Assembly: GCA_029262195.1 (NCBI GenBank)
Contig: JAJCZX010000003.1
Location: forward strand, 17,499-81,498
Source of the DNA: Gemmatimonadota bacterium
GTDB taxonomy: Bacteria; Gemmatimonadota; Gemmatimonadetes; Gemmatimonadales; GWC2-71-9
Reading direction: 5' to 3'
Length of the DNA stretch: 64,000 bases
Part shown: in pieces, positions 1 to 64,000 of the stretch
How the letters are laid out: each line of letters starts with the position of its first letter
Numbering within the stretch: the first letter of the stretch is position 1
The notes under the pieces: model-generated
Databases searched by the model: none
The model's input: only the letters and a program-made list of their open reading frames with translations
What the model was told of the DNA's origin: nothing
Program-made: the position numbers and the translations under genes

Positions 1-26
1 CTGAATCCGGTTCCCGCTGGCTATCA

Positions 27-62
27 AAATAAAAAACCGGCCGGTTTTTTATGCCGGCCGGT
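27..62 (-). terminator. Rho-independent terminator after the 95..736 gene
   Basis: Read on the minus strand: CCGGCCGG (61..54), a 9-nt loop, CCGGCCGG (44..37), then TTTTTTATTT. It lies 33 nt past the stop codon of the minus-strand ORF. Confidence 0.75.
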
Positions 63-94
63 CTTTGTCGCTTCTAACTTCTATCTTCTGACTC

Positions 95-736
95 TTATCG
101 TTCGACCTGAATCTCTTCATTGGCATGCGTCAGCGAGTACCGAATCCCGGCACTAATCTGATGCTGGTCCGATTGAATCAGGAAGGTATCTGTGGCCGGG
201 AACAGCTTGTATTCACCAAACAGCGCCGTCCTGCCCATACGCAATTGTGCGCCTGCGACGAACACAAGGAAGGCCTTGGTGTCCAGTTCTTCAATTCTGT
301 TTAGTGCACCGTTGAACTCAGCTGTCGAAAGGGTATTCAGCGGCTGAGCATCGGTGATCTGGCTAATGGCGATACCAGCCCCTCCGTAAACCTGGAGTTT
401 GTTGTCGTTGGGGATGCCATAAAGGATCAATTGCAAACGGCGCCCTTTAGAGTAGCCAACCGTGGAGGCCCCGGTCGCACTCTGCGCGTTCGTTACGATT
501 TCGCTCGATCCACCCTCGAAGAAGATCGCATCAAATCCCATTGAAAGAGCCGAACGTTTCCCGGTAATTAGCCAGTGCCCACCCACGGTACCGGCCGTGT
601 TGCCGCCTTGGAGTGCAACCCCACCCTGGGCTCCCCAGTACCAGCGACGTTGCCAGCTATCGTCCTGCGCCGACAGATTAGCCGAGGTGAAGAGGAATAC
701 TGCCACGAAAGTGGCTAGTTTTGTCGTTCTTCGCAT
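95..736 (-). CDS. Small outer-membrane beta-barrel protein (porin/OmpW-like)
   Basis: Signal peptide MRRTTKLATFVAVFLFTSANLSAQ. Gly- and aromatic-rich alternating strand pattern. A terminator follows the gene. Confidence 0.55.
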   Translation of the reverse strand: MRRTTKLATFVAVFLFTSANLSAQDDSWQRRWYWGAQGGVALQGGNTAGTVGGHWLITGKRSALSMGFDAIFFEGGSSEIVTNAQSATGASTVGYSKGRRLQLILYGIPNDNKLQVYGGAGIAISQITDAQPLNTLSTAEFNGALNRIEELDTKAFLVFVAGAQLRMGRTALFGEYKLFPATDTFLIQSDQHQISAGIRYSLTHANEEIQVER

Positions 737-768
737 TCTTGGTCTCCCAAAATAGGATCTTTTATCGT

Positions 769-3300
769 TCAGAGTAGTTCGCTCAACAAAATGCTATTGA
801 AAAGCAACTTGAACGTGCCCAACGTCTGCCCTCGATGCTGCGGCCGGAATCCAAAAAGGATTACGCGGCCATTCCCAACCGGAATATTCACCAACGCACC
901 GGCACCCGCGATGACGTTCACGTCGCTTGCGTAGCCGGATTGTAGCGGATCTTCAACGTATTTTGCTGTGACCTGCATTCCATTGCCTGTCGAGAATGCC
1001 GCCCCATCCCGAAAAAAAACGCTCAGCGAATCGCCGATTCCGGAAGAAATTGCCGTATTACCCTCTACAGACACCCCGAAAATAGAACCGAACGCCGAAA
1101 AACGCGAGCCTTTTCTTTGAAATTCGGTGGAAATAAGGTCTTCAGCAGGTAGCATGAACTGAGTAATTGCGAAACGGCTGGCGCCTCCCAGGGCGACAAT
1201 AACTCCGCCGTGTTCAAGGAATTCTCCTAGCCGGGCCACGCCGATCGCCCCTATTCCACCGCTGAATTGCTCCGGAACGGACCCGTTCGCAGGCCCGTCC
1301 AGTAACTTCACCGTGTCTGCCGATGGCAGGATAATGACATCGAATTCAGCCGAAAGGTCTCCTGCTCTGATCCTACCAACATCAACCGAACTAAACGGAA
1401 TGCCGTTTTCATCCAAAACCCAGCGCGTCCAGCCTTCGTCGATATTGGCAGTGTGATCCACGAAGACGCCGATTCTCGAGAGTCGAGAAATCACACGCTC
1501 AGGCCGAGACAGAACTTCTGTGCGGTAGGCAGTAAACGAAAACTCGGACGCCAGATTTTCGACGATGGAATCTGCCGCGCCACCGTGAAGGACCAGGCTG
1601 CCTTCCGGCAAAACCGCGTCTTCAACAACCAGAGGGTCGGCCAAAGTCCAAACCTCTGTCCCCGATTGAAGGGCCTCAGCGGTAGCGCGACTTTCCGCAT
1701 TCGAGGAATTGCGAAGTACGATGTAGGGTCCCACTCCTTCAACTCCGCCGCCATCGACCGCGGGCGTTTGCAGGTTTTCGGAGCGGACGTCGAAAGGCTC
1801 ATTGATTGCAGCAACGTTCAGCCCCATTTGGAGGGGTAGTGTCCAGGCTGCGGTATCAAATGGGCGCACCGGCGTTCCGTCGCTTTCGGATGGATAGTGT
1901 TGGATCTCCAGGAGGTCTTTTACGTGAGCTCGGAACGGTTGGTCCATACGGACGATGACCGTGCCGATAGAATAGGATTCTCCATTTGCTGAGAATGGCG
2001 CGGTGGTAACGTCTAGATCCACTCCGCTGTCGAGCAGAAGTTGCTGAAGACGGCGGTTGGCGTCGTTGTCGCGTTGAGCAGGCGGAATGACAAACGCACG
2101 GGGAGATTCGTTGGTGCCGTCCCTGATAGCCCGCTCGCCCAAGGTGATGAACCTGCGAACGAATCTCTCTCGTTGGTCGTACATCAGTTCAAGAAGTGCG
2201 TCCGCCGCGGTTAACTGATAGTGGACAATGTCTCCGATACCCCATTCTCCCCCGGGCCATCGAGATGGGCGGAGCAAAGATCGGGTCCTGGCCCGCTCTG
2301 CTTCCGGCGCTATGTATACAGGGGACGCGAGTCGTGCGCTGGCGGCCTCCGAGAGAATCCCAATCATGTTGTGCCGCGCCGGTACGGTTCTGAAACCGCC
2401 ATGCCACCAGAGGTCGAATGCCATTCCGTGGGCAATGCCGGTGAGTCCCGAATCTCGCATAGCGGCACCCATCGTTGCCCCCACCATGTTGGTTGCCGAG
2501 ACCAGCATAGGGTCGAGGTTCGGGTTGATCGGCCCTCCGTAGGGAGGAAGAAAAAATCTCGCCTGGTTTTGACCCATCTGGTGTACGTCCCACACTACCT
2601 CCGGGAACCATTGATGGTAAAGTACTCTCGTCACTGCCCGTGTCTCCGGCTGAGTGAGCATGAACCAATCGCGGTTGTTGTCGTGCCCTGCATAGGGATG
2701 GTAAAGCCATGGCAGAGGTCCCGATTCGAAATTGGTGCCTTTGTACTCTCGATACCATTGGACCACTTTGTCCAACCCATCGGGATTAGTGGACGGAATG
2801 ATCAACACTACAAGCGAGTCTAGCATGGTGCCATAGTCGTCTCTGTTTGCCAAACGGTGCGCAAGTTCAATTGCGAAGAGACTCGACCCGATCTCAGTAG
2901 AGTGAATATTGTTGTTGATCATCACCACCGCAGGTTGGCCAGCGATTGCTTGATCCCGTTCGGTCGGAGTGAGACGGCGGGGGTCCGCTATCTGCTTTTG
3001 TACGGCTAGGATGTCGTCAATGCGGCGGTGATTCTCGGCGCTGGTGATTTCCAGCATATACAGCGGTTTGTCCAGGGTGGTTCTACCGATAGTGTCCAGG
3101 CGCACACGTGTTGACGATTCGGCCAGTGCCTCGAGGTACCCCTCTATCTGAGACCAATCAGCGAGCAACGAATCCGTGCCCGGAACGAACCCGAGGATTT
3201 CTTCCGGGGAGGGGATGCTCTGGGAGTGAAGCGTAGTGACCGGCGCCGCAATCAAAGCCACGACCAGTGTTATCCGGATCGTGATTGTGTGAAGCTGCAT
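769..3300 (-). CDS. Secreted M14-family zinc metallocarboxypeptidase with a long C-terminal extension
   Basis: Signal peptide. HxxE zinc motif in NNNIHSTEIGS, plus NPDG and HDNNRDW motifs typical of M14 peptidases. 843 aa. Confidence 0.7.
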   Translation of the reverse strand: MQLHTITIRITLVVALIAAPVTTLHSQSIPSPEEILGFVPGTDSLLADWSQIEGYLEALAESSTRVRLDTIGRTTLDKPLYMLEITSAENHRRIDDILAVQKQIADPRRLTPTERDQAIAGQPAVVMINNNIHSTEIGSSLFAIELAHRLANRDDYGTMLDSLVVLIIPSTNPDGLDKVVQWYREYKGTNFESGPLPWLYHPYAGHDNNRDWFMLTQPETRAVTRVLYHQWFPEVVWDVHQMGQNQARFFLPPYGGPINPNLDPMLVSATNMVGATMGAAMRDSGLTGIAHGMAFDLWWHGGFRTVPARHNMIGILSEAASARLASPVYIAPEAERARTRSLLRPSRWPGGEWGIGDIVHYQLTAADALLELMYDQRERFVRRFITLGERAIRDGTNESPRAFVIPPAQRDNDANRRLQQLLLDSGVDLDVTTAPFSANGESYSIGTVIVRMDQPFRAHVKDLLEIQHYPSESDGTPVRPFDTAAWTLPLQMGLNVAAINEPFDVRSENLQTPAVDGGGVEGVGPYIVLRNSSNAESRATAEALQSGTEVWTLADPLVVEDAVLPEGSLVLHGGAADSIVENLASEFSFTAYRTEVLSRPERVISRLSRIGVFVDHTANIDEGWTRWVLDENGIPFSSVDVGRIRAGDLSAEFDVIILPSADTVKLLDGPANGSVPEQFSGGIGAIGVARLGEFLEHGGVIVALGGASRFAITQFMLPAEDLISTEFQRKGSRFSAFGSIFGVSVEGNTAISSGIGDSLSVFFRDGAAFSTGNGMQVTAKYVEDPLQSGYASDVNVIAGAGALVNIPVGNGRVILFGFRPQHRGQTLGTFKLLFNSILLSELL

Positions 3301-3307
3301 CTAGACG

Positions 3308-4501
3308 TTAGATAAGGCCGAGCTTCGACCCAACCTTTTTGAACGCCGTCATTGCTTCATCAAGATGGTCCCGCGTATGCGCCGCTGAGATTTGACACCT
3401 CACGCGCGCTTCCCCCTTTGGTACAACCGGGAAACCGAAGCCGGTGACAAAAACCCCTTCATCGAGAAGCATGCGGCTCATCTCAATAGCCTTCGCTGTT
3501 TCACCCAGGATGACCGGAATAATCGGCGTGTCCCCCTCCAGAGGTTTGAAGCCCGCCTCGATTAACTGCTCGCGAAAATAGCGGGCGTTTTCGTGCAGAC
3601 GGGTCACCATCTCAGGTTGAGCCCGAAGTTGGTTGATCGCCGCCATGGCGCTCCCCGCCACTGTACAGGGTAGCGCATTTGAAAACAACTGAGGACGAGC
3701 ACGTTGGGTCAGGTAATCACATGCCTCCTCGGAAGAGGCGACAAAGCCCCCGGCAGCGCCGCCGAGTGCCTTACCGAGGGTGGAGGTGATCATGTCTATC
3801 TCGCCGAGGACCCCGCAATGCTCTGCGGTCCCACGCCCGGTTGTGCCGAGCACCCCCGTTGCATGAGAATCGTCGACGACCACAAACGCGTCGTACCTCT
3901 GGGCGAGCTCCAGAATGTCCGCAAGTTTAGCGATGTCACCTTCCATCGAAAAGATGCCGTCGGTGAAAACCATTCGCGTGCGACACCCGCTGGAAGCTTT
4001 CAGTTTTTCTTCCAGGTCAGTCATGTCGGAATGCTTGTAGACGGCGGCTTGCGCCTTCGTGATCCCTTTTGCCAGTCGAATGGCGTCGATAATCGAGGCG
4101 TGGTTGAACTGGTCGGAAATGACGATGTCTTCAGGTCCCAGGAGAGTGGCACACACACTCTCGTTGGCGTTCCAGCAGGAGACGTAGCTTAACGCCGCTG
4201 GCGTGCCTACCAGCTCGGCGATTGCCTTTTCTAATTCCCTGTGGATGGTAAACGTGCCGCAGATAAAACGGACAGACGATGTACCGGCACCGAACCTCTC
4301 TAGTGCGTCCTTACCCGCCTGAACCACTCCCGGTGCATTTGAAAGGCCGAGATAGTTGTTACTGGACAGAATGATTACATCACCCCTGCCCTCCATCGTC
4401 ACCCTGGCGGCCTGAGGTGAATCGAGGTGGTTCAGCGTTTTGTAAACACCCTGTTTTTTGAATTCTTCTAACTCGGTGCGCAAACGTTCATTCATTGCCA
4501 T
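3308..4501 (-). CDS. kbl: Glycine C-acetyltransferase / 2-amino-3-ketobutyrate CoA ligase
   Basis: Full-length class-II aminotransferase look (NNYLGLS, DDSHATG, PLP-lysine context STLGKALGG). Lies 3 nt downstream of tdh. Confidence 0.9.
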   Translation of the reverse strand: MAMNERLRTELEEFKKQGVYKTLNHLDSPQAARVTMEGRGDVIILSSNNYLGLSNAPGVVQAGKDALERFGAGTSSVRFICGTFTIHRELEKAIAELVGTPAALSYVSCWNANESVCATLLGPEDIVISDQFNHASIIDAIRLAKGITKAQAAVYKHSDMTDLEEKLKASSGCRTRMVFTDGIFSMEGDIAKLADILELAQRYDAFVVVDDSHATGVLGTTGRGTAEHCGVLGEIDMITSTLGKALGGAAGGFVASSEEACDYLTQRARPQLFSNALPCTVAGSAMAAINQLRAQPEMVTRLHENARYFREQLIEAGFKPLEGDTPIIPVILGETAKAIEMSRMLLDEGVFVTGFGFPVVPKGEARVRCQISAAHTRDHLDEAMTAFKKVGSKLGLI

Positions 4502-4504
4502 TTG

Positions 4505-5536
4505 TTATGACTCTATTTCCAATATGACTTTTCCGGCTTCCCCGGAACGGATAGCCTCAAGAGCTTCGTCAATTTGATCGAGCTTGAATGTGTGTGTGAT
4601 GACCGGCGTGGGATCCAATAGGCCCGAGGAAAGGAAACTCTGCATTTTGTGCCAGGTTTCATACATGCGCCTTCCGATTACGCCGTAAAGCGTGAGGCCC
4701 TTGAAAATCACGTCATTGGAGAGGTTGATGGGCACTTCGCCGCTGGGCAGTCCGAGGAGCTGTACCTTGCCACCGAACCGAGCTGCCTTGAAGGCCTGAT
4801 TGATAGCTGTCGGGTGCCCGGACATTTCGCATACTACGTCCATCCCCTCTCCCTCTGTCAAATCTTTAATCGATTCGTTCAAGTCCACTTCCATCGGGTT
4901 GAGGGCAACGTCGGCGCCCATGGCTTTAGCCAACTTGAGGCGGCGACCCTGCACGTCAGAGGCAATTACCTGTTTGGCTCCGGCTGCCTTGGCGATTCCT
5001 ACCGCCCAGCACCCGATGGGTCCGCAACCTATAACGAGGACCGAGTTGCCTGAAATTTCGGTGGACAGAACTGTGTGAAATGCATTGCCAAGAGGGTCCA
5101 TGATCGCACCTACGGAGGTGGGAATTCCGTTTAGAGGCATGACATTGGTGGCGGGCATGGCGATCAGATCTGTGAACGCTCCATCCCTGTCGACGCCTAT
5201 AATGCTGGTGTTGCGGCAAATATGGCCGTCTCCCATCCGGCATTGGCGACAGTGGTCGCAGATGATGTGTCCTTCAGCGTTTACAAGCTCACCTGTTTTA
5301 AAGGCCGTGACGTGATCGCCCACCTCGACGATTTCTCCGGCGAACTCGTGCCCGAGCACCAGTGGAGGATGGATGCGTCCCCGGGCCCACGCGTCCCAGT
5401 CGGCGATATGCATGTCGGTGCCACACAGGCCTGCATGTTTGACCTTGATCAGTACATCAGCGGGGCCGCACACGGGGGCCGGAACGTCTGTTACAACAAG
5501 GCCCGGCTCGCGAGACAGCTTGGAGATGGCTTTCAT
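4505..5536 (-). CDS. tdh: L-threonine 3-dehydrogenase (Zn-dependent MDR)
   Basis: GLCGTDMHI, GHEFAGE, structural-Zn cysteine cluster CDHCRQCRMGDGHIC, and GCGPIG Rossmann motif. Paired with kbl. Confidence 0.9.
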   Translation of the reverse strand: MKAISKLSREPGLVVTDVPAPVCGPADVLIKVKHAGLCGTDMHIADWDAWARGRIHPPLVLGHEFAGEIVEVGDHVTAFKTGELVNAEGHIICDHCRQCRMGDGHICRNTSIIGVDRDGAFTDLIAMPATNVMPLNGIPTSVGAIMDPLGNAFHTVLSTEISGNSVLVIGCGPIGCWAVGIAKAAGAKQVIASDVQGRRLKLAKAMGADVALNPMEVDLNESIKDLTEGEGMDVVCEMSGHPTAINQAFKAARFGGKVQLLGLPSGEVPINLSNDVIFKGLTLYGVIGRRMYETWHKMQSFLSSGLLDPTPVITHTFKLDQIDEALEAIRSGEAGKVILEIES

Positions 5537-5583
5537 ATTCTCCGGATGATTGGGAGGTGGACTATATGATCTGAAAGATAATT

Positions 5584-8508
5584 CTAAACCGGCTCGATAC
5601 GCACCGCAGTGATTTTCAACTCCGGCATTTTGGCGTGCGATTCCAGGACCGGATTCGTCAGCAAATTGGCGGCTGCCTCGCGGAAGTGGAAAGGAACGAA
5701 GACCTGTTTGGGGGCCACCCGGAACGAAGTTCTGGTCGAAATGACGATTGAATTTCGTTTGCTGGTGACTTTGACGAGGTCGCCATCCTTTACGCCCAGC
5801 TCAGCCGCATCTTCAGGGTTGATTTCGATGGTCGGTGTCGGCTCGCGCTGGTCCAACCCGGCAGAACGTCGTGTCATCGTTCCGGTGTGCCAGTGATATA
5901 GCTGCCGACCCGTGCTCATGACGTACGGGAATTCGTCATCGGGCAACTCGTCAGGTGGGGCGTACTCAACCGGATGCAGGTTGGCCAGGCCGTCGTCGGT
6001 AGGGAAAGTCTCTGGAAAGAGAAACGATGTACCGGGGTGATCCATGGCAGGGACGGGATATTGCAACCCTGCACCTTTGAGCCGTTCGTAGCTTACCCCC
6101 GTCCATGAAGGCGCGAGGCTGTTTATTTCCTCCATTATCTCATCTGGAGACTCGAATGGTGATTCTAATCCGCAACGTTTTGATATTTCGGTAACAATTT
6201 CCCAATCTGCGAGAGCCTCCCCGGGCGGGTTGACCGCCTTCTCAGTGACCTGAATGCGACGCTCTGTGTTCACGTAGGTGCCTGACTTTTCGGAAAACGC
6301 GGCGCCCGGAAGCACCACGTCGGCGTATCGCGCGGTCTCGGTCAGGAAAAGATCCTGAACCGCAAGGAAATCGACTTTGCTAAACCACTCTTCGGCTCGG
6401 GCGATGTCGGGGTCGGAGATAATCGGATTCTCACCCATTATGTAGAGTGCGCGAACCGGCGAACCCTTCTTGGCAATCTCCGTGACCTTCATCCCGGGGG
6501 TGAGGGACATAGTTTCTGGATCCACACCCCAGGCCCGCGAAAATTTTTCACGGTTAGCTGGGTCGGCCACTGGCTGGTAGTCCGGATAAACAAATGGGAT
6601 GGCGCCCATGTCCGAGGCACCCTGTACGTTGTTTTGTCCCCGCACGGGCATCATAGCGGCCCCCCAGCGACCGATCATCCCGCAACAGAGGATAAGGTTC
6701 AGGAGGGAGATCACCATGTCGTGCCCCCGAAGGTGCTGGGTAAGACCCATTGCCCAGAGAGTGCTGGTGTTGGGTCCGCCCGCGTAAATTTCTGCCGCTT
6801 CCCGAATTAGTTCTGCGGGGATACCGGTAATCGCTGAGGCACGTTCGGGTGTGTAGGGTTCAACTGATTGGCGGATCGCGTCAATGTTCTTAACGCGTTT
6901 TGTGATGAAATCAGTGTCTTCTAACTGCATCGCAAAGACGTGATTGAGCATCCCGTTGAACAGAGCTACGTCAGTACCGGGGGTCATCTGGAGATGCACG
7001 TCAGCACGAGCAGCCAGTTCGACCTTGCGAGGGTCGGCGACGACCAATTTTGCCCCGCGTTCGTGGGCGCGCTTCAGGGCGGCGCCGAACACCGGGTGCG
7101 TTTCTGCTGTGTTGGCTCCGGCGATGAATATCACATCGCTGGCGTGCTCGACTTCCCGCATTGACCCTGACGCCGCCGCAGTTGCAAGTGTGTCACTCAT
7201 TGCGGACACCGAGGTGGCATGACACATCCTGGTGCAGTGGTCGATGTTATTAGTTCCGAAACGTGCCCTGAAAAGGCGTTGAAGAAGATAGTTCTCCTCA
7301 TTGGTGCATTTGGCGCTTGCGAACACAGCCAACCCATCCGGTCCGTCATCTTCATGAATGCGTGTTAGCTCCTGGGCGGTCAATTCGAACGCTTCCTCCC
7401 AGGTTGCTTCCCGAAACGGTTCGTACCAATCGATCGGAGTTGCCACGCGATTTGCCGAGACTTCCGCTGTCCGCTCAAGCAGCGGCAAATCCTTCAGCCG
7501 CTTGCCCTGTCTCCGGGGGGGAGCAGCAGGCTTCATCGTGGCGCCCTCTCCCTCAATCGTCTGCCATGGGCCTGTTCGTCGCAGTGAATCGGTGCCGCCC
7601 CTCCATTCCCAACGGTCGTTTTCTTTTTCCCACCCCTTTCGAATCAACGGTTTGTTGAGGCGGTCTTCGTGTGATGTGAAATCGTATCCAAACCGACCCT
7701 TCACACAGGTCGATCCATCGTTGGGTGTTATCTCAGTAGGGGCAGGGGAGGTTACTCGAACGATGGTGTCGTCTTTAGCGTGCAGGTCAATCTGGCATCC
7801 TACCCCACAAAACGGGCACACGGATCGAGCGACCTTGTCTGTAGCCTTTAGTTCCTCTCCAAACCGCTCGCGGGGGAGGAACTCAAAAATTGCGTTAGTC
7901 GGGCAAACGCGCACGCACTCGCCACACCATGTGCAGGATGCCTTGTCCGGGTCTCCGTCGGTCCCCACTATTATCTGGGTAACCCCGCCTCGTTCCGCGG
8001 TGTCCAGTACCCCTACTACCTGAGTTTCCTCACATGCCCGGACACATCTTGTGCAGAGAATGCAGGTCGACATGTCATGGCGTATCATTGGGTCGTCCGG
8101 CCTCTCGTCCCCGCTGCGGAGAGGCAACTCGCGTTGGTTCGCCGTCGTAGGTTTCACTCCATAATCGGCAAGGTAAGACTCGAAAATGTTCGCAGGTTCT
8201 GCACCGGCATCGAGGTTGGTCGTAGGGTACCGTTCAAGGAGGAGAGACAAAACTGACCGGCGATTGTCTACTGCCGCCGGTGATCGCGTTTCTATTTTCA
8301 TTCCGTCTTCGATCGGTGCGGCGCACGCGGGAATCAATTTTTCCGCACCATCCACGGACACAAGGCAGATTCGACAGTTACCGACGACGGAAAGTCCGGG
8401 GTACCAGCAAAGGGTCGGTATTTCAATTCCGCTCTCGGTAGCTGCGTCGAGAATGGTGTGTCCCTCTGGAGCGGTGATGGTTTTGCCATCAATGGTTGCG
8501 CGATTCAT
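5584..8508 (-). CDS. fdhA: Formate dehydrogenase alpha subunit, NuoG-like (N-terminal 2Fe-2S/4Fe-4S domains plus molybdopterin domain), Cys-type
   Basis: N-terminus MNRATIDGKTITAPEGHTILDAA..IPTLCW resembles NuoG/FdsA. Several Cys clusters (CILCTRCVRAC, CTWCGECVRVCP). Molybdopterin region has HCTRMCHATSV, with Cys where Sec-type enzymes have U. The maximal ORF runs to a TTG at 8541; the ATG at 8508 fits the family N-terminus better. Confidence 0.85.
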   Translation of the reverse strand: MNRATIDGKTITAPEGHTILDAATESGIEIPTLCWYPGLSVVGNCRICLVSVDGAEKLIPACAAPIEDGMKIETRSPAAVDNRRSVLSLLLERYPTTNLDAGAEPANIFESYLADYGVKPTTANQRELPLRSGDERPDDPMIRHDMSTCILCTRCVRACEETQVVGVLDTAERGGVTQIIVGTDGDPDKASCTWCGECVRVCPTNAIFEFLPRERFGEELKATDKVARSVCPFCGVGCQIDLHAKDDTIVRVTSPAPTEITPNDGSTCVKGRFGYDFTSHEDRLNKPLIRKGWEKENDRWEWRGGTDSLRRTGPWQTIEGEGATMKPAAPPRRQGKRLKDLPLLERTAEVSANRVATPIDWYEPFREATWEEAFELTAQELTRIHEDDGPDGLAVFASAKCTNEENYLLQRLFRARFGTNNIDHCTRMCHATSVSAMSDTLATAAASGSMREVEHASDVIFIAGANTAETHPVFGAALKRAHERGAKLVVADPRKVELAARADVHLQMTPGTDVALFNGMLNHVFAMQLEDTDFITKRVKNIDAIRQSVEPYTPERASAITGIPAELIREAAEIYAGGPNTSTLWAMGLTQHLRGHDMVISLLNLILCCGMIGRWGAAMMPVRGQNNVQGASDMGAIPFVYPDYQPVADPANREKFSRAWGVDPETMSLTPGMKVTEIAKKGSPVRALYIMGENPIISDPDIARAEEWFSKVDFLAVQDLFLTETARYADVVLPGAAFSEKSGTYVNTERRIQVTEKAVNPPGEALADWEIVTEISKRCGLESPFESPDEIMEEINSLAPSWTGVSYERLKGAGLQYPVPAMDHPGTSFLFPETFPTDDGLANLHPVEYAPPDELPDDEFPYVMSTGRQLYHWHTGTMTRRSAGLDQREPTPTIEINPEDAAELGVKDGDLVKVTSKRNSIVISTRTSFRVAPKQVFVPFHFREAAANLLTNPVLESHAKMPELKITAVRIEPV

Positions 8509-8673
8509 AGCGGTGAATATCACCCGGGGGTTGTTTGGCAAGCAAGGGTTTGAAGCTCAAAAAATGTTTTTCCCCTGGAGGTTGGAGCCGTGGTGGTGGC
8601 AAGAAAAAAAGTTTTTGTGTTGAAGTGATCTTGCGCGAAAAAAAAACTGACGTCGAAATGTGGAAAAAAAGTA

Positions 8674-8701
8674 TTGCGTGAAACCACATAGTTTATAATA
8701 T
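8674..8701 (+). promoter_or_regulatory. Sigma70-like promoter candidate (TTGCGT-N16-TAATAT, overlapping a perfect TATAAT)
   Basis: TTGCGT at 8674..8679 and TAATAT at 8696..8701 (TATAAT at 8694..8699), in an AT-rich 440-nt intergenic region. Confidence 0.4.
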
Positions 8702-8708
8702 TCGCAAC

Positions 8709-8897
8709 GACTTCAAGCACTGTTCGTAACGGTTTGATAACAACGAAAAGCCTCATCAAAAATTTGAGCACCAAGAATCCAATCGCTTTGATCGATGATT
8801 GGGCTTACTTGACCGACTCAGTAATTGAAGCTTCGAAGTCTTTGACAGAGAAAAAAATTACGCCGGACAAACGTGGTGTTTTGTCCGGCTCTTTTTT
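8709..8897 (+). ncRNA. Candidate small RNA or 5' leader (about 190 nt) bounded by a promoter and an intrinsic terminator
   Basis: Promoter-like hexamers upstream and a perfect 10-bp terminator hairpin with U-tract at the 3' end. Internal helices: GACTTCAAGC (8709..8718) pairs with GCTTCGAAGTC (8830..8840), TTTGAT/ATCAAA (8733..8760), CCAATC/GATTGG (8779..8802). No convincing ORF. Confidence 0.35.
8862..8897 (+). terminator. Rho-independent terminator
   Basis: GCCGGACAAA (8862..8871), loop CGTGGTG, TTTGTCCGGC (8879..8888), then TCTTTTTTT. Confidence 0.75.
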
Positions 8898-9031
8898 TGG
8901 TCCGTGCCACCTTCCGCGGGGGCGGGCCGGAGAGCCGACAGAAGTTGGCTGTGAGCGAAGCGGATAAAAACCTGGCATGAGTGCCAAAGTTCCGGGGCCG
9001 CGCCCCGATAACATCAACGTGGAGAGTCTCC

Positions 9032-9388
9032 ATGGCAGTTAAGAAGAAGGCGAAAAAGAAGGCGACCAAGAAAAAGGCCGCCAAGAAAAAGGCCGTGAAG
9101 AAAAAAGCGACCAAGAAAAAGGCGACCAAGAAAAAGGCGACCAAAAAGAAGGCCGCTAAGAAAAAGGCCGTGAAGAGAAAGGCGACCAAGAAGAAAGCAA
9201 CAAAGAAAAAAGCTACAAAGAAAAAGGCTGCCAAGAAGAAAAAGGCAGTAAAGAAAAAAGCAACAAAGAAGAAGGCAACAAAGAAAAAAGCTGCGAAGAA
9301 GAAAGCAACAAAGAAAAAGGCTACCAAGAAAAAAGCCACCAGGAAAAAGGCGACCAAAAGAAAGGCCGCTAAGAAAAGAAGACGCTAG
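9032..9388 (+). CDS. Lys/Ala-rich histone-H1-like / nucleoid-associated basic protein
   Basis: 118 aa built almost entirely from (A/T/V)KKKA pentapeptide repeats. GGAGAG Shine-Dalgarno upstream of the ATG at 9032; the ORF track starts at a GTG at 8981. Confidence 0.75.
   Translation: MAVKKKAKKKATKKKAAKKKAVKKKATKKKATKKKATKKKAAKKKAVKRKATKKKATKKKATKKKAAKKKKAVKKKATKKKATKKKAAKKKATKKKATKKKATRKKATKRKAAKKRRR
9038..9379. repeat. Degenerate tandem coding repeat with 15-nt period (KKKAx units)
   Basis: About 22 repeats of aag-aaa-aag-gcN-acN. The first block uses gcg-acc codons and the second block uses gca-aca codons. Confidence 0.8.
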
Positions 9389-9411
9389 TTAAATTTGCGT
9401 CGATGCTGCAA

Positions 9412-9434
9412 GGGGCCGGCCTGCTGCCGGCCCC
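9412..9434. terminator. GC-rich hairpin between convergent genes (possible bidirectional terminator; no clear U-tract)
   Basis: GGGGCCGGC, loop CTGCT, GCCGGCCCC. Lies between the stop at 9388 (+) and the stop at 9444 (-). Confidence 0.45.
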
Positions 9435-9443
9435 GCAACATCC

Positions 9444-10262
9444 TCAGTCCCGTTTCACCGACATGAATTCCCCGGCTCGTGTTCCCACGGGTCGAGCCCC
9501 CCAATTTGAGTACAGACCACGCAGGTGAGACATTTCGAGTTCCAGTTCGTGGAGCTGATCATCGGATGCTACGAACAGGTAGTGAGTGCCGCCGGGCACG
9601 GTGATCTCCTGCAGGTGAGAAATTGCCAACTCCCGAGCCCGTCGCTCCAGGGTAATCAGGTCGCGGCATTCAATTATGACGAGCGCCGGCGTCACTTCGG
9701 GAAACCAGCGTCCGGCCAGATCTACGGCAAAAGCCTCCAGCTTTGGTGACAGGCTTTCTGCGGCGGCCCGGTGTTCTGCGGCATCAACGGTTTTGACGTC
9801 CGAAGCGATGAAGGTCACCCTGCTGTCATGGGCCGCGACGAAATACGCGTGTTCGGCGCAATCGCGGCCAATCAGCAAAGCCTGGTCCTCTGACTCAAGA
9901 TAGAGCACGAGTTCGGCGACGGGACATTCGGGCTGGATGGACTTCCAATGGGTAATCTGACGCTGGGCCAGTCTACGCTTTACATAGCCATTCTTCCATT
10001 TGGTAAACCGCGGAAGGTTCAGGCTGCTGGCTATCAAGTCGTCTACTTCGTCGCTGACCAGCACCTCTGTCAATGCAAGCTGTCCACCCTTCCCGGGGTC
10101 CATAGACCGGACCGCCTGGTCGCCGAGTGCCATAAGGCGCTCCCGGCTTAGCTGGTTCTTGTGGTCTTCGATCCTTTGCTGGATGTATTCTCCGTACTCC
10201 TGGCGTAACGGCCTTGAGGGCCGCACCTGGCTGCGCCTGGAGTAGTCCGGCTTAGCTAACAT
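9444..10262 (-). CDS. Hypothetical protein (no recognisable motifs)
   Basis: 272-aa ORF. Its ATG overlaps the stop of the upstream CDF transporter gene by 7 nt. Confidence 0.55.
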   Translation of the reverse strand: MLAKPDYSRRSQVRPSRPLRQEYGEYIQQRIEDHKNQLSRERLMALGDQAVRSMDPGKGGQLALTEVLVSDEVDDLIASSLNLPRFTKWKNGYVKRRLAQRQITHWKSIQPECPVAELVLYLESEDQALLIGRDCAEHAYFVAAHDSRVTFIASDVKTVDAAEHRAAAESLSPKLEAFAVDLAGRWFPEVTPALVIIECRDLITLERRARELAISHLQEITVPGGTHYLFVASDDQLHELELEMSHLRGLYSNWGARPVGTRAGEFMSVKRD

Positions 10263-11134
10263 GGTTCAACGTGTACAACGATCTGGTTAATCCCTAGGTC
10301 CTGACGAAGTCTATCCTCAACAAGGTCGGCAATTCCATGCGCTTGTTCAACCGTTGCTTGCCCTTCGACTGAAATTGTCAGCTCTGCGAACCTGAGGTTC
10401 GGTGCGCCCCGACTCTTGATGTCATATGCCTCTTCAACCCCATCGATCGATTCTGAAATCTTTTTTATCTCCCTGTAATCGACGACCTGTTCATCGACCA
10501 GAACGGGAATGGCTCGCACGATGATGTCGCGGGCGATGACAACGATCGCTGCGGCTACAACCAGAGCCACGAGCGGGTCCGCAAACGGAAAGCCGGATCG
10601 AGAAAGAAAAACGCCTGCGATAACTCCTATAGTTATGAAAACGTCCGCTTTGGTATGCGCGGCGTCGGCCAGGAGGATCTGGCTATTCAGTTCTTTTCCG
10701 CGACGGGTTTCGTATGCAGCTACTGCAGCGTTGATGGCCAACGTTGCAATAAGGATTGCTAATTCGCCATTGGAAATGTCCAGAGGCTGGGCCCCTGCTT
10801 TGAGGCGGGTCAGGGCGCCTTTGACAATTTCGAATCCGGTGATCGATAGAAATACAACGATCAGAAGGGCGCCGAGTGTCTCAAATTTGCGGTGGCCGTA
10901 AGGGTGGTCTTCATCGGGTGCCAGGGCTGCGACCGAAATGATTGCGAGCCCCAGGACATTATTCATTGCATCGACTGCTGAATGCACGGCATCACCGGCT
11001 ACTGCGAGAGAGCCGGTTGCAACGCCGATAAATAGTTTTGCGGCAACGACGACGACGTTGGCGAAAAGAAGGCCGATGAGAACCCGCTTGACCTCCTGTT
11101 GTCGGTCGTGCTGCTTATTGGGGGCAGACGCCAT
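10256..11134 (-). CDS. Cation diffusion facilitator (CDF) family metal efflux transporter
   Basis: Six predicted TM segments with HSAVDAMNN and HTKADVFITIG metal-site motifs, plus a C-terminal cytoplasmic domain. Confidence 0.85.
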   Translation of the reverse strand: MASAPNKQHDRQQEVKRVLIGLLFANVVVVAAKLFIGVATGSLAVAGDAVHSAVDAMNNVLGLAIISVAALAPDEDHPYGHRKFETLGALLIVVFLSITGFEIVKGALTRLKAGAQPLDISNGELAILIATLAINAAVAAYETRRGKELNSQILLADAAHTKADVFITIGVIAGVFLSRSGFPFADPLVALVVAAAIVVIARDIIVRAIPVLVDEQVVDYREIKKISESIDGVEEAYDIKSRGAPNLRFAELTISVEGQATVEQAHGIADLVEDRLRQDLGINQIVVHVEPC

Positions 11135-11227
11135 CGCTCACAACCTTGCATGGCCGAGTTTGGCTGTCAAGCTAAAGAAGTCCGTTATTTTCAGTGCTTT
11201 AGTCCGCCATGGGGAAGGAAAAGATTT

Positions 11228-11863
11228 GTGACTGCCGAATTGGATTTGCGCCTGGTGGCAATCGCCGACGAACGTGTCCTGGCAGACAGGGACATAGTGG
11301 CCGCTTGCCTCGCCGCGGAAGCCGGAGGAGCCACCTGTATTCAATTGAGGATGAAGACCGCTCCGTCTTCCGTGTTCCTGGACACAGTGCTCCGTGTTGT
11401 CGGGCGGGTCAAAGTACCCGTTTTCGTCAACGATCGTATTGACGTGGCGGTTCTCGGCAAGGCATCAGGAGTGCACCTGGGCTGGGACGATCTTTCAGTT
11501 GGCGATGCCAGGTCTGTGAAAGGGACGGATGGGCTGTTCTTCGGGATCTCAGTGGGTACGCCAGAGGAAGCTGTTCGCTCAAAGGGGGTAGCGGCCGACT
11601 ACTGGGGTTCTGGCCCGGTGTTTTCGACGAAAAACAAAAGCGATGCCGGAAATGCGATAGGGATCAGTGGGTTAGCGAAACTGGTGGAGGCAGCCGGTCA
11701 TGTGCCTGTTGTTGCCATCGGAGGAATAACTGCTGGCAGTTGCGAAGCAGCAATGCACACGGGCGCGGCAGGTGTAGCGGTGATCGGTGCTGTTTTCGGT
11801 TCCGGTGATGTGGAAGGCGAAACCAAAAAGCTTAGGCGAGCGATCGATTCAGCGACGAGCTGA
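11228..11863 (+). CDS. thiE: Thiamine-phosphate synthase
   Basis: ThiE-like LVAIAD..., IQLRMK, VNDRIDVA, GVHLG, AIGGI motifs. I prefer the GTG at 11228 with an upstream GGAAGGA; the maximal ORF from 11099 would overlap the divergent CDF gene. Confidence 0.8.
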   Translation: MTAELDLRLVAIADERVLADRDIVAACLAAEAGGATCIQLRMKTAPSSVFLDTVLRVVGRVKVPVFVNDRIDVAVLGKASGVHLGWDDLSVGDARSVKGTDGLFFGISVGTPEEAVRSKGVAADYWGSGPVFSTKNKSDAGNAIGISGLAKLVEAAGHVPVVAIGGITAGSCEAAMHTGAAGVAVIGAVFGSGDVEGETKKLRRAIDSATS

Positions 11864-12832
11864 AGACCTGCGTTGTCTCGCCCAGATCTCCCGCAATTCG
11901 GCCACATGAGTATTGTGTTCCCGCAATGTCCTCGAAAAAATGTGTTTGCCGGTCGTGTCGGCTACCATGAACAGAAAATCCGTCTCACGCGGGTTCAACG
12001 TGGCGTCTATGCTCGCTGCAGATGGTTGGCCAATTGGCCCGGGAGGCAGTCCGTCAATGAGGTAAGTATTATAAGGAGACTGATACTGATAATCCCGCTC
12101 AAACAAGGTTCTGCGTACGCCCATGGCGAAAATTACTGTCGGATCCGCCTGTAACCTCATTCCTCGGTTTAAACGATTGTGGTACAAAGAAGAGACCACC
12201 GGGCCGTCCGGTCGGTACATAACCTCTCCCTCAACTATCGATGCGAACGTTACTACTTCGTAGCGGGTGAAGCCCAAATCGGCGGCCCTGGTCGTCCACT
12301 CTTCCCGCCACTGGTTCTGAAATTCGCGAGTCATTTGACGCACAAGGTCGTCGGCAGATGCTCCAACCGGGACATCATATGTAGACGGATATAGGTAACC
12401 CTCGAGGTTGGGGCCGGGAATTTCCAGGTCTGCTCTCAATGCGGAGTCTTCGATAGCAGTCATGAAATCGGCGGGTGCGATTCCTATGTGAGCCACCAAC
12501 GCCGAAATCTCTCGTGCCATCAACCCTTCGGGGATCACAAGTCGGTTCGTCGCTACCGCGCCCGAGGTAAGCATTCGAAGTATTGTGCCACTCGAAGAGT
12601 TTAGCGGGAGGTCGTAAACGCCCATCTGTATGGCGCGTTGCCTTCCGGTCATGCGCGCATAGGCCTTGAAACGCGTAGCTGACCCGATGACGTTGAGCTC
12701 CTCCAACTGGTTGGCCACAACACCTAACGGTGTGCCAGCTCCGATCGTGTAGCGCACGACCTCGTTGTTTGATTGGTCTCCCGAGCATCCTCCAAAAATC
12801 ACCAACAGAAACAGGGGTACGAATCGTTTCAT
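11849..12832 (-). CDS. mltG: Endolytic murein transglycosylase MltG (YceG family)
   Basis: Lipoprotein-like signal (LVIFGGCSG). YceG motifs LVIPEG, ASIVEGE and YNTYLIDGLPPGPI. Confidence 0.85.
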   Translation of the reverse strand: MKRFVPLFLLVIFGGCSGDQSNNEVVRYTIGAGTPLGVVANQLEELNVIGSATRFKAYARMTGRQRAIQMGVYDLPLNSSSGTILRMLTSGAVATNRLVIPEGLMAREISALVAHIGIAPADFMTAIEDSALRADLEIPGPNLEGYLYPSTYDVPVGASADDLVRQMTREFQNQWREEWTTRAADLGFTRYEVVTFASIVEGEVMYRPDGPVVSSLYHNRLNRGMRLQADPTVIFAMGVRRTLFERDYQYQSPYNTYLIDGLPPGPIGQPSAASIDATLNPRETDFLFMVADTTGKHIFSRTLREHNTHVAELREIWARQRRSSARR

Positions 12833-13305
12833 CCGGCCCGCCGATCAAGGAAAGCCTGTAAGAGAAGCGCCGCCGAAAGTTGATCCACGTCTCCTTTTCT
12901 TCCTCGCGTGGACCCCTCCATTTCCTTAATAGCGGCCAATGCCCGGGCAGTTGTGAATCGCTCGTCTTGAAATTCGAGGGGAAGATCAGTTTGCTTTTTG
13001 ATCAGGGCAGCAACTTCGCGTGCCGCCAGGGATGCCGGAGATTCCTGACCATCCTGATCGAGAGGGAGGCCCACGACTATGCCCACCACGGAGTTGGAGT
13101 CCAGGTGTTCACGGAACGCTTTCATCGGGAACCGTCTTCCGCTGCGCCTCGTGAGGGTAATCAACGGGTGCCCAATCATTTGAGTGGGGTCTGACAATGC
13201 CAGTCCAATGCGTTTCTCGCCCCAGTCAACGCCGACAATTCTTCCTTCACCAGGAATTCTACAGGCGCTGCTGTCTGGCTGTCGTGCTCCTGAGGTTGCA
13301 GCCAC
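12829..13305 (-). CDS. ruvX: Holliday-junction resolvase-like nuclease RuvX/YqgF
   Basis: GVDWGEKRIGLALSD N-terminal motif. ATGA overlap with mltG. Confidence 0.85.
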   Translation of the reverse strand: MAATSGARQPDSSACRIPGEGRIVGVDWGEKRIGLALSDPTQMIGHPLITLTRRSGRRFPMKAFREHLDSNSVVGIVVGLPLDQDGQESPASLAAREVAALIKKQTDLPLEFQDERFTTARALAAIKEMEGSTRGRKGDVDQLSAALLLQAFLDRRAG

Positions 13306-13313
13306 CGGGATAG

Positions 13314-14579
13314 TCAGCTCTGTTGCATCTGGGCGAAAAATTCCTTGTTGGTGTCCGTGCGCTTCATTCTTTCCAACAGGAATTCTATCGCCTCCACGGT
13401 TGGCATGTCAGCCAGGAAATTCCTTAGCAAATAGACCTTATTGAGGTCGTCGTCGCTCAGGAGCAGTTCCTCTTTCCGGGTAGAGGAACGCTGCACGTCA
13501 ATGGCCGGGTAAACTCTACGGTCAGCGATGCGTCGGTCGAGGACCAATTCCATGTTACCGGTTCCCTTGAACTCCTCGAAAATTACCTCATCCATGCGAC
13601 TCCCGGTCTCGATGAGGGCCGTGGCTATGATGGTGAGCGAGCCGCCGTCTTCGATGTTCCGAGCAGCTCCGAAAAACCTCTTCGGTTTTTGAAGTGCGTT
13701 GGCATCAACCCCGCCGGAAAGGATTTTGCCGGAGTGAGGGATTACCGTGTTGTGTGCCCGGGCCAGGCGGGTAATAGAGTCCAGCAGGATGACAACGTCT
13801 TTACCGTGCTCAACCAGGCGTCTGGCCTTCTCGATAACCATGTCGGCAACCTGAACATGTCGGTCGGCCGGTTCGTCGAACGTCGACGCGATAACCTCGG
13901 CGTCCACGTTTTCTTCCATGTCGGTAACCTCCTCCGGACGTTCATCAATAAGCAGGACGATAAGCGTCATGTCGGGGTGGTTCTGGCTGATCGAGTTGGC
14001 CAGCCGTTGGAGGAGGATGGTCTTTCCAGCCTTCGGGGGGGCGACAATTAGTCCACGTTGTCCGTAGCCGATCGGGGAGAGAATGTCGATCACTCTGGTC
14101 GAAATGTCCCCGGCTTCTTGCTCCAGGGCGATCTTACGGTCTGGGTAGCGAGGGCGCAGGTTGTCGAAGGCGACCCGCTGTTTCGCTTTGTCGGGTTCGT
14201 CGAAATTGACCTTTTCAACCTTCAGTAGCGCAAGGTATCGTTCGCCTTCTTTCGGGGGACGTACCTGCCCATTAATGGTATCACCGGTACGGAGGTCAAA
14301 GCGTTTGATCTGGCTCGGAGAGACATAGATGTCGTCCGGGCCGTAGAGGTAATTCCAGTCGGGGCTGCGCAGGAAGCCATAACCTTCCGATAAAATCTCC
14401 AGGACCCCTTCGGCTCGCAGGACGGTATCACCGTCGAGCAGACTCTGTTCAATCTTGAAAATTAGATCCTGCTTGCGCAGCCCAGAGTAGTTTGTGATGT
14501 TCAACTCCTCGGCCAGCGCGTTTAGATCCACGACAGATTTTTTCTTTAGTTCAGAGATGTCCACTGGGAAGGGCTCCAT
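13314..14579 (-). CDS. rho: Transcription termination factor Rho
   Basis: Full-length Rho. N-terminal [21 protein letters not shown]-binding domain GFLR, Walker A PPKAGKT, and [10 protein letters not shown]. Confidence 0.95.
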
Positions 14580-14709
14580 GCCCCGGTGGGGGCTTTGTTC
14601 GTGTGGGTGGGTAAGGACTTTATTGAAGGATTTGGTACGATTCTGTTCGAGAAAATGACCTGCAGCATCTGTACATTATGGTTTTGCCAAGTAACAGTCA
14701 AGAGGTGTT

Positions 14710-15822
14710 GTGAAGCAGTTTGAACCTTTTTTGAGGTGGTGGCGAGCTACCTCGGTCAGCAATCGTGAAATCGTTGAAGCGGTGGTTCGTCCCGAACACG
14801 TAGGACCATCCGAAGGCCTTCAGGACGCGCTGAAGAATTGGCCCGGGACGCACTACTGGGTGCGAGACGCCGGTCATGATAGAATCGTATTGATCCGCAC
14901 CATCGGGGAGCCGGCTCCAGAGCGCTGGGGTGTCCACCTGTTTCTTTTTGCGCTGACCTTCGTAACTGTGATGATGGCTGGTGCCGTTTTGGCGGGACGA
15001 CCGGTCAGTTTTGATGTATTTAAGGCAGGGTTTTCCTCTGAACAGTTCTTGGCGATGATTACCTGGGTCAAAGACCTTATGCCGGGCCTGGTCTTCGCCT
15101 TGGCTTTCATGTCCATGCTCCTTGTACACGAACTCGGCCACTACTTTGCGGCTCGTCGATATGTTATTGACGCTTCGCCTCCATACTTTCTTCCGGCTCC
15201 TCCGATGCTCATAATCGGAACTCTGGGAGCTTTTATCCGGATACGAAGTCCTATTGCCGACAGACGGCAGTTAATGGATGTGGGCGCTTCGGGGCCCTGG
15301 GCCGGATTCGTGGTTGCTCTGGCCTGTCTTATTGTCGGCATCACCAATTCCACGGTTATCCAACTCGGAGAACCAGCGCAGGTCGTGCAACTTGGGAGTG
15401 TCCAAATCCCGATTGGCGATTCGCTCCTGTTGGTGTGGGTACGACATTTTCTCAAACCCGAAGGACTCATCGCTCTTGATCCGCTGGCCGTGGCGGGTTG
15501 GTTCGGGGTGTTCGTGACCGCCCTGAACCTTCTGCCGATGGGACAACTCGACGGGGGCCATGTCCTTTATTCGTTAATAAAGGACAAGCAAAAATACGTC
15601 GGGTGGATCATGTGGTACGCGCTCTTATTTCTGGGCTTTCGTTTCACCGGTTGGTGGATCTGGGCTGGTTTGACCCTGTTGTTGGGGCGCGGGGGGCTTT
15701 CACACCCTTCTGTGTTAGACCGGTATCGACCGTTACCTCGGAGCCGGATTCCGGTGGGCTGGGCGACTGTTTTCCTTTTCATAATAACCTTTACTCCGAT
15801 TCCGTTTCACCTCCCGTTGTAG
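14710..15822 (+). CDS. Site-2 protease family (M50) membrane metalloprotease
   Basis: HELGHY zinc motif inside a polytopic membrane protein, plus a later NLLPMGQLDGG motif. Confidence 0.8.
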   Translation: MKQFEPFLRWWRATSVSNREIVEAVVRPEHVGPSEGLQDALKNWPGTHYWVRDAGHDRIVLIRTIGEPAPERWGVHLFLFALTFVTVMMAGAVLAGRPVSFDVFKAGFSSEQFLAMITWVKDLMPGLVFALAFMSMLLVHELGHYFAARRYVIDASPPYFLPAPPMLIIGTLGAFIRIRSPIADRRQLMDVGASGPWAGFVVALACLIVGITNSTVIQLGEPAQVVQLGSVQIPIGDSLLLVWVRHFLKPEGLIALDPLAVAGWFGVFVTALNLLPMGQLDGGHVLYSLIKDKQKYVGWIMWYALLFLGFRFTGWWIWAGLTLLLGRGGLSHPSVLDRYRPLPRSRIPVGWATVFLFIITFTPIPFHLPL

Positions 15823-15867
15823 CCTTCGGTTACCCACAATTCAGGGCTAGTGACTGACCGCTCACTA

Positions 15868-15902
15868 TTGCGCAAGTGGTTTTGCTGTTTATATTTGCGC
15901 AA
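15868..15902 (+). promoter_or_regulatory. Two copies of the perfect palindrome TTGCGCAA, 27 nt apart, upstream of the 15920 operon
   Basis: TTGCGCAA at 15868..15875 and 15895..15902. The first can also serve as a -35 (TTGCGC-N17-ATATTT). Confidence 0.3.
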
Positions 15903-15919
15903 ACTATCAACATGATGAT

Positions 15920-16207
15920 ATGAGCGCTGAACCGGTCAGATACGGGGCTGCAAAACTCGGGGAGCCAGTCGAGCACGAACTTCCACCTTTTGTCTACAAA
16001 GGTGAGCAGGTCGAAATTTGCGTCGTCGTTCGCCGACTTGAAGATGGATCCTGGAGGGGGTATATAGTCTTTGACGGGCCTCCAGATGGGAACGGAGTCA
16101 CCACCGCCGATATCTTTTATGCTGAAAATGAAGATGATTTTTGGCTTTCAGTCCGAAGTTTGAGGGAACACCACCTCCGCGACCTTTACCGTGCAGTGTC
16201 GGAATGA
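15920..16207 (+). CDS. Hypothetical 95-aa protein
   Basis: ORF whose stop overlaps the next start (ATGA at 16204..16207). Confidence 0.5.
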   Translation: MSAEPVRYGAAKLGEPVEHELPPFVYKGEQVEICVVVRRLEDGSWRGYIVFDGPPDGNGVTTADIFYAENEDDFWLSVRSLREHHLRDLYRAVSE

Positions 16208-16389
16208 CAGACGATATACGCAAATTGAAACATGACTTGGCTAATCCTCTTTCTGCGATTCTGGCCGAGACGCAGTTGATGCTGCTTGACGCTGACACGC
16301 TTCCCGCCGATATGGTTGGTTCATTGAAGGAAATCGAGAATCTCTCAAGACGAATGCGTGACATCCTTCAGGGCGTCAACCAACCCTAG
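16204..16389 (+). CDS. Stand-alone HisKA/DHp-domain mini-protein (61 aa)
   Basis: H-box HDLANPLSAIL followed by a second helix (SLKEIENLSRRMRDIL). No sensor or ATPase domain. Translationally coupled to the 15920 ORF. Confidence 0.55.
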   Translation: MTDDIRKLKHDLANPLSAILAETQLMLLDADTLPADMVGSLKEIENLSRRMRDILQGVNQP

Positions 16390-16550
16390 AAAACACTGGG
16401 AAAGCCGGTGATATAGCGCACTGCAAAAACGGTGACAGTAGCGAATAATGGTGTTCAGCTTAGAATTTACTTGACGTTTACCTTTTCGCGGGGCACCTTT
16501 TCGACTCTGGGGTTTCCCGGGTCACAACTAACCGTTTCGCTGGTTTTGCT

Positions 16551-17885
16551 ATGAAGAATTCTTCGGTCAGCAACTCGTTTCTTTCTTTGAAGCTGCTTGT
16601 TCCTTCGCTGTCTATCGCGATTGCAGCCTGTGGTGGTGCCACGGCGAGCCAGGTTTCTCCAAATGAGATTCCGGGTCTTGAGGCGAGGCTTGAATCGGAA
16701 CCCTCCAACGGCAAGGTCCTACTCAGGTATGCCGCTGCACTTTTTTCGGCGGACAGGTGCACGGATGCCGTGCCGGTGGCCCGGCGAGGTATGGCGGTTC
16801 GCCCCGGGGATGCGCTCGGGCCCCTCGTGGTTGGACAATGTCTCGAAAGGGACGGGGATTACTCGGGGGCTGTAGATCTGTACGGTTCCTTTGCTACTCG
16901 CAATCCGGATGCCCGCGGAGTCTCTGCGGTGCGTTCACGGCAAATGCTGGCGAGACGAGCCGGTGCTACGCAACAGGCTCGGGCCGCTCTGGCGAGCGAG
17001 CAGCAGCTTCAAGGAGAACCGACCGATCCGAGATCAGTGGCCGTTCTACCTCTTACCATTGTCGGCGACAGCATTTACCAGCCTCTTTCCAGAGGTCTGG
17101 CTCAGATGATTACGTCGGACCTTGGCCTTCTTCAACAATTTCGGCTTTTGGAACGGCTGCAGCTCGGAGCGATCCTTAACGAGTTGGAGTTCTCCCAGGG
17201 GGACCGCGTTGACCCGGGGACTGCCGCAAGGGTTGGCCGTTTGATGCGGGCGGGACGAATGGTCTCGGGTTTGACGGTTATTCCGCCCGATGGTGATGTC
17301 AGGCTTGAAACCACTGTGGTCCAGTCGACCGGCGAGGTGACTTCGCCTTCCTCCTCCACCGGTCGGTTACGGGATCTTCTGCGGTTGGAGAAAGAAATTG
17401 TCGTGGAAATTGCCGGCCAGCTTGGCTACGTGTTGTCTCCTGCTGAGCGTCAGGCAATTCTCGAAAACGGAACTCAAGACCTTGCGGCGTTTCTGGCCTA
17501 CTCCAACGGCCTGGTTGCCGAAGATCTGGGAGACTATGGGTCAGCAGCACGATTCTACCAACAGGCCGTGCAGGCTGATCCCGGTTTCCAGGGAGCGCGC
17601 GAAGGCTATGAGGCTTCGACCGCAGCTCCTGGAGTTGCAAGTTCGTCGGCCAGCGACGTAACGACCGTGGCAGCGGCGCCGCCGTCCCGGGCTCCGGGTG
17701 CGAGCGGCGCGGTTGCGAACGAATTCCTCGCGTCTCAGTTCGATTTGGTTCCTCACGCGACTGATGCCCCGACCGATGATAACGGAACGAATACTTCGAT
17801 CAGCGTACCGCCTGAGACTGTCACCAGTGAGGGCACGCCGACCAATTCCACCGGTACGGTGAGAATCGTGTTCAAACTACCATGA
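16551..17885 (+). CDS. TPR-containing lipoprotein with an LpoB/CsgG-like VAVLPL module
   Basis: Lipobox SIAIAAC. TPR-like helices at both ends. A central VAVLPLTIVGD...LAQMITSDL segment. Ser/Thr/Ala-rich tail. Confidence 0.55.
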   Translation: MKNSSVSNSFLSLKLLVPSLSIAIAACGGATASQVSPNEIPGLEARLESEPSNGKVLLRYAAALFSADRCTDAVPVARRGMAVRPGDALGPLVVGQCLERDGDYSGAVDLYGSFATRNPDARGVSAVRSRQMLARRAGATQQARAALASEQQLQGEPTDPRSVAVLPLTIVGDSIYQPLSRGLAQMITSDLGLLQQFRLLERLQLGAILNELEFSQGDRVDPGTAARVGRLMRAGRMVSGLTVIPPDGDVRLETTVVQSTGEVTSPSSSTGRLRDLLRLEKEIVVEIAGQLGYVLSPAERQAILENGTQDLAAFLAYSNGLVAEDLGDYGSAARFYQQAVQADPGFQGAREGYEASTAAPGVASSSASDVTTVAAAPPSRAPGASGAVANEFLASQFDLVPHATDAPTDDNGTNTSISVPPETVTSEGTPTNSTGTVRIVFKLP

Positions 17886-18994
17886 AAATTCAAAGAATCT
17901 TCTTCGGAATAGTGTTGGTTCTGCTGGCGACTTCGTCTGTTGCCCGGGCCCAGGTTGGAGTACGTGCGAAGATCGTGACTGAGAGTTATTCCTTTGATCC
18001 CGGTCTCGCTATAGCCGATGTGAAGGAAACTACGATTCCGATTGGCGTTAACGTTGGCCTCGGGAGTTTTGGGAATCTTGCGATCTCGACGGGCTATGTG
18101 ACGGTAGACGTATCTGGCACGGGAATCAACGACCAGAGCGTTTCAAGCTTGTTGGACACCCAGTTTCGTCTGACGTACAACGTGATTCCTGGCAAACTGA
18201 TGCTTTTGTTCAACGGCGCCTTGCCGACCGGGACCAAGACAGTAGCGCTGGAAGAACTTTCGGTGCTCGGCGCGATCTCGAGTGACGTCATCGGCTTTTC
18301 CTCCCCGACTGTCGGGAGCGGTGGCAGTTTTGGTGGTGGATTCGCTGGCGCGTTTCCCCTCGGGACTAATTTTGCAGCCGGTGTCGGGGCGTCCGTTAAG
18401 AAAGCTCTGTCATATCAACCAGTGGAAAACCGGCCCGGAGATCTACTTCCCGGCGCCGAGGTTCGACTTCGACTTGGACTACAGGGATCGCTTGCACGAC
18501 GCACTTACCTGCGCGTGGCGGCCATCTTCGCCAGTCGGGGCCAGGATGATTTCGACAACCTCACCAGAAGTGGTGTGGGAAATCGGCTCATCGGCTACTC
18601 GTCTTTGAACCAGGCTTTCGGGAGTGGTTCGGTAACGTTATACGGCTTCTTTGTAAACCGTGGTGACCCCAAACTCACGGCAGATCCCACCATTCCATCA
18701 CTACCGCACGGTCGCTTGACGGCGTTCGGGAGTCGGGTTGACTTGAGGGTGGGTAGTTCTATTGTTGTTTCGCCCCGCGTGGAACTCCGCAGTTCCAAAG
18801 AAGAGATCAATTCTTCGTTAGAAAAAATCGGTTCTTCCACGAGGTTCGGATCTGACGTTACGCTGCCGGTGGGACGTTCGGCAGATCTGGTGTTCCAGGG
18901 TTCGTTTGTGACGGGTGAAGTTGTGCAGTCCGGGGCCGACATTGGATTCGACGGGTATCGTTTCGGAGTGTACCTGGACTGGCACCCCCGTTAA
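17882..18994 (+). CDS. Outer-membrane beta-barrel protein (uncharacterised)
   Basis: Signal peptide ending VARAQ. Alternating strand pattern. ATGA overlap with the upstream lipoprotein gene. Confidence 0.5.
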   Translation: MKIQRIFFGIVLVLLATSSVARAQVGVRAKIVTESYSFDPGLAIADVKETTIPIGVNVGLGSFGNLAISTGYVTVDVSGTGINDQSVSSLLDTQFRLTYNVIPGKLMLLFNGALPTGTKTVALEELSVLGAISSDVIGFSSPTVGSGGSFGGGFAGAFPLGTNFAAGVGASVKKALSYQPVENRPGDLLPGAEVRLRLGLQGSLARRTYLRVAAIFASRGQDDFDNLTRSGVGNRLIGYSSLNQAFGSGSVTLYGFFVNRGDPKLTADPTIPSLPHGRLTAFGSRVDLRVGSSIVVSPRVELRSSKEEINSSLEKIGSSTRFGSDVTLPVGRSADLVFQGSFVTGEVVQSGADIGFDGYRFGVYLDWHPR

Positions 18995-18998
18995 TGAA

Positions 18999-19322
18999 CT
19001 AAAGGGCGCTGCTCAGCCAGAGCAATTGCAAAACAACGACCAGGACAACCGCGGCGAAAATCGCAATCCTGGTCGTTTTTTCTATTAACGCCGATTTTCT
19101 CGTAGGCTTTTCTATTTCCTCCGGGTGGTCGGAGTAGCGGTTAGCCCATGAATTCAAGTTGTGACCAGCCGCCTTTCCGCGAAACACCGTGCTCGCGTCC
19201 GGTCCCGTTAGCTCCTCGACTGATTCCTGCATCGCCCTTGCGACGGGAAATCCGCACCCGGGGCATGAAGTCGCGTGAGATGAAACTTCTCGAGTACATT
19301 CAGGACAGTCGATTAGCGACAC
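18999..19322 (-). CDS. Zinc-ribbon protein with a C-terminal TM anchor
   Basis: CPEC...CPGCG zinc ribbon at the N-terminus and a hydrophobic C-terminal helix. Confidence 0.55.
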   Translation of the reverse strand: MSLIDCPECTREVSSHATSCPGCGFPVARAMQESVEELTGPDASTVFRGKAAGHNLNSWANRYSDHPEEIEKPTRKSALIEKTTRIAIFAAVVLVVVLQLLWLSSAL

Positions 19323-19325
19323 TGC

Positions 19326-20021
19326 CTAATCCTCTCTTCCGGCAATCTGTTTCAACACTTTTTGACTCATATGGTGTCCCCCGTCAAACTTTGTGAGCCT
19401 GTATGGTATCGCGTAGTGAGCGAGACGGGCTTCCTGTTCAACGAGTGCGGGCGGCCGGATCAATTCGTCGTGTTCTCCTACGACTATATGAAACTCCGGT
19501 TCAAGGAATTTTATCCGTGTCTTCTCCAGATCCATATCCGGCGGAAGACCTCCAGCCCATAAAATGAGGTTGTCCAGGGAATGAGACGTTTGCGCAGCCC
19601 ATCTCGACACTGTGGCAGCGCCCTGGGAAAACCCCATCGCTGTTAACCTGACCTTGCTGCGATCCACCTGTTCGAAAACATGATCACAGAGTGTTTCCAG
19701 ATAATTGACATAATCACCTATTTCGCCTTCGCGGTTTTCTCGGGTCATCCAGGTTGCGCCGACCTTTCTGCCTTCGCCCTTTTCCGCCGCGAATCTGTTT
19801 AGATAAAACAGAGAAAGAGCCTCGGGGGCGACAACCAGCGTTTTGCCATCATTCAGAGCTTCAAAGTATTTGATAAAACGCTCTGCCAGCTGGGAGTACC
19901 CATGGCATACGAACCAAACTTCTTCAATCTCAGCTTCCATGTCACCGAAGGTGTAATAGCGAGCCGTTTTGGTGACACTCATGGTGTGAGCGGCGAAATT
20001 GTCCGGCGTGCGCAGCATCAA
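19326..20021 (-). CDS. Alpha/beta hydrolase (carboxylesterase/phospholipase-like)
   Basis: Nucleophile elbow GFSQGA, with downstream Asp (GEHDE) and His (GGHHM). Confidence 0.65.
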   Translation of the reverse strand: MMLRTPDNFAAHTMSVTKTARYYTFGDMEAEIEEVWFVCHGYSQLAERFIKYFEALNDGKTLVVAPEALSLFYLNRFAAEKGEGRKVGATWMTRENREGEIGDYVNYLETLCDHVFEQVDRSKVRLTAMGFSQGAATVSRWAAQTSHSLDNLILWAGGLPPDMDLEKTRIKFLEPEFHIVVGEHDELIRPPALVEQEARLAHYAIPYRLTKFDGGHHMSQKVLKQIAGRED

Positions 20022-20941
20022 ATATTACCCGGAGGCTCGGCCCGCGCGTCCACTTTGCCCTCCATTGCGTTGTTGTAAAGGCGATGGGTCGGGTATGCGA
20101 AGTCAATGTCGGAACACTTCCCAAACTCGTCCAGAATCGCCTCCCACATCTCTTGCGAGGAAGACCTTCTTTGCTTTGGTCCACACAGGTAACGCAGAGT
20201 AAGGAGCACTCCACTATCCTTGACACTCGTATAGACGATCGGCGTTAGCTTGTCGTATTTGATGAGGAATCGCTGGGCGGCGTCTCTCACTCTGGATGCG
20301 GTGTTGGGGCTAAGATGGTCGGCGTGGCGCGCGGCGACCCCCTGCAAGATAGATTTCGCCTTGCGCCAATCGCTTTCGAAGGTCACAAGTACCTCCAACT
20401 CGTTCCAGATGTACTTGAAACCCTTAGTGTAGTTGGCTATTCCATCGGTGAGTACGTTGCTGTTGGGCAGATGGATGATTCGACCTGTGCTCTGATCGGC
20501 CGCCACCCAGTTACCGATTTCCATCAGTGTAAATTTGAAAAGTCTGATGTCGATGACGTCTCCGCTGTAGGGACCGATTTCAACTCGGTCTCCCATTTCG
20601 AACGGACGGCGCCAGATAATGAAAACCCACCCTGCAAAACTGGCGACGATGTCTTTTAGCGCGATCGCCAGTCCGGCGCTGAGCAGCCCCAGGAAGGTTG
20701 TGATATCTCCGAGCGCCTCGAACCATTGTCCTCCCACCAGCAGAGCGCCCGCAACAGCTGTCAGGTAGGCCGAGTATTTGGACCAATGGTATAGCGCGGT
20801 GTTGTTCTTGACGTTCCGACTGACAACGAACAGAACGATTTTTCTGGCGATCCACAATCCGAGGATTGTGGTGGCTGAGAAGATCGCTCTTGCCTCAATT
20901 TCAGTGAGGGAAACGGGATCTTCTAGTAGTTGGTTGAGCAC
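20018..20941 (-). CDS. Mechanosensitive ion channel (MscS family)
   Basis: Three N-terminal TM helices followed by the MscS beta-domain motif (GDRVEIGPYSGDVIDIRLFKFTL). Confidence 0.8.
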   Translation of the reverse strand: MLNQLLEDPVSLTEIEARAIFSATTILGLWIARKIVLFVVSRNVKNNTALYHWSKYSAYLTAVAGALLVGGQWFEALGDITTFLGLLSAGLAIALKDIVASFAGWVFIIWRRPFEMGDRVEIGPYSGDVIDIRLFKFTLMEIGNWVAADQSTGRIIHLPNSNVLTDGIANYTKGFKYIWNELEVLVTFESDWRKAKSILQGVAARHADHLSPNTASRVRDAAQRFLIKYDKLTPIVYTSVKDSGVLLTLRYLCGPKQRRSSSQEMWEAILDEFGKCSDIDFAYPTHRLYNNAMEGKVDARAEPPGNI

Positions 20942-20984
20942 GGCCTTCCTTTAACGAATCCGACTTTAAATGAATCTTGTGCGC

Positions 20985-21857
20985 TCACGGCAAGGCTGCA
21001 AGGAACTCGCGGGCGACTTCTCTGGGGTTTTTTCTCTCCACGTCAACCTGAAAGTTCATTTGAGCCATGGAAGCTTCGGTGATTGTACCCTCCAAATCCG
21101 CCAGCGTCACCCCGATTTGGGGGAACCGTTCCAGGACTTCGGCCCGGACCAACGGGGCCGCGTGGTAGGGTGGAAAATAGCTCCGGTCGTCCTTCAGGTG
21201 AAAGAGATCCAGTGCCTGAATCTGTCCGTCGGTAGAATTACCTGCCGTTATATCGATCTGGCCTTCCGAGACGGCGCGGTAGATCAGCCCGAGATCCATT
21301 GAAACCGGGTTTCCAACAAACTCCAGCCCGTAATGCGCCGTCAGGCCTTCGAATCCGTCTGCTCTGTTCAGAAACTCGTGTCCGAAACCGGCCTTCCAGT
21401 CCCGCGCATATTCCACTGCGTCCGAAAGTGAGGACAACCCGAGTGAACGAGCCTGCTCGCCCCGGATCAACATCGCGAAGGTGTTGTTGAATCCAAGCTG
21501 AGGGGTCCAAATCAGATCCCAGTTCTCGGCGTAGGCGCTGTCCACGGCGGCTGTGATTGCCGCGGCGTCGCTAATAACGGGAAGTTGTAAGACGGCTGAA
21601 TAGGCTGTGCCGGTGTATTCCACGTAAACATCAAGTTGGCCCGAGACCATCGCCTCATGGTTTATGAACGTTCCGCCCAGATTCAACTTCCGTTCGACTT
21701 CGATTCCCAGGCCTTCAATCTTCTGGGCTACGATCTCGCCGAGGATAATGGACTCGGTAAAGTTTTTCGAGCCCACAACAATCACTTCATCTGAACGAAC
21801 GCAGGCGGCAACGGTAAGCAGGAGGATAGAAAAGAATCGTTTCACTTGTTTTTCCAA
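20985..21857 (-). CDS. Glycine betaine/osmoprotectant ABC transporter substrate-binding lipoprotein
   Basis: Lipobox LLTVAAC. OpuC/OsmX-like layout. Last gene of the ATPase-permease-SBP operon. Confidence 0.75.
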   Translation of the reverse strand: MEKQVKRFFSILLLTVAACVRSDEVIVVGSKNFTESIILGEIVAQKIEGLGIEVERKLNLGGTFINHEAMVSGQLDVYVEYTGTAYSAVLQLPVISDAAAITAAVDSAYAENWDLIWTPQLGFNNTFAMLIRGEQARSLGLSSLSDAVEYARDWKAGFGHEFLNRADGFEGLTAHYGLEFVGNPVSMDLGLIYRAVSEGQIDITAGNSTDGQIQALDLFHLKDDRSYFPPYHAAPLVRAEVLERFPQIGVTLADLEGTITEASMAQMNFQVDVERKNPREVAREFLAALP

Positions 21858-22483
21858 TCGAGTCTTTTTTCGACGAGGTGGAGGCCCCCGTCAATTAACA
21901 AAGCCATTATTGCTGCGGGCAGCGCCCCTGCCAGAATCACCGTGCTGTCGACCGTGGACACGCCTCTGAAGATAAAGTCGCCCAGACCTCCGGCGCCAAT
22001 AAGGGACGCGATGGTTGCAACCCCGACACCTGTCACGGCCGCGACCCTGATTCCCGCCAACAGGATTGGCAACGCGAGGGGAAGTTCGACGAACCAGAGA
22101 AGCTGTTTCGAGGTCATCCCCATGCCGAGTGCCGCCTCCCGAAGTCCGTCGGAAATGGCTTCTATGCCAGCGTAGGTGTTACGGACGATCGGAAGCAGTG
22201 CATAGAGCACGAGCGCGATGATCGCGGTCCGCGGTCCGATCCCCCCGATGAAAGGCATTGGGATTAAGAAACCGAAAAGCGCAAGGCTGGGGATTGTCTG
22301 TACGACGTTGGCGGTGCCGATCACAGGCGTCCGCAATTTGCTCCATTTTGCGGCGGCAACTCCGAGCGGAACGGCGATTGCGGTGGCGATAACAATGGAA
22401 AGAAGTACCAGTCCCAGGTGCTCCCGTATCTTCAGGAGGACCTCAGAGGAATTTTCAGCAAAGAAAGAAAGAAGGTCGCTCAT
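21842..22483 (-). CDS. Osmoprotectant ABC transporter permease
   Basis: BPD-type permease with EAA-loop-like LREAALGMGM. The ATG at 22483 forms an ATGA overlap with the ATPase stop; the maximal ORF starts at 22507. Confidence 0.8.
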   Translation of the reverse strand: MSDLLSFFAENSSEVLLKIREHLGLVLLSIVIATAIAVPLGVAAAKWSKLRTPVIGTANVVQTIPSLALFGFLIPMPFIGGIGPRTAIIALVLYALLPIVRNTYAGIEAISDGLREAALGMGMTSKQLLWFVELPLALPILLAGIRVAAVTGVGVATIASLIGAGGLGDFIFRGVSTVDSTVILAGALPAAIMALLIDGGLHLVEKRLDWKNK

Positions 22484-23259
22484 GGGTTTCTCAACCGTGT
22501 TACGCACGACTTATCGCTCTTTTCAAACTCCGCCCGGGTACCAATGAAACCGATGGTGCCTTCGTCGAAGACGGCGATTCGGTCGCCCAGCAACGTGGCC
22601 TCCGAAACATCGTGAGTCACAAAAATCACCGTTTTTCTTAACTCGCGAGTGAGTTCCAAAAATTCAATTTGCAGAGCGCCTCTGGTCGCAGCATCGACCG
22701 CCCCGAAAGGCTCATCGCATAGCAGAATTGCCGGATCTGCCGCAAGTGCTCTTGCTACTCCGACGCGTTGACGCTGGCCACCCGAAAGCTGGTGGGGTAG
22801 CCGGTTTCCAAGTTCGTCGGCATCCAGGTGCACCATTTGCAACAATTCTCCGGTGCGCCGGGCCATTTCCTCGGAACCCCGACCGAGCAAACGCAGAACC
22901 AGCCCGGTATTCTGAGCAACGGTCATATGGGGAAGCAGTCCGACTTCCTGGATGACGTACCCGATACTTCGTCGCAACTCCACGAGGTTCACCACATCGG
23001 TTCTTACGCCAGACACCTCTACTTTCCCGGAGGTCGGCAATATCAGGCCGTTTACCAGTCGGAGAGTGGTGGTTTTCCCGGAACCACTGGCGCCCAGAAA
23101 GACCACTGTCTCGCCGGTTTCGATTTCGACATTCAGTGGTCCGACGAGGCGTTTGCCTTCGAGGGAGTATCCGGTGTTCTTGAATTTGATCTCACTCACG
23201 ACAGGGACGGTAGTGGTATGAGGGGAGGAGGGGAAGAGGGCAGGCGACCCGACATCCAA
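22480..23259 (-). CDS. Osmoprotectant ABC transporter ATP-binding protein
   Basis: Walker A GASGSGKTT, signature LSGGQRQRV, Walker B ILLCDEP. The exact start is uncertain. Confidence 0.85.
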   Translation of the reverse strand: MDVGSPALFPSSPHTTTVPVVSEIKFKNTGYSLEGKRLVGPLNVEIETGETVVFLGASGSGKTTTLRLVNGLILPTSGKVEVSGVRTDVVNLVELRRSIGYVIQEVGLLPHMTVAQNTGLVLRLLGRGSEEMARRTGELLQMVHLDADELGNRLPHQLSGGQRQRVGVARALAADPAILLCDEPFGAVDAATRGALQIEFLELTRELRKTVIFVTHDVSEATLLGDRIAVFDEGTIGFIGTRAEFEKSDKSCVTRLRNP

Positions 23260-23287
23260 AAAGTGGGGGTTTGATTAATTTCAAGGT

Positions 23288-24274
23288 ATGAAAAAATTTA
23301 CAGCTCCATTCATCGCTCTGCTGGTAATCGCCTGTGACGAACCAGGGTTCGACTTCGCTGTCATTGGGGATTTACCCTACGGCGCAGAAGGTGTGGCCAA
23401 ACTGCCGAGCGTTATCGCCGACATGAATGCGGCGCAGTTGGAATGGGTGCTCCACATCGGAGATATTAAAAGCGGCGGTGCTCTTTGCGCCGATAGTTTA
23501 CTAGAAAGTCGATATCTGGCTTTTCAGGAAATTGACCATCCCTTTGTTTTCGTGCCGGGCGACAATGAGTGGACCGATTGTCACCGTGCGTCTAATGGAT
23601 CGTACGACCCTAATGAGCGCCTCACTTTCCTGCGCGATCTATTCTACCCGATGCCAGGCGTGACCGGTGGACGGGTTCCCATGGAGGTGGAAGCTCAGTC
23701 CGACCAACCTGAGTTCTCCAGGTTTGTGGAGCACCAGCGGTGGGTGCGGGACGGAGTGGTTTTCATCACCCTTCACCTGGTGGGAAGCCGGAACGGGTCA
23801 CTGGGTTTCGAAGCCCGAACTGATTCTCATGATGCAGAAGTCGTCGAACGTGAGCAAGCGATGCTGTCGTGGTTGAGGGAGGGATTCGAGTTTGCGCGAC
23901 GCATTAATAGTCCCGGTGTCATGGTGGCGGTCCACGCCAATCCGTATTTTGAGAATCCGTTCCCGCCGACAGGCGTCCCAACGCCGGATTCTTTGCGGAT
24001 CGGTTTCGAACCTTTCCTTGAGGCAATCGAAAATGAAACGAGGGCGTTTCAAAGACCTGTGTTAATGATTCACGGAGATACACATTACTTCCGAGTCGAT
24101 AAACCTCTATACAATTCCGACACGAGAAGACGTCTGGAAAATTTCACCAGGCTTGAAACGTTCGGAGCTCCTGATTTTCATTGGATTAATGTTCACGTGG
24201 ATGCATCGGATCCGCAGGTTTTCGGGATCAGCGAGAAGTTAATCAGAGAGAATGTCGAGGGTTATCGGGACTAA
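23288..24274 (+). CDS. Calcineurin-like metallophosphoesterase lipoprotein
   Basis: Lipobox LLVIAC. GDLPYG, HIGDIK and GDNEW motifs. Confidence 0.7.
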   Translation: MKKFTAPFIALLVIACDEPGFDFAVIGDLPYGAEGVAKLPSVIADMNAAQLEWVLHIGDIKSGGALCADSLLESRYLAFQEIDHPFVFVPGDNEWTDCHRASNGSYDPNERLTFLRDLFYPMPGVTGGRVPMEVEAQSDQPEFSRFVEHQRWVRDGVVFITLHLVGSRNGSLGFEARTDSHDAEVVEREQAMLSWLREGFEFARRINSPGVMVAVHANPYFENPFPPTGVPTPDSLRIGFEPFLEAIENETRAFQRPVLMIHGDTHYFRVDKPLYNSDTRRRLENFTRLETFGAPDFHWINVHVDASDPQVFGISEKLIRENVEGYRD

Positions 24275-24646
24275 CTAGTGCTGGACCAACAGGTCGTCGA
24301 CAGCTTCCAGGAGTTCTGACATCTGGAACGGTTTGGCCAACACCCGCTGCGCTCCAAGGTTTTTCGCTTCGTCGAGTGCGTCCTCCAGGACGTATTCGCC
24401 TCCACCTGACATCGCGAGCACTTTCACGTCGCTATGTCTTTGCCGCAATTCTACCAGAGCGTCAAAACCGTTGAGCACGGGCATAAACATGTCCAGTACT
24501 ACCAGATCTGTCTCCTCCGGCACATAATCGTCCAGGGCCTCCTGTCCGTTGCACGCCAACCGGACCGTGTGGCCGCTCTTCTCAAGTACCTGTTTCAAGG
24601 TATCTCTAACAACCTTTCGGTCGTCTACCACCAAAATTTTGGCCAA
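24275..24646 (-). CDS. Single-domain response regulator (CheY-like receiver)
   Basis: ILVVDD, phospho-acceptor context LVVLDMFMP, and ...LAKPF. Confidence 0.85.
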   Translation of the reverse strand: MAKILVVDDRKVVRDTLKQVLEKSGHTVRLACNGQEALDDYVPEETDLVVLDMFMPVLNGFDALVELRQRHSDVKVLAMSGGGEYVLEDALDEAKNLGAQRVLAKPFQMSELLEAVDDLLVQH

Positions 24647-24699
24647 ATCTAGATTTTCCTTGCTCTGTTCCAGGTATCCGTAATATAGCTAGTCGAAAT

Positions 24700-25371
24700 T
24701 CAACCGGCCTGGTGTGGCCTCCGGGGTCTTACGGGCGGAACTTCAGATTGGGGGTATTTCGCCAGCCATTTTCGCTGAAAACCGTCAATAATCGCAGGGT
24801 AAATATATTTCTGGCGAAACGGGTCAATCAGGGTCATGTAGGCCGCTGATTTTCTCTTGAGGTAGATAGCCCAATAGATCGTGTACCCTTCGGGGAGTGG
24901 CTCCATTGTCATTACCGATATGGCATGTACGACTTTGTTGGATATCTCGTTGGCAGCCTCATTTTTGAATACATAGAGCGTTTTAAAACCGCCGAGGAGA
25001 GTACCCGGCTCCTCCAGCGTTTTCTCCCGGTCTTCCACAGTGAGTTTTTCTAAATACGATGGATCGAGAGCTTTGGGGAAGCTGTCCAGGCCAAAAAATT
25101 TCCCGCCCAGGCGGCGAAGAAAGAAAAGAAATCGGACTTTACGGTTTGCTCGTGTGGGTGCTGATTCACGAAGGACCTCGCGGAGGTCAAGGAGCGTGTG
25201 GCCTCGCCCGGTTGGCAACTCGAAAGCCCAGACGTCATGAAGTTCTGCGTCCGCAAATAGTTCGTTCGCTCTGTATTTTTTTTTCTCAAATCGAGAATTC
25301 GAAATCTTCAGGTGGCTCAATTGATTCTCCTGTTTGCTCGAGAGCAGCAGCCACATCATCCCGGGACACAA
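24700..25371 (-). CDS. DUF2867-like hypothetical protein (start uncertain)
   Basis: C-terminal ...YMTLIDPFRQKYIYPAII pattern. The maximal ORF overlaps the fprA 3' end by 86 nt, and there is no ATG after the fprA stop. TTG at 25320 and CTG at 25311 are alternative starts. Confidence 0.45.
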   Translation of the reverse strand: MCPGMMWLLLSSKQENQLSHLKISNSRFEKKKYRANELFADAELHDVWAFELPTGRGHTLLDLREVLRESAPTRANRKVRFLFFLRRLGGKFFGLDSFPKALDPSYLEKLTVEDREKTLEEPGTLLGGFKTLYVFKNEAANEISNKVVHAISVMTMEPLPEGYTIYWAIYLKRKSAAYMTLIDPFRQKYIYPAIIDGFQRKWLAKYPQSEVPPVRPRRPHQAG

Positions 25372-26701
25372 CTTTTATACGAGGGCGACCCGCAGCTTCA
25401 CCGCTGGCCAACTCGATCGCATCCAGGCGCCGCCAGTCGGAGTATGAAACGACAGCCGGTTGGCGCGTACGCACAAGGTCGTCAATGACCTCAGGCGAAT
25501 CGTTTTTTGGTTCGAGGTGTTTACCTGCTCGGGCGTCCTCCAGCATCACCCTCGCGGTAGCGTAGCCATCAGGTTTGTTGGTGCCAATTACCCCGCTGGG
25601 GCCCCGTTTTATCCATCCACTAACGTACGCCCCTTTGATCGCAGTGCCAGAATCTGGATCAATAACTCTCCCTTCTAGATTGTTAATGACTCCAGACTGT
25701 TCATCCAGGGGTAAACCGGGCACGGCGACCCCCCTGTAGCCCACGGAGCGAAAAACGAGCCCTACGTTATGTTCTTCGAACTCTGAGGTAGCCACTGCCT
25801 TGAGGCGGTCTCCAGACGCTTCCAGTCGATTTTTCACGATGCGAATGGCCTCTACCTTTTCATTCCCGAGGAGGTCGGTTGGCGAAACCAAAAACCTGAT
25901 TACGAGACGTTTTTCTCTCGAAGTATCTGCGGTGGAGGCAATGCTCTGGGTGATCTCGACCTTGCGCGCGAGTTTCTTGTCGCCTGATTGGTCGAGGAAT
26001 TCCTGGCTTAGCGGGTCCAGTTCAACTTCTGCAGGGATCGTTTGGACGGCGGCCCCCTGCAATTCTCCCAATTCTTGTATTTCCGGGTTCGTGTAGGCGG
26101 CCTGAGCAGGCCCCCTGCGGCCCAGCATCATCACTTCCTTAACATTGCTGTTGCTGAGGGCCTCAAGGGCATGTTCGGCTATATCGCTTTTTTTCAATTC
26201 TTCTGGCGTCAAACAGAGGATCCTGGCTACGTCGACAGCCACGTTCCCGATACCAACAACGGCCACGCGTTTGGCGGTAAGGTCGAATTTGAAATCCCGG
26301 TAATCCGGGTGTCCGTTGTACCAGGCGACGAAATCGGTGGCAGGGTGACTGCCTTCAAGGTCCTCACCCGGTATCCCCATTTTCCGATCTGTCTGGGCGC
26401 CGGTGGCGAAGCACATCAGGTGGTAGTGGTCACGCAACTCGTCGACCGAAACGTGCTTGCCAATGTCGACGTTGCCAAAAAAGCGAAAACGTGGGTGCTG
26501 CGCAATTTTCTCGAACGTCCTGGTCACGTTCTTGATTTTCAGGTGGTCCGGTGCAACTCCGAATCGGACCAATCCGAAAGGGGTAGGCAGCCGATCGAAC
26601 ATATCGACGCCTACCTCAAATTTATCGCTCTTTAGTAAGGCGTCGGCCGAGTAAAAACCGGCCGGGCCTGAGCCGATTACTGCAACTCGAAGTCTTTGCA
26701 A
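25286..26701 (-). CDS. fprA: NADPH:ferredoxin/adrenodoxin reductase (FprA type)
   Basis: Collinear by eye with mycobacterial FprA: VAVIGSGPAGFY, LPTPFGLVRFGVAPDH, VGIGNVAVDVARIL, GRRGPAQAA, SGWIKRGPSGVIGTNK. Confidence 0.85.
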   Translation of the reverse strand: MQRLRVAVIGSGPAGFYSADALLKSDKFEVGVDMFDRLPTPFGLVRFGVAPDHLKIKNVTRTFEKIAQHPRFRFFGNVDIGKHVSVDELRDHYHLMCFATGAQTDRKMGIPGEDLEGSHPATDFVAWYNGHPDYRDFKFDLTAKRVAVVGIGNVAVDVARILCLTPEELKKSDIAEHALEALSNSNVKEVMMLGRRGPAQAAYTNPEIQELGELQGAAVQTIPAEVELDPLSQEFLDQSGDKKLARKVEITQSIASTADTSREKRLVIRFLVSPTDLLGNEKVEAIRIVKNRLEASGDRLKAVATSEFEEHNVGLVFRSVGYRGVAVPGLPLDEQSGVINNLEGRVIDPDSGTAIKGAYVSGWIKRGPSGVIGTNKPDGYATARVMLEDARAGKHLEPKNDSPEVIDDLVRTRQPAVVSYSDWRRLDAIELASGEAAGRPRIKVVSRDDVAAALEQTGESIEPPEDFEFSI

Positions 26702-26768
26702 CAGTTCTTTGCCCGTGATGATGGTTGAAGCAAGTCAGTTCGCCGCCCTGACTAAATAGCCGTTCCGG

Positions 26769-27200
26769 CTAAATTCGTTCCAGGTCGGGGCGCCAGGTCT
26801 TGATCAGCTTCTTGATTTCACCTCGATCCGTGATCCCTTCGTCCAAAACCTTCCGGGCCAATTCCGGGAGTTCTCCATCGCTGGCAAAGCGCATACCCAC
26901 CAGTTGGTTGGCGGAAAGTTCTAGTGCTCTGGGCTTGAGGTCGTCGGGCAAAAGTTCCGAAAGCCGCAACCGCTCTTCAAGCCGGATGAGTCGGTCCTGC
27001 ACACCGAGGGGGAAAACCCGAGTGTAAAAGAACAACAGCAACAACGCAAATGCGGTGGCGCTGGCGATCAGGGCGCTGATCGAGAAATCGCGTATAGTCG
27101 AATAGACCGTCCAAATGAAGTTGACGGCGAGAATCCCGAATGCAAGAAAGTGATATAGAGGAACCAGTTTCGAATGGCTCTCATAGCTCTGTGTTTCCAT
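26769..27200 (-). CDS. Small membrane protein, function unknown
   Basis: Two predicted TM helices followed by a charged C-terminal domain. Confidence 0.5.
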   Translation of the reverse strand: METQSYESHSKLVPLYHFLAFGILAVNFIWTVYSTIRDFSISALIASATAFALLLLFFYTRVFPLGVQDRLIRLEERLRLSELLPDDLKPRALELSANQLVGMRFASDGELPELARKVLDEGITDRGEIKKLIKTWRPDLERI

Positions 27201-27347
27201 AACCGACTCCGATTCCGCAGTAGGGTTGACCTGCGAAACGTATCAGGGAGCACCCCGGAGTCAATCGTACCAAAAAAATGATCGCCAAATCCGACCTGGA
27301 GCGATGCATATGTTTGGCCGCGGATGGGGAAACACCGGCAACAAGTG

Positions 27348-28292
27348 CTAATCAGCTAATATCTGCCGAATGGTCGGGCCGTCGATATTGCCTCCGCTCA
27401 AAACTACTCCCACTCTGCCGTAGTCCCGGGTAGCTCCCGACATCAAGGCAGCAACTCCAAGCGCGCCCGAAGGCTCCACAACTAATTTCATACGGTAGAA
27501 AAGAAATTTTATGGCATCGACGATCGCAGTCTCGCTAACCGTCCACATGTCGTCTACGTTTTTCATGACCAGCGGAAAAGTAAGTTCGCCGAGAGATGGT
27601 GTTCGGGCACCATCGGCAATCGTCGGGGGATTGTACACCGTTTGGAGCTCGCCCGTTTTGAATGATCGGGTGGCATCGTCGGCCAATTCGGGTTCCACAC
27701 CAATCACTCGACAACGCGGGTACAAACTTTTTGTGGCTACTGCAGTGCCGCTCAACAGACCGCCTCCTCCGCATGGGGCGAGTATCGCATCGAGGTCCCG
27801 AATCTGGTCATGGAACTCAAGAGCCGCCGTGCCCTGACCCGCGATCACATCCTGATTGTCGTAAGGCTTGATCAGGGTGAGATCGTGTTCGAGCTGGATT
27901 TGTTTGGCAACTTCCTCGCGAGTGGTCTCTTCAGGGTTATGCTCGACTACCGTGGCGCCGTAACCCTCGGTAGCAGCCCTCTTTGTGGCGGGAGCGTTGT
28001 TGGGCATGACGATGGTGGCGTGGGTGCCCAGGAGCCGGGCCACCAGAGCCACGGCCTGGGCATGGTTGCCTGACGAATAGGTAATCACTCCACGACTCAA
28101 CCGTTCCGCCGTTAGTCGGGAAACAGCATTGTAGGCTCCTCGGAATTTGAATGCGCCGGTCCGCTGGAAGTTTTCACATTTCAGAAAGACCTCTGCACCC
28201 GCTGTTTCGTCAAGCGTGCGCGAGGCCATCACTGGCGTGATGTGCGCGATTCCGGAAAGCCGTTTGGAGGCTTCGAGTATTCTCGAGAACAT
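27348..28292 (-). CDS. PLP-dependent threonine/serine dehydratase (serine racemase / threo-3-hydroxyaspartate ammonia-lyase-like)
   Basis: PLP-lysine motif GAFKFRGA, SSGNHAQA, and glycine loop GGGGLLSG. Confidence 0.85.
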   Translation of the reverse strand: MFSRILEASKRLSGIAHITPVMASRTLDETAGAEVFLKCENFQRTGAFKFRGAYNAVSRLTAERLSRGVITYSSGNHAQAVALVARLLGTHATIVMPNNAPATKRAATEGYGATVVEHNPEETTREEVAKQIQLEHDLTLIKPYDNQDVIAGQGTAALEFHDQIRDLDAILAPCGGGGLLSGTAVATKSLYPRCRVIGVEPELADDATRSFKTGELQTVYNPPTIADGARTPSLGELTFPLVMKNVDDMWTVSETAIVDAIKFLFYRMKLVVEPSGALGVAALMSGATRDYGRVGVVLSGGNIDGPTIRQILAD

Positions 28293-28348
28293 TAATGACT
28301 GTGGGTAAGTGGGTAAGGAGAAAGGGGACTCCTTACCCTAACCCAATC

Positions 28349-28984
28349 TTACCGTCCAGGTTGATCTGTAACCCGTAGATATGGTTTCAGTTCTTCCCAA
28401 CCGTTCGGGAACTTCTTCTTCGCTTCATCGTCCGTGAGTTGTGGAGAGATTATGACCTTCCCTCCCTGGGTCCAATTGACAGGCGTGGCGACGGAGTAGT
28501 TCGCGGTGAGCTGAAGGGAGTCAATAACTCGGAGGATCTCGGAGAAGTTGCGCCCTGTACTGGCGGGGTAAGTGATCTGGAGCTTGAGGGTCTTATCTGG
28601 CCCGATAATGAACACCGACCGGACTGTGAAGGTTGAGTCTGCATTGGGGTGGATCATGTCGTAAGCGGTTGCGATGCTTCGGTCTGCGTCCCCGATGAGG
28701 GGGAAGTTGAGCGCTTGTCCCTGTGTCTCTTCGATATCGGTCGCCCATTTGTTGTGGTCTTCAACCGTGTCCACGCTAAGCCCGATAACTTTGGTGTTAC
28801 GTTTTTCGAACGCTGGTTTCAAGTGCGCAACCTCGCCCAGTTCTGTAGTGCAGACCGGTGTGAAGTCAGCGGGGTGTGAGAACAGTACAGCCCAACCGTC
28901 TTCCATCCACTCAAAAAAGTTGATTTTTCCTTCTGTTGTGTCGGCCGAAAAATCCGGCACTCGATCGCCGAGTCTGAGAGTCAT
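28349..28984 (-). CDS. 1-Cys peroxiredoxin (Prx6 type)
   Basis: FSHPADFTPVCTTE peroxidatic-Cys motif. I prefer the ATG at 28984 (MTLRLGDRVPDF). Confidence 0.9.
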   Translation of the reverse strand: MTLRLGDRVPDFSADTTEGKINFFEWMEDGWAVLFSHPADFTPVCTTELGEVAHLKPAFEKRNTKVIGLSVDTVEDHNKWATDIEETQGQALNFPLIGDADRSIATAYDMIHPNADSTFTVRSVFIIGPDKTLKLQITYPASTGRNFSEILRVIDSLQLTANYSVATPVNWTQGGKVIISPQLTDDEAKKKFPNGWEELKPYLRVTDQPGR

Positions 28985-29060
28985 CGTAGTGTCCTCGTCC
29001 TTGTGCATTGTCGATTATTCTGACCGCGCTGCGTAATCGCCAGTCGCGGCTCGTTGAAAT

Positions 29061-30416
29061 TTAACCTGTTTGGCGAGCAGCCATCGACGATGTGATTTCC
29101 AGGTGTCTGGATCGTGAGATCGGGTAACCCATAACGATAGCCGCAGCGGCAAAATTGCAAACACACGGAATCGCCACGTAAAGCACACGTAATGTCAGTA
29201 TAGCCGATTCAGATTGAGTTGTTCCCCCCGCCACATAGCCTGTTAACCCAAGCGTAGGCAAGGCGATACCGGCCCCAAGCGCCATAGCCAGTTTTTTTGC
29301 CAATGCCCAGGTCCCCACGTATTGGCCTTCCTGGCGAATCCCGGTCAACGACTCATCGTAGTCAATTGTGTCGGCTTGCATCGAAGGGGGAATCGCAAAG
29401 ATGCCACCCAACCCGATACCGGTGAGCACGACCAGTGCACCGAAAAGGAACTCGTCTCCGCGTCCCAGGAAGCCGGTTCCTGCGAATGCTGTGCCGCTAA
29501 CAGCGAGAGCAGCAATCCATGCGGTCTTTTTTTCCGCCCTGCCCGCAATCCAAATCCACACCGGGAGAAACAACACTCCGGTTCCCAGGTACAGGACCAG
29601 AAAGAATGGACCCTTATCGGACCCCAGCACTTGTTCGGCGAAAAAGAGGAATACGGTTGTGCTGAGAGAACCCCCGAACGCGTAGACGCTGTAGGCAATG
29701 AGAAGAATGGCGAAGGGGCGGTTGGAAAGAACCGCGGCCATCGTTTTCCAGGGCGACGCCGTTGTCGTCGGTAACCGGGCGAGGGGGCGTTCTTTGACAA
29801 GCGTAACGCAAAAAATCGTTCCGGCGATGAGCACCACTCCGAAAACCAATCCGACAGCCCCGTAGCCGGTTAAACCGAGGCTGCCGGGCGGCAGCACTGC
29901 CGGCAGGGCCGCTGCTACGATGGTACCCAGGATAACCATCGTCTCGCGAACCCCGAAGAGTCTGTTTCGCTCGTCGTATTCCGAAGAAATTTCTGGTCCC
30001 AGTGACTCGTACGGGATTGTTACGGATGTCCAGGTAAGGAAAAAAAAGAATGTCAGTACGCCCAGAGCGAGTTCGGTGGCGCCGAGGGTGGTAGGATTGC
30101 TGATAAGGAAAAACGAGATTGCCAACGGCACGGCTGCCCCGAGAATCCAGGGTCGGCGGCGTCCCCAACGAGTGCGGGTGCGATCGGAAAGCCAACCCAC
30201 TGCGGGATCGGTCACGGCGTCCCACAGTCGAGAGGCGAGGATCACCACGCCAAGTGCGCCGAGGCGAAAGCCGAGTTGGTCGACGTAGTATTTGGGTAGG
30301 TAGATGTAGAAGGTGATGCTCATGGCAGCCAGCATGAGCGCGGGTGCTCCGTAACCGAGTAGAACTCGGGTGGGGAGGCGGTTCTTTTTCCCGCTCATCG
30401 CTGTAGGTTTGCGCAT
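29061..30416 (-). CDS. MFS transporter, glycoside-pentoside-hexuronide (GPH/MelB-like) family
   Basis: About 12 TM segments. The loop motif DRTRTRWGRRRPW is typical of GPH symporters. Confidence 0.75.
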   Translation of the reverse strand: MRKPTAMSGKKNRLPTRVLLGYGAPALMLAAMSITFYIYLPKYYVDQLGFRLGALGVVILASRLWDAVTDPAVGWLSDRTRTRWGRRRPWILGAAVPLAISFFLISNPTTLGATELALGVLTFFFFLTWTSVTIPYESLGPEISSEYDERNRLFGVRETMVILGTIVAAALPAVLPPGSLGLTGYGAVGLVFGVVLIAGTIFCVTLVKERPLARLPTTTASPWKTMAAVLSNRPFAILLIAYSVYAFGGSLSTTVFLFFAEQVLGSDKGPFFLVLYLGTGVLFLPVWIWIAGRAEKKTAWIAALAVSGTAFAGTGFLGRGDEFLFGALVVLTGIGLGGIFAIPPSMQADTIDYDESLTGIRQEGQYVGTWALAKKLAMALGAGIALPTLGLTGYVAGGTTQSESAILTLRVLYVAIPCVCNFAAAAIVMGYPISRSRHLEITSSMAARQTG

Positions 30417-30521
30417 TCGTGTTGAAGGTGGTGATTTTTCACAGATGCAACTTCCGAAGTCGCGACGTTTGTGTCAACGGAGGGCGAGAACGCTAGAGAA
30501 ATGCGAGTGTATGACCTTTCT

Positions 30522-31637
30522 ATGATAAAAACCGCGACACTTACGCTGTTGGCGCTTGCAGTACCAGTTTTCGCCTGCAACGGCCAGGAGGGTGCAGACC
30601 CTCGACACGCAGAATTTGCCCGTCTTGTCGGAGAGTTTTCGGAACCCGGCGGCTTCTTTGATACAGACAACCTGATCTCGAACGAAACCTCCTATCTACA
30701 CGTCATCGACGAACTGGAAACAAGAGGTTTGAAGGGGGGTGCCTATGTTGGGGTGGGACCGGGCCAAAATTTTTCCTACATTGCCCAGATCGACCCTGAA
30801 ATCGCCTATATCATCGATATCAGGGCCGACAATCTGCTTCAGCATCTCATCTACAAGGCGTTGTTTCACCAGTCTGATAATCGGGCCGAGTTCGTGTCTC
30901 TACTGCTTGGCCTGCCGTTGGATGGGATTCCGGAAGGGACGGAAAACTGGTCGGTGGACCAGTTAGTTGACTTCATAGATGGTCGGTTTGCGACAAGGGC
31001 CTCGATTGCCGAAGCGAGAGATAAGGTTGATTCCTTTATTGATCGATTGGGGATACCGCTGGTCGACACCCAACGCGAAACTATTGATCGCTTCCACCGC
31101 ACGTTTATTCGAGCCGGTCTTTCCCTCCGGTTCACGACGTTCGGCAGGGCTCCTCAGCCGTACTATCCGACTTTGCGGCAACTTTTCGAAGCGACCGATC
31201 TGCAAGGGGATCGGGAGAGTTATCTCGCGAGCGAGGAATCATTCCGAGTGGTCAAAACTCTTCAGGAAGCCGGTCGCCTAATCCCGGTGGTAGGAAACTT
31301 TGCCGGTGATCACGCTCTTGGCGCGGTCGCTGCAGACATACGGAGTCGAGGATTGCAATTGTCCGCATTCTATACGTCCAACGTTGAGTTCTATTTGATG
31401 GAGGATGGCAGCTTCGGACGGTTCGCCTCCAATTTGGAGGTGTTTCCAGTAGACTCATCGAGTGTGTTCATTCGTAGCGTCTTCGGATCCACGTCCCGGT
31501 TTAGACACCCGGGGCGCCAGCCAGGGTTTGCCAGCACCCAACTTGTGCAGTCGATTTCTGACTTTCAGGAAGCCTGGGGCGCACGCCGTTTGAGAGACTA
31601 CATTGATCTGGTGCTACTGGGCTTTGGATTGGAATGA
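30522..31637 (+). CDS. Secreted hypothetical protein
   Basis: Signal peptide MIKTATLTLLALAVPVFA from the internal ATG. I recognised no catalytic motif. Confidence 0.5.
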   Translation: MIKTATLTLLALAVPVFACNGQEGADPRHAEFARLVGEFSEPGGFFDTDNLISNETSYLHVIDELETRGLKGGAYVGVGPGQNFSYIAQIDPEIAYIIDIRADNLLQHLIYKALFHQSDNRAEFVSLLLGLPLDGIPEGTENWSVDQLVDFIDGRFATRASIAEARDKVDSFIDRLGIPLVDTQRETIDRFHRTFIRAGLSLRFTTFGRAPQPYYPTLRQLFEATDLQGDRESYLASEESFRVVKTLQEAGRLIPVVGNFAGDHALGAVAADIRSRGLQLSAFYTSNVEFYLMEDGSFGRFASNLEVFPVDSSSVFIRSVFGSTSRFRHPGRQPGFASTQLVQSISDFQEAWGARRLRDYIDLVLLGFGLE

Positions 31638-31830
31638 TGAGCAAAGGCAGTTATCTCGAACTAGCTCAAAAGGTGTGCGCGTAACGGTTTTCTGTGACAG
31701 TAGTTTCGTGGCCATCTTCTGCCGTCAGAACATGAGTCCGTCGGGGTTCGTCCTCAGGGCGGTCTTTTTTCATTAGCTTCCTTCGTATCCTCCCGTTAAT
31801 GTCGTAACTAAAATTGGCTGGTCGACCCGA

Positions 31831-34158
31831 ATGGAGAAAAAGTTGAGATCTTTTTTCGCTGTGTTGTTGCTTTCGACTGGAGTCCCGGCGTGCTCCGCGC
31901 AAACCGACACTCCGCTGGACCTGGTGCCGATACCCGCCGAAGTCAATCTGGGATCGGGCGTTTTTCGGATCGATGCTGAGACCCGAATTGTTGTGTCAGC
32001 TCCGGCAAACGGATCTCTGGAAAACATTGGGCATCTCCTCGCAGGTTTTTTGGAGCCGGTACTAGGATTCGAGTTGCCTGTCGTGACTGGAGGGGGGGAG
32101 AACGGCAATTCCATCCTTTTGGTTGTGAATGAAGGATCGGATCTGGGTGAGGAGGCGTACCACCTCCGGTCCCAACCGGCCAGTGTCACGATTTCGGGAA
32201 GTGCAGAGGCGGGTATTTTTTACGGTGTACAAACCCTTCGCCAGATGGTACGTGCGGTGCCCGGAGAATCTTTTTCCGGGACGATACGTGCAGCAGAAAT
32301 CTCGGACCACCCACGGTTCGGGTATCGCGGAATGCACCTCGACGTCGGACGCCACATGTTTCCGGTGGCATTCATCAAGAAGTACATCGACTTGATTTCG
32401 ACTTACAAGTTCAATCGTTTCCACTGGCATCTTACCGAAGATCAGGGTTGGCGGATTGAGATTCTCAAATATCCGAGGTTGACCGAAGTAGGTGCCTATC
32501 GTCGCGAAACAGCAGTTGAGAAAAATTTTGAGCCTCTGGCTCCGTATGTCGGTGATGGTCAACGGTACGGAGGTTTCTACACTCAGAATGAAGTCCGCGA
32601 GGTGGTGGCCTACGCCAGTGCTCGGCAAATCACGATTGTCCCCGAGATTGAGATGCCAGGCCATTCCAGCGCCGCGTTGGCTGCCTACCCGGAACTCGCT
32701 TGCACGGAGGGTCCGTTTGAGGTAAGCACTTTCTGGGGGGTGCGCGATGACATCTACTGTCCCAGTGAACGCACCTTTGGCTTTCTCGAAGACGTCCTGA
32801 CCGAAGTAATGGAACTCTTCCCCGGCGAGTACATCCATATCGGAGGAGACGAAGCTCCCAAAGTGCGCTGGAGAAACAGTCGCCTCGCTCAGGACGTGAT
32901 AAGGCGCGAGGGTCTGGCCGACGAGCACGAACTCCAGAGTTATTTCATCAGACTAATCGAAGCCTTTCTTACGTCGCATGAACGCCGTCTGATTGGATGG
33001 GACGAAATCCTGGAAGGCGGGTTGGCGCCGGACGCGACTGTGATGTCCTGGAGAGGAATGACGGGCGGGATCGAAGCTGCGCGACAGGGACACGACGTAG
33101 TCATGACGCCCGGGAGCCATGTTTACTTCGATCATTATCAGGGCCCACGCGATCTTGAGCCATTGGCCATAGGCGGGTTTTCACCGCTTGAAAAAGTATA
33201 TGATTTCGAGCCTGTGCCTGCCGAGCTCTCGCCCGAGGAACAACGACACATAATAGGCGCCCAGGCCAATGTTTGGACCGAGTATATGAAAACAAGCGAT
33301 TATGTGGAGTACATGGTTGCTCCTCGCCTTTTGGCTCTTTCAGAGGTGGTGTGGTCGCCTGCGGTCGCTCGGGATTGGGAAAGCTTTGCCTCTCGCTTGC
33401 CGCGCCAGCTTCAGTTTTTAGATGGAATGGATATCAATTACCGGGTACCCTCAGTTACCGGCTTGCAAAATGATAGGCTTACGCTGGACGAAGAGATCAC
33501 TCTTGAACTATCGACTCTGGCGGGCGAAGGTGCGAGGATCCGCTACACCACGGACGGTACAGAGCCTGACGAGAACTCGCCGCTTTATGACGGACCATTG
33601 GAGTTGTCAATTCCGGCGGAGGGTCTGGTTGTTTCGGGGAAGACCTACATGTCCAACGGGCGATCCAGTACGATGGCGTCAGCTCGTTTCGAAAGGACCA
33701 CGTTGCATGCCGCCGCGGACGTGAAAATAGCTGGTCTGCAATCGGGTTTACAGTTCGCCTATTACGAAAGCGACCGCATCAGGTCGATATCGATGATGGA
33801 GGCTATGGAACCGGTGCGGCGCGGAATTGCAGAACGTATCGAACTTGAGGACACGGGGCGCCTTGAAGAGTTTGGCTATGTCTTCAACGGTTTTTTGCGG
33901 ATTTCTGAAGATGCGGTCTATCGCTTTGATCTGGTTTCGGATGACGGGAGCAAACTGTGGATTGGTGACGACCTGGTAGTTGACCACGGTGGCCTCCACG
34001 GAGCGCGAACAAAATCAGGGGCCATCGGGTTAGCTGCCGGTTACCACCCGATTCGAGTGGCGTTTTTTCAGGCCGGAGGGGGTAAGGCACTTTCGTTGGA
34101 AATGTTTGACGATGTTACCGGAACGCAGGTCGAAATCGCGACCGCGCTGGCGCACTAA
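31831..34158 (+). CDS. Beta-N-acetylhexosaminidase (GH20) with a C-terminal PA14 domain
   Basis: Signal peptide. GH20 motifs HWHLTEDQGWR and HIGGDE. C-terminal GFLRISEDAVYRFDLVSDDGSKLWIGD resembles PA14. Confidence 0.85.
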   Translation: MEKKLRSFFAVLLLSTGVPACSAQTDTPLDLVPIPAEVNLGSGVFRIDAETRIVVSAPANGSLENIGHLLAGFLEPVLGFELPVVTGGGENGNSILLVVNEGSDLGEEAYHLRSQPASVTISGSAEAGIFYGVQTLRQMVRAVPGESFSGTIRAAEISDHPRFGYRGMHLDVGRHMFPVAFIKKYIDLISTYKFNRFHWHLTEDQGWRIEILKYPRLTEVGAYRRETAVEKNFEPLAPYVGDGQRYGGFYTQNEVREVVAYASARQITIVPEIEMPGHSSAALAAYPELACTEGPFEVSTFWGVRDDIYCPSERTFGFLEDVLTEVMELFPGEYIHIGGDEAPKVRWRNSRLAQDVIRREGLADEHELQSYFIRLIEAFLTSHERRLIGWDEILEGGLAPDATVMSWRGMTGGIEAARQGHDVVMTPGSHVYFDHYQGPRDLEPLAIGGFSPLEKVYDFEPVPAELSPEEQRHIIGAQANVWTEYMKTSDYVEYMVAPRLLALSEVVWSPAVARDWESFASRLPRQLQFLDGMDINYRVPSVTGLQNDRLTLDEEITLELSTLAGEGARIRYTTDGTEPDENSPLYDGPLELSIPAEGLVVSGKTYMSNGRSSTMASARFERTTLHAAADVKIAGLQSGLQFAYYESDRIRSISMMEAMEPVRRGIAERIELEDTGRLEEFGYVFNGFLRISEDAVYRFDLVSDDGSKLWIGDDLVVDHGGLHGARTKSGAIGLAAGYHPIRVAFFQAGGGKALSLEMFDDVTGTQVEIATALAH

Positions 34159-34161
34159 CTG

Positions 34162-35994
34162 TCAGGTCGGTTCCGTCAGGCCCGCGGCGTTCATGACATG
34201 AATCGCATTTCCGCTTTGTAGGACACCGGGCCTGAGTTTGTAGTCGCATGCAAGGTTGGGAGACTCGGAGTCTGTGTCGACCGACTCCTGGAAGTGGACG
34301 TGAGTGCAGGTTTGTTCGACGTCCGCTTCGTCGCGAAACGACAGGTCGTGAGTTGCAAAAACCGTTAGTGCATTGAGCCTGAGCAGGCGTCGTAAGGTTC
34401 GCAGTACTCCTACTTTTCTCTCGTCAGCATTGGTGCCCTGGAGTAGTTCATCGAGCAGGCAAAGTGTGATTGTTCCTTCTTTTCCGGTCTGGTCGATTTT
34501 CTCCAGAATGGACACGAGGCGTTGGACTTCCGCCATAAAAAACGAGACTCCGGCATTCAATGAATCGTGTATACGTCCGCTCGCGACGACGTCCAACTTG
34601 CGTGGCAATACGAGTTCGGCTGCGCATACCGGACTGCCGAGCCGGGCCAGAACGACGTTTGCGCCCAGTGCACGCAGAAGTGTGCTTTTGCCAGACATGT
34701 TTGAGCCGGACAATATTGTAAGAGTCCCCGGCGGCCCGATGGAGAGATCGTTTGTTACGCATACGTTCGGGGCCAATAGAGGATGGCCCACTCCGGTCGC
34801 CTTGATCTCCCTGGCATTCTCGACGAACCTGGGAAACGTCCAGGACAGGTGCCCGTGTCCAACGGCTGCTATAGCGGACAAAGCTTCAAATTCTTTCAGG
34901 TTGGCGAACCAACCCTCTACCTTGTGTCCGTTACGAGCGCGCCATTTTTCCAGTCGCAAGAAAATATGTATATCCCACAGGGTAACGGTCTGAATGATGA
35001 TATGCACGAAATGGGAGTTTCGCACGTCGGCGAGGTTGATCAAACGTTCCAGTTTTTCCAAAGATTCGCGGGCCGTTGAATCATTATTCGAGAGAGCGTC
35101 CTGCCGTCTGCGCAACGATTCGTCATGGAATTTCTGCTCGGAGATGAGTCCGAAAAGCGAAGAAAAACGAAGTCCGCTGTCACTTTGCGGGGAAGCCTTT
35201 TCTATCGCCTCCGCGGTGCGTTTGGAGGTGAACCCCGTAACGACCCAGGCAGCGATTGAGGGGAACAACACCCATGTCGGATCAACGTCGAGGTACAGGG
35301 CTGCGGCTGATGTTAGCACGAAACTCCCGGGGATCAGCCAGGCGAGCGCCCACAGAAGGTTGGTGTGTTTCGCAGTCATCGGACTTGAGGCCCATGAAGA
35401 AAATCTCTGGGTCTGTCGACGACCGACCCGTCCGGCGAGTCTCCCGTAAGCAACAAACCGGTCCCGGAATTCGATTGCTTCGGACAACTCTGCGACTGCG
35501 CCCTGTCTCTCCTCAACAGTGGAACTGTCGGGGGGATCGAGTAGCCAGGAACGGAGCAGTTCAGATCCAAGGGCGGTGGGTGTGGGGTTCAGGAGGTGGA
35601 ATAGAGAAGCGGGCCCCACCACATCAAGGTCTTCGGCAAAAAGGTGCTCGAATGGTGCTTGGGCTGGGAGTGGCAGGGGCAGATCTTCCCAGCGCCGGTG
35701 GATCCGATCCACTGCTTCGTGGTTTACGATTACCAACTGCTCCAGAATCTGAACCTCGCGGAGGGCGGTCGGGTGAATTGCCACTAAACGTGCGAATCCA
35801 ATGAAAAACAGCGCCGCCGCCGCCCACAGAACTATGTCTGGGATTGACGTGAGCGGGCTGAGAAAGAAGCAAAGTACTATGCCGAAAAACGTCAACATTC
35901 GCCAAGTGACAATCTTCGATTCGCGCCGAACAGCCACGGCGAGTTCGGCCTGAAACCGAGCTTCTCGACTCTTATATGTCTCGATAGGGTTCAC
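34162..35994 (-). CDS. Membrane-anchored MutS-related ATPase (MutS domain III/V only)
   Basis: N-terminal TM helices. Walker A GSNMSGKST and Walker B LCLLDELLQGTN. No mismatch-binding domain. GTG start 37 nt downstream of the B12-rSAM gene. Confidence 0.7.
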   Translation of the reverse strand: MNPIETYKSREARFQAELAVAVRRESKIVTWRMLTFFGIVLCFFLSPLTSIPDIVLWAAAALFFIGFARLVAIHPTALREVQILEQLVIVNHEAVDRIHRRWEDLPLPLPAQAPFEHLFAEDLDVVGPASLFHLLNPTPTALGSELLRSWLLDPPDSSTVEERQGAVAELSEAIEFRDRFVAYGRLAGRVGRRQTQRFSSWASSPMTAKHTNLLWALAWLIPGSFVLTSAAALYLDVDPTWVLFPSIAAWVVTGFTSKRTAEAIEKASPQSDSGLRFSSLFGLISEQKFHDESLRRRQDALSNNDSTARESLEKLERLINLADVRNSHFVHIIIQTVTLWDIHIFLRLEKWRARNGHKVEGWFANLKEFEALSAIAAVGHGHLSWTFPRFVENAREIKATGVGHPLLAPNVCVTNDLSIGPPGTLTILSGSNMSGKSTLLRALGANVVLARLGSPVCAAELVLPRKLDVVASGRIHDSLNAGVSFFMAEVQRLVSILEKIDQTGKEGTITLCLLDELLQGTNADERKVGVLRTLRRLLRLNALTVFATHDLSFRDEADVEQTCTHVHFQESVDTDSESPNLACDYKLRPGVLQSGNAIHVMNAAGLTEPT

Positions 35995-36031
35995 AGGGAA
36001 AATATAATCGCTCGAGAAAGGGGGCCCTCAA

Positions 36032-37381
36032 TCAGGCCAGGGCGGCTTCCAACGCCTGGTAACGCTCAGGGAGCTTCCGAAGGACTTTGCGGTAAAACCC
36101 ACGACGTTCGGCGATGACTGCCGGGTCAAAGAGTCTGCGGTGCAACTCTGCTATGCAGCGTTCGACGGTGTCACCGGACATAAGTGCGGGGTCGTAGACA
36201 GAGTCGTAGTAGGTGCAGCGGTCCCAATAGCTCTCCGACGGAAGCCGGCCCTGTGACAGCAGACGCTCCGTCATCGCGGTCTTTGGCAACGGAGTGGCTA
36301 TGGTTAGTTGAGGCGTGACGTTGGTCTCAAGCACGAATTGCTCAATGCGACTGAACACCGACTCATCGTCGTGGTCCAATCCCACGATGAACGCGCCGAG
36401 GACAATCATGCCGTTTTGTTGAATCCTACCGACGTACTCCCCGTAACTGTCCAGCATTCGGGCTTTGAAGTTGTCCACGCCGCGGAGGTTGTCGGCAGAT
36501 AGACTTTCCAGTCCGACCAGCACCATGACGCAACCCGCCTGGTACATCAGTTCTAGAAGCTCTTCATCTGCGCCAATACCGATATCGGACTGCGCCATGA
36601 AACGAATCCTCATTGGAATGAGAGCACGCAGGAGTTCCTTCGAAAATTTGCGGTTGATGAACATGTTGTCGTCGGCGAACAGGAATAGCTGGTTGGGCGC
36701 TGCAGCCCGGGCCGTTTCAACTTCCGCCACTATTTGCGCAACCGTTTTCTTTCTGAAGGTCTTTCCGTACACCTGAGGCACAGAACAAAAATCGCAGTCG
36801 CGTGGGCAGCCCCTCGTTGTTTGGACGGGGAGCATTCGGTAGCCCTTACCGCGAGAGAAATAATCGTCACCCAGCAGGTCATATCGGGGAACCGGGGATT
36901 CGCTGAGCTGGATGTCTGCCAGAGATGTATTGCGATAGAGGTCCCGGGGTCGTCCGTTACGAAAGTCGCTGAGAAATTGCTGCCACGTTCCTTCGGCTTC
37001 TCCCACGAATACTGTGTCTACGTGTTGAGCAACCTCATCCTCCATAACTGTAGCGTGCGGACCACCCATGACCACGTAAACGCCGCGGTGCCGAAATTCT
37101 GTGGCGATGGAGTATGCACGGGTCGCGTGTTGAGTCATTCCGGAAATGGCGACGATATCGTATGGTCGATCGTAGTCGATATCGGTGACCTGTTCGTCGA
37201 CGTACTCGCATGCAACATCGTCCGGGCACAATGCCGCTACTGTCAGAAGTCCGCAGCTCGGTATCATCCACGGCCGAAACGCCTCCGGGAAATCGCGAAG
37301 GAATGCGGCCATGTGTTCGTTCCGCACCGCGAACTCCCCGTGCGGAAGAATGAGCCCTACTCGAAGTTGGGTCTCAGGCAA
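36032..37381 (-). CDS. B12-binding-domain radical SAM protein (class B rSAM)
   Basis: N-terminal cobalamin-binding-type Rossmann strand (RVGLILP...GLLTVAALCPDD). rSAM cluster TTRGCPRDCDFC. The TTG at 37381 is preceded by GGAGGG. The maximal ORF reaches 37435, also a TTG, which would overlap the ligase gene by 62 nt. Confidence 0.8.
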   Translation of the reverse strand: MPETQLRVGLILPHGEFAVRNEHMAAFLRDFPEAFRPWMIPSCGLLTVAALCPDDVACEYVDEQVTDIDYDRPYDIVAISGMTQHATRAYSIATEFRHRGVYVVMGGPHATVMEDEVAQHVDTVFVGEAEGTWQQFLSDFRNGRPRDLYRNTSLADIQLSESPVPRYDLLGDDYFSRGKGYRMLPVQTTRGCPRDCDFCSVPQVYGKTFRKKTVAQIVAEVETARAAAPNQLFLFADDNMFINRKFSKELLRALIPMRIRFMAQSDIGIGADEELLELMYQAGCVMVLVGLESLSADNLRGVDNFKARMLDSYGEYVGRIQQNGMIVLGAFIVGLDHDDESVFSRIEQFVLETNVTPQLTIATPLPKTAMTERLLSQGRLPSESYWDRCTYYDSVYDPALMSGDTVERCIAELHRRLFDPAVIAERRGFYRKVLRKLPERYQALEAALA

Positions 37382-38474
37382 AACACCCTCCGGGAACCGC
37401 GTCCCTCGTTTCGCGGGCCGATGTTGTGGCTGCAACCACCGCGGACATCAACGCCTCGGCAGGAACTCCGGGCAGACTCCGCCCCTCCTGGGTGTACATG
37501 GCGTCAACGGCTTCGGCTATACTCTTCGTGCTGATGTGAGTGCTCTTCAGTCCTCTCTCAATGGCAGACACAGTGGCGTCATCGGCGAAGAAATCGCCCG
37601 TGATATAGGCTGCTTTGATTGAATCCCCCGTAAGGGTCAGATGAACTTCGAGCAGACCTCCGTCAGTCTTTACCTTGCTCTGGCCGAAAGTCTCAGCCGG
37701 GAAGCTTCTGTTGTCGATCCAGTCCGGGCTCTTGTAGCGGGTTTCTTCGAGGGCATTGATTCCTTCACGCTCCGCCTCGCTGAAACCACTGTCGAGAAAC
37801 TTGATGTCGAAAGCGGTCTGGTACGCTCGTTTGATAAGCTGCCGAACTTCGGGAATGGAGATGGAAGTTCCCGTTTCTTTTCGGAGTGTCGTCACTCTTT
37901 TCGAAACGGTCTTGATGTGTTTGTCGGAAATCTTCTCCCACGGAGTTCGCAGCGTGTTCAGCATCAACTCAACGTCGAGATCGACGAGCAAGCTGGTGTG
38001 AAAAAGTAGCCCACCTTTTCGATCGAAGTAAAAACCCATGCCGGCTATTTTCCGCCCGTCTACTTCGATGTCATTCTTGCGGTGGAACGATCCGGATATT
38101 CCGACCCCAGTCAGCGCGTCGACGACCCCTCGGGCGTAGTGATGGAAAAGTTCTCGCACACCGAGGTTTCTCTTTTTATTCTGTTCGCGCGGCACCGTGA
38201 TGGCGAGGCCGAGTTGGTCGGCGCCCATGAGAATAGCACCGCCGCCGGTCGGTCTCCTGTTAATCTCGATATTGTTCGCTTTGCAGTAGTCCTGGCGAAT
38301 CTCTGAATCGAGGTGCTGGAATCGCCCGATCAGAGCGCAGTGGGATTTATACGTATAGAGTCTGAGAAGCGGAGCTCCGTCCGAACGGGTAGTCATGTAT
38401 TCGTCCGCTGCAAGCCCAAAGCTCGCCGATACCTGTTCGTCCGCGATGTATCGCCACTCCTGTCGCTTACTCAT
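37374..38474 (-). CDS. Lipoate-protein ligase family protein, paralog 2 (LplA-like catalytic and C-terminal domains)
   Basis: RRPTGGGAILMG and GRKIAGMG (catalytic Lys context). ATGA overlap with the upstream paralog. Confidence 0.75.
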   Translation of the reverse strand: MSKRQEWRYIADEQVSASFGLAADEYMTTRSDGAPLLRLYTYKSHCALIGRFQHLDSEIRQDYCKANNIEINRRPTGGGAILMGADQLGLAITVPREQNKKRNLGVRELFHHYARGVVDALTGVGISGSFHRKNDIEVDGRKIAGMGFYFDRKGGLLFHTSLLVDLDVELMLNTLRTPWEKISDKHIKTVSKRVTTLRKETGTSISIPEVRQLIKRAYQTAFDIKFLDSGFSEAEREGINALEETRYKSPDWIDNRSFPAETFGQSKVKTDGGLLEVHLTLTGDSIKAAYITGDFFADDATVSAIERGLKSTHISTKSIAEAVDAMYTQEGRSLPGVPAEALMSAVVAATTSARETRDAVPGGCFA

Positions 38475-39505
38475 GGCAGGGGTGCGGCGCTCCACTCGCG
38501 GAGTCGGTTTAGCATCTCGTGTTCAGCGTGCAGGTGTGGGTTAGACGCGAGTATTTGGTCGATAGGCCCGTCGGGATGCCAACCACGAAAGGCAGCCTGC
38601 AAGTCCTCAAGAGGCGGGTCAAGTACAATGTCGTCGATCGCGCCGTCGAGCATACGAACGGTGAACCGGTGGCGCGATCCGTTCAGCTGCACTTCATCCT
38701 CCCGCACAGAAACCCGGGCGGAGACCTTTAACGTGTCGTTCGCGACGCTCCCTTTTTTGTGAACCCACTCTGGCGAACCCAGCTGGGCTCCGATGGAAGC
38801 TAAACGGTGGCTCTCTCTCTCTGTGAGTTCCCCCTGCACTATCTCCCGGTTTAAAGCTGCGGAGTAAGCGTCCACCAGGAGGGCAGTGACTACTCCCATC
38901 GAGGGCGGCCGTGGGAGTTCTTCCTTCAACGTGGTGAGGCAATTTTTCAATCCAGTCTCTACCAGAGAGCGAAAAGACTCGGAAGGAGCCTGCCACAGAC
39001 GGATCATCTTCTCGCGGGGAAAATCGAAAAGAATGTTCCCTACGACTACAGTTGCGTCTCGTATCTGTCCCGCGCCCGTGCCGGCGATGCGCTTTCCTCT
39101 CACCTCGATTTCGTTGGGCGGTTTGAGCTCGGCGGAAATGCCGAGTTGCTGGAGAACGGAGACGGGTGCTGAAAGGAAACGGTCGTACATCGCATCCACT
39201 CTGGCGGGCGTGCGAGTCCGGTTGAAGATGCATTGGTAAAACAACTGGTCGTTGTCCAGATAGACCGCGCCACCTCCCAGCTTGCGACGGAGAATAGGTA
39301 CTCCTTTATAGCGACATGCGCCGAGGTCGAGACGAGTGTCTACCTGCTGATGATAGCCCACGCAGAGGTACGGCTCCCGAGGAGCAAGGAGCACGATCGT
39401 GTCCGGCGTTTGGTCGTCCATCGTCTCGGCGATGCAGTGGTAAATCGATTGCGACTGGAGAAAGGGTACCGTCCCCAGGTTCAGCAGCCGGATCGCGTCC
39501 ATCAC
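38471..39505 (-). CDS. Lipoate-protein ligase family protein, paralog 1
   Basis: RRKLGGGAVYLD and GKRIAGTGAG motifs. Its start overlaps the stop of the upstream rSAM gene (GTGATG). Confidence 0.75.
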   Translation of the reverse strand: MMDAIRLLNLGTVPFLQSQSIYHCIAETMDDQTPDTIVLLAPREPYLCVGYHQQVDTRLDLGACRYKGVPILRRKLGGGAVYLDNDQLFYQCIFNRTRTPARVDAMYDRFLSAPVSVLQQLGISAELKPPNEIEVRGKRIAGTGAGQIRDATVVVGNILFDFPREKMIRLWQAPSESFRSLVETGLKNCLTTLKEELPRPPSMGVVTALLVDAYSAALNREIVQGELTERESHRLASIGAQLGSPEWVHKKGSVANDTLKVSARVSVREDEVQLNGSRHRFTVRMLDGAIDDIVLDPPLEDLQAAFRGWHPDGPIDQILASNPHLHAEHEMLNRLREWSAAPLP

Positions 39506-40584
39506 GCCATGATCTCGTGCAACCGAAGCTGGTCTGCGATGATTTGTTGGTCGCTTAGAATCGGAAGGAATGGATAGTCCCGAAACTCTTCGCCCGGTTT
39601 GTAGCTGCCAAAGGGTCGATTGCAGGCAACCTCTCCTTCTTCATCGGGGCACCCTTCAGTCATGAACGGACGACCGCTTGAAATCAACTGGTCGACTAAA
39701 GATCTCTCGGCCGCCAGATGGTTGATGAAGCCGTCGTTGTCAAAACGGATTCGGCTCCGAGCCAACTGGGAATCCTCGATGAGGTGTTTCACCAATTGGA
39801 TTCGTCGCCAGCGGTGCAGGGGGGCACGCGGAACGTTTGCCATTGCTGTTCCGGGCTCCGGGTTAAAGGAAAAGAGGTAGCCTGCTACATCGATGTCCTT
39901 CAACCGGTAAAACAGTTCTACCAACTCTTCGTCAGTTTCGCCAAGCCCTACAACGACGTGGCAGTTCACGTTCATGGGGCCATACATCTCGCGGGCGGCT
40001 TCGACGATATACCAATGGTGGTCCCACGTGTGCGGCCCTTTCGCGGTGCGACCCCTCGTTTTTTCAAACACATCTTCGCTGGCCGCATCCAGTCCCAGGC
40101 CCACGATATCGGCTCCGGCGTCTTTGAAGTCCCGAAGTGAATCAACGTCGAGGAGGTTAGCACTAACGAGCGCGGAGATGAGGACATCTGATTTTGCACG
40201 AACTCGTCTTGTCATGTCGATCAGATCGGCGTTGGCCCGTTTGTCATGAACCTGAGCTATACAAACGCGACCGATCTTCTCCCTGTGCTCGGCGATACGG
40301 TCAGCGACAAGGTCCGTTTCGAAAAGCGGCCATCCCACCCGAATGAACGAGTTGTCTTCGGCAGCCCCCGGGCGCTCCCGGGCCAGGCCACAATACGTGC
40401 AGTTGGCCCAACACCCCTCGGGGTAGTTCTGCAGCAAGTTGATACAGCGTGTAACGCCGTCTCTGTAGAAGCGTCCCTTCTCGAGCCCCAGCACCATCGC
40501 AGCAGCGACGCTTATGCGCACATGCTCCGGGCTGATCTTCAGGTGCTCCGCCTGTTCGGCGACGGGGAGTAGTGTTTTGGTCAT
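39502..40584 (-). CDS. Radical SAM protein, LipS1/LipS2-type lipoyl synthase component
   Basis: CxxxCxxC motif CWANCTYC. Lies in a lipoate-ligase/LbpA operon. Confidence 0.65.
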   Translation of the reverse strand: MTKTLLPVAEQAEHLKISPEHVRISVAAAMVLGLEKGRFYRDGVTRCINLLQNYPEGCWANCTYCGLARERPGAAEDNSFIRVGWPLFETDLVADRIAEHREKIGRVCIAQVHDKRANADLIDMTRRVRAKSDVLISALVSANLLDVDSLRDFKDAGADIVGLGLDAASEDVFEKTRGRTAKGPHTWDHHWYIVEAAREMYGPMNVNCHVVVGLGETDEELVELFYRLKDIDVAGYLFSFNPEPGTAMANVPRAPLHRWRRIQLVKHLIEDSQLARSRIRFDNDGFINHLAAERSLVDQLISSGRPFMTEGCPDEEGEVACNRPFGSYKPGEEFRDYPFLPILSDQQIIADQLRLHEIMA

Positions 40585-40644
40585 AGGAGATATCGGATGG
40601 ACGGAGCGGACAGAACTGACCGTACCGTAGTCACACTGCTCAAA

Positions 40645-40679
40645 CCCACCCGCTCCCCCCTTCCCGCCCCCAACTCCCC
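40645..40679 (-). other. G-quadruplex-forming motif in the intercistronic mRNA
   Basis: The minus strand reads GGGGAGTTGGGGGCGGGAAGGGGGGAGCGGGTGGG, with six runs of at least three G. Confidence 0.5.
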
Positions 40680-40684
40680 GTTAA

Positions 40685-41632
40685 TCACCAGTTCACCCCG
40701 CAGCACGCGTCGTGGAAATGGGGAGTCAACCCCTGTTGGGTTGCGTATTCGACCATTCCCTCGGCGGGGTATGCGATTCCGTTCAATCCAGCATCGATCG
40801 CGAATCGGTCGATTCTTTTTTTCGATTCGCCGTAGGGCCGGGCGCAACCCAGCATTATCGGAGTATCTGGAAGCGTGCGGCGTGCTTTGTTGAAGAACGC
40901 TCCGACCTCCTCCGGGGCCGGGGGGGCGACATTTGCCATCGGTGTGCCGTACAGAGGCATGAAAACCACTATTACCAGGACCTTCGGCGGGTAGGATGCG
41001 ATAAGTTCGAGCGCCCGTTTCTCACCGAGCATCCTTCCGAAATGAAGTCCTAGAATGATATGGGGAATGGTGGGGACGCCGTGACGTTGGAGGCGCTCCA
41101 GTGTTCTTTCATACTCATCAACACCGTAGTCGAGGTGGTAAACCTCTTTGATGGTTTCTTCGGCGCCAATGATGTCGACCATAGCTCCGTCGATTCCAAC
41201 TTCTGCGAGTCCCTCGGCAACCTCCTCGCTAACCAGGCCGGGGTGGACTCTAATTGTCAGGCCCAATTCCCGTCGTACGCGCTTGAGGTCTTCCATGTGT
41301 TGGAGTAGCGGGACACGCCCCTGGCGGTCGCTGCCGCCCGATACCAATACTCCACGCGCTCCCTTCGCCGCTATTTCCTGGCAGGTTTCGAAGAGGCTCT
41401 TGTTTTGCGGCACGTCGTCCATGCGCAGGAGGACCTTGGTGTTGCAGTGTTCGCACTTCAAGGCGCACGCGTCGCCGGTAACGCTAACCGACACGAAAGC
41501 CCGTTCGTCCTGGGACGCGTATTCGGTGGTTTTGAATTTCTTGAGCCCGGGAGCGTAGAAGTGGATGTCCTTTATGTTAACCGGATCCCTGCTCGTTTGT
41601 GACCCGGAGTAACTAATATGCGGCGCGGCCAC
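40685..41632 (-). CDS. Radical SAM protein, LipS1/LipS2-type lipoyl synthase component
   Basis: CxxxCxxC motif CALKCEHC. The GTG start directly abuts the lbpA stop (TAGGTG). Confidence 0.65.
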   Translation of the reverse strand: MAAPHISYSGSQTSRDPVNIKDIHFYAPGLKKFKTTEYASQDERAFVSVSVTGDACALKCEHCNTKVLLRMDDVPQNKSLFETCQEIAAKGARGVLVSGGSDRQGRVPLLQHMEDLKRVRRELGLTIRVHPGLVSEEVAEGLAEVGIDGAMVDIIGAEETIKEVYHLDYGVDEYERTLERLQRHGVPTIPHIILGLHFGRMLGEKRALELIASYPPKVLVIVVFMPLYGTPMANVAPPAPEEVGAFFNKARRTLPDTPIMLGCARPYGESKKRIDRFAIDAGLNGIAYPAEGMVEYATQQGLTPHFHDACCGVNW

Positions 41633-42070
41633 CTACACCCATCCGTTGTCTACGTAACGTGCCACTTCTGTCTCTGCCCAGTCCTGAATGGCATCGGTCC
41701 CTTCGACGAGGTCACCTTCGCCATCCGGGTCGTCAGGCTCGATACTGAACAACCAGCCGTCTCCGTATGGGTCATCAACGATTATTCCCGGGGAGGCGAC
41801 TGTTTCTTCGTTTATTTCGACTACCACGCCCGAAATCGGGGCGACGATTGAACTGACCATCTTTTCGGCCTCGAGCGACCCGACGTCGTCGCCCAGCGCC
41901 ACCGGGGTACCAACGTCGGCGATTTCGAGATGCACAACGTTACCGAGTGCTTCGACGGAAAGGGAATCGAGCCCGACCACGAGTTTGTCGCCGTCGGCGC
42001 GAAGCCAGAGGTGTTCCCTCATGTCGTATTTCAGATCGTCAGGGAACTCGAAATTATCAACCGTTACCAT
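41633..42070 (-). CDS. lbpA: GcvH-like lipoate-binding protein (LbpA)
   Basis: GcvH fold signature with the lipoyl-lysine context SLEAEKMVSSIVAPISGVVVEIN. The ATG at 42070 has GGAGAA upstream; the maximal ORF starts at 42091. Confidence 0.8.
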   Translation of the reverse strand: MVTVDNFEFPDDLKYDMREHLWLRADGDKLVVGLDSLSVEALGNVVHLEIADVGTPVALGDDVGSLEAEKMVSSIVAPISGVVVEINEETVASPGIIVDDPYGDGWLFSIEPDDPDGEGDLVEGTDAIQDWAETEVARYVDNGWV

Positions 42071-42130
42071 TTGTGATTTCTCCAAATGCATAGTTCGTCG
42101 GGCCGATCGAAAGGTGCCGCAACCTCAAAA

Positions 42131-42159
42131 ATTGTGTCGCTAATGCACCCAGGTTGCAA
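42131..42159 (-). promoter_or_regulatory. Candidate promoter of the lbpA/lipoylation operon (TTGCAA-N17-CACAAT)
   Basis: The palindromic hexamer TTGCAA at 42154..42159 read on the minus strand, a 17-nt spacer, and CACAAT (plus-strand attgtg at 42131..42136). Confidence 0.35.
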
Positions 42160-42182
42160 TCCCACGGCAATAATGCAATATT
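42154..42182 (+). promoter_or_regulatory. Candidate promoter of the ArsR-type regulator (TTGCAA-N17-AATATT), sharing its -35 with the divergent promoter
   Basis: The same TTGCAA hexamer read on the plus strand. The -10 region overlaps motif copy 1. Confidence 0.35.
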
Positions 42183-42188
42183 TCTATG
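42174..42188. promoter_or_regulatory. Putative operator, copy 1 (TGCAATATTTCTATG)
   Basis: 14 of 15 positions identical to 42655..42669. Overlaps the predicted -10 of the regulator promoter. Confidence 0.4.
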
Positions 42189-42270
42189 TGGTTCGCAAGA
42201 AAGACCGGGCTTGATGCTGACAGATACCCTTGGGTGTCCGGTTTTGCTCCTACAACTAGAAGAAAATTTT

Positions 42271-42573
42271 ATGGCCTCAATCGAGTTGTTGGAAAAAGAA
42301 GTTCTTGATCGCGCGGCTAATGTCATCAAATGTCTGGGGCATCCGCTGCGTCTCCGTCTCCTGGCAGTTCTTGAAGAAGGAGAAAAGACGGTTACGGAGC
42401 TTCAGGAACGAAGTGATGCGACACAGGCAACCGTCTCCCAGCAGCTTGCAACACTCCGCGGGCGGGGAATCGTTGATTGCCGGCGTGAAGGAGCCAACGT
42501 CTTTTATTGGACAATTGAGCCGAAGGTATCAAAGATCCTGGACTGTATCAGTCAGTGTGATCGCGGCTTTTGA
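42271..42573 (+). CDS. shdrR: ArsR/SmtB-family transcriptional regulator (sHdrR/SqrR-like, Cys-containing)
   Basis: Winged-HTH signature LGHPLRLRLLAVLEEGEKTVTEL...ATVSQQLATLR. Four Cys residues. Divergent from the lbpA operon and upstream of tusA-shdr. Confidence 0.75.
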   Translation: MASIELLEKEVLDRAANVIKCLGHPLRLRLLAVLEEGEKTVTELQERSDATQATVSQQLATLRGRGIVDCRREGANVFYWTIEPKVSKILDCISQCDRGF

Positions 42574-42615
42574 TTTATACGTAACTCTTCCCATTACCGG
42601 ATAAGTTGCCGCTGT

Positions 42616-42644
42616 TTGACGGCCCCTGTAATGCGGGATATGAT
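42616..42644 (+). promoter_or_regulatory. Sigma70-type promoter of the tusA-shdr operon (TTGACG-N17-TATGAT)
   Basis: Near-consensus hexamers with a 17-nt spacer, about 108 nt upstream of the tusA ATG. Confidence 0.55.
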
Positions 42645-42654
42645 ATGCAAAGAT

Positions 42655-42669
42655 TGCAATATTTCCATG
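42655..42669. promoter_or_regulatory. Putative operator, copy 2 (TGCAATATTTCCATG)
   Basis: Lies just downstream of the predicted transcription start of the tusA-shdr promoter. Embedded in the imperfect inverted repeat ATATGCAA-AGA-TTGCAATAT. Confidence 0.4.
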
Positions 42670-42751
42670 CAGTTTTAGAAGTGTTGAATGTTGTGACCCT
42701 GGGGACTCGGGGTTGTAGAGTTGATAAATCAGAATTCAGGAGTGTTGTACC

Positions 42752-42991
42752 ATGTCGGACGTTCAAGTTGACGAAACTCTCGATTGCAAGGGCATGCTCT
42801 GTCCCCTTCCCATTGTGAAACTCTCCAAGACCTTCAAGGCGCTCGACTCGGGCAAGGTCGTCCTGCTGCTGGCTACCGACCCCGGTTCCGAACCTGACAT
42901 CGCGGCGTGGGAGAAACGCACCAAGAACCAGGTCTTACAAAAAGACAAAGAGGGCGATGTCTTCAAGTTCTGGATCAAGAAAACGGCCTGA
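42752..42991 (+). CDS. tusA: TusA-family sulfur carrier protein
   Basis: LDCKGMLCPLPIVK (CPxP active-site motif). 79 aa. AGGAG Shine-Dalgarno. Confidence 0.9.
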   Translation: MSDVQVDETLDCKGMLCPLPIVKLSKTFKALDSGKVVLLLATDPGSEPDIAAWEKRTKNQVLQKDKEGDVFKFWIKKTA

Positions 42992-43008
42992 ACAGGGCGG
43001 GAGAAACA

Positions 43009-43380
43009 ATGTCTTCGATTGTCTATGTGCATACTGGCGGCGTAAACACACCAGAGCGTTCGGCCACTCCTATTTACCTCGCCTCCACGGCTGCGGCCAT
43101 GGATGTCGAGGTCGGTATCTACTTCACGGTTAACGGCCCCCAGTTGCTGGAAAAAGGGGTGGCGGAAAAACTGATCGTACCGAAGCATGATGGTGAGGGT
43201 GCACCGCTTATCAAGTTCATCACCCAGGCACAGGAACTCGGTGTAGAGTTTTACGTTTGCCAACCGAGTCTGGACCTTCACGGCCTTAAGGCCGACGACC
43301 TGATCGACGGAGTGAACATGATAGGGGGAGCTGCGTTTAACGACATGGCTCTCGACGCTGACCAAGTCATTTGCTTCTAA
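43009..43380 (+). CDS. dsrE: DsrE-family sulfurtransferase (DsrE3-type)
   Basis: DsrE/DsrF-like fold pattern (IVYVHTGG...IYFTVNG) with a conserved Cys in EFYVCQPS. I prefer the ATG at 43009 over the maximal ORF, which would overlap tusA. Confidence 0.7.
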   Translation: MSSIVYVHTGGVNTPERSATPIYLASTAAAMDVEVGIYFTVNGPQLLEKGVAEKLIVPKHDGEGAPLIKFITQAQELGVEFYVCQPSLDLHGLKADDLIDGVNMIGGAAFNDMALDADQVICF

Positions 43381-43391
43381 CGAGGTAATCC

Positions 43392-44081
43392 GTGACCCTG
43401 GCGCCAAACACCTACACCGACATCCCATACGAGGAAAAAGCCAAACTCATCGAAGAGGTGATGGCGGACCATCGTTATGGAGAACACCTTTACGGCTGTT
43501 ATGAGTGTGGTATCTGCGTTGCCGCCTGCCCTTCGGCTCGGTTTTACGATTTTTCCCCACGCAAAATAGCCCAGGCTGCTGCGAGGCAGGACGTCGAATT
43601 GATGTACGAGCAGATGAACGACGACGTCTGGAACTGTTCACAGTGTTTTTCCTGCACCAGGTGTCCGCGCGGTAATAACCCCGGGGGGATCATCACTGTG
43701 TTGCGTGAAGTTGCAGTTCGCAACGGCCTGGCTTCGGCGCGCGACGCACTTGAGGGTTATGGAAGAGTGGTCTACAAGATCATGTCGACCGGAACCCAGG
43801 TGTCGCCCGATATGCTCCAACCAAACGCGTTTCCCGACTGGGGCCCGCATGTGAAAGCTATCTCCGACAACGTTGAGACATGGCGAAAGGCGTTGCCGCC
43901 CGAGACGCTCCACACCACGAGCACGGCGTGGAACGTTGATGAGAAAACCATCATCGAACTCTACCTCATCTGGCAGGCCACCGGCGTGATGGACATGATC
44001 GGCGAAGTTGACGAAGGACTGCACATGATTCTCGAGGACGTCATGGAAGATGTTCTCGACGAAGCGGGCTACGAAACGTGA
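43392..44081 (+). CDS. shdrC1: Heterodisulfide reductase-like subunit C1 (two [4Fe-4S] motifs)
   Basis: CYECGICVAACP and CSQCFSCTRCP. Confidence 0.8.
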   Translation: MTLAPNTYTDIPYEEKAKLIEEVMADHRYGEHLYGCYECGICVAACPSARFYDFSPRKIAQAAARQDVELMYEQMNDDVWNCSQCFSCTRCPRGNNPGGIITVLREVAVRNGLASARDALEGYGRVVYKIMSTGTQVSPDMLQPNAFPDWGPHVKAISDNVETWRKALPPETLHTTSTAWNVDEKTIIELYLIWQATGVMDMIGEVDEGLHMILEDVMEDVLDEAGYET

Positions 44082-44121
44082 TGGTGGAAATCCGACTGGT
44101 TAAATTTGAAAGGGATCCTGC

Positions 44122-45306
44122 ATGAGTCTTGAATTACCGGTCCTGAAGGAGAGACGCGCCGAACGGAAAAACGCGCCCCCTCCCACAGAAGATGTCAGAG
44201 AGAAGGTTTTCGAGATCGAAGCGCAAGGCGATTGGATTGTACATCGCGTTCCCGACGATCACGTTGAGGTTTTTACCAAATATGGACGGGTCAAGAAGAT
44301 TCCCCGGCAGAACCTCTGGCACCACAAGTCCTGTGGCCAATGCGGTCATATTCCCGGATACTCTACCGCCATTTTTTGGCTAATGCGAAAACTTGGTCTC
44401 GCGTATGAAGATCCCACCGACCAAACCTCCTGTACGGCCTGGAACTACTATGCCTCTGCGACTTCCAATGCGGCAGCCCAGGCGGGGGTAGCAATGAGGA
44501 ATTTTGGGGCGGCGTATGAAGCGGGGAACTACCCGTTGATCCATTGTGGTACGTCTTATGGTCACTATAAAGAAGTCCGCGAGGAGTTGATCCACGATCC
44601 TGAGCTTCGCAAGCAGGTGAAGGGAATAATGGAAAAGCTGGGCAAGCCCTTTGTCATGCCGGAAGAAATTGTTCACTACAGCGAGTGGGTGTACGCAATG
44701 CGTAGGGAGCTTGCCAACCTCAAAGTTCTCGACTTTTCGGACATCACCGCCACAGTTCACCCGGCCTGTCACTACCACAAGCTGGTGGTAGAAGATGCGA
44801 TATATGACCGGGACATCTACGATGGTCAGCGCACCGCCGTGGTAACCGCGGTGGTCGAAGCGCTGGGTGCCAATATCGGTGAGTATTCCACCTGGTACGA
44901 CTGCTGTGGTTTCGGGTTTCGACACATTCTGGTTGAACGCGATTTTACTCGCTCCTTTGCAATTGAACGCAAAATTGAAGTCATGAAAAAGGAAGCCAAT
45001 CCGGATGTGGTCCTGACACACGATACCGGTTGCGTGACAACCCTTGACCAGAGCCAGTTTGCCGGACGGGCGCATGACAGGGACGTGGGCATTCCCGTGC
45101 TCTCCGATGCGCAGTTCGCCGCTCTGGCAATGGGGGCCCACCCTTACAAAGTCTGCCAGTTACACTGGCACAATACCGACAACAAACCCTTGCTGGAAAA
45201 AATGGGAATAGACCACGAATCAAAATGGGCGGAGTTCGAAGAGGAACTCCGGATGATAGAAGCTGGTGAAAAGGAGTTTCTGACCTGGGAGGACGCCGAT
45301 GGCTAA
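44122..45306 (+). CDS. shdrB1: Heterodisulfide reductase-like subunit B1 (CCG domains)
   Basis: Cys-rich CCG-domain motifs (CGQCGH..., HPACHYH, WYDCCGFGF, TGCVTT). Confidence 0.8.
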   Translation: MSLELPVLKERRAERKNAPPPTEDVREKVFEIEAQGDWIVHRVPDDHVEVFTKYGRVKKIPRQNLWHHKSCGQCGHIPGYSTAIFWLMRKLGLAYEDPTDQTSCTAWNYYASATSNAAAQAGVAMRNFGAAYEAGNYPLIHCGTSYGHYKEVREELIHDPELRKQVKGIMEKLGKPFVMPEEIVHYSEWVYAMRRELANLKVLDFSDITATVHPACHYHKLVVEDAIYDRDIYDGQRTAVVTAVVEALGANIGEYSTWYDCCGFGFRHILVERDFTRSFAIERKIEVMKKEANPDVVLTHDTGCVTTLDQSQFAGRAHDRDVGIPVLSDAQFAALAMGAHPYKVCQLHWHNTDNKPLLEKMGIDHESKWAEFEEELRMIEAGEKEFLTWEDADG

Positions 45307-46348
45307 GGACGTATTGATCGTCGGCGGCGGGCCCGCCGGATTGCATGCCGCTCGCAACATCGCGGACATCGGAGGCAATGCGATTCTCGTTGAACAGCGT
45401 GATGTTCTGGGAGGGACACCCGACGAAGCCCGGTATGCTGCTCTGACTCCGCACCTCGAGTCGGCACAGGACGCGTTGGATGAGATGAGAGCTGCGGTTA
45501 TCGACCGGCCAGAAATCGATTTGCGATTGGGTTCCACCGTGCTCGAAAGCTCAGGTAAGGCTGGCGACTTCAAAGTTTCGGTCGCCAAAAATGGCGGAGA
45601 GGCTGAACAGCTCGATGTCGGGTCGGTGATCCTGACTACCGGGTTCCAACATTTTGATCCGGGTCGTGAGACTCAGATGTACGGTTATTACGAAAACCCT
45701 GACGTTATCACACTGGTCGACGCCGAGAAGATGTTGAGTAAGCACGAATTTGTGAGGCCGTCAAACGGGGAAAAGCCTGAACGGGTTGCGTTTATTCAGT
45801 GTGTTGGCTCGCGGGACCGTCGTCTTGGTAACGAGTACTGCTCCAAGGTTTGCTGCGGTATCGCATCGAAAGAGGCAATTGAAATACGGAAGCTGTTGCC
45901 CGACACCAAGGTTTACATCTTCTACATCGACATGAGGATGTATGGCTACTGGGAGAATCAGCTGTACTGGCCGGCGCAGGAGGAACACAATGTCATATAT
46001 GTGCGTGGGATCGTAACCGAAATTCTCAAACGGGGCGACCGTCTCCTTATGAAGGGCGAAGACACAACGATGGGTCGCCCTATGGAGGTGGAGATGGACG
46101 TCATTGTTCTGTCGGTTGGGATGGAGCCCAGCGCTGGCACCCGTGAGATGGCTCGTGTCTTTGATATAGAGAAGAACAAATACGGATTCATCCATACTCC
46201 GGGCGAACCGATGGATCCGGTAAGTACCTCCGTGCCGGGGGTTTATGTGGCTGGGGCTGCGGCTGGTCCCAAGGACATCGAGGACAGTATCGGGATGGCG
46301 AGTGCGGCTGCGATGAAAGCGCTGGCTATGGTTCGGTCGGCCGGGTGA
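45299..46348 (+). CDS. shdrA: Heterodisulfide reductase-like subunit A (FAD plus [4Fe-4S] flavoprotein)
   Basis: VLIVGGGPAGLHAA dinucleotide fold. HdrA cluster motif CVGSRD...YCSKVCC. 8-nt overlap with shdrB1. Confidence 0.85.
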   Translation: MAKDVLIVGGGPAGLHAARNIADIGGNAILVEQRDVLGGTPDEARYAALTPHLESAQDALDEMRAAVIDRPEIDLRLGSTVLESSGKAGDFKVSVAKNGGEAEQLDVGSVILTTGFQHFDPGRETQMYGYYENPDVITLVDAEKMLSKHEFVRPSNGEKPERVAFIQCVGSRDRRLGNEYCSKVCCGIASKEAIEIRKLLPDTKVYIFYIDMRMYGYWENQLYWPAQEEHNVIYVRGIVTEILKRGDRLLMKGEDTTMGRPMEVEMDVIVLSVGMEPSAGTREMARVFDIEKNKYGFIHTPGEPMDPVSTSVPGVYVAGAAAGPKDIEDSIGMASAAAMKALAMVRSAG

Positions 46349-47103
46349 CACAGGTGACTGATTCTGGCACCCGGGTTCTCGACGCGCCCAGCGCAGTCGA
46401 GTTCATGCGTGAGGCGCTTGTCAAAATTTCCGAATCGGAAATTGCCGAGGTTGCATCCCAACTAGAGCAACGTAGAGATCTGTTGTTTCCCATGCTCGAG
46501 CGGGTCATCGATGGGCGTGGAAGCGTCGGAGATCTATCGACGTTGTGGCGTGGCGTCTTTGTTACGCGGAGAACAGCCACCGACCTATCAGCTTCCCGCA
46601 CGATGGAGAGTTGGGCGGAAAGTTTGCGCGAGCTGGTAAAGGGCCAGGATGATTTGCCGGTTCGGTTCAGTCGTTTCGATGCCGCATTACACCAACATGA
46701 AGAGTCCTTTCGACGCGACCTGGCCGGCGAGATGCTCAGGCTTTTTGACCCCGATGAATACTGGCTGTGGTCACGTTGGATGTGGAATGAAAAAACCGAT
46801 ACCGGGTCTCTTCCGCTTGTACTGGCGGAGGGGTTTGATCTCTCAGGGGACACTGCGGGAGAGATTTACCTGAAAGTCGGTGACGCTACGAAAGTTGTGA
46901 TAGATACCGCAAGCGAGATTGGTTTTGCCGGCATGAAGGCCAACTGCTACGCGGTCGACGTTTATCTCTGCGCCATTTATGGCATTTACCTCTACACCGT
47001 AACCCGTATGCGAATGACACAGGAGTTCAATCGGGTGATTCCCAAACTACCGGAGTTGGTTCGCCGTATGCTGGGTGTCCATCGCCTTGAGGTGGGATCG
47101 TGA
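46345..47103 (+). CDS. shdrH: sHdrH-position protein, function unknown
   Basis: 252 aa with no cofactor motifs. GTGA overlaps on both sides (with shdrA and with the HdrC/B fusion). Confidence 0.6.
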   Translation: MTQVTDSGTRVLDAPSAVEFMREALVKISESEIAEVASQLEQRRDLLFPMLERVIDGRGSVGDLSTLWRGVFVTRRTATDLSASRTMESWAESLRELVKGQDDLPVRFSRFDAALHQHEESFRRDLAGEMLRLFDPDEYWLWSRWMWNEKTDTGSLPLVLAEGFDLSGDTAGEIYLKVGDATKVVIDTASEIGFAGMKANCYAVDVYLCAIYGIYLYTVTRMRMTQEFNRVIPKLPELVRRMLGVHRLEVGS

Positions 47104-48380
47104 GTCGCGTCGATAAAACCGAGGGCTCAATTGAAAAAGCCGAAGCCGTAGTTGACGGAGTTGATATTTCCGGACACTGGAACCGGATGTTGGAGCCCCG
47201 CTGGATCACTGATTACCCAACGGAGGCGATGGACTGGGTGACGAGCCTGGATGGGGGCGAATCCCTCAGAGCCTGCTACCAGTGTGCCAAGTGCGTGCCC
47301 GTTTGCCCTGTCGAACATGTTGGCTCTTACGGGCCACGGAAGCTCATGCGGAAGGTGCAACTCGGGAACAACCTCATGGAGGACCCTGACCTATGGTTGT
47401 GTACTTCGTGTGCGGCGTGTTTGCGGGTGTGTCCCAAAGAAGTGGACATGCTTCAGATAATGCCTGCGATCAGAGAGCAAGCGGTCCTCGAAGGTCATGT
47501 TCCCCCGGAATTGGCTAAGGCGTTTGAAAACATGGGGAGGCACGGTAACCCTCTGGGCCAACCGTCGCGCAAGCGTATTGCCTGGACCAAAGGTTTTGAT
47601 GTCGAAGTTCCAATCATGTCCAAGATCAAACGCAAGGTTGACGTGCTCTGGTATGTCTCGGACTACACGTCTTACCATCCCCGCGGCCACGATGCAGCCA
47701 GAGCTATGGCCCGTGTGCTCACGCGACTGGGAATTGATTTTGCCATACTTGGCCAGGAAGAAAAATGCGACGGAGATTCCCCACGCGTCGCCGGAGAGAA
47801 GGGGTTGTTCGAAATGCTGGCGGAAGAGAATATCGCCACCTTCGACAAGTATGAGTTTGACAGGCTAGTCGTCATGGACCCGCATGCGTACAACGCTTTT
47901 AAGAACCATTATCCTGCACTGGGTGGGGATTACAACGTTTTGCACTACACTCAACTTCTGGTCGACTATATCGACAGGATGGAGTTCAGCGAAACTTTGG
48001 ACATGGAAGTCACTTTCCACGATCCATGCTATCTGGGTCGTCACAACGGAGAGTACGAGGCGCCACGGAAACTTCTTGAGGCTATACCGGGAGTGAAACT
48101 CACGGAGATGCCGCACTACAAGGCCACCGGTTTTTGTTGCGGTGGTGGCGGCGGAGGAATGTGGTTGGACGGGTTTGCTGCCGATCACCAGAGTGAGCGA
48201 CTGAGCGAGCGAAGGGTGAAGGAAGCTGTCGAAGTAGGTGCTCAGACGCTCGCCGTGACCTGTCCTTACGAGCCCTCCCGTTTCGAAGACGCAGTCAAAA
48301 GCACAGGCAACGACGGAAGCCTTGAAGTTGCGGATATCATCGAACTATTAGACAGAGCCATGGGGCTCTCGGAGTCGTAG
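47100..48380 (+). CDS. shdrB3: HdrC-HdrB fusion protein (sHdrB3-type; two [4Fe-4S] motifs plus two CCG domains)
   Basis: CYQCAKCVPVCP and CTSCAACLRVCP, then FHDPCYLGR and GFCCGGGGG. Collinear with the soluble part of the Emo-like protein. Confidence 0.75.
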   Translation: MSRVDKTEGSIEKAEAVVDGVDISGHWNRMLEPRWITDYPTEAMDWVTSLDGGESLRACYQCAKCVPVCPVEHVGSYGPRKLMRKVQLGNNLMEDPDLWLCTSCAACLRVCPKEVDMLQIMPAIREQAVLEGHVPPELAKAFENMGRHGNPLGQPSRKRIAWTKGFDVEVPIMSKIKRKVDVLWYVSDYTSYHPRGHDAARAMARVLTRLGIDFAILGQEEKCDGDSPRVAGEKGLFEMLAEENIATFDKYEFDRLVVMDPHAYNAFKNHYPALGGDYNVLHYTQLLVDYIDRMEFSETLDMEVTFHDPCYLGRHNGEYEAPRKLLEAIPGVKLTEMPHYKATGFCCGGGGGGMWLDGFAADHQSERLSERRVKEAVEVGAQTLAVTCPYEPSRFEDAVKSTGNDGSLEVADIIELLDRAMGLSES

Positions 48381-48383
48381 CAG

Positions 48384-49154
48384 ATGAACATAGTGGTTTT
48401 AGTAAAACAGGTGCCCGACCTGGCGGAGGAGTTTGAGGTCAACTCTGACGGAACCGAGTTGGACGAAGATTGTCTTTCCTGGGTTCTTAACGAATTTGAC
48501 GATCACGCTCTTGAGGAGGCCCTCCACCTGAAGGAAGAGACCGGCGGTTCGGTCACGGTTCTGGCGCCGGGTTTTGAAGGAGTTGAAGACGTTCTGTTCA
48601 CGTGCCTGGCCAAGGGCGCCTCGAAAGTTGTGAAGGTCGGCGACTTCGACGTCAGTCCTGACTCCCATTCAATTGCCGCCGTGATGGCGAAGGCTCTTGG
48701 CGAGATTGCTCACGATGTCGTGTTAACCGGTGTCCAATCGGTGGCTGATCTCGATGGTCAGGTTGGCCCTCTTCTGGGGGCTAATCTTGGGATTCCTCAC
48801 GTGAGTGTCGTTACACACGTTTCAATAAACTCCGCTGCCAAAACTGCCACGATCAATCAAGAGTATGCCGGTGGAGTCCTTGGCGAGTTTGAGGTGAGTC
48901 TTCCGGCTGTGCTGGGAATCCAGGCGGCCCGAGAACTGCCGCGCTATGCCCCGGTGAGTCGGGTACGACAGCTGATGAAGACCGAGACTATCGATGAGGT
49001 CGCGTGTGATGTCGGGATGGGTGGTGGGCTGGTGGTCAAGAAAATGTCACCACCCGAAGTGGTAGGGCATGCGGAGATGATTGAAGGGGACGAGGACGAA
49101 GTGAGCGAAAAAATTGTCGCGATTCTTGGCGACGCCGGCCTGATAAATAAGTGA
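48384..49154 (+). CDS. etfB: Electron transfer flavoprotein beta subunit
   Basis: MNIVVLVKQVPD... EtfB N-terminus and a C-terminal PRYAP...IR arm. Confidence 0.9.
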   Translation: MNIVVLVKQVPDLAEEFEVNSDGTELDEDCLSWVLNEFDDHALEEALHLKEETGGSVTVLAPGFEGVEDVLFTCLAKGASKVVKVGDFDVSPDSHSIAAVMAKALGEIAHDVVLTGVQSVADLDGQVGPLLGANLGIPHVSVVTHVSINSAAKTATINQEYAGGVLGEFEVSLPAVLGIQAARELPRYAPVSRVRQLMKTETIDEVACDVGMGGGLVVKKMSPPEVVGHAEMIEGDEDEVSEKIVAILGDAGLINK

Positions 49155-50131
49155 GCCCTGAGATGAGCAACGATATTTTTGTTCTGATTGAACACAGAGA
49201 TGGCAAGGTTAGTGAGAACGCGTACGAGCTTTTAGGTAAGGCTCGTTCCCTGGCTGCCGCCGCCGGGGGGTCCGTCACGGCTCTCGTACTGGGCCAGGGC
49301 GTTGGAAACATGGCATCCAGTTTGGGCGCGGCGAACAAAGTACTGGCCGTCGAAGGCGATTCGGTTGCGCAGTTTACGCCAACGGGTTATGTGAATGCCC
49401 TTACACCGATAGTCGAAACCGGTAATCCTTTACTTACGCTGGTGCCAAACACCGCGGTGGGAATCGACGTTGCAGCGGGGTTGTCTGCTGCATTGAAACT
49501 TCCGCTGGCGTCATACGCAATCGGGATTGAGATCGCAGACGGTTTGCCCTCGATTGTGTGTCAGACACTGGGCGGAAAGATCAATACCGAAGTTGGGTTT
49601 ACCGTTGGCCGAGGAATTGTTGCGGTAAATGGTGGCGCGTTTGCGGCTGACGACGGGCGCATCGAAGGTCAACCGTTAGTGGAGACTCTGTCTGCATCCG
49701 GTGATGCTGCAGGCGTCGTGTTCAAGAGATTCATCGAGCCGGAATCAGGCGATGTCGATATTACGAAGGAAGACATCCTGATTTCTGTTGGGCGTGGCAT
49801 CGAAGAGAAGGACAACATCGAACTCGCCGAAGAGCTTGCCGAAGCGATGGGTGGAGCGGTGTGTGCTTCCCGCCCGGTAGTCGACGCAGGTTGGTTGCCC
49901 AAGAGCAGGCAGGTAGGAAAATCCGGTCAAACCGTCAAGCCGAAACTGTATGTGGCTGTAGGAATAAGCGGGGCTCCTGAACACCTCGAAGGAATGAGAG
50001 ATGCTGAATTGGTCATCGCCATTAACTCCGATGCGTCGGCTCCGATATTCGGTGCAGCGCATTACGGGGTGGTTGGGGATCTATTCGATATCCTCCCGGC
50101 GCTGACCGAGAAAATCGGGGAGGCTGGCTAA
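49151..50131 (+). CDS. etfA: Electron transfer flavoprotein alpha subunit
   Basis: IFVLIEH N-terminus. FAD-binding C-terminal motifs (SRPVVDAGW, QVGKSGQTVKP.LYVAVGISGA.EH). GTGA overlap with etfB; an alternative ATG lies at 49163. Confidence 0.9.
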   Translation: MSPEMSNDIFVLIEHRDGKVSENAYELLGKARSLAAAAGGSVTALVLGQGVGNMASSLGAANKVLAVEGDSVAQFTPTGYVNALTPIVETGNPLLTLVPNTAVGIDVAAGLSAALKLPLASYAIGIEIADGLPSIVCQTLGGKINTEVGFTVGRGIVAVNGGAFAADDGRIEGQPLVETLSASGDAAGVVFKRFIEPESGDVDITKEDILISVGRGIEEKDNIELAEELAEAMGGAVCASRPVVDAGWLPKSRQVGKSGQTVKPKLYVAVGISGAPEHLEGMRDAELVIAINSDASAPIFGAAHYGVVGDLFDILPALTEKIGEAG

Positions 50132-50132
50132 G

Positions 50133-52274
50133 GTGATAACGGCGGTGCAGCAGGAAGTTACTCGCGAAGTTTTTCTTAACTTCTCGACCACCGCCAAGGT
50201 CGTTTTCTACGTTGTCGCGAACGCGGCCATTATCGTTTTTTTCTGGGGCTCCTGGCTCAAGGTCCGAAAGTACAGGCGCGGGTTACCGGATAATCGGTTT
50301 CAGTTCCTGTTCAGGAGACTGGCTACTGCGGGATCCCAGTACGTTGCCAACAGGACCGTAGCCAGGCGCAACCCGATTGTGGGGTTGTCCCACAGCCTGA
50401 TTGTCTGGGGTTTCCTGGCGTTATTTATTGGCACCGTAATCCTCACTATTGACGAAGACATCCTGGGAATAATCCTACCTCAGTACCAGTTCTTCCACGG
50501 CGCTTTCTATCGCTGGTACTCGGTAGTCCTGGACGTACTCGGTGTGGGCTTCCTGATCGGGCTTGTCGCGATGGGCGTGAGACGGGGGTTCGCCAGGCCG
50601 AAAGCTCTGGATTATTCGAGAGTTGACCGTTCCCAAAATGAAACCAGTCGAGGTGGCTTCAAACGCGGCGATTGGCTCTTCCTGGGGCTCCTCTTCTTCA
50701 TTGGCGTCACCGGATATCTACTTGAAGGGTTCCGCATTGCTGGAACCGGGTTCCCAGAGTTTGAAAGATGGTCTCCGGTGGGTTGGTGGCTTGCCGGGGT
50801 TTTTCAGGGATTCGGATGGGTGGGCGATGCAGGGCTGGATGCTCACAAGGTCACCTGGTGGGTCCACGGTGCCGCAGCGCTTGGTTTCGTAGGGTACATA
50901 CCCTACTCCAAGGCGATTCACGTCGTCGTCGATTCGCTTAATATCGCCTTCAAAGATCCGCTGGCTGGAAAACGGTTGCCCGCGGCTGCTGAGGGGGCCG
51001 ACCACCTTGGCCAGAGGGACCTCGGCGACTTCACGTGGAAACAACTACTGGACTTCGACGCCTGCACCAAGTGCGGTAGATGTCATGTGGTGTGTCCGGC
51101 CCGGCTTGCCGGGGCTCCACTGTCGCCTCGCGATCTGATTCTCGATATGCGCCAGCACGCGGATGCGTCACTCGCGTTCCTGGCTCCCGGACATGAAAAA
51201 CTTGCCAACCCCGGATTCGGGGATGCGACTGCAATGATTCCAGGTTCAGTGATTGGAGCCGACACACTCTGGGCCTGCACCACATGTTTGGCCTGTGTGG
51301 AGGCCTGTCCGGTCGGTATTGAGCACGTGCCAACCATAGTTGGTATGCGCCGCAACCTTGTCGACCAGGGTGAAATTGAGTCGATGCTTCAGTCGACGCT
51401 TGAAAACTTCGGAAAAAAGGGCAACTCGTTCGGCAAATCAGGTCGGATGAGGGCCAGGTGGGCGAAAAGTCTTCCTTTCAAGATCAAAGACGCGCGCAAG
51501 GAACCTGTCGACGTTTTGTGGTTTGTGGGTGACTATGCGGCGTTCGATGAAACGGTTCAAGAAACAACACTAAAAGTTGCGCGGGTCTTTGACGCGGCCG
51601 GTTTGAATTTTGGAATTTTGTATGAAGGAGAGCAGAACGCGGGTAATGATGTAAGGCGCGCCGGAGAAGAGGGTCTTTTTGAGATGCTCGCAGAACACAA
51701 TATCGCTGAGTTGGAAAAGGCTGATTTCAAGGAAATCGTCACGACGGACCCCCATTCTCTCAACGCTCTGCGGAACGAATACCCCGAACTCGGAGCGTCT
51801 TATCCGACCGTTCACTACACCGAACTCCTTGTTCGCCTGATCGAAAACGGATCCATCAAGATTGCGAACCCAATGGGTCGCAGAGTAACCTACCACGACC
51901 CGTGCTACCTTGGTCGTTATAACGACGTTACCGAAGCTCCACGCACCTTGATGGCGCTGTGCGGATCGACTGTCGTCGAAATGCCACGGCATGGGAAGAA
52001 TTCATTTTGCTGCGGTGCGGGTGGTGGGCGGATCTGGATGGATGACAGTGCTCTGGAAGAACGCCCCAGCGAAAACAGGATTAAGGAGGCAGCGGAGCTT
52101 ACAGGAATAACGGATTTCGTGGTCGCCTGCCCAAAGGACATGTCCATGTTTAGAGCGGCGGCCAGCACAACCGGTCTGGATTCAAAACTTCAGGTCACCG
52201 ATGTAATCGATCTCGTCGTGGAAGCGATGGGGTTGGACCTCTCGGACTCCGATGACAAAGAGCAAGAAGGGTAG
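50133..52274 (+). CDS. emo: Membrane-bound Etf:quinone oxidoreductase-like FeS protein (Emo/DUF224 type: NarI/DsrM-like TM domain, 2x[4Fe-4S], CCG domains)
   Basis: About five N-terminal TM helices with conserved His residues. CTKCGRCHVVCP and CTTCLACVEACP. YHDPCYLGR and FCCGAGGG. Confidence 0.75.
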   Translation: MITAVQQEVTREVFLNFSTTAKVVFYVVANAAIIVFFWGSWLKVRKYRRGLPDNRFQFLFRRLATAGSQYVANRTVARRNPIVGLSHSLIVWGFLALFIGTVILTIDEDILGIILPQYQFFHGAFYRWYSVVLDVLGVGFLIGLVAMGVRRGFARPKALDYSRVDRSQNETSRGGFKRGDWLFLGLLFFIGVTGYLLEGFRIAGTGFPEFERWSPVGWWLAGVFQGFGWVGDAGLDAHKVTWWVHGAAALGFVGYIPYSKAIHVVVDSLNIAFKDPLAGKRLPAAAEGADHLGQRDLGDFTWKQLLDFDACTKCGRCHVVCPARLAGAPLSPRDLILDMRQHADASLAFLAPGHEKLANPGFGDATAMIPGSVIGADTLWACTTCLACVEACPVGIEHVPTIVGMRRNLVDQGEIESMLQSTLENFGKKGNSFGKSGRMRARWAKSLPFKIKDARKEPVDVLWFVGDYAAFDETVQETTLKVARVFDAAGLNFGILYEGEQNAGNDVRRAGEEGLFEMLAEHNIAELEKADFKEIVTTDPHSLNALRNEYPELGASYPTVHYTELLVRLIENGSIKIANPMGRRVTYHDPCYLGRYNDVTEAPRTLMALCGSTVVEMPRHGKNSFCCGAGGGRIWMDDSALEERPSENRIKEAAELTGITDFVVACPKDMSMFRAAASTTGLDSKLQVTDVIDLVVEAMGLDLSDSDDKEQEG

Positions 52275-52280
52275 GCAAAG

Positions 52281-52718
52281 ATGGGCGATGCACGCGGCTG
52301 TAATATTCCCGAAGATCGTTATTACTGGGTAGAGAAGCACGTTTGGGTGAAAGAAGACCAAGGCGGCGTGTTTCTAGTTGGCATGACTGATGTCGCCCAG
52401 AACATGGCGAGTGCACTCGTTGCGGTGACTCCCAAACGGGCAGGCCGGTCGATAACCAAAGGGAAGAGTGTTGCGACGGTCGAAAGTGGTAAGTGGGTGG
52501 GCCCAATTCCCGCCCCGGTAAGCGGTGAAATCGTTGAGATCAATGAGGCCTTGAAAGCCGATCCCGGTATCGCTAATCGCGATCCCTACGGGGAAGGTTG
52601 GGTGGTGAAATTCAAACCTGATGATTGGGCCGGTGAGGGTGTTGGATTACCGACTGGTGCAGAGGCCGTTACCGCATACGATGCGTTCCTTGAGCAAGAG
52701 GGAATAAGCTGCGAGTAG
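52281..52718 (+). CDS. lbpA: GcvH-like lipoate-binding protein (LbpA)
   Basis: Lipoyl-lysine context ATVESGKWVGPIPAPVSGEIVEIN. Confidence 0.8.
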   Translation: MGDARGCNIPEDRYYWVEKHVWVKEDQGGVFLVGMTDVAQNMASALVAVTPKRAGRSITKGKSVATVESGKWVGPIPAPVSGEIVEINEALKADPGIANRDPYGEGWVVKFKPDDWAGEGVGLPTGAEAVTAYDAFLEQEGISCE

Positions 52719-52728
52719 GACGCTTTTA

Positions 52729-53181
52729 GTGTCGGTGTGGCGCGGGTGCGATATCCCGGAAGATCTTTGGTACGACATTGATCGTGACGTTTGGATCCGT
52801 GTGGAAGGCGATGGGACGGTTACTGTGGGAATGACGGACCCGGCGCAAACGCGGTGCGGAATGCTGGTGCACCTGCAGATCAAGCGACCGGGTCGAAAAG
52901 TGGTGAGAGGGCGGAGCATTGCGACTGCGGAGAGTGCCAAGTGGGTTGGGCCGTTTCCGGCACCGGTGTCCGGAGAGATTGTTGGGACGAATCAGACCGC
53001 GTTTGACGACGATGTTCGGATAGCGAATAAGGACCCCTACGGGGGCGGCTGGATAGCCCGGCTTCTCCCGGACGACTGGGCAGGTGAAGTTGAGCAGCTG
53101 TCGACGGGAAAAGATGCTGTGGAGAAGTACAAGCAACGAATCGAAGCGATCGGCGTTAACTGCATGAGGTGCGCCGAGTAG
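52729..53181 (+). CDS. lbpA: GcvH-like lipoate-binding protein (LbpA), tandem paralog
   Basis: Lipoyl-lysine context ATAESAKWVGPFPAPVSGEIVGTN. Confidence 0.8.
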   Translation: MSVWRGCDIPEDLWYDIDRDVWIRVEGDGTVTVGMTDPAQTRCGMLVHLQIKRPGRKVVRGRSIATAESAKWVGPFPAPVSGEIVGTNQTAFDDDVRIANKDPYGGGWIARLLPDDWAGEVEQLSTGKDAVEKYKQRIEAIGVNCMRCAE

Positions 53182-53206
53182 GATTCGAGATTGAAAGGAG
53201 CAGGTT

Positions 53207-53782
53207 ATGGGCAGCACGATTGATGGCCGAGGTGCTATTACTGCCGAGATGGAAGAGTTGATCGCACAGAAGGTGGCTGAGGCGATTGCCGCGAAGGAAG
53301 CGGAAAAGGCTGACGCACCGAAAAAGATGACGATCATTGCGACAAAGGGTACGCTGGACTGGGCCTACCCTCCTCTAATTTTGGCCTCTACCACGGCTGC
53401 TCTGGGCTGGGAGGTCGGGATCTTCTTTACCTTCTACGGTTTGAACATCATTCACAAAAAGAAGATCAAGAAACTGGCAGTAGCCCCTCTGGGAAATCCA
53501 GCCATGCCAATGCCTGTGCCAAACATCATAGGGGCGATCCCTGGGATGACTGCGGTGGGCACGGCAGTGATGAAGAAAATGTTCAAGAGCCACGGAGTTG
53601 CGTCTATTGAAGAACTCCTGGAAATGTGCATCGACCTTGACGTGAAGTTGTTCCCATGTGGCATGACCATCGAAGTGTTTGGATATGACCCCAAGGATTT
53701 CGTTGACGGAATCGAGCCTCTCTGCGGGGCGGCGCATTTCGTCGAATATGCGGCTGACGCGGATGTTTCGCTGTTTATCTGA
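53207..53782 (+). CDS. dsrE: DsrE/DsrF-like family protein (DsrE3-type) with an N-terminal charged extension
   Basis: MTIIATKGTLDWAYPPLILAS...IFFTFYG core. Conserved Cys in KLFPCGMT. Confidence 0.7.
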   Translation: MGSTIDGRGAITAEMEELIAQKVAEAIAAKEAEKADAPKKMTIIATKGTLDWAYPPLILASTTAALGWEVGIFFTFYGLNIIHKKKIKKLAVAPLGNPAMPMPVPNIIGAIPGMTAVGTAVMKKMFKSHGVASIEELLEMCIDLDVKLFPCGMTIEVFGYDPKDFVDGIEPLCGAAHFVEYAADADVSLFI

Positions 53783-53821
53783 TAAAAGTTAGAAGTCAGA
53801 AAGTTCACCGACCTAAAGGGC

Positions 53822-55363
53822 GTGTTGATGGCTGCACCATCAGTTGCAGAAGCAAATCATGAGTTGAAGTGGGCCAAGACGATTGATCACACGAAGTGCA
53901 TTGGTTGCCATGCGTGTACGACGGCCTGCAAGTCCGAAAACGAAGTTCCGTTGGGTGTAACTCGTACCTACGTGAAGTACGTTGACGTGGGTGTTTTCCC
54001 GCAGGCGCACCGCGCGTTTCAGGTTACTCGTTGCAACCAGTGCGAGGATGCGCCGTGTGCCAAAGCCTGTCCGACGGCCGCGATGCACAAACGCCCTGAC
54101 GGGATAGTCGACTTCGACAAATCGATTTGCATCGGCTGCAAAGCTTGTATCGCTGCGTGTCCGTACGATGCAATTTTCATTAACCCCGAGGACCACTCTG
54201 CGGAGAAGTGCAACTTTTGCGCGCATCGAATTGATGTTGGGCTGGAACCAGCATGCGTCGTCGTCTGCCCGACCGAAGCGATCATGGTTGGCGATCTAAA
54301 CGACCCGACCTCCGGTGTGGCGCGAATGGTAGATAGGGAACCCGTCACGGTGCGCCGTCCGGAGAAAGGCACCCTCCCGAAACTGTTCTACAAAGGTGCT
54401 CGCCAGGTGACGTTGGACCCGATCGCGGCAAAGCGGCCCGGTGGCGGACTTTTCATGTGGAGTGAGCAGCTTACCGGAACCCAAAGAGTTGTTTCTGGTC
54501 ATCCGGGCGAAAACAATAGTTCGGCTGCGGCGGTGCTGTCGTACGATGTTCCGCATAAAGCTCCCTGGGATTGGCGAGTGAGCCTCTATACCTGGACGAA
54601 GGGCGTTGCGGCAGGGGCTTATCTTGTGCCGCTACTGATTTTGATGATGGGTGGAATAGGACCGGACGACCCTCTCTGGGTGTGGGTCGCGCCGATCATG
54701 GCCGGAATAGGGCTCGCTCTGACCGGCGTTCTGTTGATATGGGACCTGGAACATCCCGAACGCTTTTACATGCTGTTCACACACGCCCAGTGGAGTAGCT
54801 GGTTGGTCCGCGGCGGGTTCATTATCGGCGCCTACTCTGCAGTTCTGGGTTTGCATTTTCTCGGTTCTGTGCTGGACGTGCCGGACATCCGGCGGCTTTT
54901 GATTCTACCAGGGTTCTTTTTGGCTGTGATGACTTCCGTTTACACCGCATATCTGTTCGCACAGTCCAAGGGACGGGATATGTGGCAGAACCCGCTCCTG
55001 GTACCGCACCTGCTGATACAGAGTCTAATGTTGGGTGCAGCTCTCCTGTTGGTTTTTGCCCCGCGCGGTATGTCATCAGTGACAGGGCACCTCCACTGGA
55101 TGCTTCAGATTACCATCCTGATCCACCTCGCTCTGGTAATGGGCGAGGTTTCGATGCCCCATCCCACTGCACATGCCAAACTCGCCACGCAGGAAATGAT
55201 TGCGGGTCGCTTTGGCGGGTTTTTCTGGGTCGGGATACTGATGGTTATGGTGGGACTCGCTGCTCCGTGGTTGGGAGTGGCGGTGGTGCCGTTTGTCGCT
55301 GTCGGACTTTTTGCTCACGAGCATGCCTGGGTGCAGGCCGGCCAATCTGTGCCGCTGGCCTGA
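53822..55363 (+). CDS. Fused 4x[4Fe-4S] subunit (PsrB/NrfC/SoeB-like) and NrfD-type 8-TM quinone-interacting subunit (PsrC/SoeC-like)
   Basis: Residues about 1-200 carry CIGCHACTTAC, CNQCEDAPCAKACP, CIGCKACIAACP and CNFCAHR...CVVVCP. Residues about 245-513 form eight hydrophobic helices. The reading frame is uninterrupted. Confidence 0.75.
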   Translation: MLMAAPSVAEANHELKWAKTIDHTKCIGCHACTTACKSENEVPLGVTRTYVKYVDVGVFPQAHRAFQVTRCNQCEDAPCAKACPTAAMHKRPDGIVDFDKSICIGCKACIAACPYDAIFINPEDHSAEKCNFCAHRIDVGLEPACVVVCPTEAIMVGDLNDPTSGVARMVDREPVTVRRPEKGTLPKLFYKGARQVTLDPIAAKRPGGGLFMWSEQLTGTQRVVSGHPGENNSSAAAVLSYDVPHKAPWDWRVSLYTWTKGVAAGAYLVPLLILMMGGIGPDDPLWVWVAPIMAGIGLALTGVLLIWDLEHPERFYMLFTHAQWSSWLVRGGFIIGAYSAVLGLHFLGSVLDVPDIRRLLILPGFFLAVMTSVYTAYLFAQSKGRDMWQNPLLVPHLLIQSLMLGAALLLVFAPRGMSSVTGHLHWMLQITILIHLALVMGEVSMPHPTAHAKLATQEMIAGRFGGFFWVGILMVMVGLAAPWLGVAVVPFVAVGLFAHEHAWVQAGQSVPLA

Positions 55364-55372
55364 GGGAATAAA

Positions 55373-58264
55373 ATGACTGCTAAGAAGACTGTTGGAGTAA
55401 CGAAGGAAGAAACTCAAGATCGGGGGGAGACCCACTACCCTGGTTCAAGTCGCACTTCTCTGGCCGCATACCCTCCGAAGGAACGGTGGGATGATTGGGT
55501 GGAGCTGGATTCAAAGTCGTGGCCAGAAAAAGTTGAAAAGCGATACCGGCTCGTTCCCACAACGTGTTTCAATTGTGAATCCGCCTGTGGACTCCTGGCG
55601 TACGTTGATCGGGAGACCGGGGAGATTCGCAAACTGGAAGGCAACCCCGAACACCCGGGGTCCCGCGGGCGCAATTGTGCCAAAGGGCCAGCGACCGCAA
55701 ATCAGATTCAGGACCCTGATCGAATTCTCTATCCCATGAAAAGAGCAGGTGAGCGGGGTGAAGGGAAATGGGAACGAGTCGATTGGGAAGAGGTGTTGGA
55801 CGTTGTTTCCGAAAAAATTCGCAGGGCGATTGATGAGGATCGGCACAACGAGGTCATGTATCATGTTGGTCGACCGGGCGAAGATGGATTTACCGAGAAA
55901 ATCCTTGCCGCCTGGGGAGTAGACGGCCATAATTCGCACACCAACGTTTGCTCATCTAATGCCCGGGCCGGTTATCAGTTCTGGATGGGTATGGATCGCC
56001 CGAGCCCCGACTACGGCAATGCGAAAGTCATTCTGCTGATCTCGGCTCATCTTGAGACCGGGCATTATTTCAATCCGCACGCGCAGCGGATAATGGAAGC
56101 AAAGAATAATGGCGCAAAACTGATTGTATTTGACACGCGGCTCTCGAACACAGCTACTCACGCCGACCATTGGATTTCTCCGTTCCCCGGATCTGAAGCG
56201 GCGATCTTGCTCGCGATCGCTAACTATTTGATCCAGAACAAACTCTACAATCGGACATACGTGGAACGGTGGTTCAACTGGCGGGAATTTATGGCCGCTG
56301 AACGATCGAATGTTGAGGCGACGTTCGAGAATTTTGAAAATGAACTCGTCGAGCTATATGCCGAATACACGTTTGAATTCGCGGCGGGAGAATCGGGCGT
56401 GGATGCTGATACACTCAAAGCGGTAGCTGAAGTCGTGGCTACAAGCGGTACACGGCTGGCGTCACACAACTGGCGCAGTGCCGGGGCGGGGAATGAAGGA
56501 GGCTGGCAGGTTGCTCGCACGTTGTTCTTTTTGAACGCCCTGCAGGGGGCGGTGGCAACGGAGGGTGGGACGTGTGGGAACGCGTGGAATAAATTCGTTC
56601 CCAAACCGATGATTGTGCCGCCGCATCCCGATAACTGGAATGAGCTTACCTGGCCGGTCGAGTACCCTCTTGCGATGAACGAGCTGTCGTTTCTCCTGCC
56701 ACATTTTTTGAAGTCCGGGCGGGGCAAGATCGATACGTATTTCAGTAGAGTCTACAATCCAGTGTGGACCAACCCTGATGGATTCACCTGGATCGAGATA
56801 CTGAAAGATCCAGACCTGGTAGGGCTTCACATTGCTATGACTCCCACGTGGAACGAGACGGCCTACTTTGCGGACTACGTAATACCCATGGGCCACAGTC
56901 CAGAACGACACGACCTTACGTCTTACGAAACTCAGCATGGCCAGTGGATCGGATTCCGTCAGCCCGTGTTGCGAACGCTGGCTGAAAAGGACGGTCGCAC
57001 AATAACCGATACGCGAGAGGTAAACCCGGGCGAGGTGTGGGAGGAAAACGAGTTCTGGCTTGAGTTAACCTGGCGCATTGATCCTGACGGTAGCCGGGGA
57101 ATCCGCAAACACGTTGAGTCGCGCAAGAAACCGGGCGAGCGTGTCTCCGTCGACGAGTATTATTCCTATTCGTTCGAAAACTCTGTTCCCGGACTTCCGG
57201 AGATAGCGGCCGAAGAAGGCCTTTCGGCTCTGGAGTACATGCGCAAGTACGGAGTGTTTGAAGTAAAAAAGAAGCAGGGCGAGTTGAATGAATCGGAGGT
57301 CCCCGCTTCTGAGTTAGACGACGTCGCCGAAAACGAATTCGGCAGAGTGTACACGAGAACACCGAAACCAGCCTCGCCCAACATTGCGCCGACAGGTGCT
57401 CCGGACGACGATTCGGAAGGTCGCCGAGCCGTTGGTGTCCGAGTAGATGGCAAAGTTCTAAAAGGTTTCCCAACTCCAAGCGGATTATTGGAATTCTATT
57501 CTCCAACGCTCGCTCGCTGGGGTTGGGGTGAAGCAGCTATTCCGACATACATGAAGAGTCATGTTCATCCAGACAACCTTGGTGATGGTCAATTCGCTCT
57601 TATATCTACCTTCCGCCTACCGGTACAGATTCATACTCGAAGTGCCAACGCTAAGTGGTTGGACGAGATAGCACACACCAACCCTCTGTGGATCAACACG
57701 GTTGATGCGGCTCGCCTCGGCTTGCGGACTGGCGACCTTGCCCGGGTGAGTACGGAGATCGGTTATTTCGTGTTGAAGACATGGGTTACAGAGGGAATTC
57801 GCCCGGGCGTTGTCGCCTGCAGCCACCACATGGGGCGCTGGAAGGTGGGAGAAGAGGGCCAGAGGCAGAACATGGCTACTGTTGATCTCCAGAACGACGG
57901 CACCAGTTGGAAGATCACTCGGAAAAAGGGTGTTGCACCGTATGAATCTTCTGATACTGATACGTCCAGGATCTGGTGGAGTGATGCCGGGGTCCATCAG
58001 AACATTACGTTTCCTGTGCATCCCGACCCGGTTTCTGGCCAGCATTGCTGGCATCAAGCTGTGCAAGTGGAAAAGGCTCATCAAGACGACGCAGCCGGCG
58101 ACATTAGTGTCGACACAGCGAAATCAATGGCGGCTTATGAAACCTGGATGGCCAAGGCTCGGACGGCTCATGACCATTCCCCGGACGGTACGCGTCGGCC
58201 CCACTGGATAATGCGGCCTCTAAAACCGGGGAAAGAACACTTCAAACTCCCACCAAAACGTTGA
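55373..58264 (+). CDS. Molybdopterin (bis-MGD) oxidoreductase catalytic subunit of the Psr/Phs/Ttr/Soe clade, without a Tat signal (SoeA-like)
   Basis: FS0 motif CFNCESAC...RNCAKG. Cys Mo-ligand region HTNVCSSNARAG. 963 aa. The N-terminus has no RRxF(L/K) twin-arginine motif and no hydrophobic h-region. Confidence 0.75.
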   Translation: MTAKKTVGVTKEETQDRGETHYPGSSRTSLAAYPPKERWDDWVELDSKSWPEKVEKRYRLVPTTCFNCESACGLLAYVDRETGEIRKLEGNPEHPGSRGRNCAKGPATANQIQDPDRILYPMKRAGERGEGKWERVDWEEVLDVVSEKIRRAIDEDRHNEVMYHVGRPGEDGFTEKILAAWGVDGHNSHTNVCSSNARAGYQFWMGMDRPSPDYGNAKVILLISAHLETGHYFNPHAQRIMEAKNNGAKLIVFDTRLSNTATHADHWISPFPGSEAAILLAIANYLIQNKLYNRTYVERWFNWREFMAAERSNVEATFENFENELVELYAEYTFEFAAGESGVDADTLKAVAEVVATSGTRLASHNWRSAGAGNEGGWQVARTLFFLNALQGAVATEGGTCGNAWNKFVPKPMIVPPHPDNWNELTWPVEYPLAMNELSFLLPHFLKSGRGKIDTYFSRVYNPVWTNPDGFTWIEILKDPDLVGLHIAMTPTWNETAYFADYVIPMGHSPERHDLTSYETQHGQWIGFRQPVLRTLAEKDGRTITDTREVNPGEVWEENEFWLELTWRIDPDGSRGIRKHVESRKKPGERVSVDEYYSYSFENSVPGLPEIAAEEGLSALEYMRKYGVFEVKKKQGELNESEVPASELDDVAENEFGRVYTRTPKPASPNIAPTGAPDDDSEGRRAVGVRVDGKVLKGFPTPSGLLEFYSPTLARWGWGEAAIPTYMKSHVHPDNLGDGQFALISTFRLPVQIHTRSANAKWLDEIAHTNPLWINTVDAARLGLRTGDLARVSTEIGYFVLKTWVTEGIRPGVVACSHHMGRWKVGEEGQRQNMATVDLQNDGTSWKITRKKGVAPYESSDTDTSRIWWSDAGVHQNITFPVHPDPVSGQHCWHQAVQVEKAHQDDAAGDISVDTAKSMAAYETWMAKARTAHDHSPDGTRRPHWIMRPLKPGKEHFKLPPKR

Positions 58265-58462
58265 CCGGTCGTCGTTGATTTGCGCGTTGGGCTCCAGCGA
58301 CCGTATTCTAGTTTGAACCGATAGCTCCGGGGCTCGGGGACGTAGGTTGGTTGGGTTTGGGCGTGAGCAGAAACTGGTGTCGGAAGGCCGACAACGATGA
58401 CGCGCGCGAATCGTTAGCCTCAGACGATACTTGAGCACCTTTTCCGTAAGTGAAACAAAGAA

Positions 58463-61015
58463 ATGACTAATCGCTCTCGATTCCTGTTTGTGACAATAGC
58501 AGCGGCTGTGTCCCTTGGCGCCGTCCGCGCAGACTCGTTGAAAGCCCAGGACTCCGTCACCGTTGTAGCCGGACCCGACTATGAATCGGGTCGGCTTAAC
58601 CGATGGCTTTTCGGAAGCTCTTACCGAGATCTGTGGACAACACCGATTACCGTGCCTTACCTGGATGTCACCGGTTATGCCGGAGGACTGACCCCGGTGC
58701 GGACGGGGGGGTTCGGACAAACTACGTCCTTGCACTTTAACGGCGCCGACGGTGTCCGGTATGTTTTCCGTTCGATCGACAAAGATCTTTCTCGGCGTCT
58801 CGCAGATGAGCTCAAAGGCACGTTTGCGGAAGACATTATCCAGGATCAAACCAGCGCGTACAATCCGGTTGCAGCACTGATTACGTCCCCTCTTGTTGAG
58901 GCTGCGGGTGTTCTCGCGGCGAAGCCAGAGATATACGTTATGCCCGACGACCCGGCGCTTGGCGAGTATCGTGAGGCCTATGCGGGAATGTTGGGGTTGA
59001 TGATGGAAAACCCCGACGAGGGCGAAGACAACACCGAAGGCTTCGCCGGTTCTCGGAGGGTTTCCGGGTCCGATGCCATGTTGAGGTCAGTTGAAAACAG
59101 AATCGACACGCGGGTGGATGCGGTTGGTTTCCTTAAGGCGAGACTCCTCGATATCTATCTCGGGGATCGCGATCGACATAAAGGGCAGTGGAAATGGGCG
59201 CGGTTTGATACTCCCGAGGGTGGACGTATATGGGAGGTTGTTGCTGAGGATCGTGACCAGCCGTTCGTCAAGCAGGACGGCCTCATCCTTGGTATTGTCC
59301 GCTCATTCTTCGTGCGGAAGTTGACGAACTTCTCCGCCGATTACACCAATATGCCTGGCCTTACCTGGAACGGTTGGGACCTGGACAGGCGTTTCCTGGC
59401 GGGTCTTGAGAGAAGTGTGTGGGATTCGGTTGCGGTGGATCTCCAACGTCGCTTGACCGACGAGGTTATAGAGGATGCGTTAAGTCGTTTCCCGCCCCCG
59501 TACATGGAATTACGTGGAGACGAACTGCGACATGAGTTGAGGACAAGACGGGATAACCTGCATCTTGCCGCGACGGAGTACTACGAATTTCTGGCCGGTT
59601 GGGTCGATGTACACGGGACGGATGAAGCTGAAGTAGCCGAAATCGATAGGAACGACGACGGATCTATGGATGTTATTCTCCGGCGAGTGGGAGACGCCGC
59701 GGCCGAACCGCATTTTCGTCGTCACTTCATAAGCTCGGAAACTGGAGAGGTAAGAATACACCTCCACGGTGGCGCCGACTCCGCTGTTGTACGGGGCGAC
59801 AACGGTGCCATGAATGTGCGGGTCGTGGGTGGGGGTGGAGCAGACGTGCTAATAGATCAATCGCACGCGCGGACCAATTTTTATGATGGCGGCGGGCGTA
59901 CCACGGTGGTCCGTGGGCGGCGAACCTCGTATGACGGCCGTGATTACACCGCACCACCGTCACCCGATTTCGCCCACGAAGCGCCACCAGATTTTGAGCG
60001 TTGGTTGCGAGTTATTCCTGGTTTCAGCTTCGCGCCCGACATTGGTCTTTATGTCGGAGCAACGGTAGATCAACTCAGATATGGGTTCCGCAGATTTCCG
60101 TTCAGTTCGCGGATTGGAGTGGTGGCGGGTTTCTCTTTCGGGACCAACCAGCCCACAGTAGGCGTTTCCTATCAGAAAAGACAGGCGCTCAGAAATATTC
60201 ACATCGGGTTTGATGCTATCGTCTCTTCGTTGCATCTGGTACGGTTTCATGGCTTTGGCAACGAGACCACGATCTCGGGCCCATCGGACTTTTACGAAAC
60301 CAGGCTTACGCAATCGTCCTTTGCCGTTCCCTGGCTATTCGACCTCGCCGAAGGTGTGGAATTCGGACTCAGCCCCGTTGGCAAGATCACTGTTTCTGAC
60401 GCGGACGATATCACGCGGCTTGCTGCAGACGCTCCGTATGGGATTGGCACCTTCGGACAGGCCGGGTTGAACGCCCACCTTTCCATTGACCGTCGTGATC
60501 GACCGGTGGCAGCGTCAAAAGGCTTTTATCTTCGCGGCGAAGGCGCTTATTACCCTTCTATATTTGACGTTGTCGAATCCTTCGGGAGGATTGAAGGTGA
60601 AGCTTCGACGTATCTTAGTGCCGGGCCAGCCACGCTCGCCCTGAGAGGTGGTGGGGCAAAGGTTTGGGGGATGTTCCCGTTCCACGAAGCCGCTTATTTA
60701 GGTGGGGCTACTACTCTGCGCGGGTTTTCAGAAAACCGGTTCGCAGGAGATGCTGCCGTATACGGAAACGCCGAACTGCGCGTTCGCCTGACGACCGTGC
60801 GCATCATTTTCCCGCTCGGCTTTGGCGTGCACGGACTTGGTGATGTGGGCCGCGTGTGGTCGGATCTCGACCCGTCGGGAACGGATGATCTCCACACGGC
60901 CGTTGGTGGAGGGATCTGGTTCTCCCTCATGGGGCCAGCCAATACCTTGAGTTTCTCGGTGGCAAACAGTGACGAGAACACCTCGCTGTACATCAACGCC
61001 GGGTTCATGTTCTAA
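58463..61015 (+). CDS. Omp85 (BamA/TamA-like) family outer-membrane protein with a large uncharacterised N-terminal region
   Basis: Signal peptide. C-terminal barrel motifs (LGGATTLRGFSENRFAGDAAVYGNAELR) and a terminal aromatic ...NAGFMF. Confidence 0.65.
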   Translation: MTNRSRFLFVTIAAAVSLGAVRADSLKAQDSVTVVAGPDYESGRLNRWLFGSSYRDLWTTPITVPYLDVTGYAGGLTPVRTGGFGQTTSLHFNGADGVRYVFRSIDKDLSRRLADELKGTFAEDIIQDQTSAYNPVAALITSPLVEAAGVLAAKPEIYVMPDDPALGEYREAYAGMLGLMMENPDEGEDNTEGFAGSRRVSGSDAMLRSVENRIDTRVDAVGFLKARLLDIYLGDRDRHKGQWKWARFDTPEGGRIWEVVAEDRDQPFVKQDGLILGIVRSFFVRKLTNFSADYTNMPGLTWNGWDLDRRFLAGLERSVWDSVAVDLQRRLTDEVIEDALSRFPPPYMELRGDELRHELRTRRDNLHLAATEYYEFLAGWVDVHGTDEAEVAEIDRNDDGSMDVILRRVGDAAAEPHFRRHFISSETGEVRIHLHGGADSAVVRGDNGAMNVRVVGGGGADVLIDQSHARTNFYDGGGRTTVVRGRRTSYDGRDYTAPPSPDFAHEAPPDFERWLRVIPGFSFAPDIGLYVGATVDQLRYGFRRFPFSSRIGVVAGFSFGTNQPTVGVSYQKRQALRNIHIGFDAIVSSLHLVRFHGFGNETTISGPSDFYETRLTQSSFAVPWLFDLAEGVEFGLSPVGKITVSDADDITRLAADAPYGIGTFGQAGLNAHLSIDRRDRPVAASKGFYLRGEGAYYPSIFDVVESFGRIEGEASTYLSAGPATLALRGGGAKVWGMFPFHEAAYLGGATTLRGFSENRFAGDAAVYGNAELRVRLTTVRIIFPLGFGVHGLGDVGRVWSDLDPSGTDDLHTAVGGGIWFSLMGPANTLSFSVANSDENTSLYINAGFMF

Positions 61016-61040
61016 GGATTGACGATGGTAGGGTGTTAGG

Positions 61041-61083
61041 AAAAAAGCGCCGCTCCCGTACTGGCAGGGGCGGCGCTTTTTTT
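61041..61083. terminator. Bidirectional Rho-independent terminator
   Basis: AAAAAA, GCGCCGC (61047..61053), a 16-nt loop, GCGGCGC (61070..61076), TTTTTTT. Lies between convergent genes. Confidence 0.8.
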
Positions 61084-61116
61084 AACCCTGTGCTCAACAA
61101 GAAATCTGAGGGAGGT

Positions 61117-61968
61117 CTAGAGCATCACCTCGCCGAGCATGAACGCACCAACTATCACGAACAATACACCGAGAGTCTTCTCCAGTGTGTGTTGGGGAAT
61201 TCTTGAGCCGAGCCTGGCGCCGAGTTGGCCCCCGATAATTACTCCAGGTACGGTAAAAGTGGCGATGGAAATTGCCGTTGCGATTTCATCGCCTCCGGCG
61301 TTTGCGAAACGCACGACGTGGCCCGTCGCCGCAACTACAGCGGTTAGTGCCACAACAAATACGCTTGTGGCCACCGCGACTCGGCTGGGAACGCGGCAAC
61401 GCTGTAGAAGAAAATAGCCGTTCAGTTCTCCCAGGCCTGTTGAAATCATTCCCATAAACAGTGCTCCGATGCCTGCGATGAACCGACCCTCTCCTTTTTT
61501 TACTACCGTGTAGCAAATTTTTTCTCCATCCGCTGCAGTGAGGCATTTGGTCGGACGTTGGTTCTCCTCAGCGATAGCGTTGTCGGCTGACGCTACCTCC
61601 TGTGGACTGGGCGACCGCAGAAAACTCATAGCTACTGCGAGTAGTCCCATTCCGAGCACCACCTTTAAGATGTCCGGGTCAATGCGGCCTCCTAACCAGG
61701 TACCAACTATTGCGAGAGGGATCGTCACTACTAACAGGGCTGTGCCGAGCTTGTAGTCGATGACCTTCATTCTGATGTAGGCGGTCAAACCGCTCGCGAA
61801 GCCGAATACCTCGGTCAACAAGCCCGTGCCGATAGCCACCTCTGGCGAGACCTTCAGGCCCAGAATAAAAATTGGAGCGAAAAACGTCGCTCCTTCCACT
61901 CCACTGGCCATCGCAACGCTGGCAACAAGGATTGCGACAGGGAGCATATACCAAAATTCGAAGTTCAT
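61117..61968 (-). CDS. TauE/SafE (TSUP, DUF81) family sulfite/anion exporter
   Basis: Two-repeat polytopic membrane protein with Gly-rich helices (ASGVEGATFFAPIF..., GTGLLTEVFG). Confidence 0.7.
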   Translation of the reverse strand: MNFEFWYMLPVAILVASVAMASGVEGATFFAPIFILGLKVSPEVAIGTGLLTEVFGFASGLTAYIRMKVIDYKLGTALLVVTIPLAIVGTWLGGRIDPDILKVVLGMGLLAVAMSFLRSPSPQEVASADNAIAEENQRPTKCLTAADGEKICYTVVKKGEGRFIAGIGALFMGMISTGLGELNGYFLLQRCRVPSRVAVATSVFVVALTAVVAATGHVVRFANAGGDEIATAISIATFTVPGVIIGGQLGARLGSRIPQHTLEKTLGVLFVIVGAFMLGEVML

Positions 61969-61989
61969 TTGATTATTCCTGGGTTGAGG

Positions 61990-62406
61990 CTACGAAACCG
62001 ATTTCTTGTGGTGATCTTCAAAATCCTTGAGAACACTCCTGGCGGCACGTCGCACTGTCGACGCGACATTGTCCCCACCTTCAATCGCAAACCGTTTCTT
62101 ACCCCGGGCGCAAATCATTTCAACCGTAGTTAACCCAGGGTTCTTTCCTGTGGAAAACACGACGTTCGCGGTATAGGCGGGCAGGTGTCGCATGCGTTCT
62201 TTGTGGGAATCCAGACCGCTGACCGAGGGGCCGTGGAACACCGAGAGGAGTGTGACAGGCGCTATGTCTTCGTCCCAACCACTCTTCAACGCTGATTTTA
62301 GGTCGCATTGTCCGATTACGTGGAATTGATTGGCGGACAAAAATCGCCGGGCGAGTTCGAGTGCTTCTTCGAGGGTTTGGGTAACCTCTATCGAAGATTT
62401 ACGCAC
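61990..62406 (-). CDS. Hypothetical protein, possibly DUF302-like
   Basis: 138 aa. The pattern (S..TLEEALELARRFL...FHVIG..DL...LK, later LP...NVVF) loosely resembles DUF302. Lies 22 nt upstream of the TauE gene. Confidence 0.35.
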   Translation of the reverse strand: MRKSSIEVTQTLEEALELARRFLSANQFHVIGQCDLKSALKSGWDEDIAPVTLLSVFHGPSVSGLDSHKERMRHLPAYTANVVFSTGKNPGLTTVEMICARGKKRFAIEGGDNVASTVRRAARSVLKDFEDHHKKSVS

Positions 62407-62451
62407 GATATGGCGACACTACGGTTGATCCCCAGCGTTTCTCAGATATGG

Positions 62452-62910
62452 TCAACAGCCAGGCCTTCGGTAGCCGGGCCAATGCTCTCGGCAGCTGCTC
62501 CCTTTTTCTTTTTCTTGCTCGCCCCCGCCGACCCCGAGTTCTCCGATCCCAGCGGCCAACCCCACTCCGATGGCGACGAAAATATAGAGGGCATCGGCTG
62601 TGTCGCTCAGGGAACTACGGAATCGTACGCCTGCCACGGCTCCTGCGAGGCTGAAAGCCAGGGCAACGCTGTTTTTTACCATTACTACGATCCCGGCCAC
62701 GGCGGTTGGGTGCAGATAAGCAGAACTCCAGCGAGCATGTTTTGCCTCGGTTACATACGAAAACGCTGAGCGACTTCCCATTTTACCTGTGACCAGACCC
62801 GATGTCTGTCGTAATTGGGACAAGGTTAGGGTGGAGAACCAGGCCGTTGTTGGAATGCCGACAGCGCCCCAACCTCGCCCGGATACATTGCACTGATCGG
62901 ACTCGCACAC
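62452..62910 (-). CDS. DUF4956-like membrane protein fragment (possibly truncated or decayed)
   Basis: The core ALAFSLAGAVAGVRFRSSLSDTADALYIFVAIGVGLAAG resembles the DUF4956 signature. The N- and C-terminal parts look non-membrane or low-complexity. Confidence 0.3.
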   Translation of the reverse strand: MCESDQCNVSGRGWGAVGIPTTAWFSTLTLSQLRQTSGLVTGKMGSRSAFSYVTEAKHARWSSAYLHPTAVAGIVVMVKNSVALAFSLAGAVAGVRFRSSLSDTADALYIFVAIGVGLAAGIGELGVGGGEQEKEKGSSCREHWPGYRRPGC

Positions 62911-63014
62911 GATCCAGATTTCTTGACGGGTCTGTAGCTGAGCGTCAATTTCATTGAGAGTTGAGCCTCAGTGTTTTTGTGACTCTATTACTAAATCAGG
63001 CAACTTTAACAAGA

Positions 63015-63737
63015 ATGGCTGGCGACCTTTTAGTGGTGGACAAATCCGAATTAGCCGAGGCCCAGAAACTGGCCCTCTTCGACAACGTTCCAGAAGACAT
63101 CGCCATCGATTTTTTGGCGACCCATAAACCCCGTAACTACAAAGCCGACCAGACAATCTTTACGGCGTACGACGGCCACGAGTCTCTCTATCTTCTACTT
63201 CGGGGAGTTGTGAAAACGTACGTGGTTTCGTCGCAGGGCATGGAACAGATCACTCATTTGTTCTATCCGGGGGAGGCATTCGGCGGACTCTTTTTCGGAG
63301 TTGACCAGGACCCTGCTCCGTGGGCTACAGCGCTCGACGAAGTGAGGCTGATTGCGTTGAATCGGGTCGGTTTCAGGCGCATGATGGTGACGTTCCCCGA
63401 TGTCTGCATGAATGTTTTTCGGTATCTGGTAGAACATCACAATCAGGACATGCGTCGTCTCCAAACCCTCATTCATACCAAGGCCGGTGATCGTTTGGTG
63501 ATGACATTGCTGCACCTGAGTGCGCGTCAGGGCGATGAGGATTGTGAGACCTTTACTATCAGGCCCCGCCTGACTCACGAGACATTGGCCAACATGATCG
63601 GCGTGGTCAGAAGCACTCTGTCAGAACTCATGACGTCTCTGCGACGCCGTGGGATTCTGATTTCGCGCGGTCGGGAGATCACCGTAGACCGACGGGCGGC
63701 GGAGAAGTTCCTCCGCGATTCTGCAAGCGGCGAATGA
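63015..63737 (+). CDS. Crp/Fnr family transcriptional regulator
   Basis: cNMP-binding-like beta-roll (LFYPGEAFGG) and a C-terminal HTH (ETLANMIGVVRSTLSELMTSLRRRGIL). I prefer the ATG at 63015. Confidence 0.8.
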   Translation: MAGDLLVVDKSELAEAQKLALFDNVPEDIAIDFLATHKPRNYKADQTIFTAYDGHESLYLLLRGVVKTYVVSSQGMEQITHLFYPGEAFGGLFFGVDQDPAPWATALDEVRLIALNRVGFRRMMVTFPDVCMNVFRYLVEHHNQDMRRLQTLIHTKAGDRLVMTLLHLSARQGDEDCETFTIRPRLTHETLANMIGVVRSTLSELMTSLRRRGILISRGREITVDRRAAEKFLRDSASGE

Positions 63738-63822
63738 ACTCAAACGGGGCCGCAATTGTTTCCCTTGAGCACGGATTGGCCCGGGCAAAAAATATTGCTG
63801 GTTCACGAGATTGGGGAGTTGT

Positions 63823-64000
63823 ATGACTAAGGATTTGGATTGGTACAAAGTGTTGGAACATGACGAACTGGCCGAGGGTCGCGTCAAGACCGTGACCGCC
63901 GGGCATGATCAGATTTGCATGACCCGTTTTGAGGGCGCCTATTCAGCCCTTTGCAACGCATGTCCCCACCAGGGCGGTCCTCTTGGTGAGGGATCGATAG
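63823..64000 (+). CDS. Rieske [2Fe-2S] domain protein (NirD-like), 5' part only, truncated by the window end
   Basis: My own translation: MTKDLDWYKVLEHDELAEGRVKTVTAGHDQICMTRFEGAYSALCNACPHQGGPLGEGSI, which contains Rieske box 1 (CPHQGGPL). GGGGAG Shine-Dalgarno upstream. Absent from the ORF track because no stop codon falls within the window. Confidence 0.7.
   Translation, partial: MTKDLDWYKVLEHDELAEGRVKTVTAGHDQICMTRFEGAYSALCNACPHQGGPLGEGSI

Follow-up and report, generated by a model that had tools for sequence, protein, structure and literature searches.

The question raised by this locus is whether a member of the Gemmatimonadota encodes a complete system for the cytoplasmic oxidation of sulfur and, if so, how far its gene content exceeds what is already described. 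In the window, by which we mean the whole 64,000-nucleotide stretch of DNA that was analysed, the 22 genes of the initial annotation all lie at the positions given there, and each of its domain calls was backed by Pfam and NCBIfam searches. By the published definition, a type II sHdr system unites shdrC1-B1-A-H-B3 with etfAB in a single syntenic cluster, and this is the arrangement found among the rightward genes:

42752..42991, + strand: TusA sulfur carrier; its reported CPxP motif reads CPLP
43009..43380, + strand: DsrE3-type sulfurtransferase, from domains and synteny
43392..44081, + strand: sHdrC1, with two [4Fe-4S] motifs
44122..45306, + strand: sHdrB1, with a CCG domain
45299..46348, + strand: sHdrA, a 349-aa FAD/FeS flavoprotein
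46345..47103, + strand: sHdrH, of no Pfam family, assigned by position
47100..48380, + strand: sHdrB3, an HdrC-like and HdrB-like fusion
48384..49154, + strand: EtfB, from the domain search
49151..50131, + strand: EtfA, from the domain search
50133..52274, + strand: EMO-like membrane FeS/CCG oxidoreductase with about five N-terminal TM helices
52281..52718, + strand: LbpA copy R1, from domains, with the conserved lysine
52729..53181, + strand: LbpA copy R2, from domains, with the conserved lysine
53207..53782, + strand: DsrE2-like sulfur carrier (NF047629)

The identity of the core

The region is very likely a type II sHdr-LbpA system for cytoplasmic sulfur oxidation. The order TusA-(DsrE2)-DsrE3-C1-B1-A-H-B3-EtfB-EtfA-EMO-LbpA-LbpA is common to 80 GTDB loci, in 78 of which sHdrH separates A from B3, and the type II layout is kept across more than 12 phyla. 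Two sequence comparisons that could have contradicted this identity both favoured it. The HdrA-like protein sides with sHdrA, its best PDB match being the Hyphomicrobium structure 6TJR over its full length (E 1e-84, residues 3-347), whereas methanogen HdrA is matched over residues 100-346 only. In dozens of loci the GcvH-like genes keep set places among the shdr genes and do not lie in glycine-cleavage operons. On the other side, sequence alone does not part LbpA from GcvH (PDB and NCBIfam return GcvH only) and the published LbpA/GcvH phylogeny leaves the type II lineages unresolved. The E-x-x-K context reported for the three proteins reads EAEK, ESGK and ESAK when they are aligned to Lys64 of E. 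coli GcvH.

Among the other motifs, GGGPAG and CSKVCC are present in HdrA, and the paired CX2CX2CX3CP attributed to the HdrC-like proteins holds for the HdrC/B fusion but not for HdrC1, the second motif of which is CX2CX2CX2CP. In an alignment of sHdrB3, two CX2CX2CX3CP motifs and only one CCG cysteine set are invariant, in agreement with the description in PMC11094781. The database holds an identical (100%) sHdrB3, and the nearest named relative, at 83%, is from Gemmatimonadota. The DsrE2-like protein scores just below the NF047629 cut-off (207.3 against 210 bits), and no TM helix was detected in it. Following published pathway models, TusA would hand sulfane sulfur to DsrE3 (with DsrE2), and from there it would reach an sHdrC1B1A(H)B3 complex, which together with lipoylated LbpA proteins would oxidise it to sulfite, while electrons would leave through EtfBA to the membrane-bound EMO and menaquinone.

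The adjoining molybdoenzyme

Whether the sulfite would be oxidised further turns on two genes downstream of dsrE2.

53822..55363, + strand: fusion of a four-cluster FeS subunit with a quinone-binding membrane anchor of the NrfD type, lacking a signal peptide
55373..58264, + strand: Mo-bisPGD catalytic subunit, 963 aa, candidate cytoplasmic sulfite:quinone oxidoreductase
34159..53821, no strand: 19.7-kb block absent from close relatives, from comparison with those relatives
34162-35994, - strand: MutS-like gene inside the block, with no link to the sulfur system

The earlier proposal of a sulfite-oxidising enzyme is reasonable on topology and gene context, and sulfite:quinone oxidoreductase is the likeliest, putative role. 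On balance, we think that the enzyme, facing the cytoplasm, would convert sulfite to sulfate and pass the electrons to quinone in the manner of SoeABC, a working likeness that we draw from topology and context.

A less probable reading makes the Mo enzyme either a resident and unrelated neighbour or one that works on a different sulfur compound, for instance a Psr/Phs/Ttr-like oxidoreductase that faces the cytoplasm and uses thiosulfate, polysulfide, persulfide or tetrathionate. Sulfite would then leave the cell by a TauE-type exporter instead; a TauE/SafE gene is indeed present (61117-61968). The genomic record speaks on both sides. In close relatives a GH20 gene directly abuts the FeS/NrfD-Mo genes, with no shdr genes present; hence the 19.7-kb sulfur block represents an indel beside resident Mo genes, which do not belong to it by descent. 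A near relative, L090, has the same shdr core without the assembly operon or the Mo genes alongside. Against mere residence, the Mo enzyme adjoins type II shdr genes in 18 of the 80 loci, repeatedly and independently in several phyla, and in the window only 39 nt follow dsrE2 where the relatives' Mo genes have an upstream region of 490 nt. This implies co-transcription, and in this genome the Mo genes are thus probably transcribed by read-through of the shdr operon.

As to the substrate, the best NCBIfam match is PhsA (191 bits) and the nearest solved structures are ArrA and PsrA, at only E 1e-35, but all NCBIfam scores are far below their cut-offs. Moreover, Psr, Phs and Ttr carry a Tat signal, whereas neither a twin-arginine motif nor a signal peptide was found in the window enzyme. 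Its gene order, BC-A, differs from the ABC of soeABC, and there is no TorD-like chaperone gene in the 64 kb. Elsewhere, in Acidobacteriota, Rhodococcus, Thermomicrobium and haloarchaea, the Mo enzyme has as neighbours MBL-fold and rhodanese genes, the sulfur carriers TusA and DsrE, TauE, and ArsR- or CsoR-type regulators. The MBL-fold hydrolases, which repeatedly adjoin the Mo genes, are read here as persulfide-dioxygenase-like and sulfite-producing, which speaks against the less probable reading.

The lipoate-assembly operon

The leftward operon, initially described as a cofactor-assembly unit, is a real lipoate-assembly module, in which LipS1 scores above its NCBIfam cut-off:

41633..42091, - strand: LbpA (GcvH-like) of the assembly module (Pfam GCV_H), with the conserved lysine
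40685..41632, - strand: LipS1 radical SAM lipoyl synthase (NF053742, 245.9 bits, cut-off 230)
39502..40584, - strand: LipS2-like radical SAM lipoyl synthase (NF053743, 206.6 bits, cut-off 270; synteny)
38471..39505, - strand: Lig2b ligase paralogue, catalytic domain only
37374..38495, - strand: Lig1 lipoate:protein ligase, sLpl(AB)-like, catalytic and C-terminal domains
36032..37312, - strand: B12-binding-domain radical SAM protein (Pfam B12-binding and Radical_SAM), last gene of the operon

LipS2 falls just under its cut-off, and its assignment is backed by synteny; in 24 loci the leftward LbpA keeps its place next to Lig1/LipS1. Lig1 keeps the catalytic lysine (GRKIAG), and Lig2b has arginine at that position (GKRIAG), a change also found in L020, L025, L053, L054 and L061. 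This divergent operon would lipoylate the three LbpA proteins by means of the lysine-keeping ligase, LipS1 and LipS2, with the arginine paralogue and the B12-domain enzyme as putative accessory proteins. The reading frame of the latter extends to 37435; the likely start at 37312 yields 426 aa, matching the database gene call P0248 (426 aa), and is probably the true one, leaving a 61-nt gap after the ligase instead of an overlap. Its NCBIfam matches are all far below cut-off, and its predicted model (pLDDT 91) has AprD4 as best fold match.

That these two genes are passengers or decaying, with no part in LbpA maturation, seems unlikely to us, even though the ligase paralogue is without its catalytic lysine, the B12 radical SAM gene is missing from all 80 GTDB type II loci, and only about 30 clusters in the protein collection reach at least 55% identity to it. 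Homologues with 56-68% identity lie in the same module on five other contigs (L095-L098 and L100), so that this small subfamily is found in type II lipoate-assembly modules in all six contexts read, through several rearranged layouts and, by the source names of further subfamily members, in at least three phyla (Gemmatimonadota, Deltaproteobacteria and Nitrospinota). A 39%-identical homologue stands in an unrelated context, and the link to the module is therefore specific to the subfamily, in the alignment of which the radical SAM motif is invariant, as are about 46 further columns. The K-to-R ligase, for its part, has its full length and is conserved across six loci, which come from the window and four other phyla.

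Promoters and regulator

42163..42193, no strand: first copy of the candidate operator, lying in the divergent gap and containing TGCAATATTTC
42271..42573, + strand: ArsR/SmtB-type regulator, its ATG inside ORF 42154-42573
42616-42644 and 42645-42674, + strand: sigma-70-like promoter and candidate operator copy 2, upstream of tusA

The tight packing of the genes was described correctly in most respects: all four overlaps named there were confirmed (-8, -4, -4 and -4 nt), the divergent gap of about 180 nt measures 179 nt, and spacings of at most 40 nt hold for the run of 15 genes that starts at tusA and ends with the Mo gene, but not for arsR/tusA (178 nt) or lipS1/lipS2 (100 nt). The divergent gap is not the single shared control region it was thought to be, because a second regulatory gap precedes tusA. 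This 178-nt gap contains a promoter-like site, the best one found, and there are therefore probably three promoters, not two. An 11-mer of the candidate operator occurs twice in the 64 kb with one mismatch allowed, only in the two gaps, and a conserved island upstream of tusA is shared with the relatives L004 and L090.

The regulator carries Cys21 and Cys92, a pair resembling that of SqrR/BigR/sHdrR; it scores 64 bits against the BigR NCBIfam model (cut-off 155), and Cys21 is absent in most shdr-linked regulator homologues. This two-cysteine repressor probably binds the repeated element in both gaps and would be released upon persulfidation.

Comparison with known systems

The first account of EtfAB-EMO came from syntrophic fatty-acid oxidation, and the Hdr-like proteins match methanogen HdrABC, TfrB, LdhH, QmoC and DsrK, all below cut-off; nevertheless, a non-sulfur electron-transfer role of the Flx-Hdr/Qmo type or in an EtfAB-EMO acyl-CoA or lactate route, with incidental sulfur carriers, is very improbable given the published type II gene set, the short 349-aa HdrA matching 6TJR from end to end, the fixed positions of TusA, DsrE3, DsrE2 and the three GcvH-like genes in about 60 of the 80 loci, and domain searches that found no acyl-CoA or lactate dehydrogenase gene in the cluster.

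In the literature searched, no experiment on any type II system was found. Type II is catalogued in 130 genomes or assemblies (PMC11094781), a type II cluster of 19 genes, three of them lbpA, was shown to be 45-fold induced in Thermomicrobium roseum (PMC6776052), and lipoate-assembly genes adjoining shdr are already in print (PMC10332631). The initial claim that the locus exceeds the published core consequently falls for the core and the adjoining assembly genes, and stands for three extras that appear to be undescribed: the B12-type radical SAM gene, the K-to-R ligase copy and the adjoining inward-facing Mo enzyme. The locus is thus an unusually complete copy of the type II sHdr gene set already described.

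Gene content of the locus

Every gene named in the initial annotation is present in the ORF list of the window at the coordinates given for it, and Pfam and NCBIfam searches bore out the assignments.

Genes of the locus in map order, assigned by Pfam and NCBIfam searches unless another basis is given
36032-37312, minus strand: B12-binding radical SAM protein
37374-38495, minus strand: LplA-type ligase (Lig1) with catalytic and C-terminal domains, 373 aa
38471-39505, minus strand: second ligase homologue (Lig2), catalytic domain only, 344 aa
Minus strand: LipS2-like protein, best match and syntenic (NCBIfam 206.6 bits, cut-off 270)
Minus strand: LipS1 (NCBIfam 245.9 bits, cut-off 230)
Minus strand: GcvH-like protein (Pfam GCV_H)
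42271-42573, plus strand: ArsR-type regulator, starting at the ATG at 42271 inside ORF 42154-42573
42752-42991, plus strand: TusA
From 43009, plus strand: DsrE-type protein
Within 43392-48380, plus strand: HdrC-like, HdrB-like and HdrA-like proteins
Plus strand: sHdrH, 252 aa, without a Pfam family
Plus strand, ending the core run at 48380: HdrC/HdrB fusion (sHdrB3)
48384-49154, plus strand: EtfB
49151-50131, plus strand: EtfA
Plus strand: EMO-like membrane FeS/CCG protein, 713 aa
Plus strand: two GcvH-like proteins (Pfam GCV_H)
Plus strand: DsrE2-like protein (NCBIfam 207.3 bits, cut-off 210)
53822-55363, plus strand: fusion of a four-cluster FeS module and an NrfD membrane domain
55373-58264, plus strand: Mo-bisPGD subunit, 963 aa

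The four start/stop overlaps cited earlier are real, and gaps of no more than 40 nt do separate the genes of the 15-gene run that tusA opens and the Mo gene closes (maximum 40 nt), but not arsR from tusA, which lie 178 nt apart; in the leftward operon the lipS1-lipS2 spacing is 100 nt. Likewise, the paired CX2CX2CX3CP motifs ascribed to the HdrC-like proteins occur twice in the HdrC/HdrB fusion, but the second FeS motif of HdrC1 is CX2CX2CX2CP. The B12-binding radical SAM gene most likely starts at 37312, and its database gene call is 426 aa. An Rfam search of the window found no RNA elements, and terminator scans gave counts no higher than shuffled controls, which makes them uninformative on operon boundaries.

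A further instance of the type II sHdr core

The working definition of type II sHdr is shdrC1B1AHB3 plus etfAB in one syntenic cluster, and the existing catalogue covers 130 GTDB assemblies in 13 phyla (PMC11094781). The type II identity proposed for the locus stands: shdrC1, B1, A, H and B3 are contiguous in that order from 43392 to 48380, with etfAB in the same cluster. The HdrA-like protein also groups as expected, being a 349-aa short form whose best solved relative is 6TJR, the sHdrA of Hyphomicrobium denitrificans (E 1e-84, residues 3-347); methanogen HdrA aligns with it at residues 100-346 only. In the window sHdrB3 both CX2CX2CX3CP motifs are invariant, and the invariants of the CCG part are only C310, C346, C347 and C388, a pattern that agrees with the published description of sHdrB3 as a fusion of HdrC-like and HdrB-like parts with one noncubane-cluster site only (PMC11094781). 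This protein is 100% identical to one in a public collection, and its nearest named relatives are Gemmatimonadota proteins (83%). The EMO-like protein has about five TM helices, a pair of FeS motifs and a pair of CCG domains, an architecture that would suit a putative homologue of the Syntrophus ETF:(methyl)menaquinone oxidoreductase. Kümpel et al. 2024 is reportedly the main description of both sHdrB3 and EMO.

A synteny scan that covered each GTDB species by one genome gave 80 loci spread over more than a dozen phyla, for which a tblastn matrix gave the general layout TusA-(DsrE2)-DsrE3-C1-B1-A-H-B3-EtfB-EtfA-EMO-LbpA-LbpA, with sHdrH found in 78. The core is a further instance of the already catalogued type II sHdr, and the locus very probably encodes such a system for sulfur oxidation. 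Type II is widespread: it occurs in Chloroflexota, Actinomycetota, Bacillota and Marinisomatota, and Gemmatimonadota-like genomes now join them. That it is biochemically uncharacterised, as the annotation supposed, agrees with the literature searched, in which biochemical work on type II did not turn up; in T. roseum the cluster trd_0142-0160, with three lbpA genes, was induced 45-fold under nutrient limitation (PMC6776052). Two type II loci have a YeeE/YedE-family (PF04143) transporter gene between shdrB3 and etfB (L096 1386-2570, L097 1412-2596); a 2024 paper describes type II genomes as lacking SoxT transporters, and these genes may represent a different YeeE subgroup. Proteins of 154-179 aa without a Pfam family, which may or may not be related to one another, follow EMO in several type II loci (L090 15200-15664, L096 6469-6990, L097 6466-6990, L098 1043-1582); the window lacks a gene of this kind.

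All three candidate LbpA proteins have the GcvH fold (Pfam GCV_H) and keep the lipoyl-lysine, which aligns with Lys64 of E. coli GcvH. Each gene occupies a conserved position in shdr loci, and none adjoins gcvT or gcvP. NCBIfam and PDB searches with these proteins gave GcvH entries only, the PDB search for a separation of LbpA from GcvH returning no distinct LbpA entries, and the published LbpA tree gives no resolution for non-proteobacterial LbpAs.

Cofactor assembly, the second ligase and the B12 radical SAM protein

The assembly operon had been presented as going beyond the published arrangement. Because lipS1, lipS2, slpl(AB) and often lipT are already described as adjoining shdr-lbpA (Tanabe 2023, PMC10332631), the claim of novelty fails for that part. 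The window has the LipS1/LipS2 radical SAM pair, and Lig1 keeps the catalytic lysine in its motif GRKIAG. Lig2 reads GKRIAG where Lig1 and the solved ligases have G(R/K)K(I/F)xG, which places an arginine at the position of a lysine that we take to be catalytic. The same change occurs in five further loci (L020, L025, L053, L054 and L061), in each of which the altered ligase gene closes an LbpA-Lig1-LipS1-LipS2 module. A ligase paralogue that lacks the catalytic lysine and is nevertheless conserved in several phyla deserves attention; on an improbable reading it would be a non-catalytic adaptor presenting LbpA. Counted by motif, six loci have GKRIAG or GRR[IV]AG at this position, one being that of the window, probably Gemmatimonadota, and the others coming from four further phyla. 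Another paralogue, the third that is ligase-like (RREVGGGAVYLD, G[RK]KIGGTGA), retains the lysine. In 51 of the 80 loci (L006-L083; e.g. L006 17138-18019) it lies inside the shdr cluster, where it either follows the lbpA pair or precedes dsrE3; neither the window nor its nearest relatives have it.

The B12-binding radical SAM gene has a conserved place as the last gene of the lbpA-lipS1-lipS2-ligase-ligase operon. It had no homologue in 94 fetched loci, and a homologue search gave no more than about 30 clusters with an identity of at least 55%; the five homologues with readable contigs (L095, L096, L097, L098 and L100) all belong to the same module next to type II shdr, the gene order of L098 being exactly that of the window and L100 having its divergent layout. 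A 39% homologue sits in an unrelated lipid-type context. The view of the gene as a passenger was set aside, since the homologue search found the same module in six contexts. Its AlphaFold model (pLDDT 91) resembles AprD4 (TM 0.74), then MgmA, TsrM and MiaB. Beyond the CX3CX2C motif only one cysteine is invariant, which makes an auxiliary-cluster methylthiotransferase unlikely. It is conceivable, though improbable, that in a small subset of type II systems the LbpA cofactor differs from plain lipoate through the action of this protein, which would then modify either the acyl chain or its carrier protein, C-methylation and an AprD4-like radical rearrangement being examples. PMC10332631 does not mention B12 or cobalamin. 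Both Lig2 and this radical SAM subfamily appear to be undescribed in the literature searched, although Kümpel et al. 2024 may cover them, and a B12 radical SAM subfamily tied to LbpA maturation also deserves attention. A pair of genes for a DUF302 protein (351 aa) and a Toluene_X outer-membrane channel recurs beside sulfur modules (L002 5745-8182, L100 9525-11995), adjoining Mo genes in an acidobacterium and following the B12 radical SAM gene in another contig.

A candidate cytoplasmic sulfite-oxidizing molybdoenzyme

The N-termini of the Mo subunit and the FeS/NrfD fusion have no twin-arginine or other signal sequence, so that the complex should face the cytoplasm, an orientation likewise inferred for SoeABC (PMC8076601). 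The nearest solved enzymes to the Mo subunit are ArrA and PsrA (E about 1e-35), and no Soe-named NCBIfam model matched it. We take its 963 aa to be comparable to the SoeA size of about 109 kDa, and the combined length of the FeS and NrfD parts to that in Allochromatium SoeABC. Plasmid tblastn for SoeA gave same-family or generic Mo enzymes only; matches from Thioclava and Ralstonia were not Soe-like, and those from Azoarcus and Sulfurovum have the gene order B-C-A-TorD and no assigned function. No TorD-like chaperone gene was found in the window.

The Mo family is large and well conserved: thousands of its proteins have an identity near 72%, and those named by source come mostly from Acidobacteriota (Pyrinomonadaceae). 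Members elsewhere include those of Thermomicrobium roseum (59%), of Rhodococcus jostii RHA1 (56%) and, at about 51%, of haloarchaea. Sulfur runs consistently through their gene contexts. In Acidobacteriota these comprise rhodanese, TusA, DsrE, persulfide-dioxygenase-type MBL-fold hydrolases, sulfate transport and an ArsR regulator; in Rhodococcus, DsrE-TusA lies directly upstream, accompanied by ArsR regulators and MBL-fold genes; Thermomicrobium has a CsoR-type regulator, and a haloarchaeon has rhodanese together with a TauE/SafE exporter. The Mo gene lies within 10 kb of shdrB3 in 18 of the 80 type II loci, most with the FeS/NrfD fusion intact, and this recurrent link is undescribed in the literature searched, though Kümpel et al. 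2024 may differ. Guilt by association on gene context inclines us, by a modest degree, to the view that the enzyme would work like SoeABC, oxidizing cytoplasmic sulfite. The gene order, with a fused BC before A, and ArrA and PsrA as nearest solved enzymes speak against it. More tentatively, and with somewhat less than even confidence, the Tat-less enzyme with fused FeS/NrfD may represent a widespread family of cytoplasmic sulfite:quinone oxidoreductases distinct from SoeABC, a reading that is more probable than that of a modified LbpA cofactor. Such a family would have been missed by surveys seeking only classical soeABC. The family, with its predicted inward orientation, likewise deserves attention; it is very abundant in soil Acidobacteriota, and if it oxidizes sulfite, surveys that report soeABC absent, as one metagenome survey does (PMC12345210), may underestimate cytoplasmic sulfite oxidation.

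Two further observations concern the surroundings of the Mo genes. A TauE/SafE-family gene (61117-61968, minus strand; 113.6 bits), of the sulfite-exporter family, is located 2.9 kb beyond the Mo gene, following one of the Omp85 family, and might offer an alternative or extra route of sulfite disposal. In some lineages CsoR-type (Trns_repr_metal) regulators replace the ArsR type beside the Mo genes or the lbpA/dsrE genes (L084 7096-7374, L096 12413-12685, L097 12331-12603).

Origin of the layout

In L093 and L094, two contigs with an 86%-identical Mo subunit, about 490 nt separate a GH20 gene from the FeS/NrfD and Mo genes that follow it. Three stretches of the window, 23345-28304, 31915-34155 and 53825-58258, are collinear with L093, and window positions 34159-53821 (versus 7961-8454 in L093) thus represent an insertion or deletion of 19.7 kb that lies between GH20 and the resident Mo genes. 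Within this block are the assembly operon, arsR, all of the shdr-lbpA-dsrE2 set and, in addition, a MutS-like gene; its borders showed no repeats of at least 9 nt, whether direct or inverted, and it has no base-composition shift. L090, a nearer shdr relative (sHdrB3 81%), shares the core (arsR to dsrE2), followed there by ABC-transporter genes, and has no assembly operon upstream of that core. Together, the indel and the L090 layout indicate that the supposed supercluster consists of juxtaposed modules that move separately. The window Mo genes are without the upstream region of their relatives, begin 39 nt after dsrE2 and are probably transcribed from the shdr promoter.

The MutS-like gene (34162-35994, minus strand; domains III and V, 610 aa) has no homologue in related loci and is probably unrelated cargo. 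A second indel, of about 3.5 kb (28304-31831), holds genes for an MFS transporter, a DUF7790 protein and a peroxiredoxin of the 1-Cys type.

Whatever its history, 22 kb of the window hold a regulator, sulfur relay, oxidizing complex, quinone exit, three carriers, cofactor assembly and a candidate sulfite oxidase. With all presumed parts so close together, the locus is a practical template for expressing the system in another host.

Regulation

Between 42.5 and 58.7 kb the plus strand has its best sigma-70-like site in the arsR-tusA gap (42616-42644), directly followed by a 25-nt element with the 11-nt core TGCAATATTTC. With up to one mismatch, this 11-mer occurs only twice in the 64 kb, at 42174 in the divergent gap and at 42655 in the arsR-tusA gap; in two Gemmatimonadota relatives the arsR-tusA gap has a conserved island at the same place, ATGC.A..AT..C.ATA....CAT. 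The ArsR-type regulator has Cys21 before its PLRLRLL helix and Cys92 near the C-terminus, the latter widely conserved in shdr-linked homologues and the former in nearest relatives only, a pattern that fits the remark that many shdr-linked ArsR regulators are without the cysteine pair (PMC12423496). A persulfide-released repressor acting at the two candidate operators is the likeliest prediction.

Comparison with known systems

Like SqrR, BigR, SoxR and sHdrR, the regulator has an ArsR helix-turn-helix fold, a cysteine before a PxRLxLL helix and another in the C-terminal helix, and it is encoded beside its presumed targets; unlike them, it scores only 64 bits on the BigR model, whose cut-off is 155. 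The B12-binding radical SAM protein shares with the class B enzymes AprD4, MgmA and TsrM a Rossmann-like N-terminal domain and a CX3CX2C radical SAM barrel, but its identity to any solved class B enzyme is about 20% or less, and a genomic context of LbpA lipoylation is not known for any characterized member. The assembly module resembles the sLpl(AB)-LipS1/LipS2 pathway (PMC10332631) in having a LipS1 above the cut-off, a LipS2-like gene and a ligase with the catalytic lysine, and in adjoining lbpA and shdr; it differs by its additional lysine-less ligase paralogue and B12-domain radical SAM protein and by having no LipT.

With SoeABC of Allochromatium vinosum and Aquifex aeolicus the molybdoenzyme shares a Mo-bisPGD subunit with an N-terminal FeS site, a four-cluster FeS module, an NrfD-type anchor, the absence of export signals and an association with cytoplasmic sulfite-forming systems, a likeness that comes from architecture and context and not from SoeA sequence. 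Unlike SoeABC, it has FeS and NrfD fused in one protein and the order BC-A, not separate soeA, soeB and soeC. A survey found SoeC in Proteobacteria, Clostridia and Aquificae only (PMC8076601), whereas the present family occurs in Acidobacteriota, Gemmatimonadota, Chloroflexota, Actinomycetota and haloarchaea.

The type I system of Hyphomicrobium denitrificans comprises shdrC1B1AHC2B2, lbpA2, lipS1-lipT-lipS2-slpl(AB) and sHdrR, and genetic proof of function belongs to type I only. The window resembles it in its sHdrA, which is closest to 6TJR, in the logic of its sulfur relay, in LbpA dependence, and in dedicated lipoate assembly and an ArsR-type regulator adjoining the cluster; it differs in having the B3 fusion in place of HdrC2 and HdrB2 and in the presence of EtfAB-EMO, and no LipT-like gene, such as type I has, was seen in the window. 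Core genes and their order match those in the type II clusters of Sulfobacillus, Chloroflexota and Actinomycetota (Justice 2014; Cao 2018; Tanabe 2024, PMC11094781; T. roseum, PMC6776052), and the window shares with them TusA together with a DsrE3-type transferase, lbpA in two or three copies, an sHdrB3 in which one CCG cysteine set is conserved, EtfBA and EMO. What sets the window apart from these clusters is its divergently attached lipoate-assembly operon, the Mo genes after dsrE2, the lack of the ligase paralogue that 51 of the 80 type II loci have inside the shdr cluster, and a B12 radical SAM gene otherwise present in only a small minority of type II loci.

Follow-up and report, generated by a model that had tools for sequence, protein, structure and literature searches.

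Organization of the lipoate-assembly operon and the adjoining sHdr cluster

The window, a 64,000-nucleotide stretch of a Gemmatimonadota genome, carries an lbpA-lipS1-lipS2-ligase-ligase-B12 operon that is divergent from a type II sHdr cluster (Table 1). The gene order upstream of the B12-type gene, previously read from the sequence alone as lbpA, two radical SAM genes and two ligase genes, was confirmed by Pfam and by family models. For the ArsR-type, tusA, dsrE and sHdr genes, Pfam content was read on an identical public contig (L039), from which the coordinates of the ArsR-type gene were also converted, and for the sHdr core on related loci as well. The lipoyl-lysine column of LbpA is invariant (alignment A3), and the 373-aa ligase scored 180 bits against TIGR00545, below the cut-off of this model. 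Type II sHdr systems comprise shdrC1B1AHB3 and etfAB in one syntenic cluster (PMC11094781), an arrangement found here in the ORFs between 43392 and 50131, which are followed by emo (50133-52274). An Rfam scan of the window returned neither a cobalamin nor a SAM riboswitch and no Rfam family at all, and a tRNA scan of the window found none.

Table 1 Features of the lipoate-assembly operon and the sHdr cluster in the window.
Feature	Position	Strand	Basis
B12-binding-domain radical SAM protein, 449 aa	36032..37381	-	TTG 37381 start; PF02310 and PF04055
Lipoate-protein ligase, sLpl(AB)-like, 373 aa, catalytic and Lip_prot_lig_C (LplB-type) domains	37374..38495	-	PF21948, PF10437
Second LplA/LipB-type protein, 344 aa, catalytic domain only	38471..39505	-	PF21948 alone
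LipS2-like radical SAM subunit	39502..40584	-	NF053743, 207 bits, under the cut-off of 270
LipS1 radical SAM subunit	40685..41632	-	NF053742, 246 bits, over the cut-off of 230
LbpA, GcvH-like, LEAEKM type, first gene of the operon	41633..42091	-	PF01597 (GCV_H)
ArsR-type HTH regulator, divergent from lbpA	42214..42573	+	HTH_20, HTH_5 on L039
tusA and dsrE-type sulfur transferase genes	42752..43380	+	Pfam TusA, DsrE on L039
Type II sHdr core: shdrC1, B1, A, H, B3, etfB, etfA, emo	43392..52274	+	Pfam CCG, Fer4, Pyr_redox_2, ETF; tblastn cross-matches
Two more LbpA paralogues, ESxKWVGP type	52293..53181	+	tblastn, alignment A3

The B12-type radical SAM gene was confirmed as a minus-strand ORF (36032..37435) of 467 aa when counted from its first TTG. 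Recomputing the junction with the 373-aa ligase gene, the second in operon order, whose TGA stop occupies 37374-37376, reproduced both overlaps given in the sequence-only reading: 8 nt for a start at TTG 37381, which is preceded by GGAGGG, and 62 nt for a start at TTG 37435. The identical public protein (P0001, 426 aa) is called from ATG 37312, leaving a gap of 61 nt to the ligase gene. Because the orthologue alignment is conserved upstream of this ATG (LRVGLILPHGEF, with P31 and N39 invariant), TTG 37381 is the best start. The gene is translationally coupled, and predicted to be co-transcribed, with the LbpA lipoylation genes of the type II sHdr island. In promoter and terminator scans, neither the junction of the ligase and radical SAM genes nor the region 3' of the radical SAM gene gave a signal exceeding that of shuffled controls. 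That it is the last gene of the operon, as had been proposed, is not certain, since a MutS-like gene on the same strand follows 37-133 nt downstream, with no terminator-like site between. A role of this MutS-like gene as a B12-enzyme reactivase was considered because of a weak KamC-like match; none of the other linked loci conserves the gene.

Domains, family models and predicted structure

Pfam assigned residues 62-152 to the B12-binding family (PF02310, 41.4 bits, cut-off 32.1) and residues 205-359 to the Radical_SAM family (PF04055, 51.5 bits, cut-off 29.5), bearing out the class-B-type layout of a B12-binding-type N-terminal domain followed by a radical SAM core. The motif TTRGCPRDCDFC is present in the radical SAM core (CPRDCDFC), and its three cysteines (C210, C214 and C217 in the numbering of the 467-aa ORF) form a CxxxCxxC signature without exception among 21 orthologues and a wider set of 70 homologues. 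The alignment of the 21 orthologues contains 138 invariant columns, and the SGMTQ, GG(P/A)HAT and GEAEG motifs of the Rossmann domain are invariant or almost so. Beyond the CxxxCxxC signature, C302 and C407 are the only invariant cysteines; the N-terminal 200 residues hold none, which rules out a MiaB-like auxiliary cluster in this domain. As judged from these alignments, the protein is a real and strongly conserved class-B-type radical SAM enzyme with putative cobalamin use, and its SGM and GG motifs are compatible with cobalamin binding without proving it.

The NCBIfam models included no equivalog for the protein. The best of them was HpnJ (TIGR03471, 86 bits against a cut-off of 578), and the BchE (TIGR02026) and ladderane-lipid (TIGR04072) models gave 73 and 78 bits against cut-offs of 481 and 360. 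Scores were likewise below the cut-offs for the families of AprD4 (NF033070, 55.9 bits against 500), MgmA (TIGR04014, 70 bits against 360) and MiaB/RimO (21-25 bits against 251-357, with no TRAM match). The LipS1 and LipS2 models (NF053742 and NF053743), both of which match the neighbouring genes, did not match the B12-type protein at E <=0.01. As regards a LipT-type flavoprotein fold, Pfam gave only the B12-binding and Radical_SAM domains, and the radical SAM ORF contains no GxGxxG motif.

The AlphaFold model of the protein (pLDDT 92.8) has a beta-alpha Rossmann N-terminal domain. Structures matched by a search with this model included the class B enzymes MgmA, TsrM, OxsB, TokK and CysS, with a probability of 1.0 for TsrM, OxsB, TokK and MgmA. 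The top match was AprD4 (PDB 6FD2; E 2e-20, TM 0.74 over ~450 residues), whereas MgmA (9ccb), third by fold after two AprD4 chains, was the best PDB match by sequence (E 2e-13). Likeness to the sulfur-inserting enzymes MiaB and RimO (TM ~0.6) was confined to the domain level.

AprD4 is stated not to bind cobalamin (PMC12931638), and its rank as top fold match raises the possibility, which we hold to be on the unlikely side, that the present enzyme uses no cobalamin either. Its N-terminal Rossmann-like domain would then be structural, as in AprD4, and the reaction, instead of a methyl transfer, would be a radical dehydration, a rearrangement or the formation of a C-C/C-S bond. This alternative concerns cofactor use only and is compatible with any of the readings weighed below, so that its probability is judged separately and does not enter their total. 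Consistent with it, a classical DxHxxG motif was not identified in the protein; class B enzymes, however, generally lack this motif, which we count against an enzyme free of cobalamin. The PF02310 score above the gathering cut-off, the invariance of the GG motif and of the SxL-like SGM, and the low score against the AprD4 family model argue in the same direction, as does the match of the N-terminal domain alone to a radical SAM N-terminal domain (4Q37) in a sequence search of the PDB, albeit weakly (E 0.13).

Linkage of the clade to sHdr and LbpA loci

The clade of the window's protein, taken at >=55% identity, comprised ~30 sequence clusters. Their source labels are Gemmatimonadota, Nitrospinota, 'Deltaproteobacteria' and 'Gammaproteobacteria'. 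With the exception of L001 and L007, all informative clade loci (proteins >=56% identical to that of the window) lie inside sHdr/LbpA/LipS1/LipS2/ligase clusters, and all of these linked loci are type II sHdr clusters. Three gene orders were observed: order A, lbpA-lipS1-lipS2-ligase-ligase-B12 (the window, L042/L048 and L046, with partial contigs L047, L049 and L055); order B, ligase-lbpA-lipS1-ligase-lipS2-B12-HTH-tusA-dsrE-shdr (L041); and order C, shdr-etfAB-emo-174aa-B12-small zinc-ribbon protein-ligase-lipS1-lipS2-lbpA (L043, L050-L053 and L044/L045/L054). The junctions between the B12-type gene and its upstream neighbour are tight, at -8, -8, -4, -1, +1, +1, +10 and +13 nt. Of the linked loci of sufficient length, most encode both ligase types, as do the B12-free loci L128 and L130; the 344-aa-type ligase is present in L127 and, in L129, truncated at the contig end.

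In four of the five between-locus comparisons the B12-type enzyme was conserved at least as strongly as LipS1 and LipS2. Between the window and L043, for example, identity was 61% for the B12-type enzyme versus 48% and 48% for LipS1 and LipS2; the exception was L042/L048 (65% versus 66% and 70%). No LbpA features were tied to B12-carrying clusters, both LbpA types being found with and without the enzyme (alignment A3). As to the two loci lacking the linkage, the copy in L007, which has no sHdr context, carries an internal deletion and a frameshift, and L001, the closest non-self relative (76% identical), is intact and adjoins a MOSC-domain gene, with no lipoate gene within 4.2 kb upstream.

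These loci and junctions uphold the earlier view of the gene as an unassigned extra component and show it to be truly and repeatedly linked to LbpA lipoylation genes. The phylogenomic linkage that had been proposed as a check of this view was found for the narrow clade, but not for the B12 family as a whole. Around ~108 loci of homologues with <=50% identity, lipoate or sHdr neighbours were absent apart from one stray, an sHdrB3/Emo-like CCG-domain gene ~9 kb from the homologue in L123. Instead, an ACP gene, detected by tblastn with two query sequences only, lay within 5 kb in at least 62 of the 108 distant loci and within 300 nt in 37 of them, and an AMP-ligase gene was present in 47. In a neighbour-joining tree, built without support values, the ACP-linked proteins surround a single clade that unites the LbpA-linked ones. 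Judged by these comparisons, the clade descends from a carrier-protein-associated family, and the nesting implies a swap of ACP and its adenylating ligase for LbpA and an LplA-type adenylating ligase.

Clusters without the enzyme and an apparently recurrent third radical SAM position

Two sister type II clusters (L127 and L128), whose LipS1 proteins are 64-69% identical to that of the window, encode no third radical SAM protein. Since such close relatives do without it, the B12-type enzyme is dispensable and not needed for lipoylation as such. No FAD-type (LipT-like) gene was present within the lipoate-assembly genes of either cluster, the sole nearby flavoprotein of L127 matching sulfide:quinone reductase. 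A complementary distribution of the B12-type enzyme and LipT was thereby ruled out. In two further clusters (L129 and L130), the same position after lipS2 is occupied by a third radical SAM protein that is unrelated to the B12-type enzyme, so that a third radical step in this slot appears to recur.

Candidate role in LbpA maturation

We tentatively favour, at somewhat less than even confidence, a role of the B12-type radical SAM protein as a third, optional radical enzyme in the maturation of the LbpA cofactor, tailoring the LbpA-tethered octanoyl or lipoyl arm. In favour of this role are the conserved and specific linkage, the tight junctions, the strong conservation, the decay of the L007 copy, the carrier-protein ancestry, the recurring slot and the class B fold and motifs; against it stand the sister clusters L127 and L128 that lack a third radical SAM protein, the intact L001 in another context, the LbpA sequences with no feature tied to the enzyme, and AprD4 as top fold match. 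The ligase or ligases would first load octanoate onto the LbpA lysine, and LipS2 together with LipS1 would insert the two sulfurs; the B12-type enzyme may act before or after this insertion. A 5'-deoxyadenosyl radical, probably together with cobalamin, would modify an unactivated carbon of the tethered C8 arm. C-methylation is the default guess for this putative chemistry, which would yield a lipoyl group of non-canonical structure. A modification of the LbpA-bound acyl or lipoyl group had already been put forward in the sequence-only reading, and the support it now receives is indirect, coming from the nesting of the clade among AMP-ligase/ACP-paired relatives. A wider version, possible but distinctly less probable, would have the LbpA of some type II sHdr oxidizers carry a radical-SAM-tailored arm, such as a C-methylated dithiolane, made by an enzyme drawn from the acyl-ACP family, with the family of L129 and L130 recruited independently to the same slot, pointing to a maturation step that is general and as yet unseen.

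The enzyme might alternatively serve the sHdr system with a target other than the lipoyl arm, namely a residue in LbpA, in EMO or in one of the sHdr subunits, or another cofactor, which we regard as rather unlikely. MgmA and Mmp10, two B12 radical SAM enzymes that methylate methyl-coenzyme M reductase, offer a precedent, and MgmA ranks first in the PDB by sequence and third by fold. Such a target would also fit the occurrence of every linked locus in a type II sHdr cluster, and order C, in which the gene stands between the emo/174-aa genes and that of a small CxxC...CxxC protein rather than immediately downstream of a lipoate gene. In orders A and B, however, its direct coupling partner is a ligase gene or lipS2; identity to MgmA is only ~18%, in line with the low score against its family model; and it is with acyl carrier proteins, not with protein or peptide substrates, that the nearest relatives are paired.

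We consider it improbable that the enzyme assists the LipS1/LipS2 cycle, either by replacing LipT as electron donor or by re-supplying sulfur or an iron-sulfur cluster. The fold likeness reaching MiaB and RimO and the lack of a LipT-like flavoprotein beside any B12-linked cluster or among the checked ORFs of the window would agree with such a function. The protein is, however, a radical SAM protein with neither an FAD nor an NAD domain, its N-terminal domain has no invariant cysteine for a MiaB-type auxiliary cluster, and L127 and L128 have neither the B12-type enzyme nor an FAD-type lipoate-assembly gene. The earlier suggestion of a substitute function in the LipS cycle is therefore not sustained, nor is a replacement of LipT. 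Moreover, LipS1 and LipS2 work without such a partner according to two published accounts (PMC9585515; PMC10332631).

An equally low probability attaches to a passenger gene that has nothing to do with lipoate or sHdr, being involved for instance in lipid or small-molecule modification, and that was co-transferred with the island: the intact closest relative L001 in another context and the occurrence of a rare clade under the labels of several phyla, suggestive of the island having moved horizontally as a whole, would fit, but the linkage has outlasted three rearranged gene orders with coupled junctions, the out-of-context copy in L007 has decayed, and strong purifying selection is evident from the orthologue alignment.

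Lipoate is regarded as an invariant cofactor, and to our knowledge only in the sHdr-LbpA pathway has it been proposed as a carrier of sulfur instead of acyl groups. The conserved linkage of a B12-type enzyme to LbpA lipoate genes suggests an undescribed extra cofactor-making step. Tailoring of the LbpA arm, if true, would constitute the first natural lipoyl variant and bear directly on substrate handling by sHdr. The finding also provides a first substrate hypothesis, acyl chains on small carrier proteins, for a family of B12-type radical SAM enzymes that is large and so far uncharacterised. If the protein is instead a helper without a chemical product of its own, the parts list of the poorly studied type II sHdr systems is still refined.

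Comparison with known systems

The window resembles the described sLpl(AB)-LipS1/LipS2 pathway in having LbpA, LipS1, a LipS2-like protein and LplA-type ligases beside shdr, tusA and dsrE, and differs from it by a catalytic-domain-only ligase paralogue and by a coupled third radical SAM protein of class-B type. Published accounts of the sHdr and archaeal pathway, sLpl(AB)-LipS1/LipS2(-LipT), name exactly two radical SAM proteins and the flavoprotein LipT, with no B12-type enzyme (PMC6067878, PMC10332631), in agreement with the statement of the sequence-only reading that the described route has no B12-dependent radical SAM enzyme. The literature searched yielded no description that links B12 or cobalamin with LipS, LbpA or sHdr. 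Unlike the described pathway, the operon showed no LipT, nor did the window ORFs checked; the initial claim that the window has none was examined on the longest non-overlapping ORFs of >=120 codons, among which an N-terminal GxGxxG occurs only in sHdrA and in a 482-aa Pyr_redox_2 protein (25286-26734).

AprD4, a radical SAM 1,2-diol dehydratase, has the same two-domain layout and a similar length, but shares 20% identity, acts on an aminoglycoside and comes from an unrelated genomic context. MgmA/QCMT and Mmp10 resemble the role proposed here in being accessory maturases for a system that operates alongside a heterodisulfide reductase. They act, however, on a protein side chain, and no MCR is present here. 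The class B enzymes TokK/ThnK and CysS, which act on pantetheinylated substrates, likewise combine a Rossmann N-terminal domain with a radical SAM core (fold probability 1.0 and TM ~0.57 for TokK and CysS) and share the genomic logic of a small carrier protein with its loading enzyme. Identity to them is 12-17%, and the putative carrier here, a lipoyl-domain protein, would bear its C8 chain in amide linkage instead of as a phosphopantetheine thioester.

The nearest outgroup is formed by AMP-ligase/ACP/B12 radical SAM cassettes, whose enzymes are 35-48% identical to that of the window. None of these cassettes has LbpA, LipS or sHdr neighbours, in contrast to the window's clade; the surrounding genes encode an ACP, an AMP-binding ligase, a ketoreductase, an acyltransferase, a PilZ-methyltransferase protein and a histidine kinase/HD-GYP protein. 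The enzymes of the two groups nevertheless have the same domain layout and hold the motifs RGCP..C.FC, DDNMF, AQSDI, TIATPLP.T and WDRCT in common.

Operon structure and start of the B12-type radical SAM gene

The B12-type radical SAM gene under study (B12-rSAM) belongs to a tightly packed minus-strand operon, lbpA-lipS1-lipS2-like-ligase-ligase-B12-rSAM, encoding the lipoate-binding protein LbpA and its putative assembly enzymes. The N-terminal part of the protein matches the B12-binding domain PF02310 (41 bits, over the Pfam cut-off) and is followed by a radical SAM core (51 bits) with the cluster motif CPRDCDFC. No curated NCBIfam family scored above its cut-off, the best being HpnJ (86 bits against 578), and the BchE, ladderane-lipid, MgmA and AprD4 models scored far under theirs.

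Features of the window and of loci from other genomes and metagenomes (L-numbers)
Feature	Position	Strand	Remark
lbpA	41633-42091	-	GCV_H fold
lipS1	40685-41632	-	NCBIfam LipS1, 246 bits (above cut-off 230)
lipS2-like	39502-40584	-	LipS2 model, 207 bits (below cut-off 270)
LplA/LipB-type protein	38471-39505	-	344 aa, catalytic domain only
Lipoate-protein ligase	37374-38495	-	373 aa, with C-terminal LplB-type domain
B12-rSAM open frame	37435 to 36032	-	PF02310, then PF04055
MutS-like ATPase	34162-35994	-	MutS domains III and V, hydrophobic N-terminus
shdrC1 to emo	43392-52274		sHdr genes
Region downstream of emo	52293-61968		includes an Omp85-family protein and a TauE sulfite exporter
DsrE_2 protein	53207-53782
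4Fe-4S/NrfD fused protein	53822-55363
Molybdopterin oxidoreductase	55373-58264		963 aa
Closest non-self B12-rSAM relative with its upstream genes	L001:886-4118		intact
Decayed B12-rSAM relative	L007:10001-10973
Small-gene pair	L043:9466-9990, L043:11352-11636
Unrelated third radical SAM	L129:11990-13087, L130:12017-13108
Outgroup cassettes	L119:4642-13855, L100:4737-13836, L132:9407-14763

In the public annotation the identical protein (P0001) is a 426-aa product that begins at ATG 37312, which would cut off the N-terminal segment LRVGLILPHGEF. In an alignment of 21 orthologues this segment is conserved, with two invariant positions, and most orthologues begin with MRIGLI, right at it. Since, apart from the far-upstream TTG 37435, only TTG 37381 retains the segment, the 449-aa form starting there is most likely the gene product. 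This codon has GGAGGG 4 nt upstream and overlaps the ligase gene by 8 nt (ligase stop codon, 37374-37376), an overlap described in the sequence-only reading and confirmed here on the sequence and the orthologue alignment. That reading also made B12-rSAM the last gene of the operon, which is uncertain because a same-strand MutS-like gene follows after 37-133 nt and pattern scans of both ends of the B12-rSAM gene gave no promoter- or terminator-like site that exceeded background. The MutS-like ATPase scores 69 bits with the KamC model (cut-off 300), a weak match to an ATPase that reactivates a B12-dependent aminomutase, and its gene is found in none of the other linked loci.

Divergent from lbpA lies an ArsR-type regulator gene, after which follow tusA, dsrE, shdrC1-B1-A-H-B3, etfB, etfA and emo, a layout that fits the published definition of type II sHdr (PMC11094781). 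Downstream of emo come first two more lbpA paralogues and then an oxidoreductase set that may represent a sulfite-oxidising or polysulfide-type enzyme. The shorter ligase paralogue, which lacks the C-terminal LplB-type domain, is possibly an octanoyl- or lipoyl-transferase instead of a ligase; clusters free of B12-rSAM (L128, L130) likewise have the two ligase types side by side in one set.

Linkage to LbpA and sHdr genes across genomes

A protein search identified about 30 sequence clusters 55-76% identical to B12-rSAM, with a sharp edge below this close group, the next proteins being at most 48% identical. From genome and metagenome collections and exact-protein look-ups, 132 loci were gathered and their flanks searched with the window's proteins. 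All close-group loci with informative flanks, except L001 and L007, lie in sHdr/LbpA/LipS/ligase clusters, in three gene orders: lbpA-lipS1-lipS2-ligase-ligase-B12 (order A; the window, L042/L048, L046 and the short contigs L047, L049 and L055); ligase-lbpA-lipS1-ligase-lipS2-B12-HTH-tusA-dsrE-shdr (order B; L041); and shdr-etfAB-emo-174aa-B12-small zinc-ribbon protein-ligase-lipS1-lipS2-lbpA (order C; L043, L050-L053 and L044/L045/L054). Members of the clade come from sources labelled, among others, Gemmatimonadota, Nitrospinota and ‘Deltaproteobacteria’. The tight junction with the upstream gene recurs among these relatives, whether that gene is a ligase (L049, -8 nt; L042 and L048, -1 nt; L047 and L055, +1 nt; L046, +13 nt), lipS2 (L041, -4 nt) or the 174-aa gene (L043, L044 and L050, +10 nt). 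At none of the approximately 108 loci whose homologue shares 50% identity or less did the flank search detect a lipoate or sHdr neighbour; the sole cross-match came from L123, where a stray CCG-domain gene of sHdrB3/Emo-like type lies some 9 kb from the homologue. The phylogenomic linkage to lbpA/shdr loci, on which the sequence-only reading had made its proposal depend, was thus found for the close group.

In four of five between-locus comparisons the conservation of B12-rSAM equals or exceeds that of LipS1 and LipS2 (window versus L043: 61% identity, against 48% and 48%), the sole exception being L042/L048 (65% versus 66% and 70%, slightly lower). B12-rSAM is a real, conserved gene coupled to the LbpA lipoylation genes, and its linkage is clade-specific and survives rearrangement; a passenger gene is very unlikely. 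The gene in L001, 76% identical, is preceded by an 803-aa protein without a family match and a MOSC-domain protein; no lipoate gene was found over the 4.2 kb before it, and the contig runs on for just 380 nt after it. Its MAG is labelled Gammaproteobacteria, as opposed to Gemmatimonadota for the window, whose Rho protein shares 87-90% identity with that of Gemmatimonadota genomes; this mismatch possibly stems from transfer or mis-binning. The L007 copy (58% identical, also from a ‘Gammaproteobacteria’ MAG) has its Rossmann-domain core deleted and its frame shifted, and is flanked by transporter genes (CitMHS, PhoU, PHO4). The L002 contig begins inside the homologue, leaving the upstream side uninformative, and a downstream DUF302 gene fits order A of L042.

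In many type II clusters, emo and lbpA have two conserved small genes as companions (L043, with equivalents in L044, L046, L127 and L128). One encodes 165-179 aa without a family match, the other a zinc-ribbon-like protein of 84-94 aa (CxxC...CxxC) that looks split in L046. The pair flanks the B12 gene in order C and is absent from the window.

B12-rSAM is an optional component

A reverse survey with LipS1 as query yielded four clusters (L127-L130) with LipS1 64-69% identical to that of the window. L127 has no B12-rSAM, and L128 has the layout of order A with a hydrolase gene at the end in its place. L129 and L130, both type II sHdr/LbpA clusters, also lack it; between lipS2 and tusA, right behind the former, they encode a radical SAM protein of a different, unrelated kind (363-365 aa, the two copies 72-74% identical) with the motif CNIRCxGC, a C-terminal SPASM/twitch-type Cys cluster (RRCCTxxxRxCxSCFDTW), weak Pfam matches only and no NCBIfam equivalog. 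B12-rSAM is therefore optional, not required, and a third radical SAM protein beside LipS1 and LipS2 recurs from two unrelated families, with none in some clusters. No FAD-type, LipT-like gene was seen among the lipoate-assembly genes of any of these clusters, with or without B12-rSAM, which argues against B12-rSAM standing in for the flavoprotein LipT.

Predicted structure and cobalamin

The AlphaFold model of B12-rSAM, built with 70 homologues, is confident (pLDDT 92.8, pTM 0.91). Normalised by query length, the best fold match is AprD4 (TM 0.74), with further matches to OxsB (0.57-0.66), MiaB (0.58-0.64), TsrM (0.58-0.63), MgmA (0.61), TokK (about 0.57), CysS (0.56-0.57) and RimO (0.51-0.56), all at most 20% identical. 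Because AprD4 does not bind cobalamin (PMC12931638), cobalamin use by B12-rSAM is only plausible, and chemistry independent of cobalamin, a separate question that can be combined with any target, is a possibility to be taken seriously if not the likelier one; against it speak the PF02310 match and the motifs SGM, GG(P/A)HAT and GEAEG, which are invariant or nearly so. A MiaB-type auxiliary cluster is disfavoured, since the only two invariant cysteines beyond CxxxCxxC among the 21 orthologues both lie outside the N-terminal domain.

Origin of the clade and candidate substrate

The nearest relatives (35-48% identical) overwhelmingly adjoin an acyl carrier protein (ACP) gene, usually in the order AMP-binding ligase, ACP, radical SAM. 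By tblastn, whose counts are lower bounds, an ACP gene lies within 5 kb at no fewer than 62 of 108 loci (within 300 nt at 37 or more) and an AMP-ligase gene occurs at 47 or more, as against 0 of 21 close-group loci with either. In a neighbour-joining tree of 147 proteins, midpoint-rooted and without support values, all LbpA-linked proteins and that of L001 form one clade nested among ACP-linked proteins; the clade descends from a carrier-protein-associated family. In functional terms, a trio of adenylating ligase, small carrier protein and B12-type radical SAM protein has been retained with its members swapped, LbpA and an LplA-type ligase replacing ACP and acyl-AMP ligase.

The nearest outgroup lies in a conserved cassette, in L119 and L100 ordered as a giant PilZ/methyltransferase protein, AMP-binding ligase, ACP, B12-type radical SAM and hybrid histidine kinase/receiver/HD-GYP. 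Of these two loci, only L119 has a LuxD-type acyltransferase region in the giant protein. In L132 just the portion with kinase/HD-GYP, radical SAM, ACP and AMP-ligase is seen, and both L119 and L132 have signal peptidase S26 genes in the vicinity. Clostridia-type loci (L004, L006, L018-L025, L072, L126) have arrays in which 3-5 B12-type radical SAM paralogues are packed into about 10 kb; close to several of them (e.g. L004, L006, L018) there are also ACP, ketoreductase, acyltransferase or alpha/beta-hydrolase genes.

Retention of the trio is the main reason for favouring, as substrate, the C8 arm tethered to the carrier LbpA, and we infer that B12-rSAM acts on this octanoyl or lipoyl arm to yield a modified cofactor. 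Methylation, the default for the enzyme class, is a doubtful guess at the chemistry. Some other target among the components of the sHdr system is unlikely, and a helper role in the LipS cycle very unlikely.

Comparison with the described pathway

No B12-type radical SAM protein tied to LipS, LbpA or sHdr was found in the full-text literature covered, which lies outside subscription journals. The pathway set out in the two founding papers on lipoate assembly comprises two radical SAM proteins along with LipT, and neither paper mentions cobalamin or B12, in agreement with the view of B12-rSAM as an extra component. We rate the operon as a variant of a known system, in which a B12-type radical SAM gene accompanies the LbpA lipoate-assembly genes.

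Follow-up and report, generated by a model that had tools for sequence, protein, structure and literature searches.

Gene organization of the locus

The window analyzed here is a stretch of 64,000 nt of contig JAJCZX010000003.1 (GCA_029262195.1) from a Gemmatimonadota bacterium; all coordinates are window positions. It contains a type II sHdr-LbpA cluster with the order shdrC1B1AH-B3-etfBA-emo-lbpA:

41633-42091, minus strand: third LbpA
42154..42573, plus strand: ArsR-type regulator (sHdrR-like; Pfam HTH_5/HTH_20), context
42907..43380, plus strand: DsrE-family sulfur transferase (Pfam DsrE/DrsE_2), context
43392..44081, plus strand: sHdrC1, two cubane [4Fe-4S] motifs (NCBIfam HdrC 7.7e-23)
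44122..45306, plus strand: sHdrB1, proposed catalytic CCG subunit (NCBIfam HdrB 7.5e-36; PDB HdrB 2e-16)
45299..46348, plus strand: sHdrA, short 349-aa FAD/Fe-S flavoprotein (NCBIfam HdrA2 8.5e-79, core only)
46345..47103, plus strand: sHdrH ("hyp"), 4-nt overlaps with both flanking genes, no match in the family search
47100..48380, plus strand: sHdrB3, 426-aa HdrC/HdrB fusion (ferredoxin domain and CCG/NCB domain)
48384..49154, plus strand: EtfB, dedicated paralog
49151..50131, plus strand: EtfA, FAD domain
50133..51020, plus strand: EMO membrane domain, NarI-like, five helices; haem ligands assigned by homology to SaEMO/MsEMO
51021..52274, plus strand: EMO cytoplasmic module, two cubane motifs and NCB domain
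52281..52718, plus strand: LbpA1, GcvH-like lipoate-binding protein
52729..53181, plus strand: LbpA2
53207..53782, plus strand: DsrE2 sulfur carrier (NCBIfam SulfCarrDsrE2 1.4e-61)
53822..58264, plus strand: fused Fe-S/NrfD subunit and molybdopterin subunit (SoeABC-like), context, operon end

From shdrC1 to etfA (43392-50131) the genes lie on one strand with gaps of at most 40 nt and some 4-nt overlaps, and no convincing internal terminator was found within the sHdr-etf-emo operon. Gaps, overlaps and synteny support a single compact operon that joins the Etf and membrane-protein genes to the sHdr core. The same segment holds the set that defines type II (Tanabe et al. 2024, methods 5.8), etfA and etfB in synteny with shdrC1, B1, A, H and B3; as a further type II feature, emo lies 3' of etfAB, with LbpA, DsrE and DsrE2 associated. 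Gene content and order are identical to those of the type II sHdr-LbpA systems of Sulfobacillus, Thermomicrobium roseum, Chloroflexota, Actinomycetota and others (PMC4378227; PMC11094781; Islam 2019, PMC6776052), which also have DsrE-type transferases, an ArsR regulator and lipoate-assembly genes nearby. There is no essential difference from these published systems, the window's own traits being two tandem lbpA genes and the SoeABC-like enzyme at the 3' end; its shdr genes are nearest to Gemmatimonadota MAGs (72-82% identity). From the context of SoeABC-like enzyme, sulfur carriers and ArsR regulator, the locus has a putative part in dissimilatory sulfane-sulfur oxidation.

Neither the gene arrangement nor the electron route to menaquinone is new. 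The arrangement has been published (Justice 2014, PMC4378227; Tanabe/Dahl 2024, PMC11094781), and a route from sHdr through EtfAB and EMO to menaquinone, in contrast to type I, has been proposed (PMC11094781, citing Kumpel 2024; PMC4378227). The contrast with type I sHdr drawn in the original prediction is thus already in the literature, but the bypass of lipoamide was overstated, since lipoate-assembly genes and three LbpA genes are retained at the locus. The details added here are that sHdrB3 lies much closer to EtfD/EMO than to HdrB, that sHdrB3 and EMO share the loss of cluster ligands, and that a cassette of these genes occurs without the sHdr core.

Cluster ligands and nearest relatives of sHdrB3

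The HdrC-like ferredoxin domain of sHdrB3 (hereafter B3) carries Cys59/62/65/69 and Cys101/104/107/111, and the CCG/NCB domain (residues ~150-426) has the ligands of the proximal non-cubane cluster only (Cys310, Cys346, Cys347, Cys388 and His262). The second CCG motif ends in Glu391 instead of Cys, and the first motif reads Asp188, Cys223, Asp224, Asp260, Ala263. Catalytic HdrB and HdrD proteins have two complete CCG motifs whose 10 Cys, of which B3 retains only 5-6, build two non-cubane clusters open to substrate; one non-cubane cluster is also what the literature states for type II B3. His262 stands where HdrB has Gly, and a His replaces the Gly of the methanogen HdrB C-N-G-C in 76/76 B3 and 47/47 sHdr-linked EMO sequences. 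The same His ligates or blocks the proximal cluster in SaEMO and MsEMO (preprint 10.64898/2026.08.18.745454), so an EMO-type His at this site speaks for a role in electron transfer and against disulfide chemistry.

In phmmer comparisons B3 matches EtfD (9OJN) over residues 66-417 with E = 4.6e-64 (220 bits), against 5e-5 for PDB HdrB and 1.5e-16 for PDB HdrC. It scores 19.9 bits on the HdrB model TIGR03288 (cut-off 345), its ferredoxin domain matches TIGR03290 (6e-21), and its best NCBIfam match is TfrB (6e-43, well below cut-off). The AlphaFold model (pLDDT 87.9) finds 9OJN as its best Foldseek match (E = 6e-27, TM 0.77, 431 columns; HdrB TM 0.46), and B3, one chain with an HdrC-like ferredoxin and an HdrB-like NCB domain, shows the fold of the HdrD/EMO soluble module, its model superposing on the soluble region of EtfD. 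Sequence and modeled fold both place B3 much nearer to EtfD/EMO than to HdrB. HdrD (of HdrDE, and the "HdrD" paralogs of sulfate reducers, PMC2702500) and TfrB show the same soluble fusion of ferredoxin domain and two CCG half-domains. B3 differs from both in the missing distal cluster, the His at the substrate site and the Glu for the last Cys, and in having no HdrE partner and being encoded with Etf and sHdrA (full-length HdrA in Planctomycetota). In an exhaustive phmmer search with B3 against 1.84e9 representatives, nearly all matches beyond the B3 clusters are proteins of 640-780 aa that match over their C-terminal 330-370 residues, and 82 of the best 150 have both proximal-haem His ligands.

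Could B3 nevertheless be a disulfide reductase? It would then be a fused type I sHdrC2 and sHdrB2, acting on lipoamide/LbpA or a persulfide, while EtfAB and EMO would be fed from another site (sHdrA, or reduced LbpA via a flavoprotein) and the likeness to EMO would reflect only shared HdrBC ancestry. Type I sHdrC2/sHdrB2 (Hyphomicrobium, Aquifex, Acidithiobacillus) occupy the same operon position, 3' of shdrH, and like B3 are presumed to form a second arm on the sHdrA dimer; B3 has been described as "essentially a fusion of sHdrC2 and sHdrB2" (PMC11094781). The clearly HdrC-like ferredoxin domain (the PDB HdrC and TIGR03290 matches given above), the three LbpA genes still at the locus, and a B3 gene without adjacent etf/emo (locus L029, below) point the same way. 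According to the literature, type I has separate C2 and B2, the latter with two complete CCG motifs. Both the depleted cysteines with the EMO-type His and the bit scores for TIGR03288 and EtfD speak against a disulfide-reducing B3. No ~300-aa, 10-Cys HdrB2-type protein is among the best 150 matches of the 1.84e9 representatives, and B3-like proteins accompany EtfBA-EMO where no sHdr core or LbpA-dependent system adjoins. We consider a disulfide-reducing B3 unlikely and favor a B3 that passes electrons on to EtfAB.

The membrane protein EMO

The N-terminal region had been read as a NarI-like membrane domain with conserved candidate haem-b His residues, and hydropathy and alignment to 9OJN agree. 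The first 300 residues hold four strongly hydrophobic segments and a fifth, weaker helix, and match the haem-b part of EtfD from M. smegmatis (9OJN; domain E = 8e-20, whole protein 2.7e-86). His87, His245 and His263 align with 9OJN His78, His223 and His241; by homology to SaEMO/MsEMO (10.64898/2026.08.18.745454), His87 and His263 would be the proximal haem ligands and His245 a distal one, the SaEMO haem b ligands being H87/H251 (proximal) and H233 (distal). Among sHdr-linked EMOs, which form their own clade (support 100/100), His87 and His263 are each conserved in 47/47 and His245 in 38/47, and the eight ferredoxin Cys are invariant. The cubane motifs (Cys311-321 and Cys382-392) are separated by a ~60-aa insert. 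The NCB domain has the proximal ligands Cys591, Cys626, Cys627, Cys666 and His541, with Asp669 for the fifth and last Cys, and the Cys of the distal cluster (FeS4/D1) are all replaced (Asp467, Asn502, Ala503, Asp539, Ser542). Across the sHdr-linked EMOs the four distal-cluster columns counted are free of Cys in 47/47, and of the 43 sequences covering the column of the final Cys in the C-terminal CxxC, all 43 have Asp there. B3 and these EMOs thus have in common the missing distal non-cubane cluster, the EMO-type His and a Glu or Asp for the last Cys. Because loss of the D1 ligands is also reported for FadF and DgcB (PMC13083937), it marks an EMO subtype and not exclusion from EMO/EtfD.

Sequence comparison supports a protein of the EMO/EtfD type with conserved haem ligands. 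SaEMO of Syntrophus aciditrophicus and M. smegmatis EtfD (older names HdrF, DUF224) share its three-domain architecture of NarI-like haem-b domain, two-cubane ferredoxin domain with insert and NCB/CCG domain with His-capped proximal cluster, and their genes also come after etfBA. ETF:menaquinone oxidoreductase activity is predicted for the window EMO, whose gene adjoins etfBA; its electrons would come from sulfur oxidation, not beta-oxidation.

Alternatively, the module may run in reverse, with menaquinol electrons driven by proton-motive force via EMO and Etf into B3/sHdrA, where they would supply low-potential electrons for a reductive step, by analogy with the reverse redox loop of EMO and with enoyl-CoA respiration. 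EMO is reversible and coupled to proton-motive force in Syntrophus (PMC8805022; preprint 10.64898/2026.08.18.745454) and works in both directions in syntrophs (PMC8805022), and the conserved His245 makes a trans-membrane two-haem arrangement possible. Against this, the surrounding operon points to oxidation (sulfur transferases, LbpA, SoeABC-like enzyme), the known hosts of type II clusters oxidise sulfur aerobically, with the cluster induced 45-fold in T. roseum persistence (PMC6776052), and the window sHdrA is a short form lacking ferredoxin-interacting domains. Reverse operation seems quite improbable to us, and flow toward menaquinone is preferred.

Homology between sHdrB3 and EMO, and the Etf pair between them

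BLASTP of the window proteins aligns B3 with the 713-aa membrane protein in a single collinear stretch (residues 58-426 with 310-704; 155/403 identities, 38%, E = 3e-88). Both ferredoxin and CCG domains are covered, in line with the predicted collinearity with the cytoplasmic part of the membrane protein, and the alignment contains the motif pairs on which this had been based: DVLWYVSDY/DVLWFVGDY, GLFEMLAEENIA/GLFEMLAEHNIA, MDPHAYNAF/TDPHSLNAL, FHDPCYLGR/YHDPCYLGR, FCCGGGGG/FCCGAGGG and DRAMGL/VEAMGL. The other CCG proteins of the genome reach at most 24-35% identity with partial coverage. Among loci with both genes recovered full length, B3 and EMO are 33-44% identical (E 1e-70 to 1e-99) in 46/46 besides the window, 47/47 with it; since it is present in all 46, the similarity belongs to the family as a whole and not just to this genome. 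The homology spans the whole HdrC-like and HdrB-like module, well beyond generic CCG similarity.

As described originally, the B3 and EMO genes flank etfB and etfA (48384-49154 and 49151-50131). The Etf genes form a dedicated paralog: an acyl-CoA-DH/EtfBA/ETF-QO set is encoded on another contig, and its EtfB and EtfA are 32% and 40% identical to those of the window. The bifurcating EtfB motif ...G(R/K)QAIDGDTAQVGP, attributed to Garcia Costas in 2017, reportedly binds the second FAD. Window EtfB has the motif TGVQSVADLDGQVGP, without the DGDT that marks bifurcating Etf, and its GVQSVADLDGQVGP departs from the bifurcating (group 2) motif in a comparison that included the A. fermentans and C. 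difficile EtfB sequences; the consensus of 57 sHdr-linked EtfB is GVQAxDDxDGQxGP. Among PDB entries, window EtfB matches the AMP-type W3A1 ETF best (132 bits; 4KPU 85 bits). EtfA has no N-terminal ferredoxin domain and matches the bifurcating 5OL2 slightly better than, or about equally to, W3A1 ETF (1O94). On one motif and the PDB ranking, the window EtfAB is probably non-bifurcating.

Distribution and origin

The order C1-B1-A-H-B3-EtfB-EtfA-EMO is found in all 97 related loci fetched, from >10 phyla, wherever the sequence reaches far enough, and sHdrA homologs (59-88% identity) are present in all of them. In locus L029, B3 is followed by sat-aprBA-qmoAB, with no etf/emo within 7.7 kb, so B3 can exist without adjacent Etf. 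In 6/6 Planctomycetota/Omnitrophota loci a B3-like-EtfBA-EMO cassette without sHdr core adjoins full-length HdrA, in some also with Mvh hydrogenase, and canonical etfBA-emo clusters with full-Cys EMO have no B3. The idea that the likeness of B3 and EMO, which match the same broad Pfam families (CCG and Fer4), is generic CCG-domain similarity and that a fatty-acid Etf without relation to them happened to insert there is refuted by the collinear alignment over both domains, by the gene order conserved in the 97 loci and by the separate housekeeping Etf with its ACAD and ETF-QO, and its probability is negligible.

Did the two modules arise by duplication, as proposed? The CCG/NCB-domain tree places B3 and EMO as sisters (support 95/94 to 99/98), but in the ferredoxin-domain and full-length trees B3 joins soluble HdrD-like proteins while EMO falls among other EMOs, and AU tests reject neither arrangement (p 0.055-0.21). 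Duplication is thus favored by the first tree and not by the others.

Proposed electron route

We read the stretch, with a probability of roughly 0.6, as that half of a type II sHdr-LbpA operon for sulfur oxidation through which electrons leave, passing from B3 through EtfAB and EMO to menaquinone. Sulfane sulfur would be oxidised at the sHdrC1B1/A core, with LbpA involved. B3 would be an HdrD-like arm attached to sHdrA via its HdrC-like ferredoxin domain and serve as a pure electron wire that runs over two cubane clusters to a single His-capped non-cubane cluster, reducing the FAD of the dedicated EtfAB; docking of Etf on B3 is suggested by adjacency and homology. Reduced Etf may then dock on the homologous CCG/NCB domain of EMO, which would relay electrons from its non-cubane cluster over the two cubanes and haem(s) b to the quinone, presumably menaquinone. 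The NCB domain is the docking and entry site of ETF in the SaEMO:ETF cryo-EM structure (preprint 10.64898/2026.08.18.745454), and FadF and DgcB, EtfD homologs with the proximal-type cluster only, are thought to accept electrons directly from ETF (PMC13083937). Since B3 and the soluble module of EMO are both members of the HdrD/EMO(EtfD) family, the two docking sites between which Etf would travel would be paralogs of each other.

Operon Organization and Distribution

Type II is the less studied of the two cytoplasmic sHdr systems of sulfur oxidation, and is common in Chloroflexota, Actinomycetota, Bacillota, Bacteroidota, Marinisomatota, and Gemmatimonadota. To our knowledge, none of its components has been biochemically characterized. 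The locus studied here is shdrC1B1AHB3-etfAB-emo, the known type II cluster. On the plus strand, ten genes follow one another in the same orientation (43392-53181). Neighbours overlap by 4-8 nt or are separated by no more than 40 nt, and a pattern scan turned up no convincing terminator within the series.

Genes of the operon (window positions, strand, product)
43392-44081, +, hdrC1
44122-45306, +, hdrB1
45299-46348, +, short hdrA
46345-47103, +, 252-aa gene in the shdrH position, without family
47100-48380, +, 426-aa soluble HdrC/HdrB fusion (sHdrB3, hereafter B3)
48384-49154, +, etfB
49151-50131, +, etfA
50133-52274, +, 713-aa membrane protein (EMO)
52281-52718, +, GcvH-like lbpA
52729-53181, +, GcvH-like lbpA

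A DsrE-family gene and an ArsR regulator lie 5′ of hdrC1, and a third lbpA, accompanied by two radical-SAM genes, points away from the operon in divergent orientation. On the 3′ side, the lbpA pair is followed by DsrE2 and then by a molybdopterin enzyme with a fused Fe-S/NrfD subunit; for the latter subunits (53822-58264, at the operon end) the NCBIfam matches, of TtrB, DsrO, and PhsA type, are all below cut-off.

The arrangement was first drawn for Sulfobacillus (PMC4378227), the cluster is induced 45-fold in Thermomicrobium roseum (PMC6776052), and the definition and survey of type II are the work of the Dahl group (PMC11094781). The names HdrD and HdrF were already given to a soluble and membrane pair of HdrCB-fusion paralogs in 2009 (PMC2702500). 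The original prediction, of a path from the sHdr core through the soluble fusion and EtfBA to the membrane protein and quinone, is largely right, yet both the gene arrangement and the path had been published before. That this path replaces an exit via lipoamide is not borne out: lipoate is kept, with three lbpA genes at the locus.

The sHdrA probe gave the best 80 loci from genome contigs and 17 further stretches from samples of 301 Marinisomatota and 401 Chloroflexota genomes, among which 33 genomes carry an sHdrA ortholog. Wherever sequence extends past shdrA, all 80 and 17 loci are type II with the same gene order, and neither set contains a type I shdr cluster; a tblastn search of plasmids with sHdrA returned distant HdrA-like proteins only. 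An ORF table of the 48 loci with at least 5.5 kb 3′ of B3 shows the succession etfB, etfA, full-length emo in 43. Of the exceptions, three carry etfBA with an emo that is truncated or unclear, and one has no emo in range. The fifth is a variant type II locus (L029:10001-20890, Chloroflexi bacterium CSP1-4, LDXM01000030), in which the genes immediately after shdrC1B1AH-B3 are sat, aprB, aprA, qmoA, and qmoB; neither etf nor emo lies within 7.7 kb. B3 might work with different partners there, or etf and emo may be located elsewhere in the genome. In many Bacteroidota, Calditrichota, and KSB1 loci (L028, L034, L047-L049, L054-L056, L060, L062, L065, L068, and L073), lbpA sits between shdrB3 and etfB, inside an otherwise fixed B3-etfBA-emo string.

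B3 and the Membrane Protein

B3 had been predicted to be collinear with the soluble part of EMO, and a single BLASTP alignment bears this out (B3 58-426 against EMO 310-704, 38% identity, E = 3e-88). It contains all of the strings quoted for that claim and spans the ferredoxin domain, with its two CxxCxxCxxxCP motifs, and the entire CCG domain. The similarity is far above chance; other CCG proteins of the 4.2-Mb genome match at 24-35% with partial coverage only.

EMO itself aligns with the M. smegmatis EtfD structure (9OJN), at E = 8e-20 in the membrane domain and at E = 1e-64 in the soluble region. Its hydropathy profile has four strong helices and a weaker fifth, and that of B3 no hydrophobic segment. 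His87, His245, and His263, the last two on the fifth helix, align with the EtfD/EMO histidines of which two bind the proximal and one the distal haem in the cryo-EM structure of Syntrophus aciditrophicus EMO (SaEMO; bioRxiv 10.64898/2026.08.18.745454, section 6). Both proximal-haem ligands are invariant in 47 sHdr-linked EMOs. In the distal-ligand column of residue 245 (window 50865-50867), His is replaced by Ala in 9 of the 47, and some of these proteins may, judging from this column, carry a single haem, like M. smegmatis EtfD.

Is B3 derived from the separate subunits of type I systems or from an EMO-like protein? The literature describes it as sHdrC2 fused to sHdrB2, with a single non-cubane cluster (PMC11094781). 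This origin could be weighed against an import of HdrD/EMO type only indirectly. The best match of B3 is EtfD (phmmer 4.6e-64), as against 1.5e-16 for HdrC and 5e-5 for HdrB. For its AlphaFold model (pLDDT 87.9), 9OJN ranks first in the PDB (E = 6e-27, TM 0.77, 431 columns), and HdrB comes next with TM 0.46. Across 1.84 billion representatives, searched exhaustively, nearly all matches after the B3 clusters are proteins of 640-780 aa, the EMO architecture, aligned via their C-terminal 330-370 residues, along with some soluble HdrD-like (~385 aa) and TfrB-like (~520 aa) proteins; no ~300-aa ten-Cys HdrB2-type protein is found among the best 150. In one representative protein (P0127, 745 aa), a B3-type module with the ligand pattern DSDDHA...E comes after ~330 residues whose start resembles a helix-turn-helix regulator; this is possibly a genuine fusion, possibly an artefact of gene calling.

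Cofactor Ligands

In an alignment of 76 B3, 47 sHdr-linked EMO, and EtfD sequences, the eight ferredoxin cysteines are invariant. The ligands of the proximal non-cubane cluster are retained in B3 (Cys310, 346, 347, 388, and His262) and in EMO (Cys591, 626, 627, 666, and His541). The distal-cluster cysteines are absent from all sHdr-linked EMOs (Asp467, Asn/Ser502, Asp539, Ser/Thr542) and mostly absent from B3. The last Cys of the second CxxC is Glu in all 76 B3 proteins and Asp in all 43 EMOs that cover the column (D-type EMO). Both proteins have x-P-H-x where methanogen HdrB has C-N-G-C, and in SaEMO and M. smegmatis EMO this His caps the CoM-binding site of Hdr (bioRxiv 10.64898/2026.08.18.745454, section 8). 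The ligand patterns and the His at the substrate site thus argue that B3 would be an electron-transfer module, as in EMO, rather than a disulfide reductase. The missing distal cluster has a precedent in FadF and DgcB, for which direct transfer from ETF to the proximal cluster has been inferred (PMC13083937). The shared loss was rejected as decisive proof of common descent of B3 and EMO, since the first CCG motif is degenerate in several other lineages of the family and also in FadF and DgcB.

A Dedicated Etf

The genome encodes a second EtfBA, 32% and 40% identical to the operon pair, on another contig (C34:85449-91681), in a housekeeping set with an acyl-CoA dehydrogenase and a 552-aa ETF-QO/FixC-like protein. 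This makes the operon Etf a dedicated paralog; the concern that it might serve fatty-acid oxidation does not apply. No second EMO is present in this genome. EtfB matches the AMP-type W3A1 ETF best (132 bits, vs 85 bits for the bifurcating 4KPU), the DGDT of bifurcating Etfs is missing from its family consensus GVQAxDDxDGQxGP, and EtfA has no ferredoxin domain. With moderate confidence, these features point to a non-bifurcating Etf.

Descent of B3 and EMO

B3 and EMO certainly belong to one family, and may have arisen by direct duplication, a point on which their two domains disagree: mutual sisterhood is given by the CCG/NCB (non-cubane-cluster) domain and not by the ferredoxin domain. A FastTree grouping of the B3 clade with the D-type EMO clade (support 96) was set aside, since a site-heterogeneous model in IQ-TREE fails to recover it from full-length modules, whether the motif columns are kept or removed. 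With LG+C20 and 69 modules, B3 is placed weakly beside soluble ten-Cys HdrD-like proteins (86/74 or 66/52), and the D-type EMOs group with canonical EMO (93/76); the AU test gives the sister arrangement p = 0.063. The CCG/NCB tree unites B3 and D-type EMO at 99/98, and at 95/94 once eleven ligand columns ± 2 are removed, and alternative arrangements are not rejected (p = 0.19 and 0.21). The ferredoxin tree places B3 with the soluble proteins (94/89) and EMO within the EMOs (99/87), the sister arrangement having an AU p of 0.055. A mosaic origin could account for this conflict, as could gene conversion between the adjacent paralogs or a joint adaptation of the two NCB domains to one shared Etf.

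A Cassette Without the sHdr Core

A B3-like family of ~405 aa in Planctomycetota and Omnitrophota came to light through a fragmentary match. The 285-aa “stand-alone B” P0133, considered as a split form, was rejected as a fragment of the Planctomycetota family.

Cassette loci (locus and positions)
L111, 10001-17293
L113, 9001-16009
L114, 9001-19284
L118, 9001-19077
L119, 9001-15983
L120, 9001-19212

All six loci have the order B3-like (403-427 aa), EtfB, EtfA, EMO-like (668-763 aa), and full-length HdrA (662-679 aa), and shdrC1B1AH is absent from all six. MvhD and the small and large subunits of a [NiFe]-hydrogenase come next in three. The cassettes of L111, L113, and L114 are 43-45% (B3), 37-39% (EtfB), 41-45% (EtfA), and 37-41% (EMO) identical to the proteins of the window. 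The Thermogutta cassette has a D-type EMO and a B3-like protein with the Glu. B3 stands beside none of the second EMOs of three type II genomes; two of these have the full Cys complement, one of them in a plain etfB-etfA-emo trio. Upstream of the L120 cassette (312-5691) lie a fusion of a response regulator and GcvH (lipoyl/H-protein), then separate HdrC, HdrB, and 676-aa HdrA-like genes. A literature search found nothing specific on the Planctomycetota cassette.

Going by this distribution, B3, this Etf, and this EMO subtype form a travelling unit that joins up with HdrA-type flavoproteins. The order core, B3, Etf, EMO gains support from this, and type II sHdr may have originated when the cassette was joined to the sHdr core. 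Tentatively, at a probability of about 0.3, the cassette could be an old, portable flavoprotein-to-quinone output rather than an invention of type II sHdr, with the CCG/NCB domain of B3 as an Etf-reducing docking site paralogous to (in the NCB tree, sister of) the Etf-oxidizing site of its partner EMO.

A view of B3 as an EMO/EtfD-like electron wire, and not as a second disulfide reductase, sharpens the published type II model. The Planctomycetota and Omnitrophota operon may be an HdrA-based system with Etf, EMO, and menaquinone as acceptor. Where the cassette shares an operon with full-length HdrA and an MvhDGA hydrogenase, the tentative output-cassette reading would imply an undescribed, H2-driven form of HdrA-based electron bifurcation: menaquinone, reached through B3, Etf, and EMO, would take the place of the heterodisulfide as acceptor of high potential.
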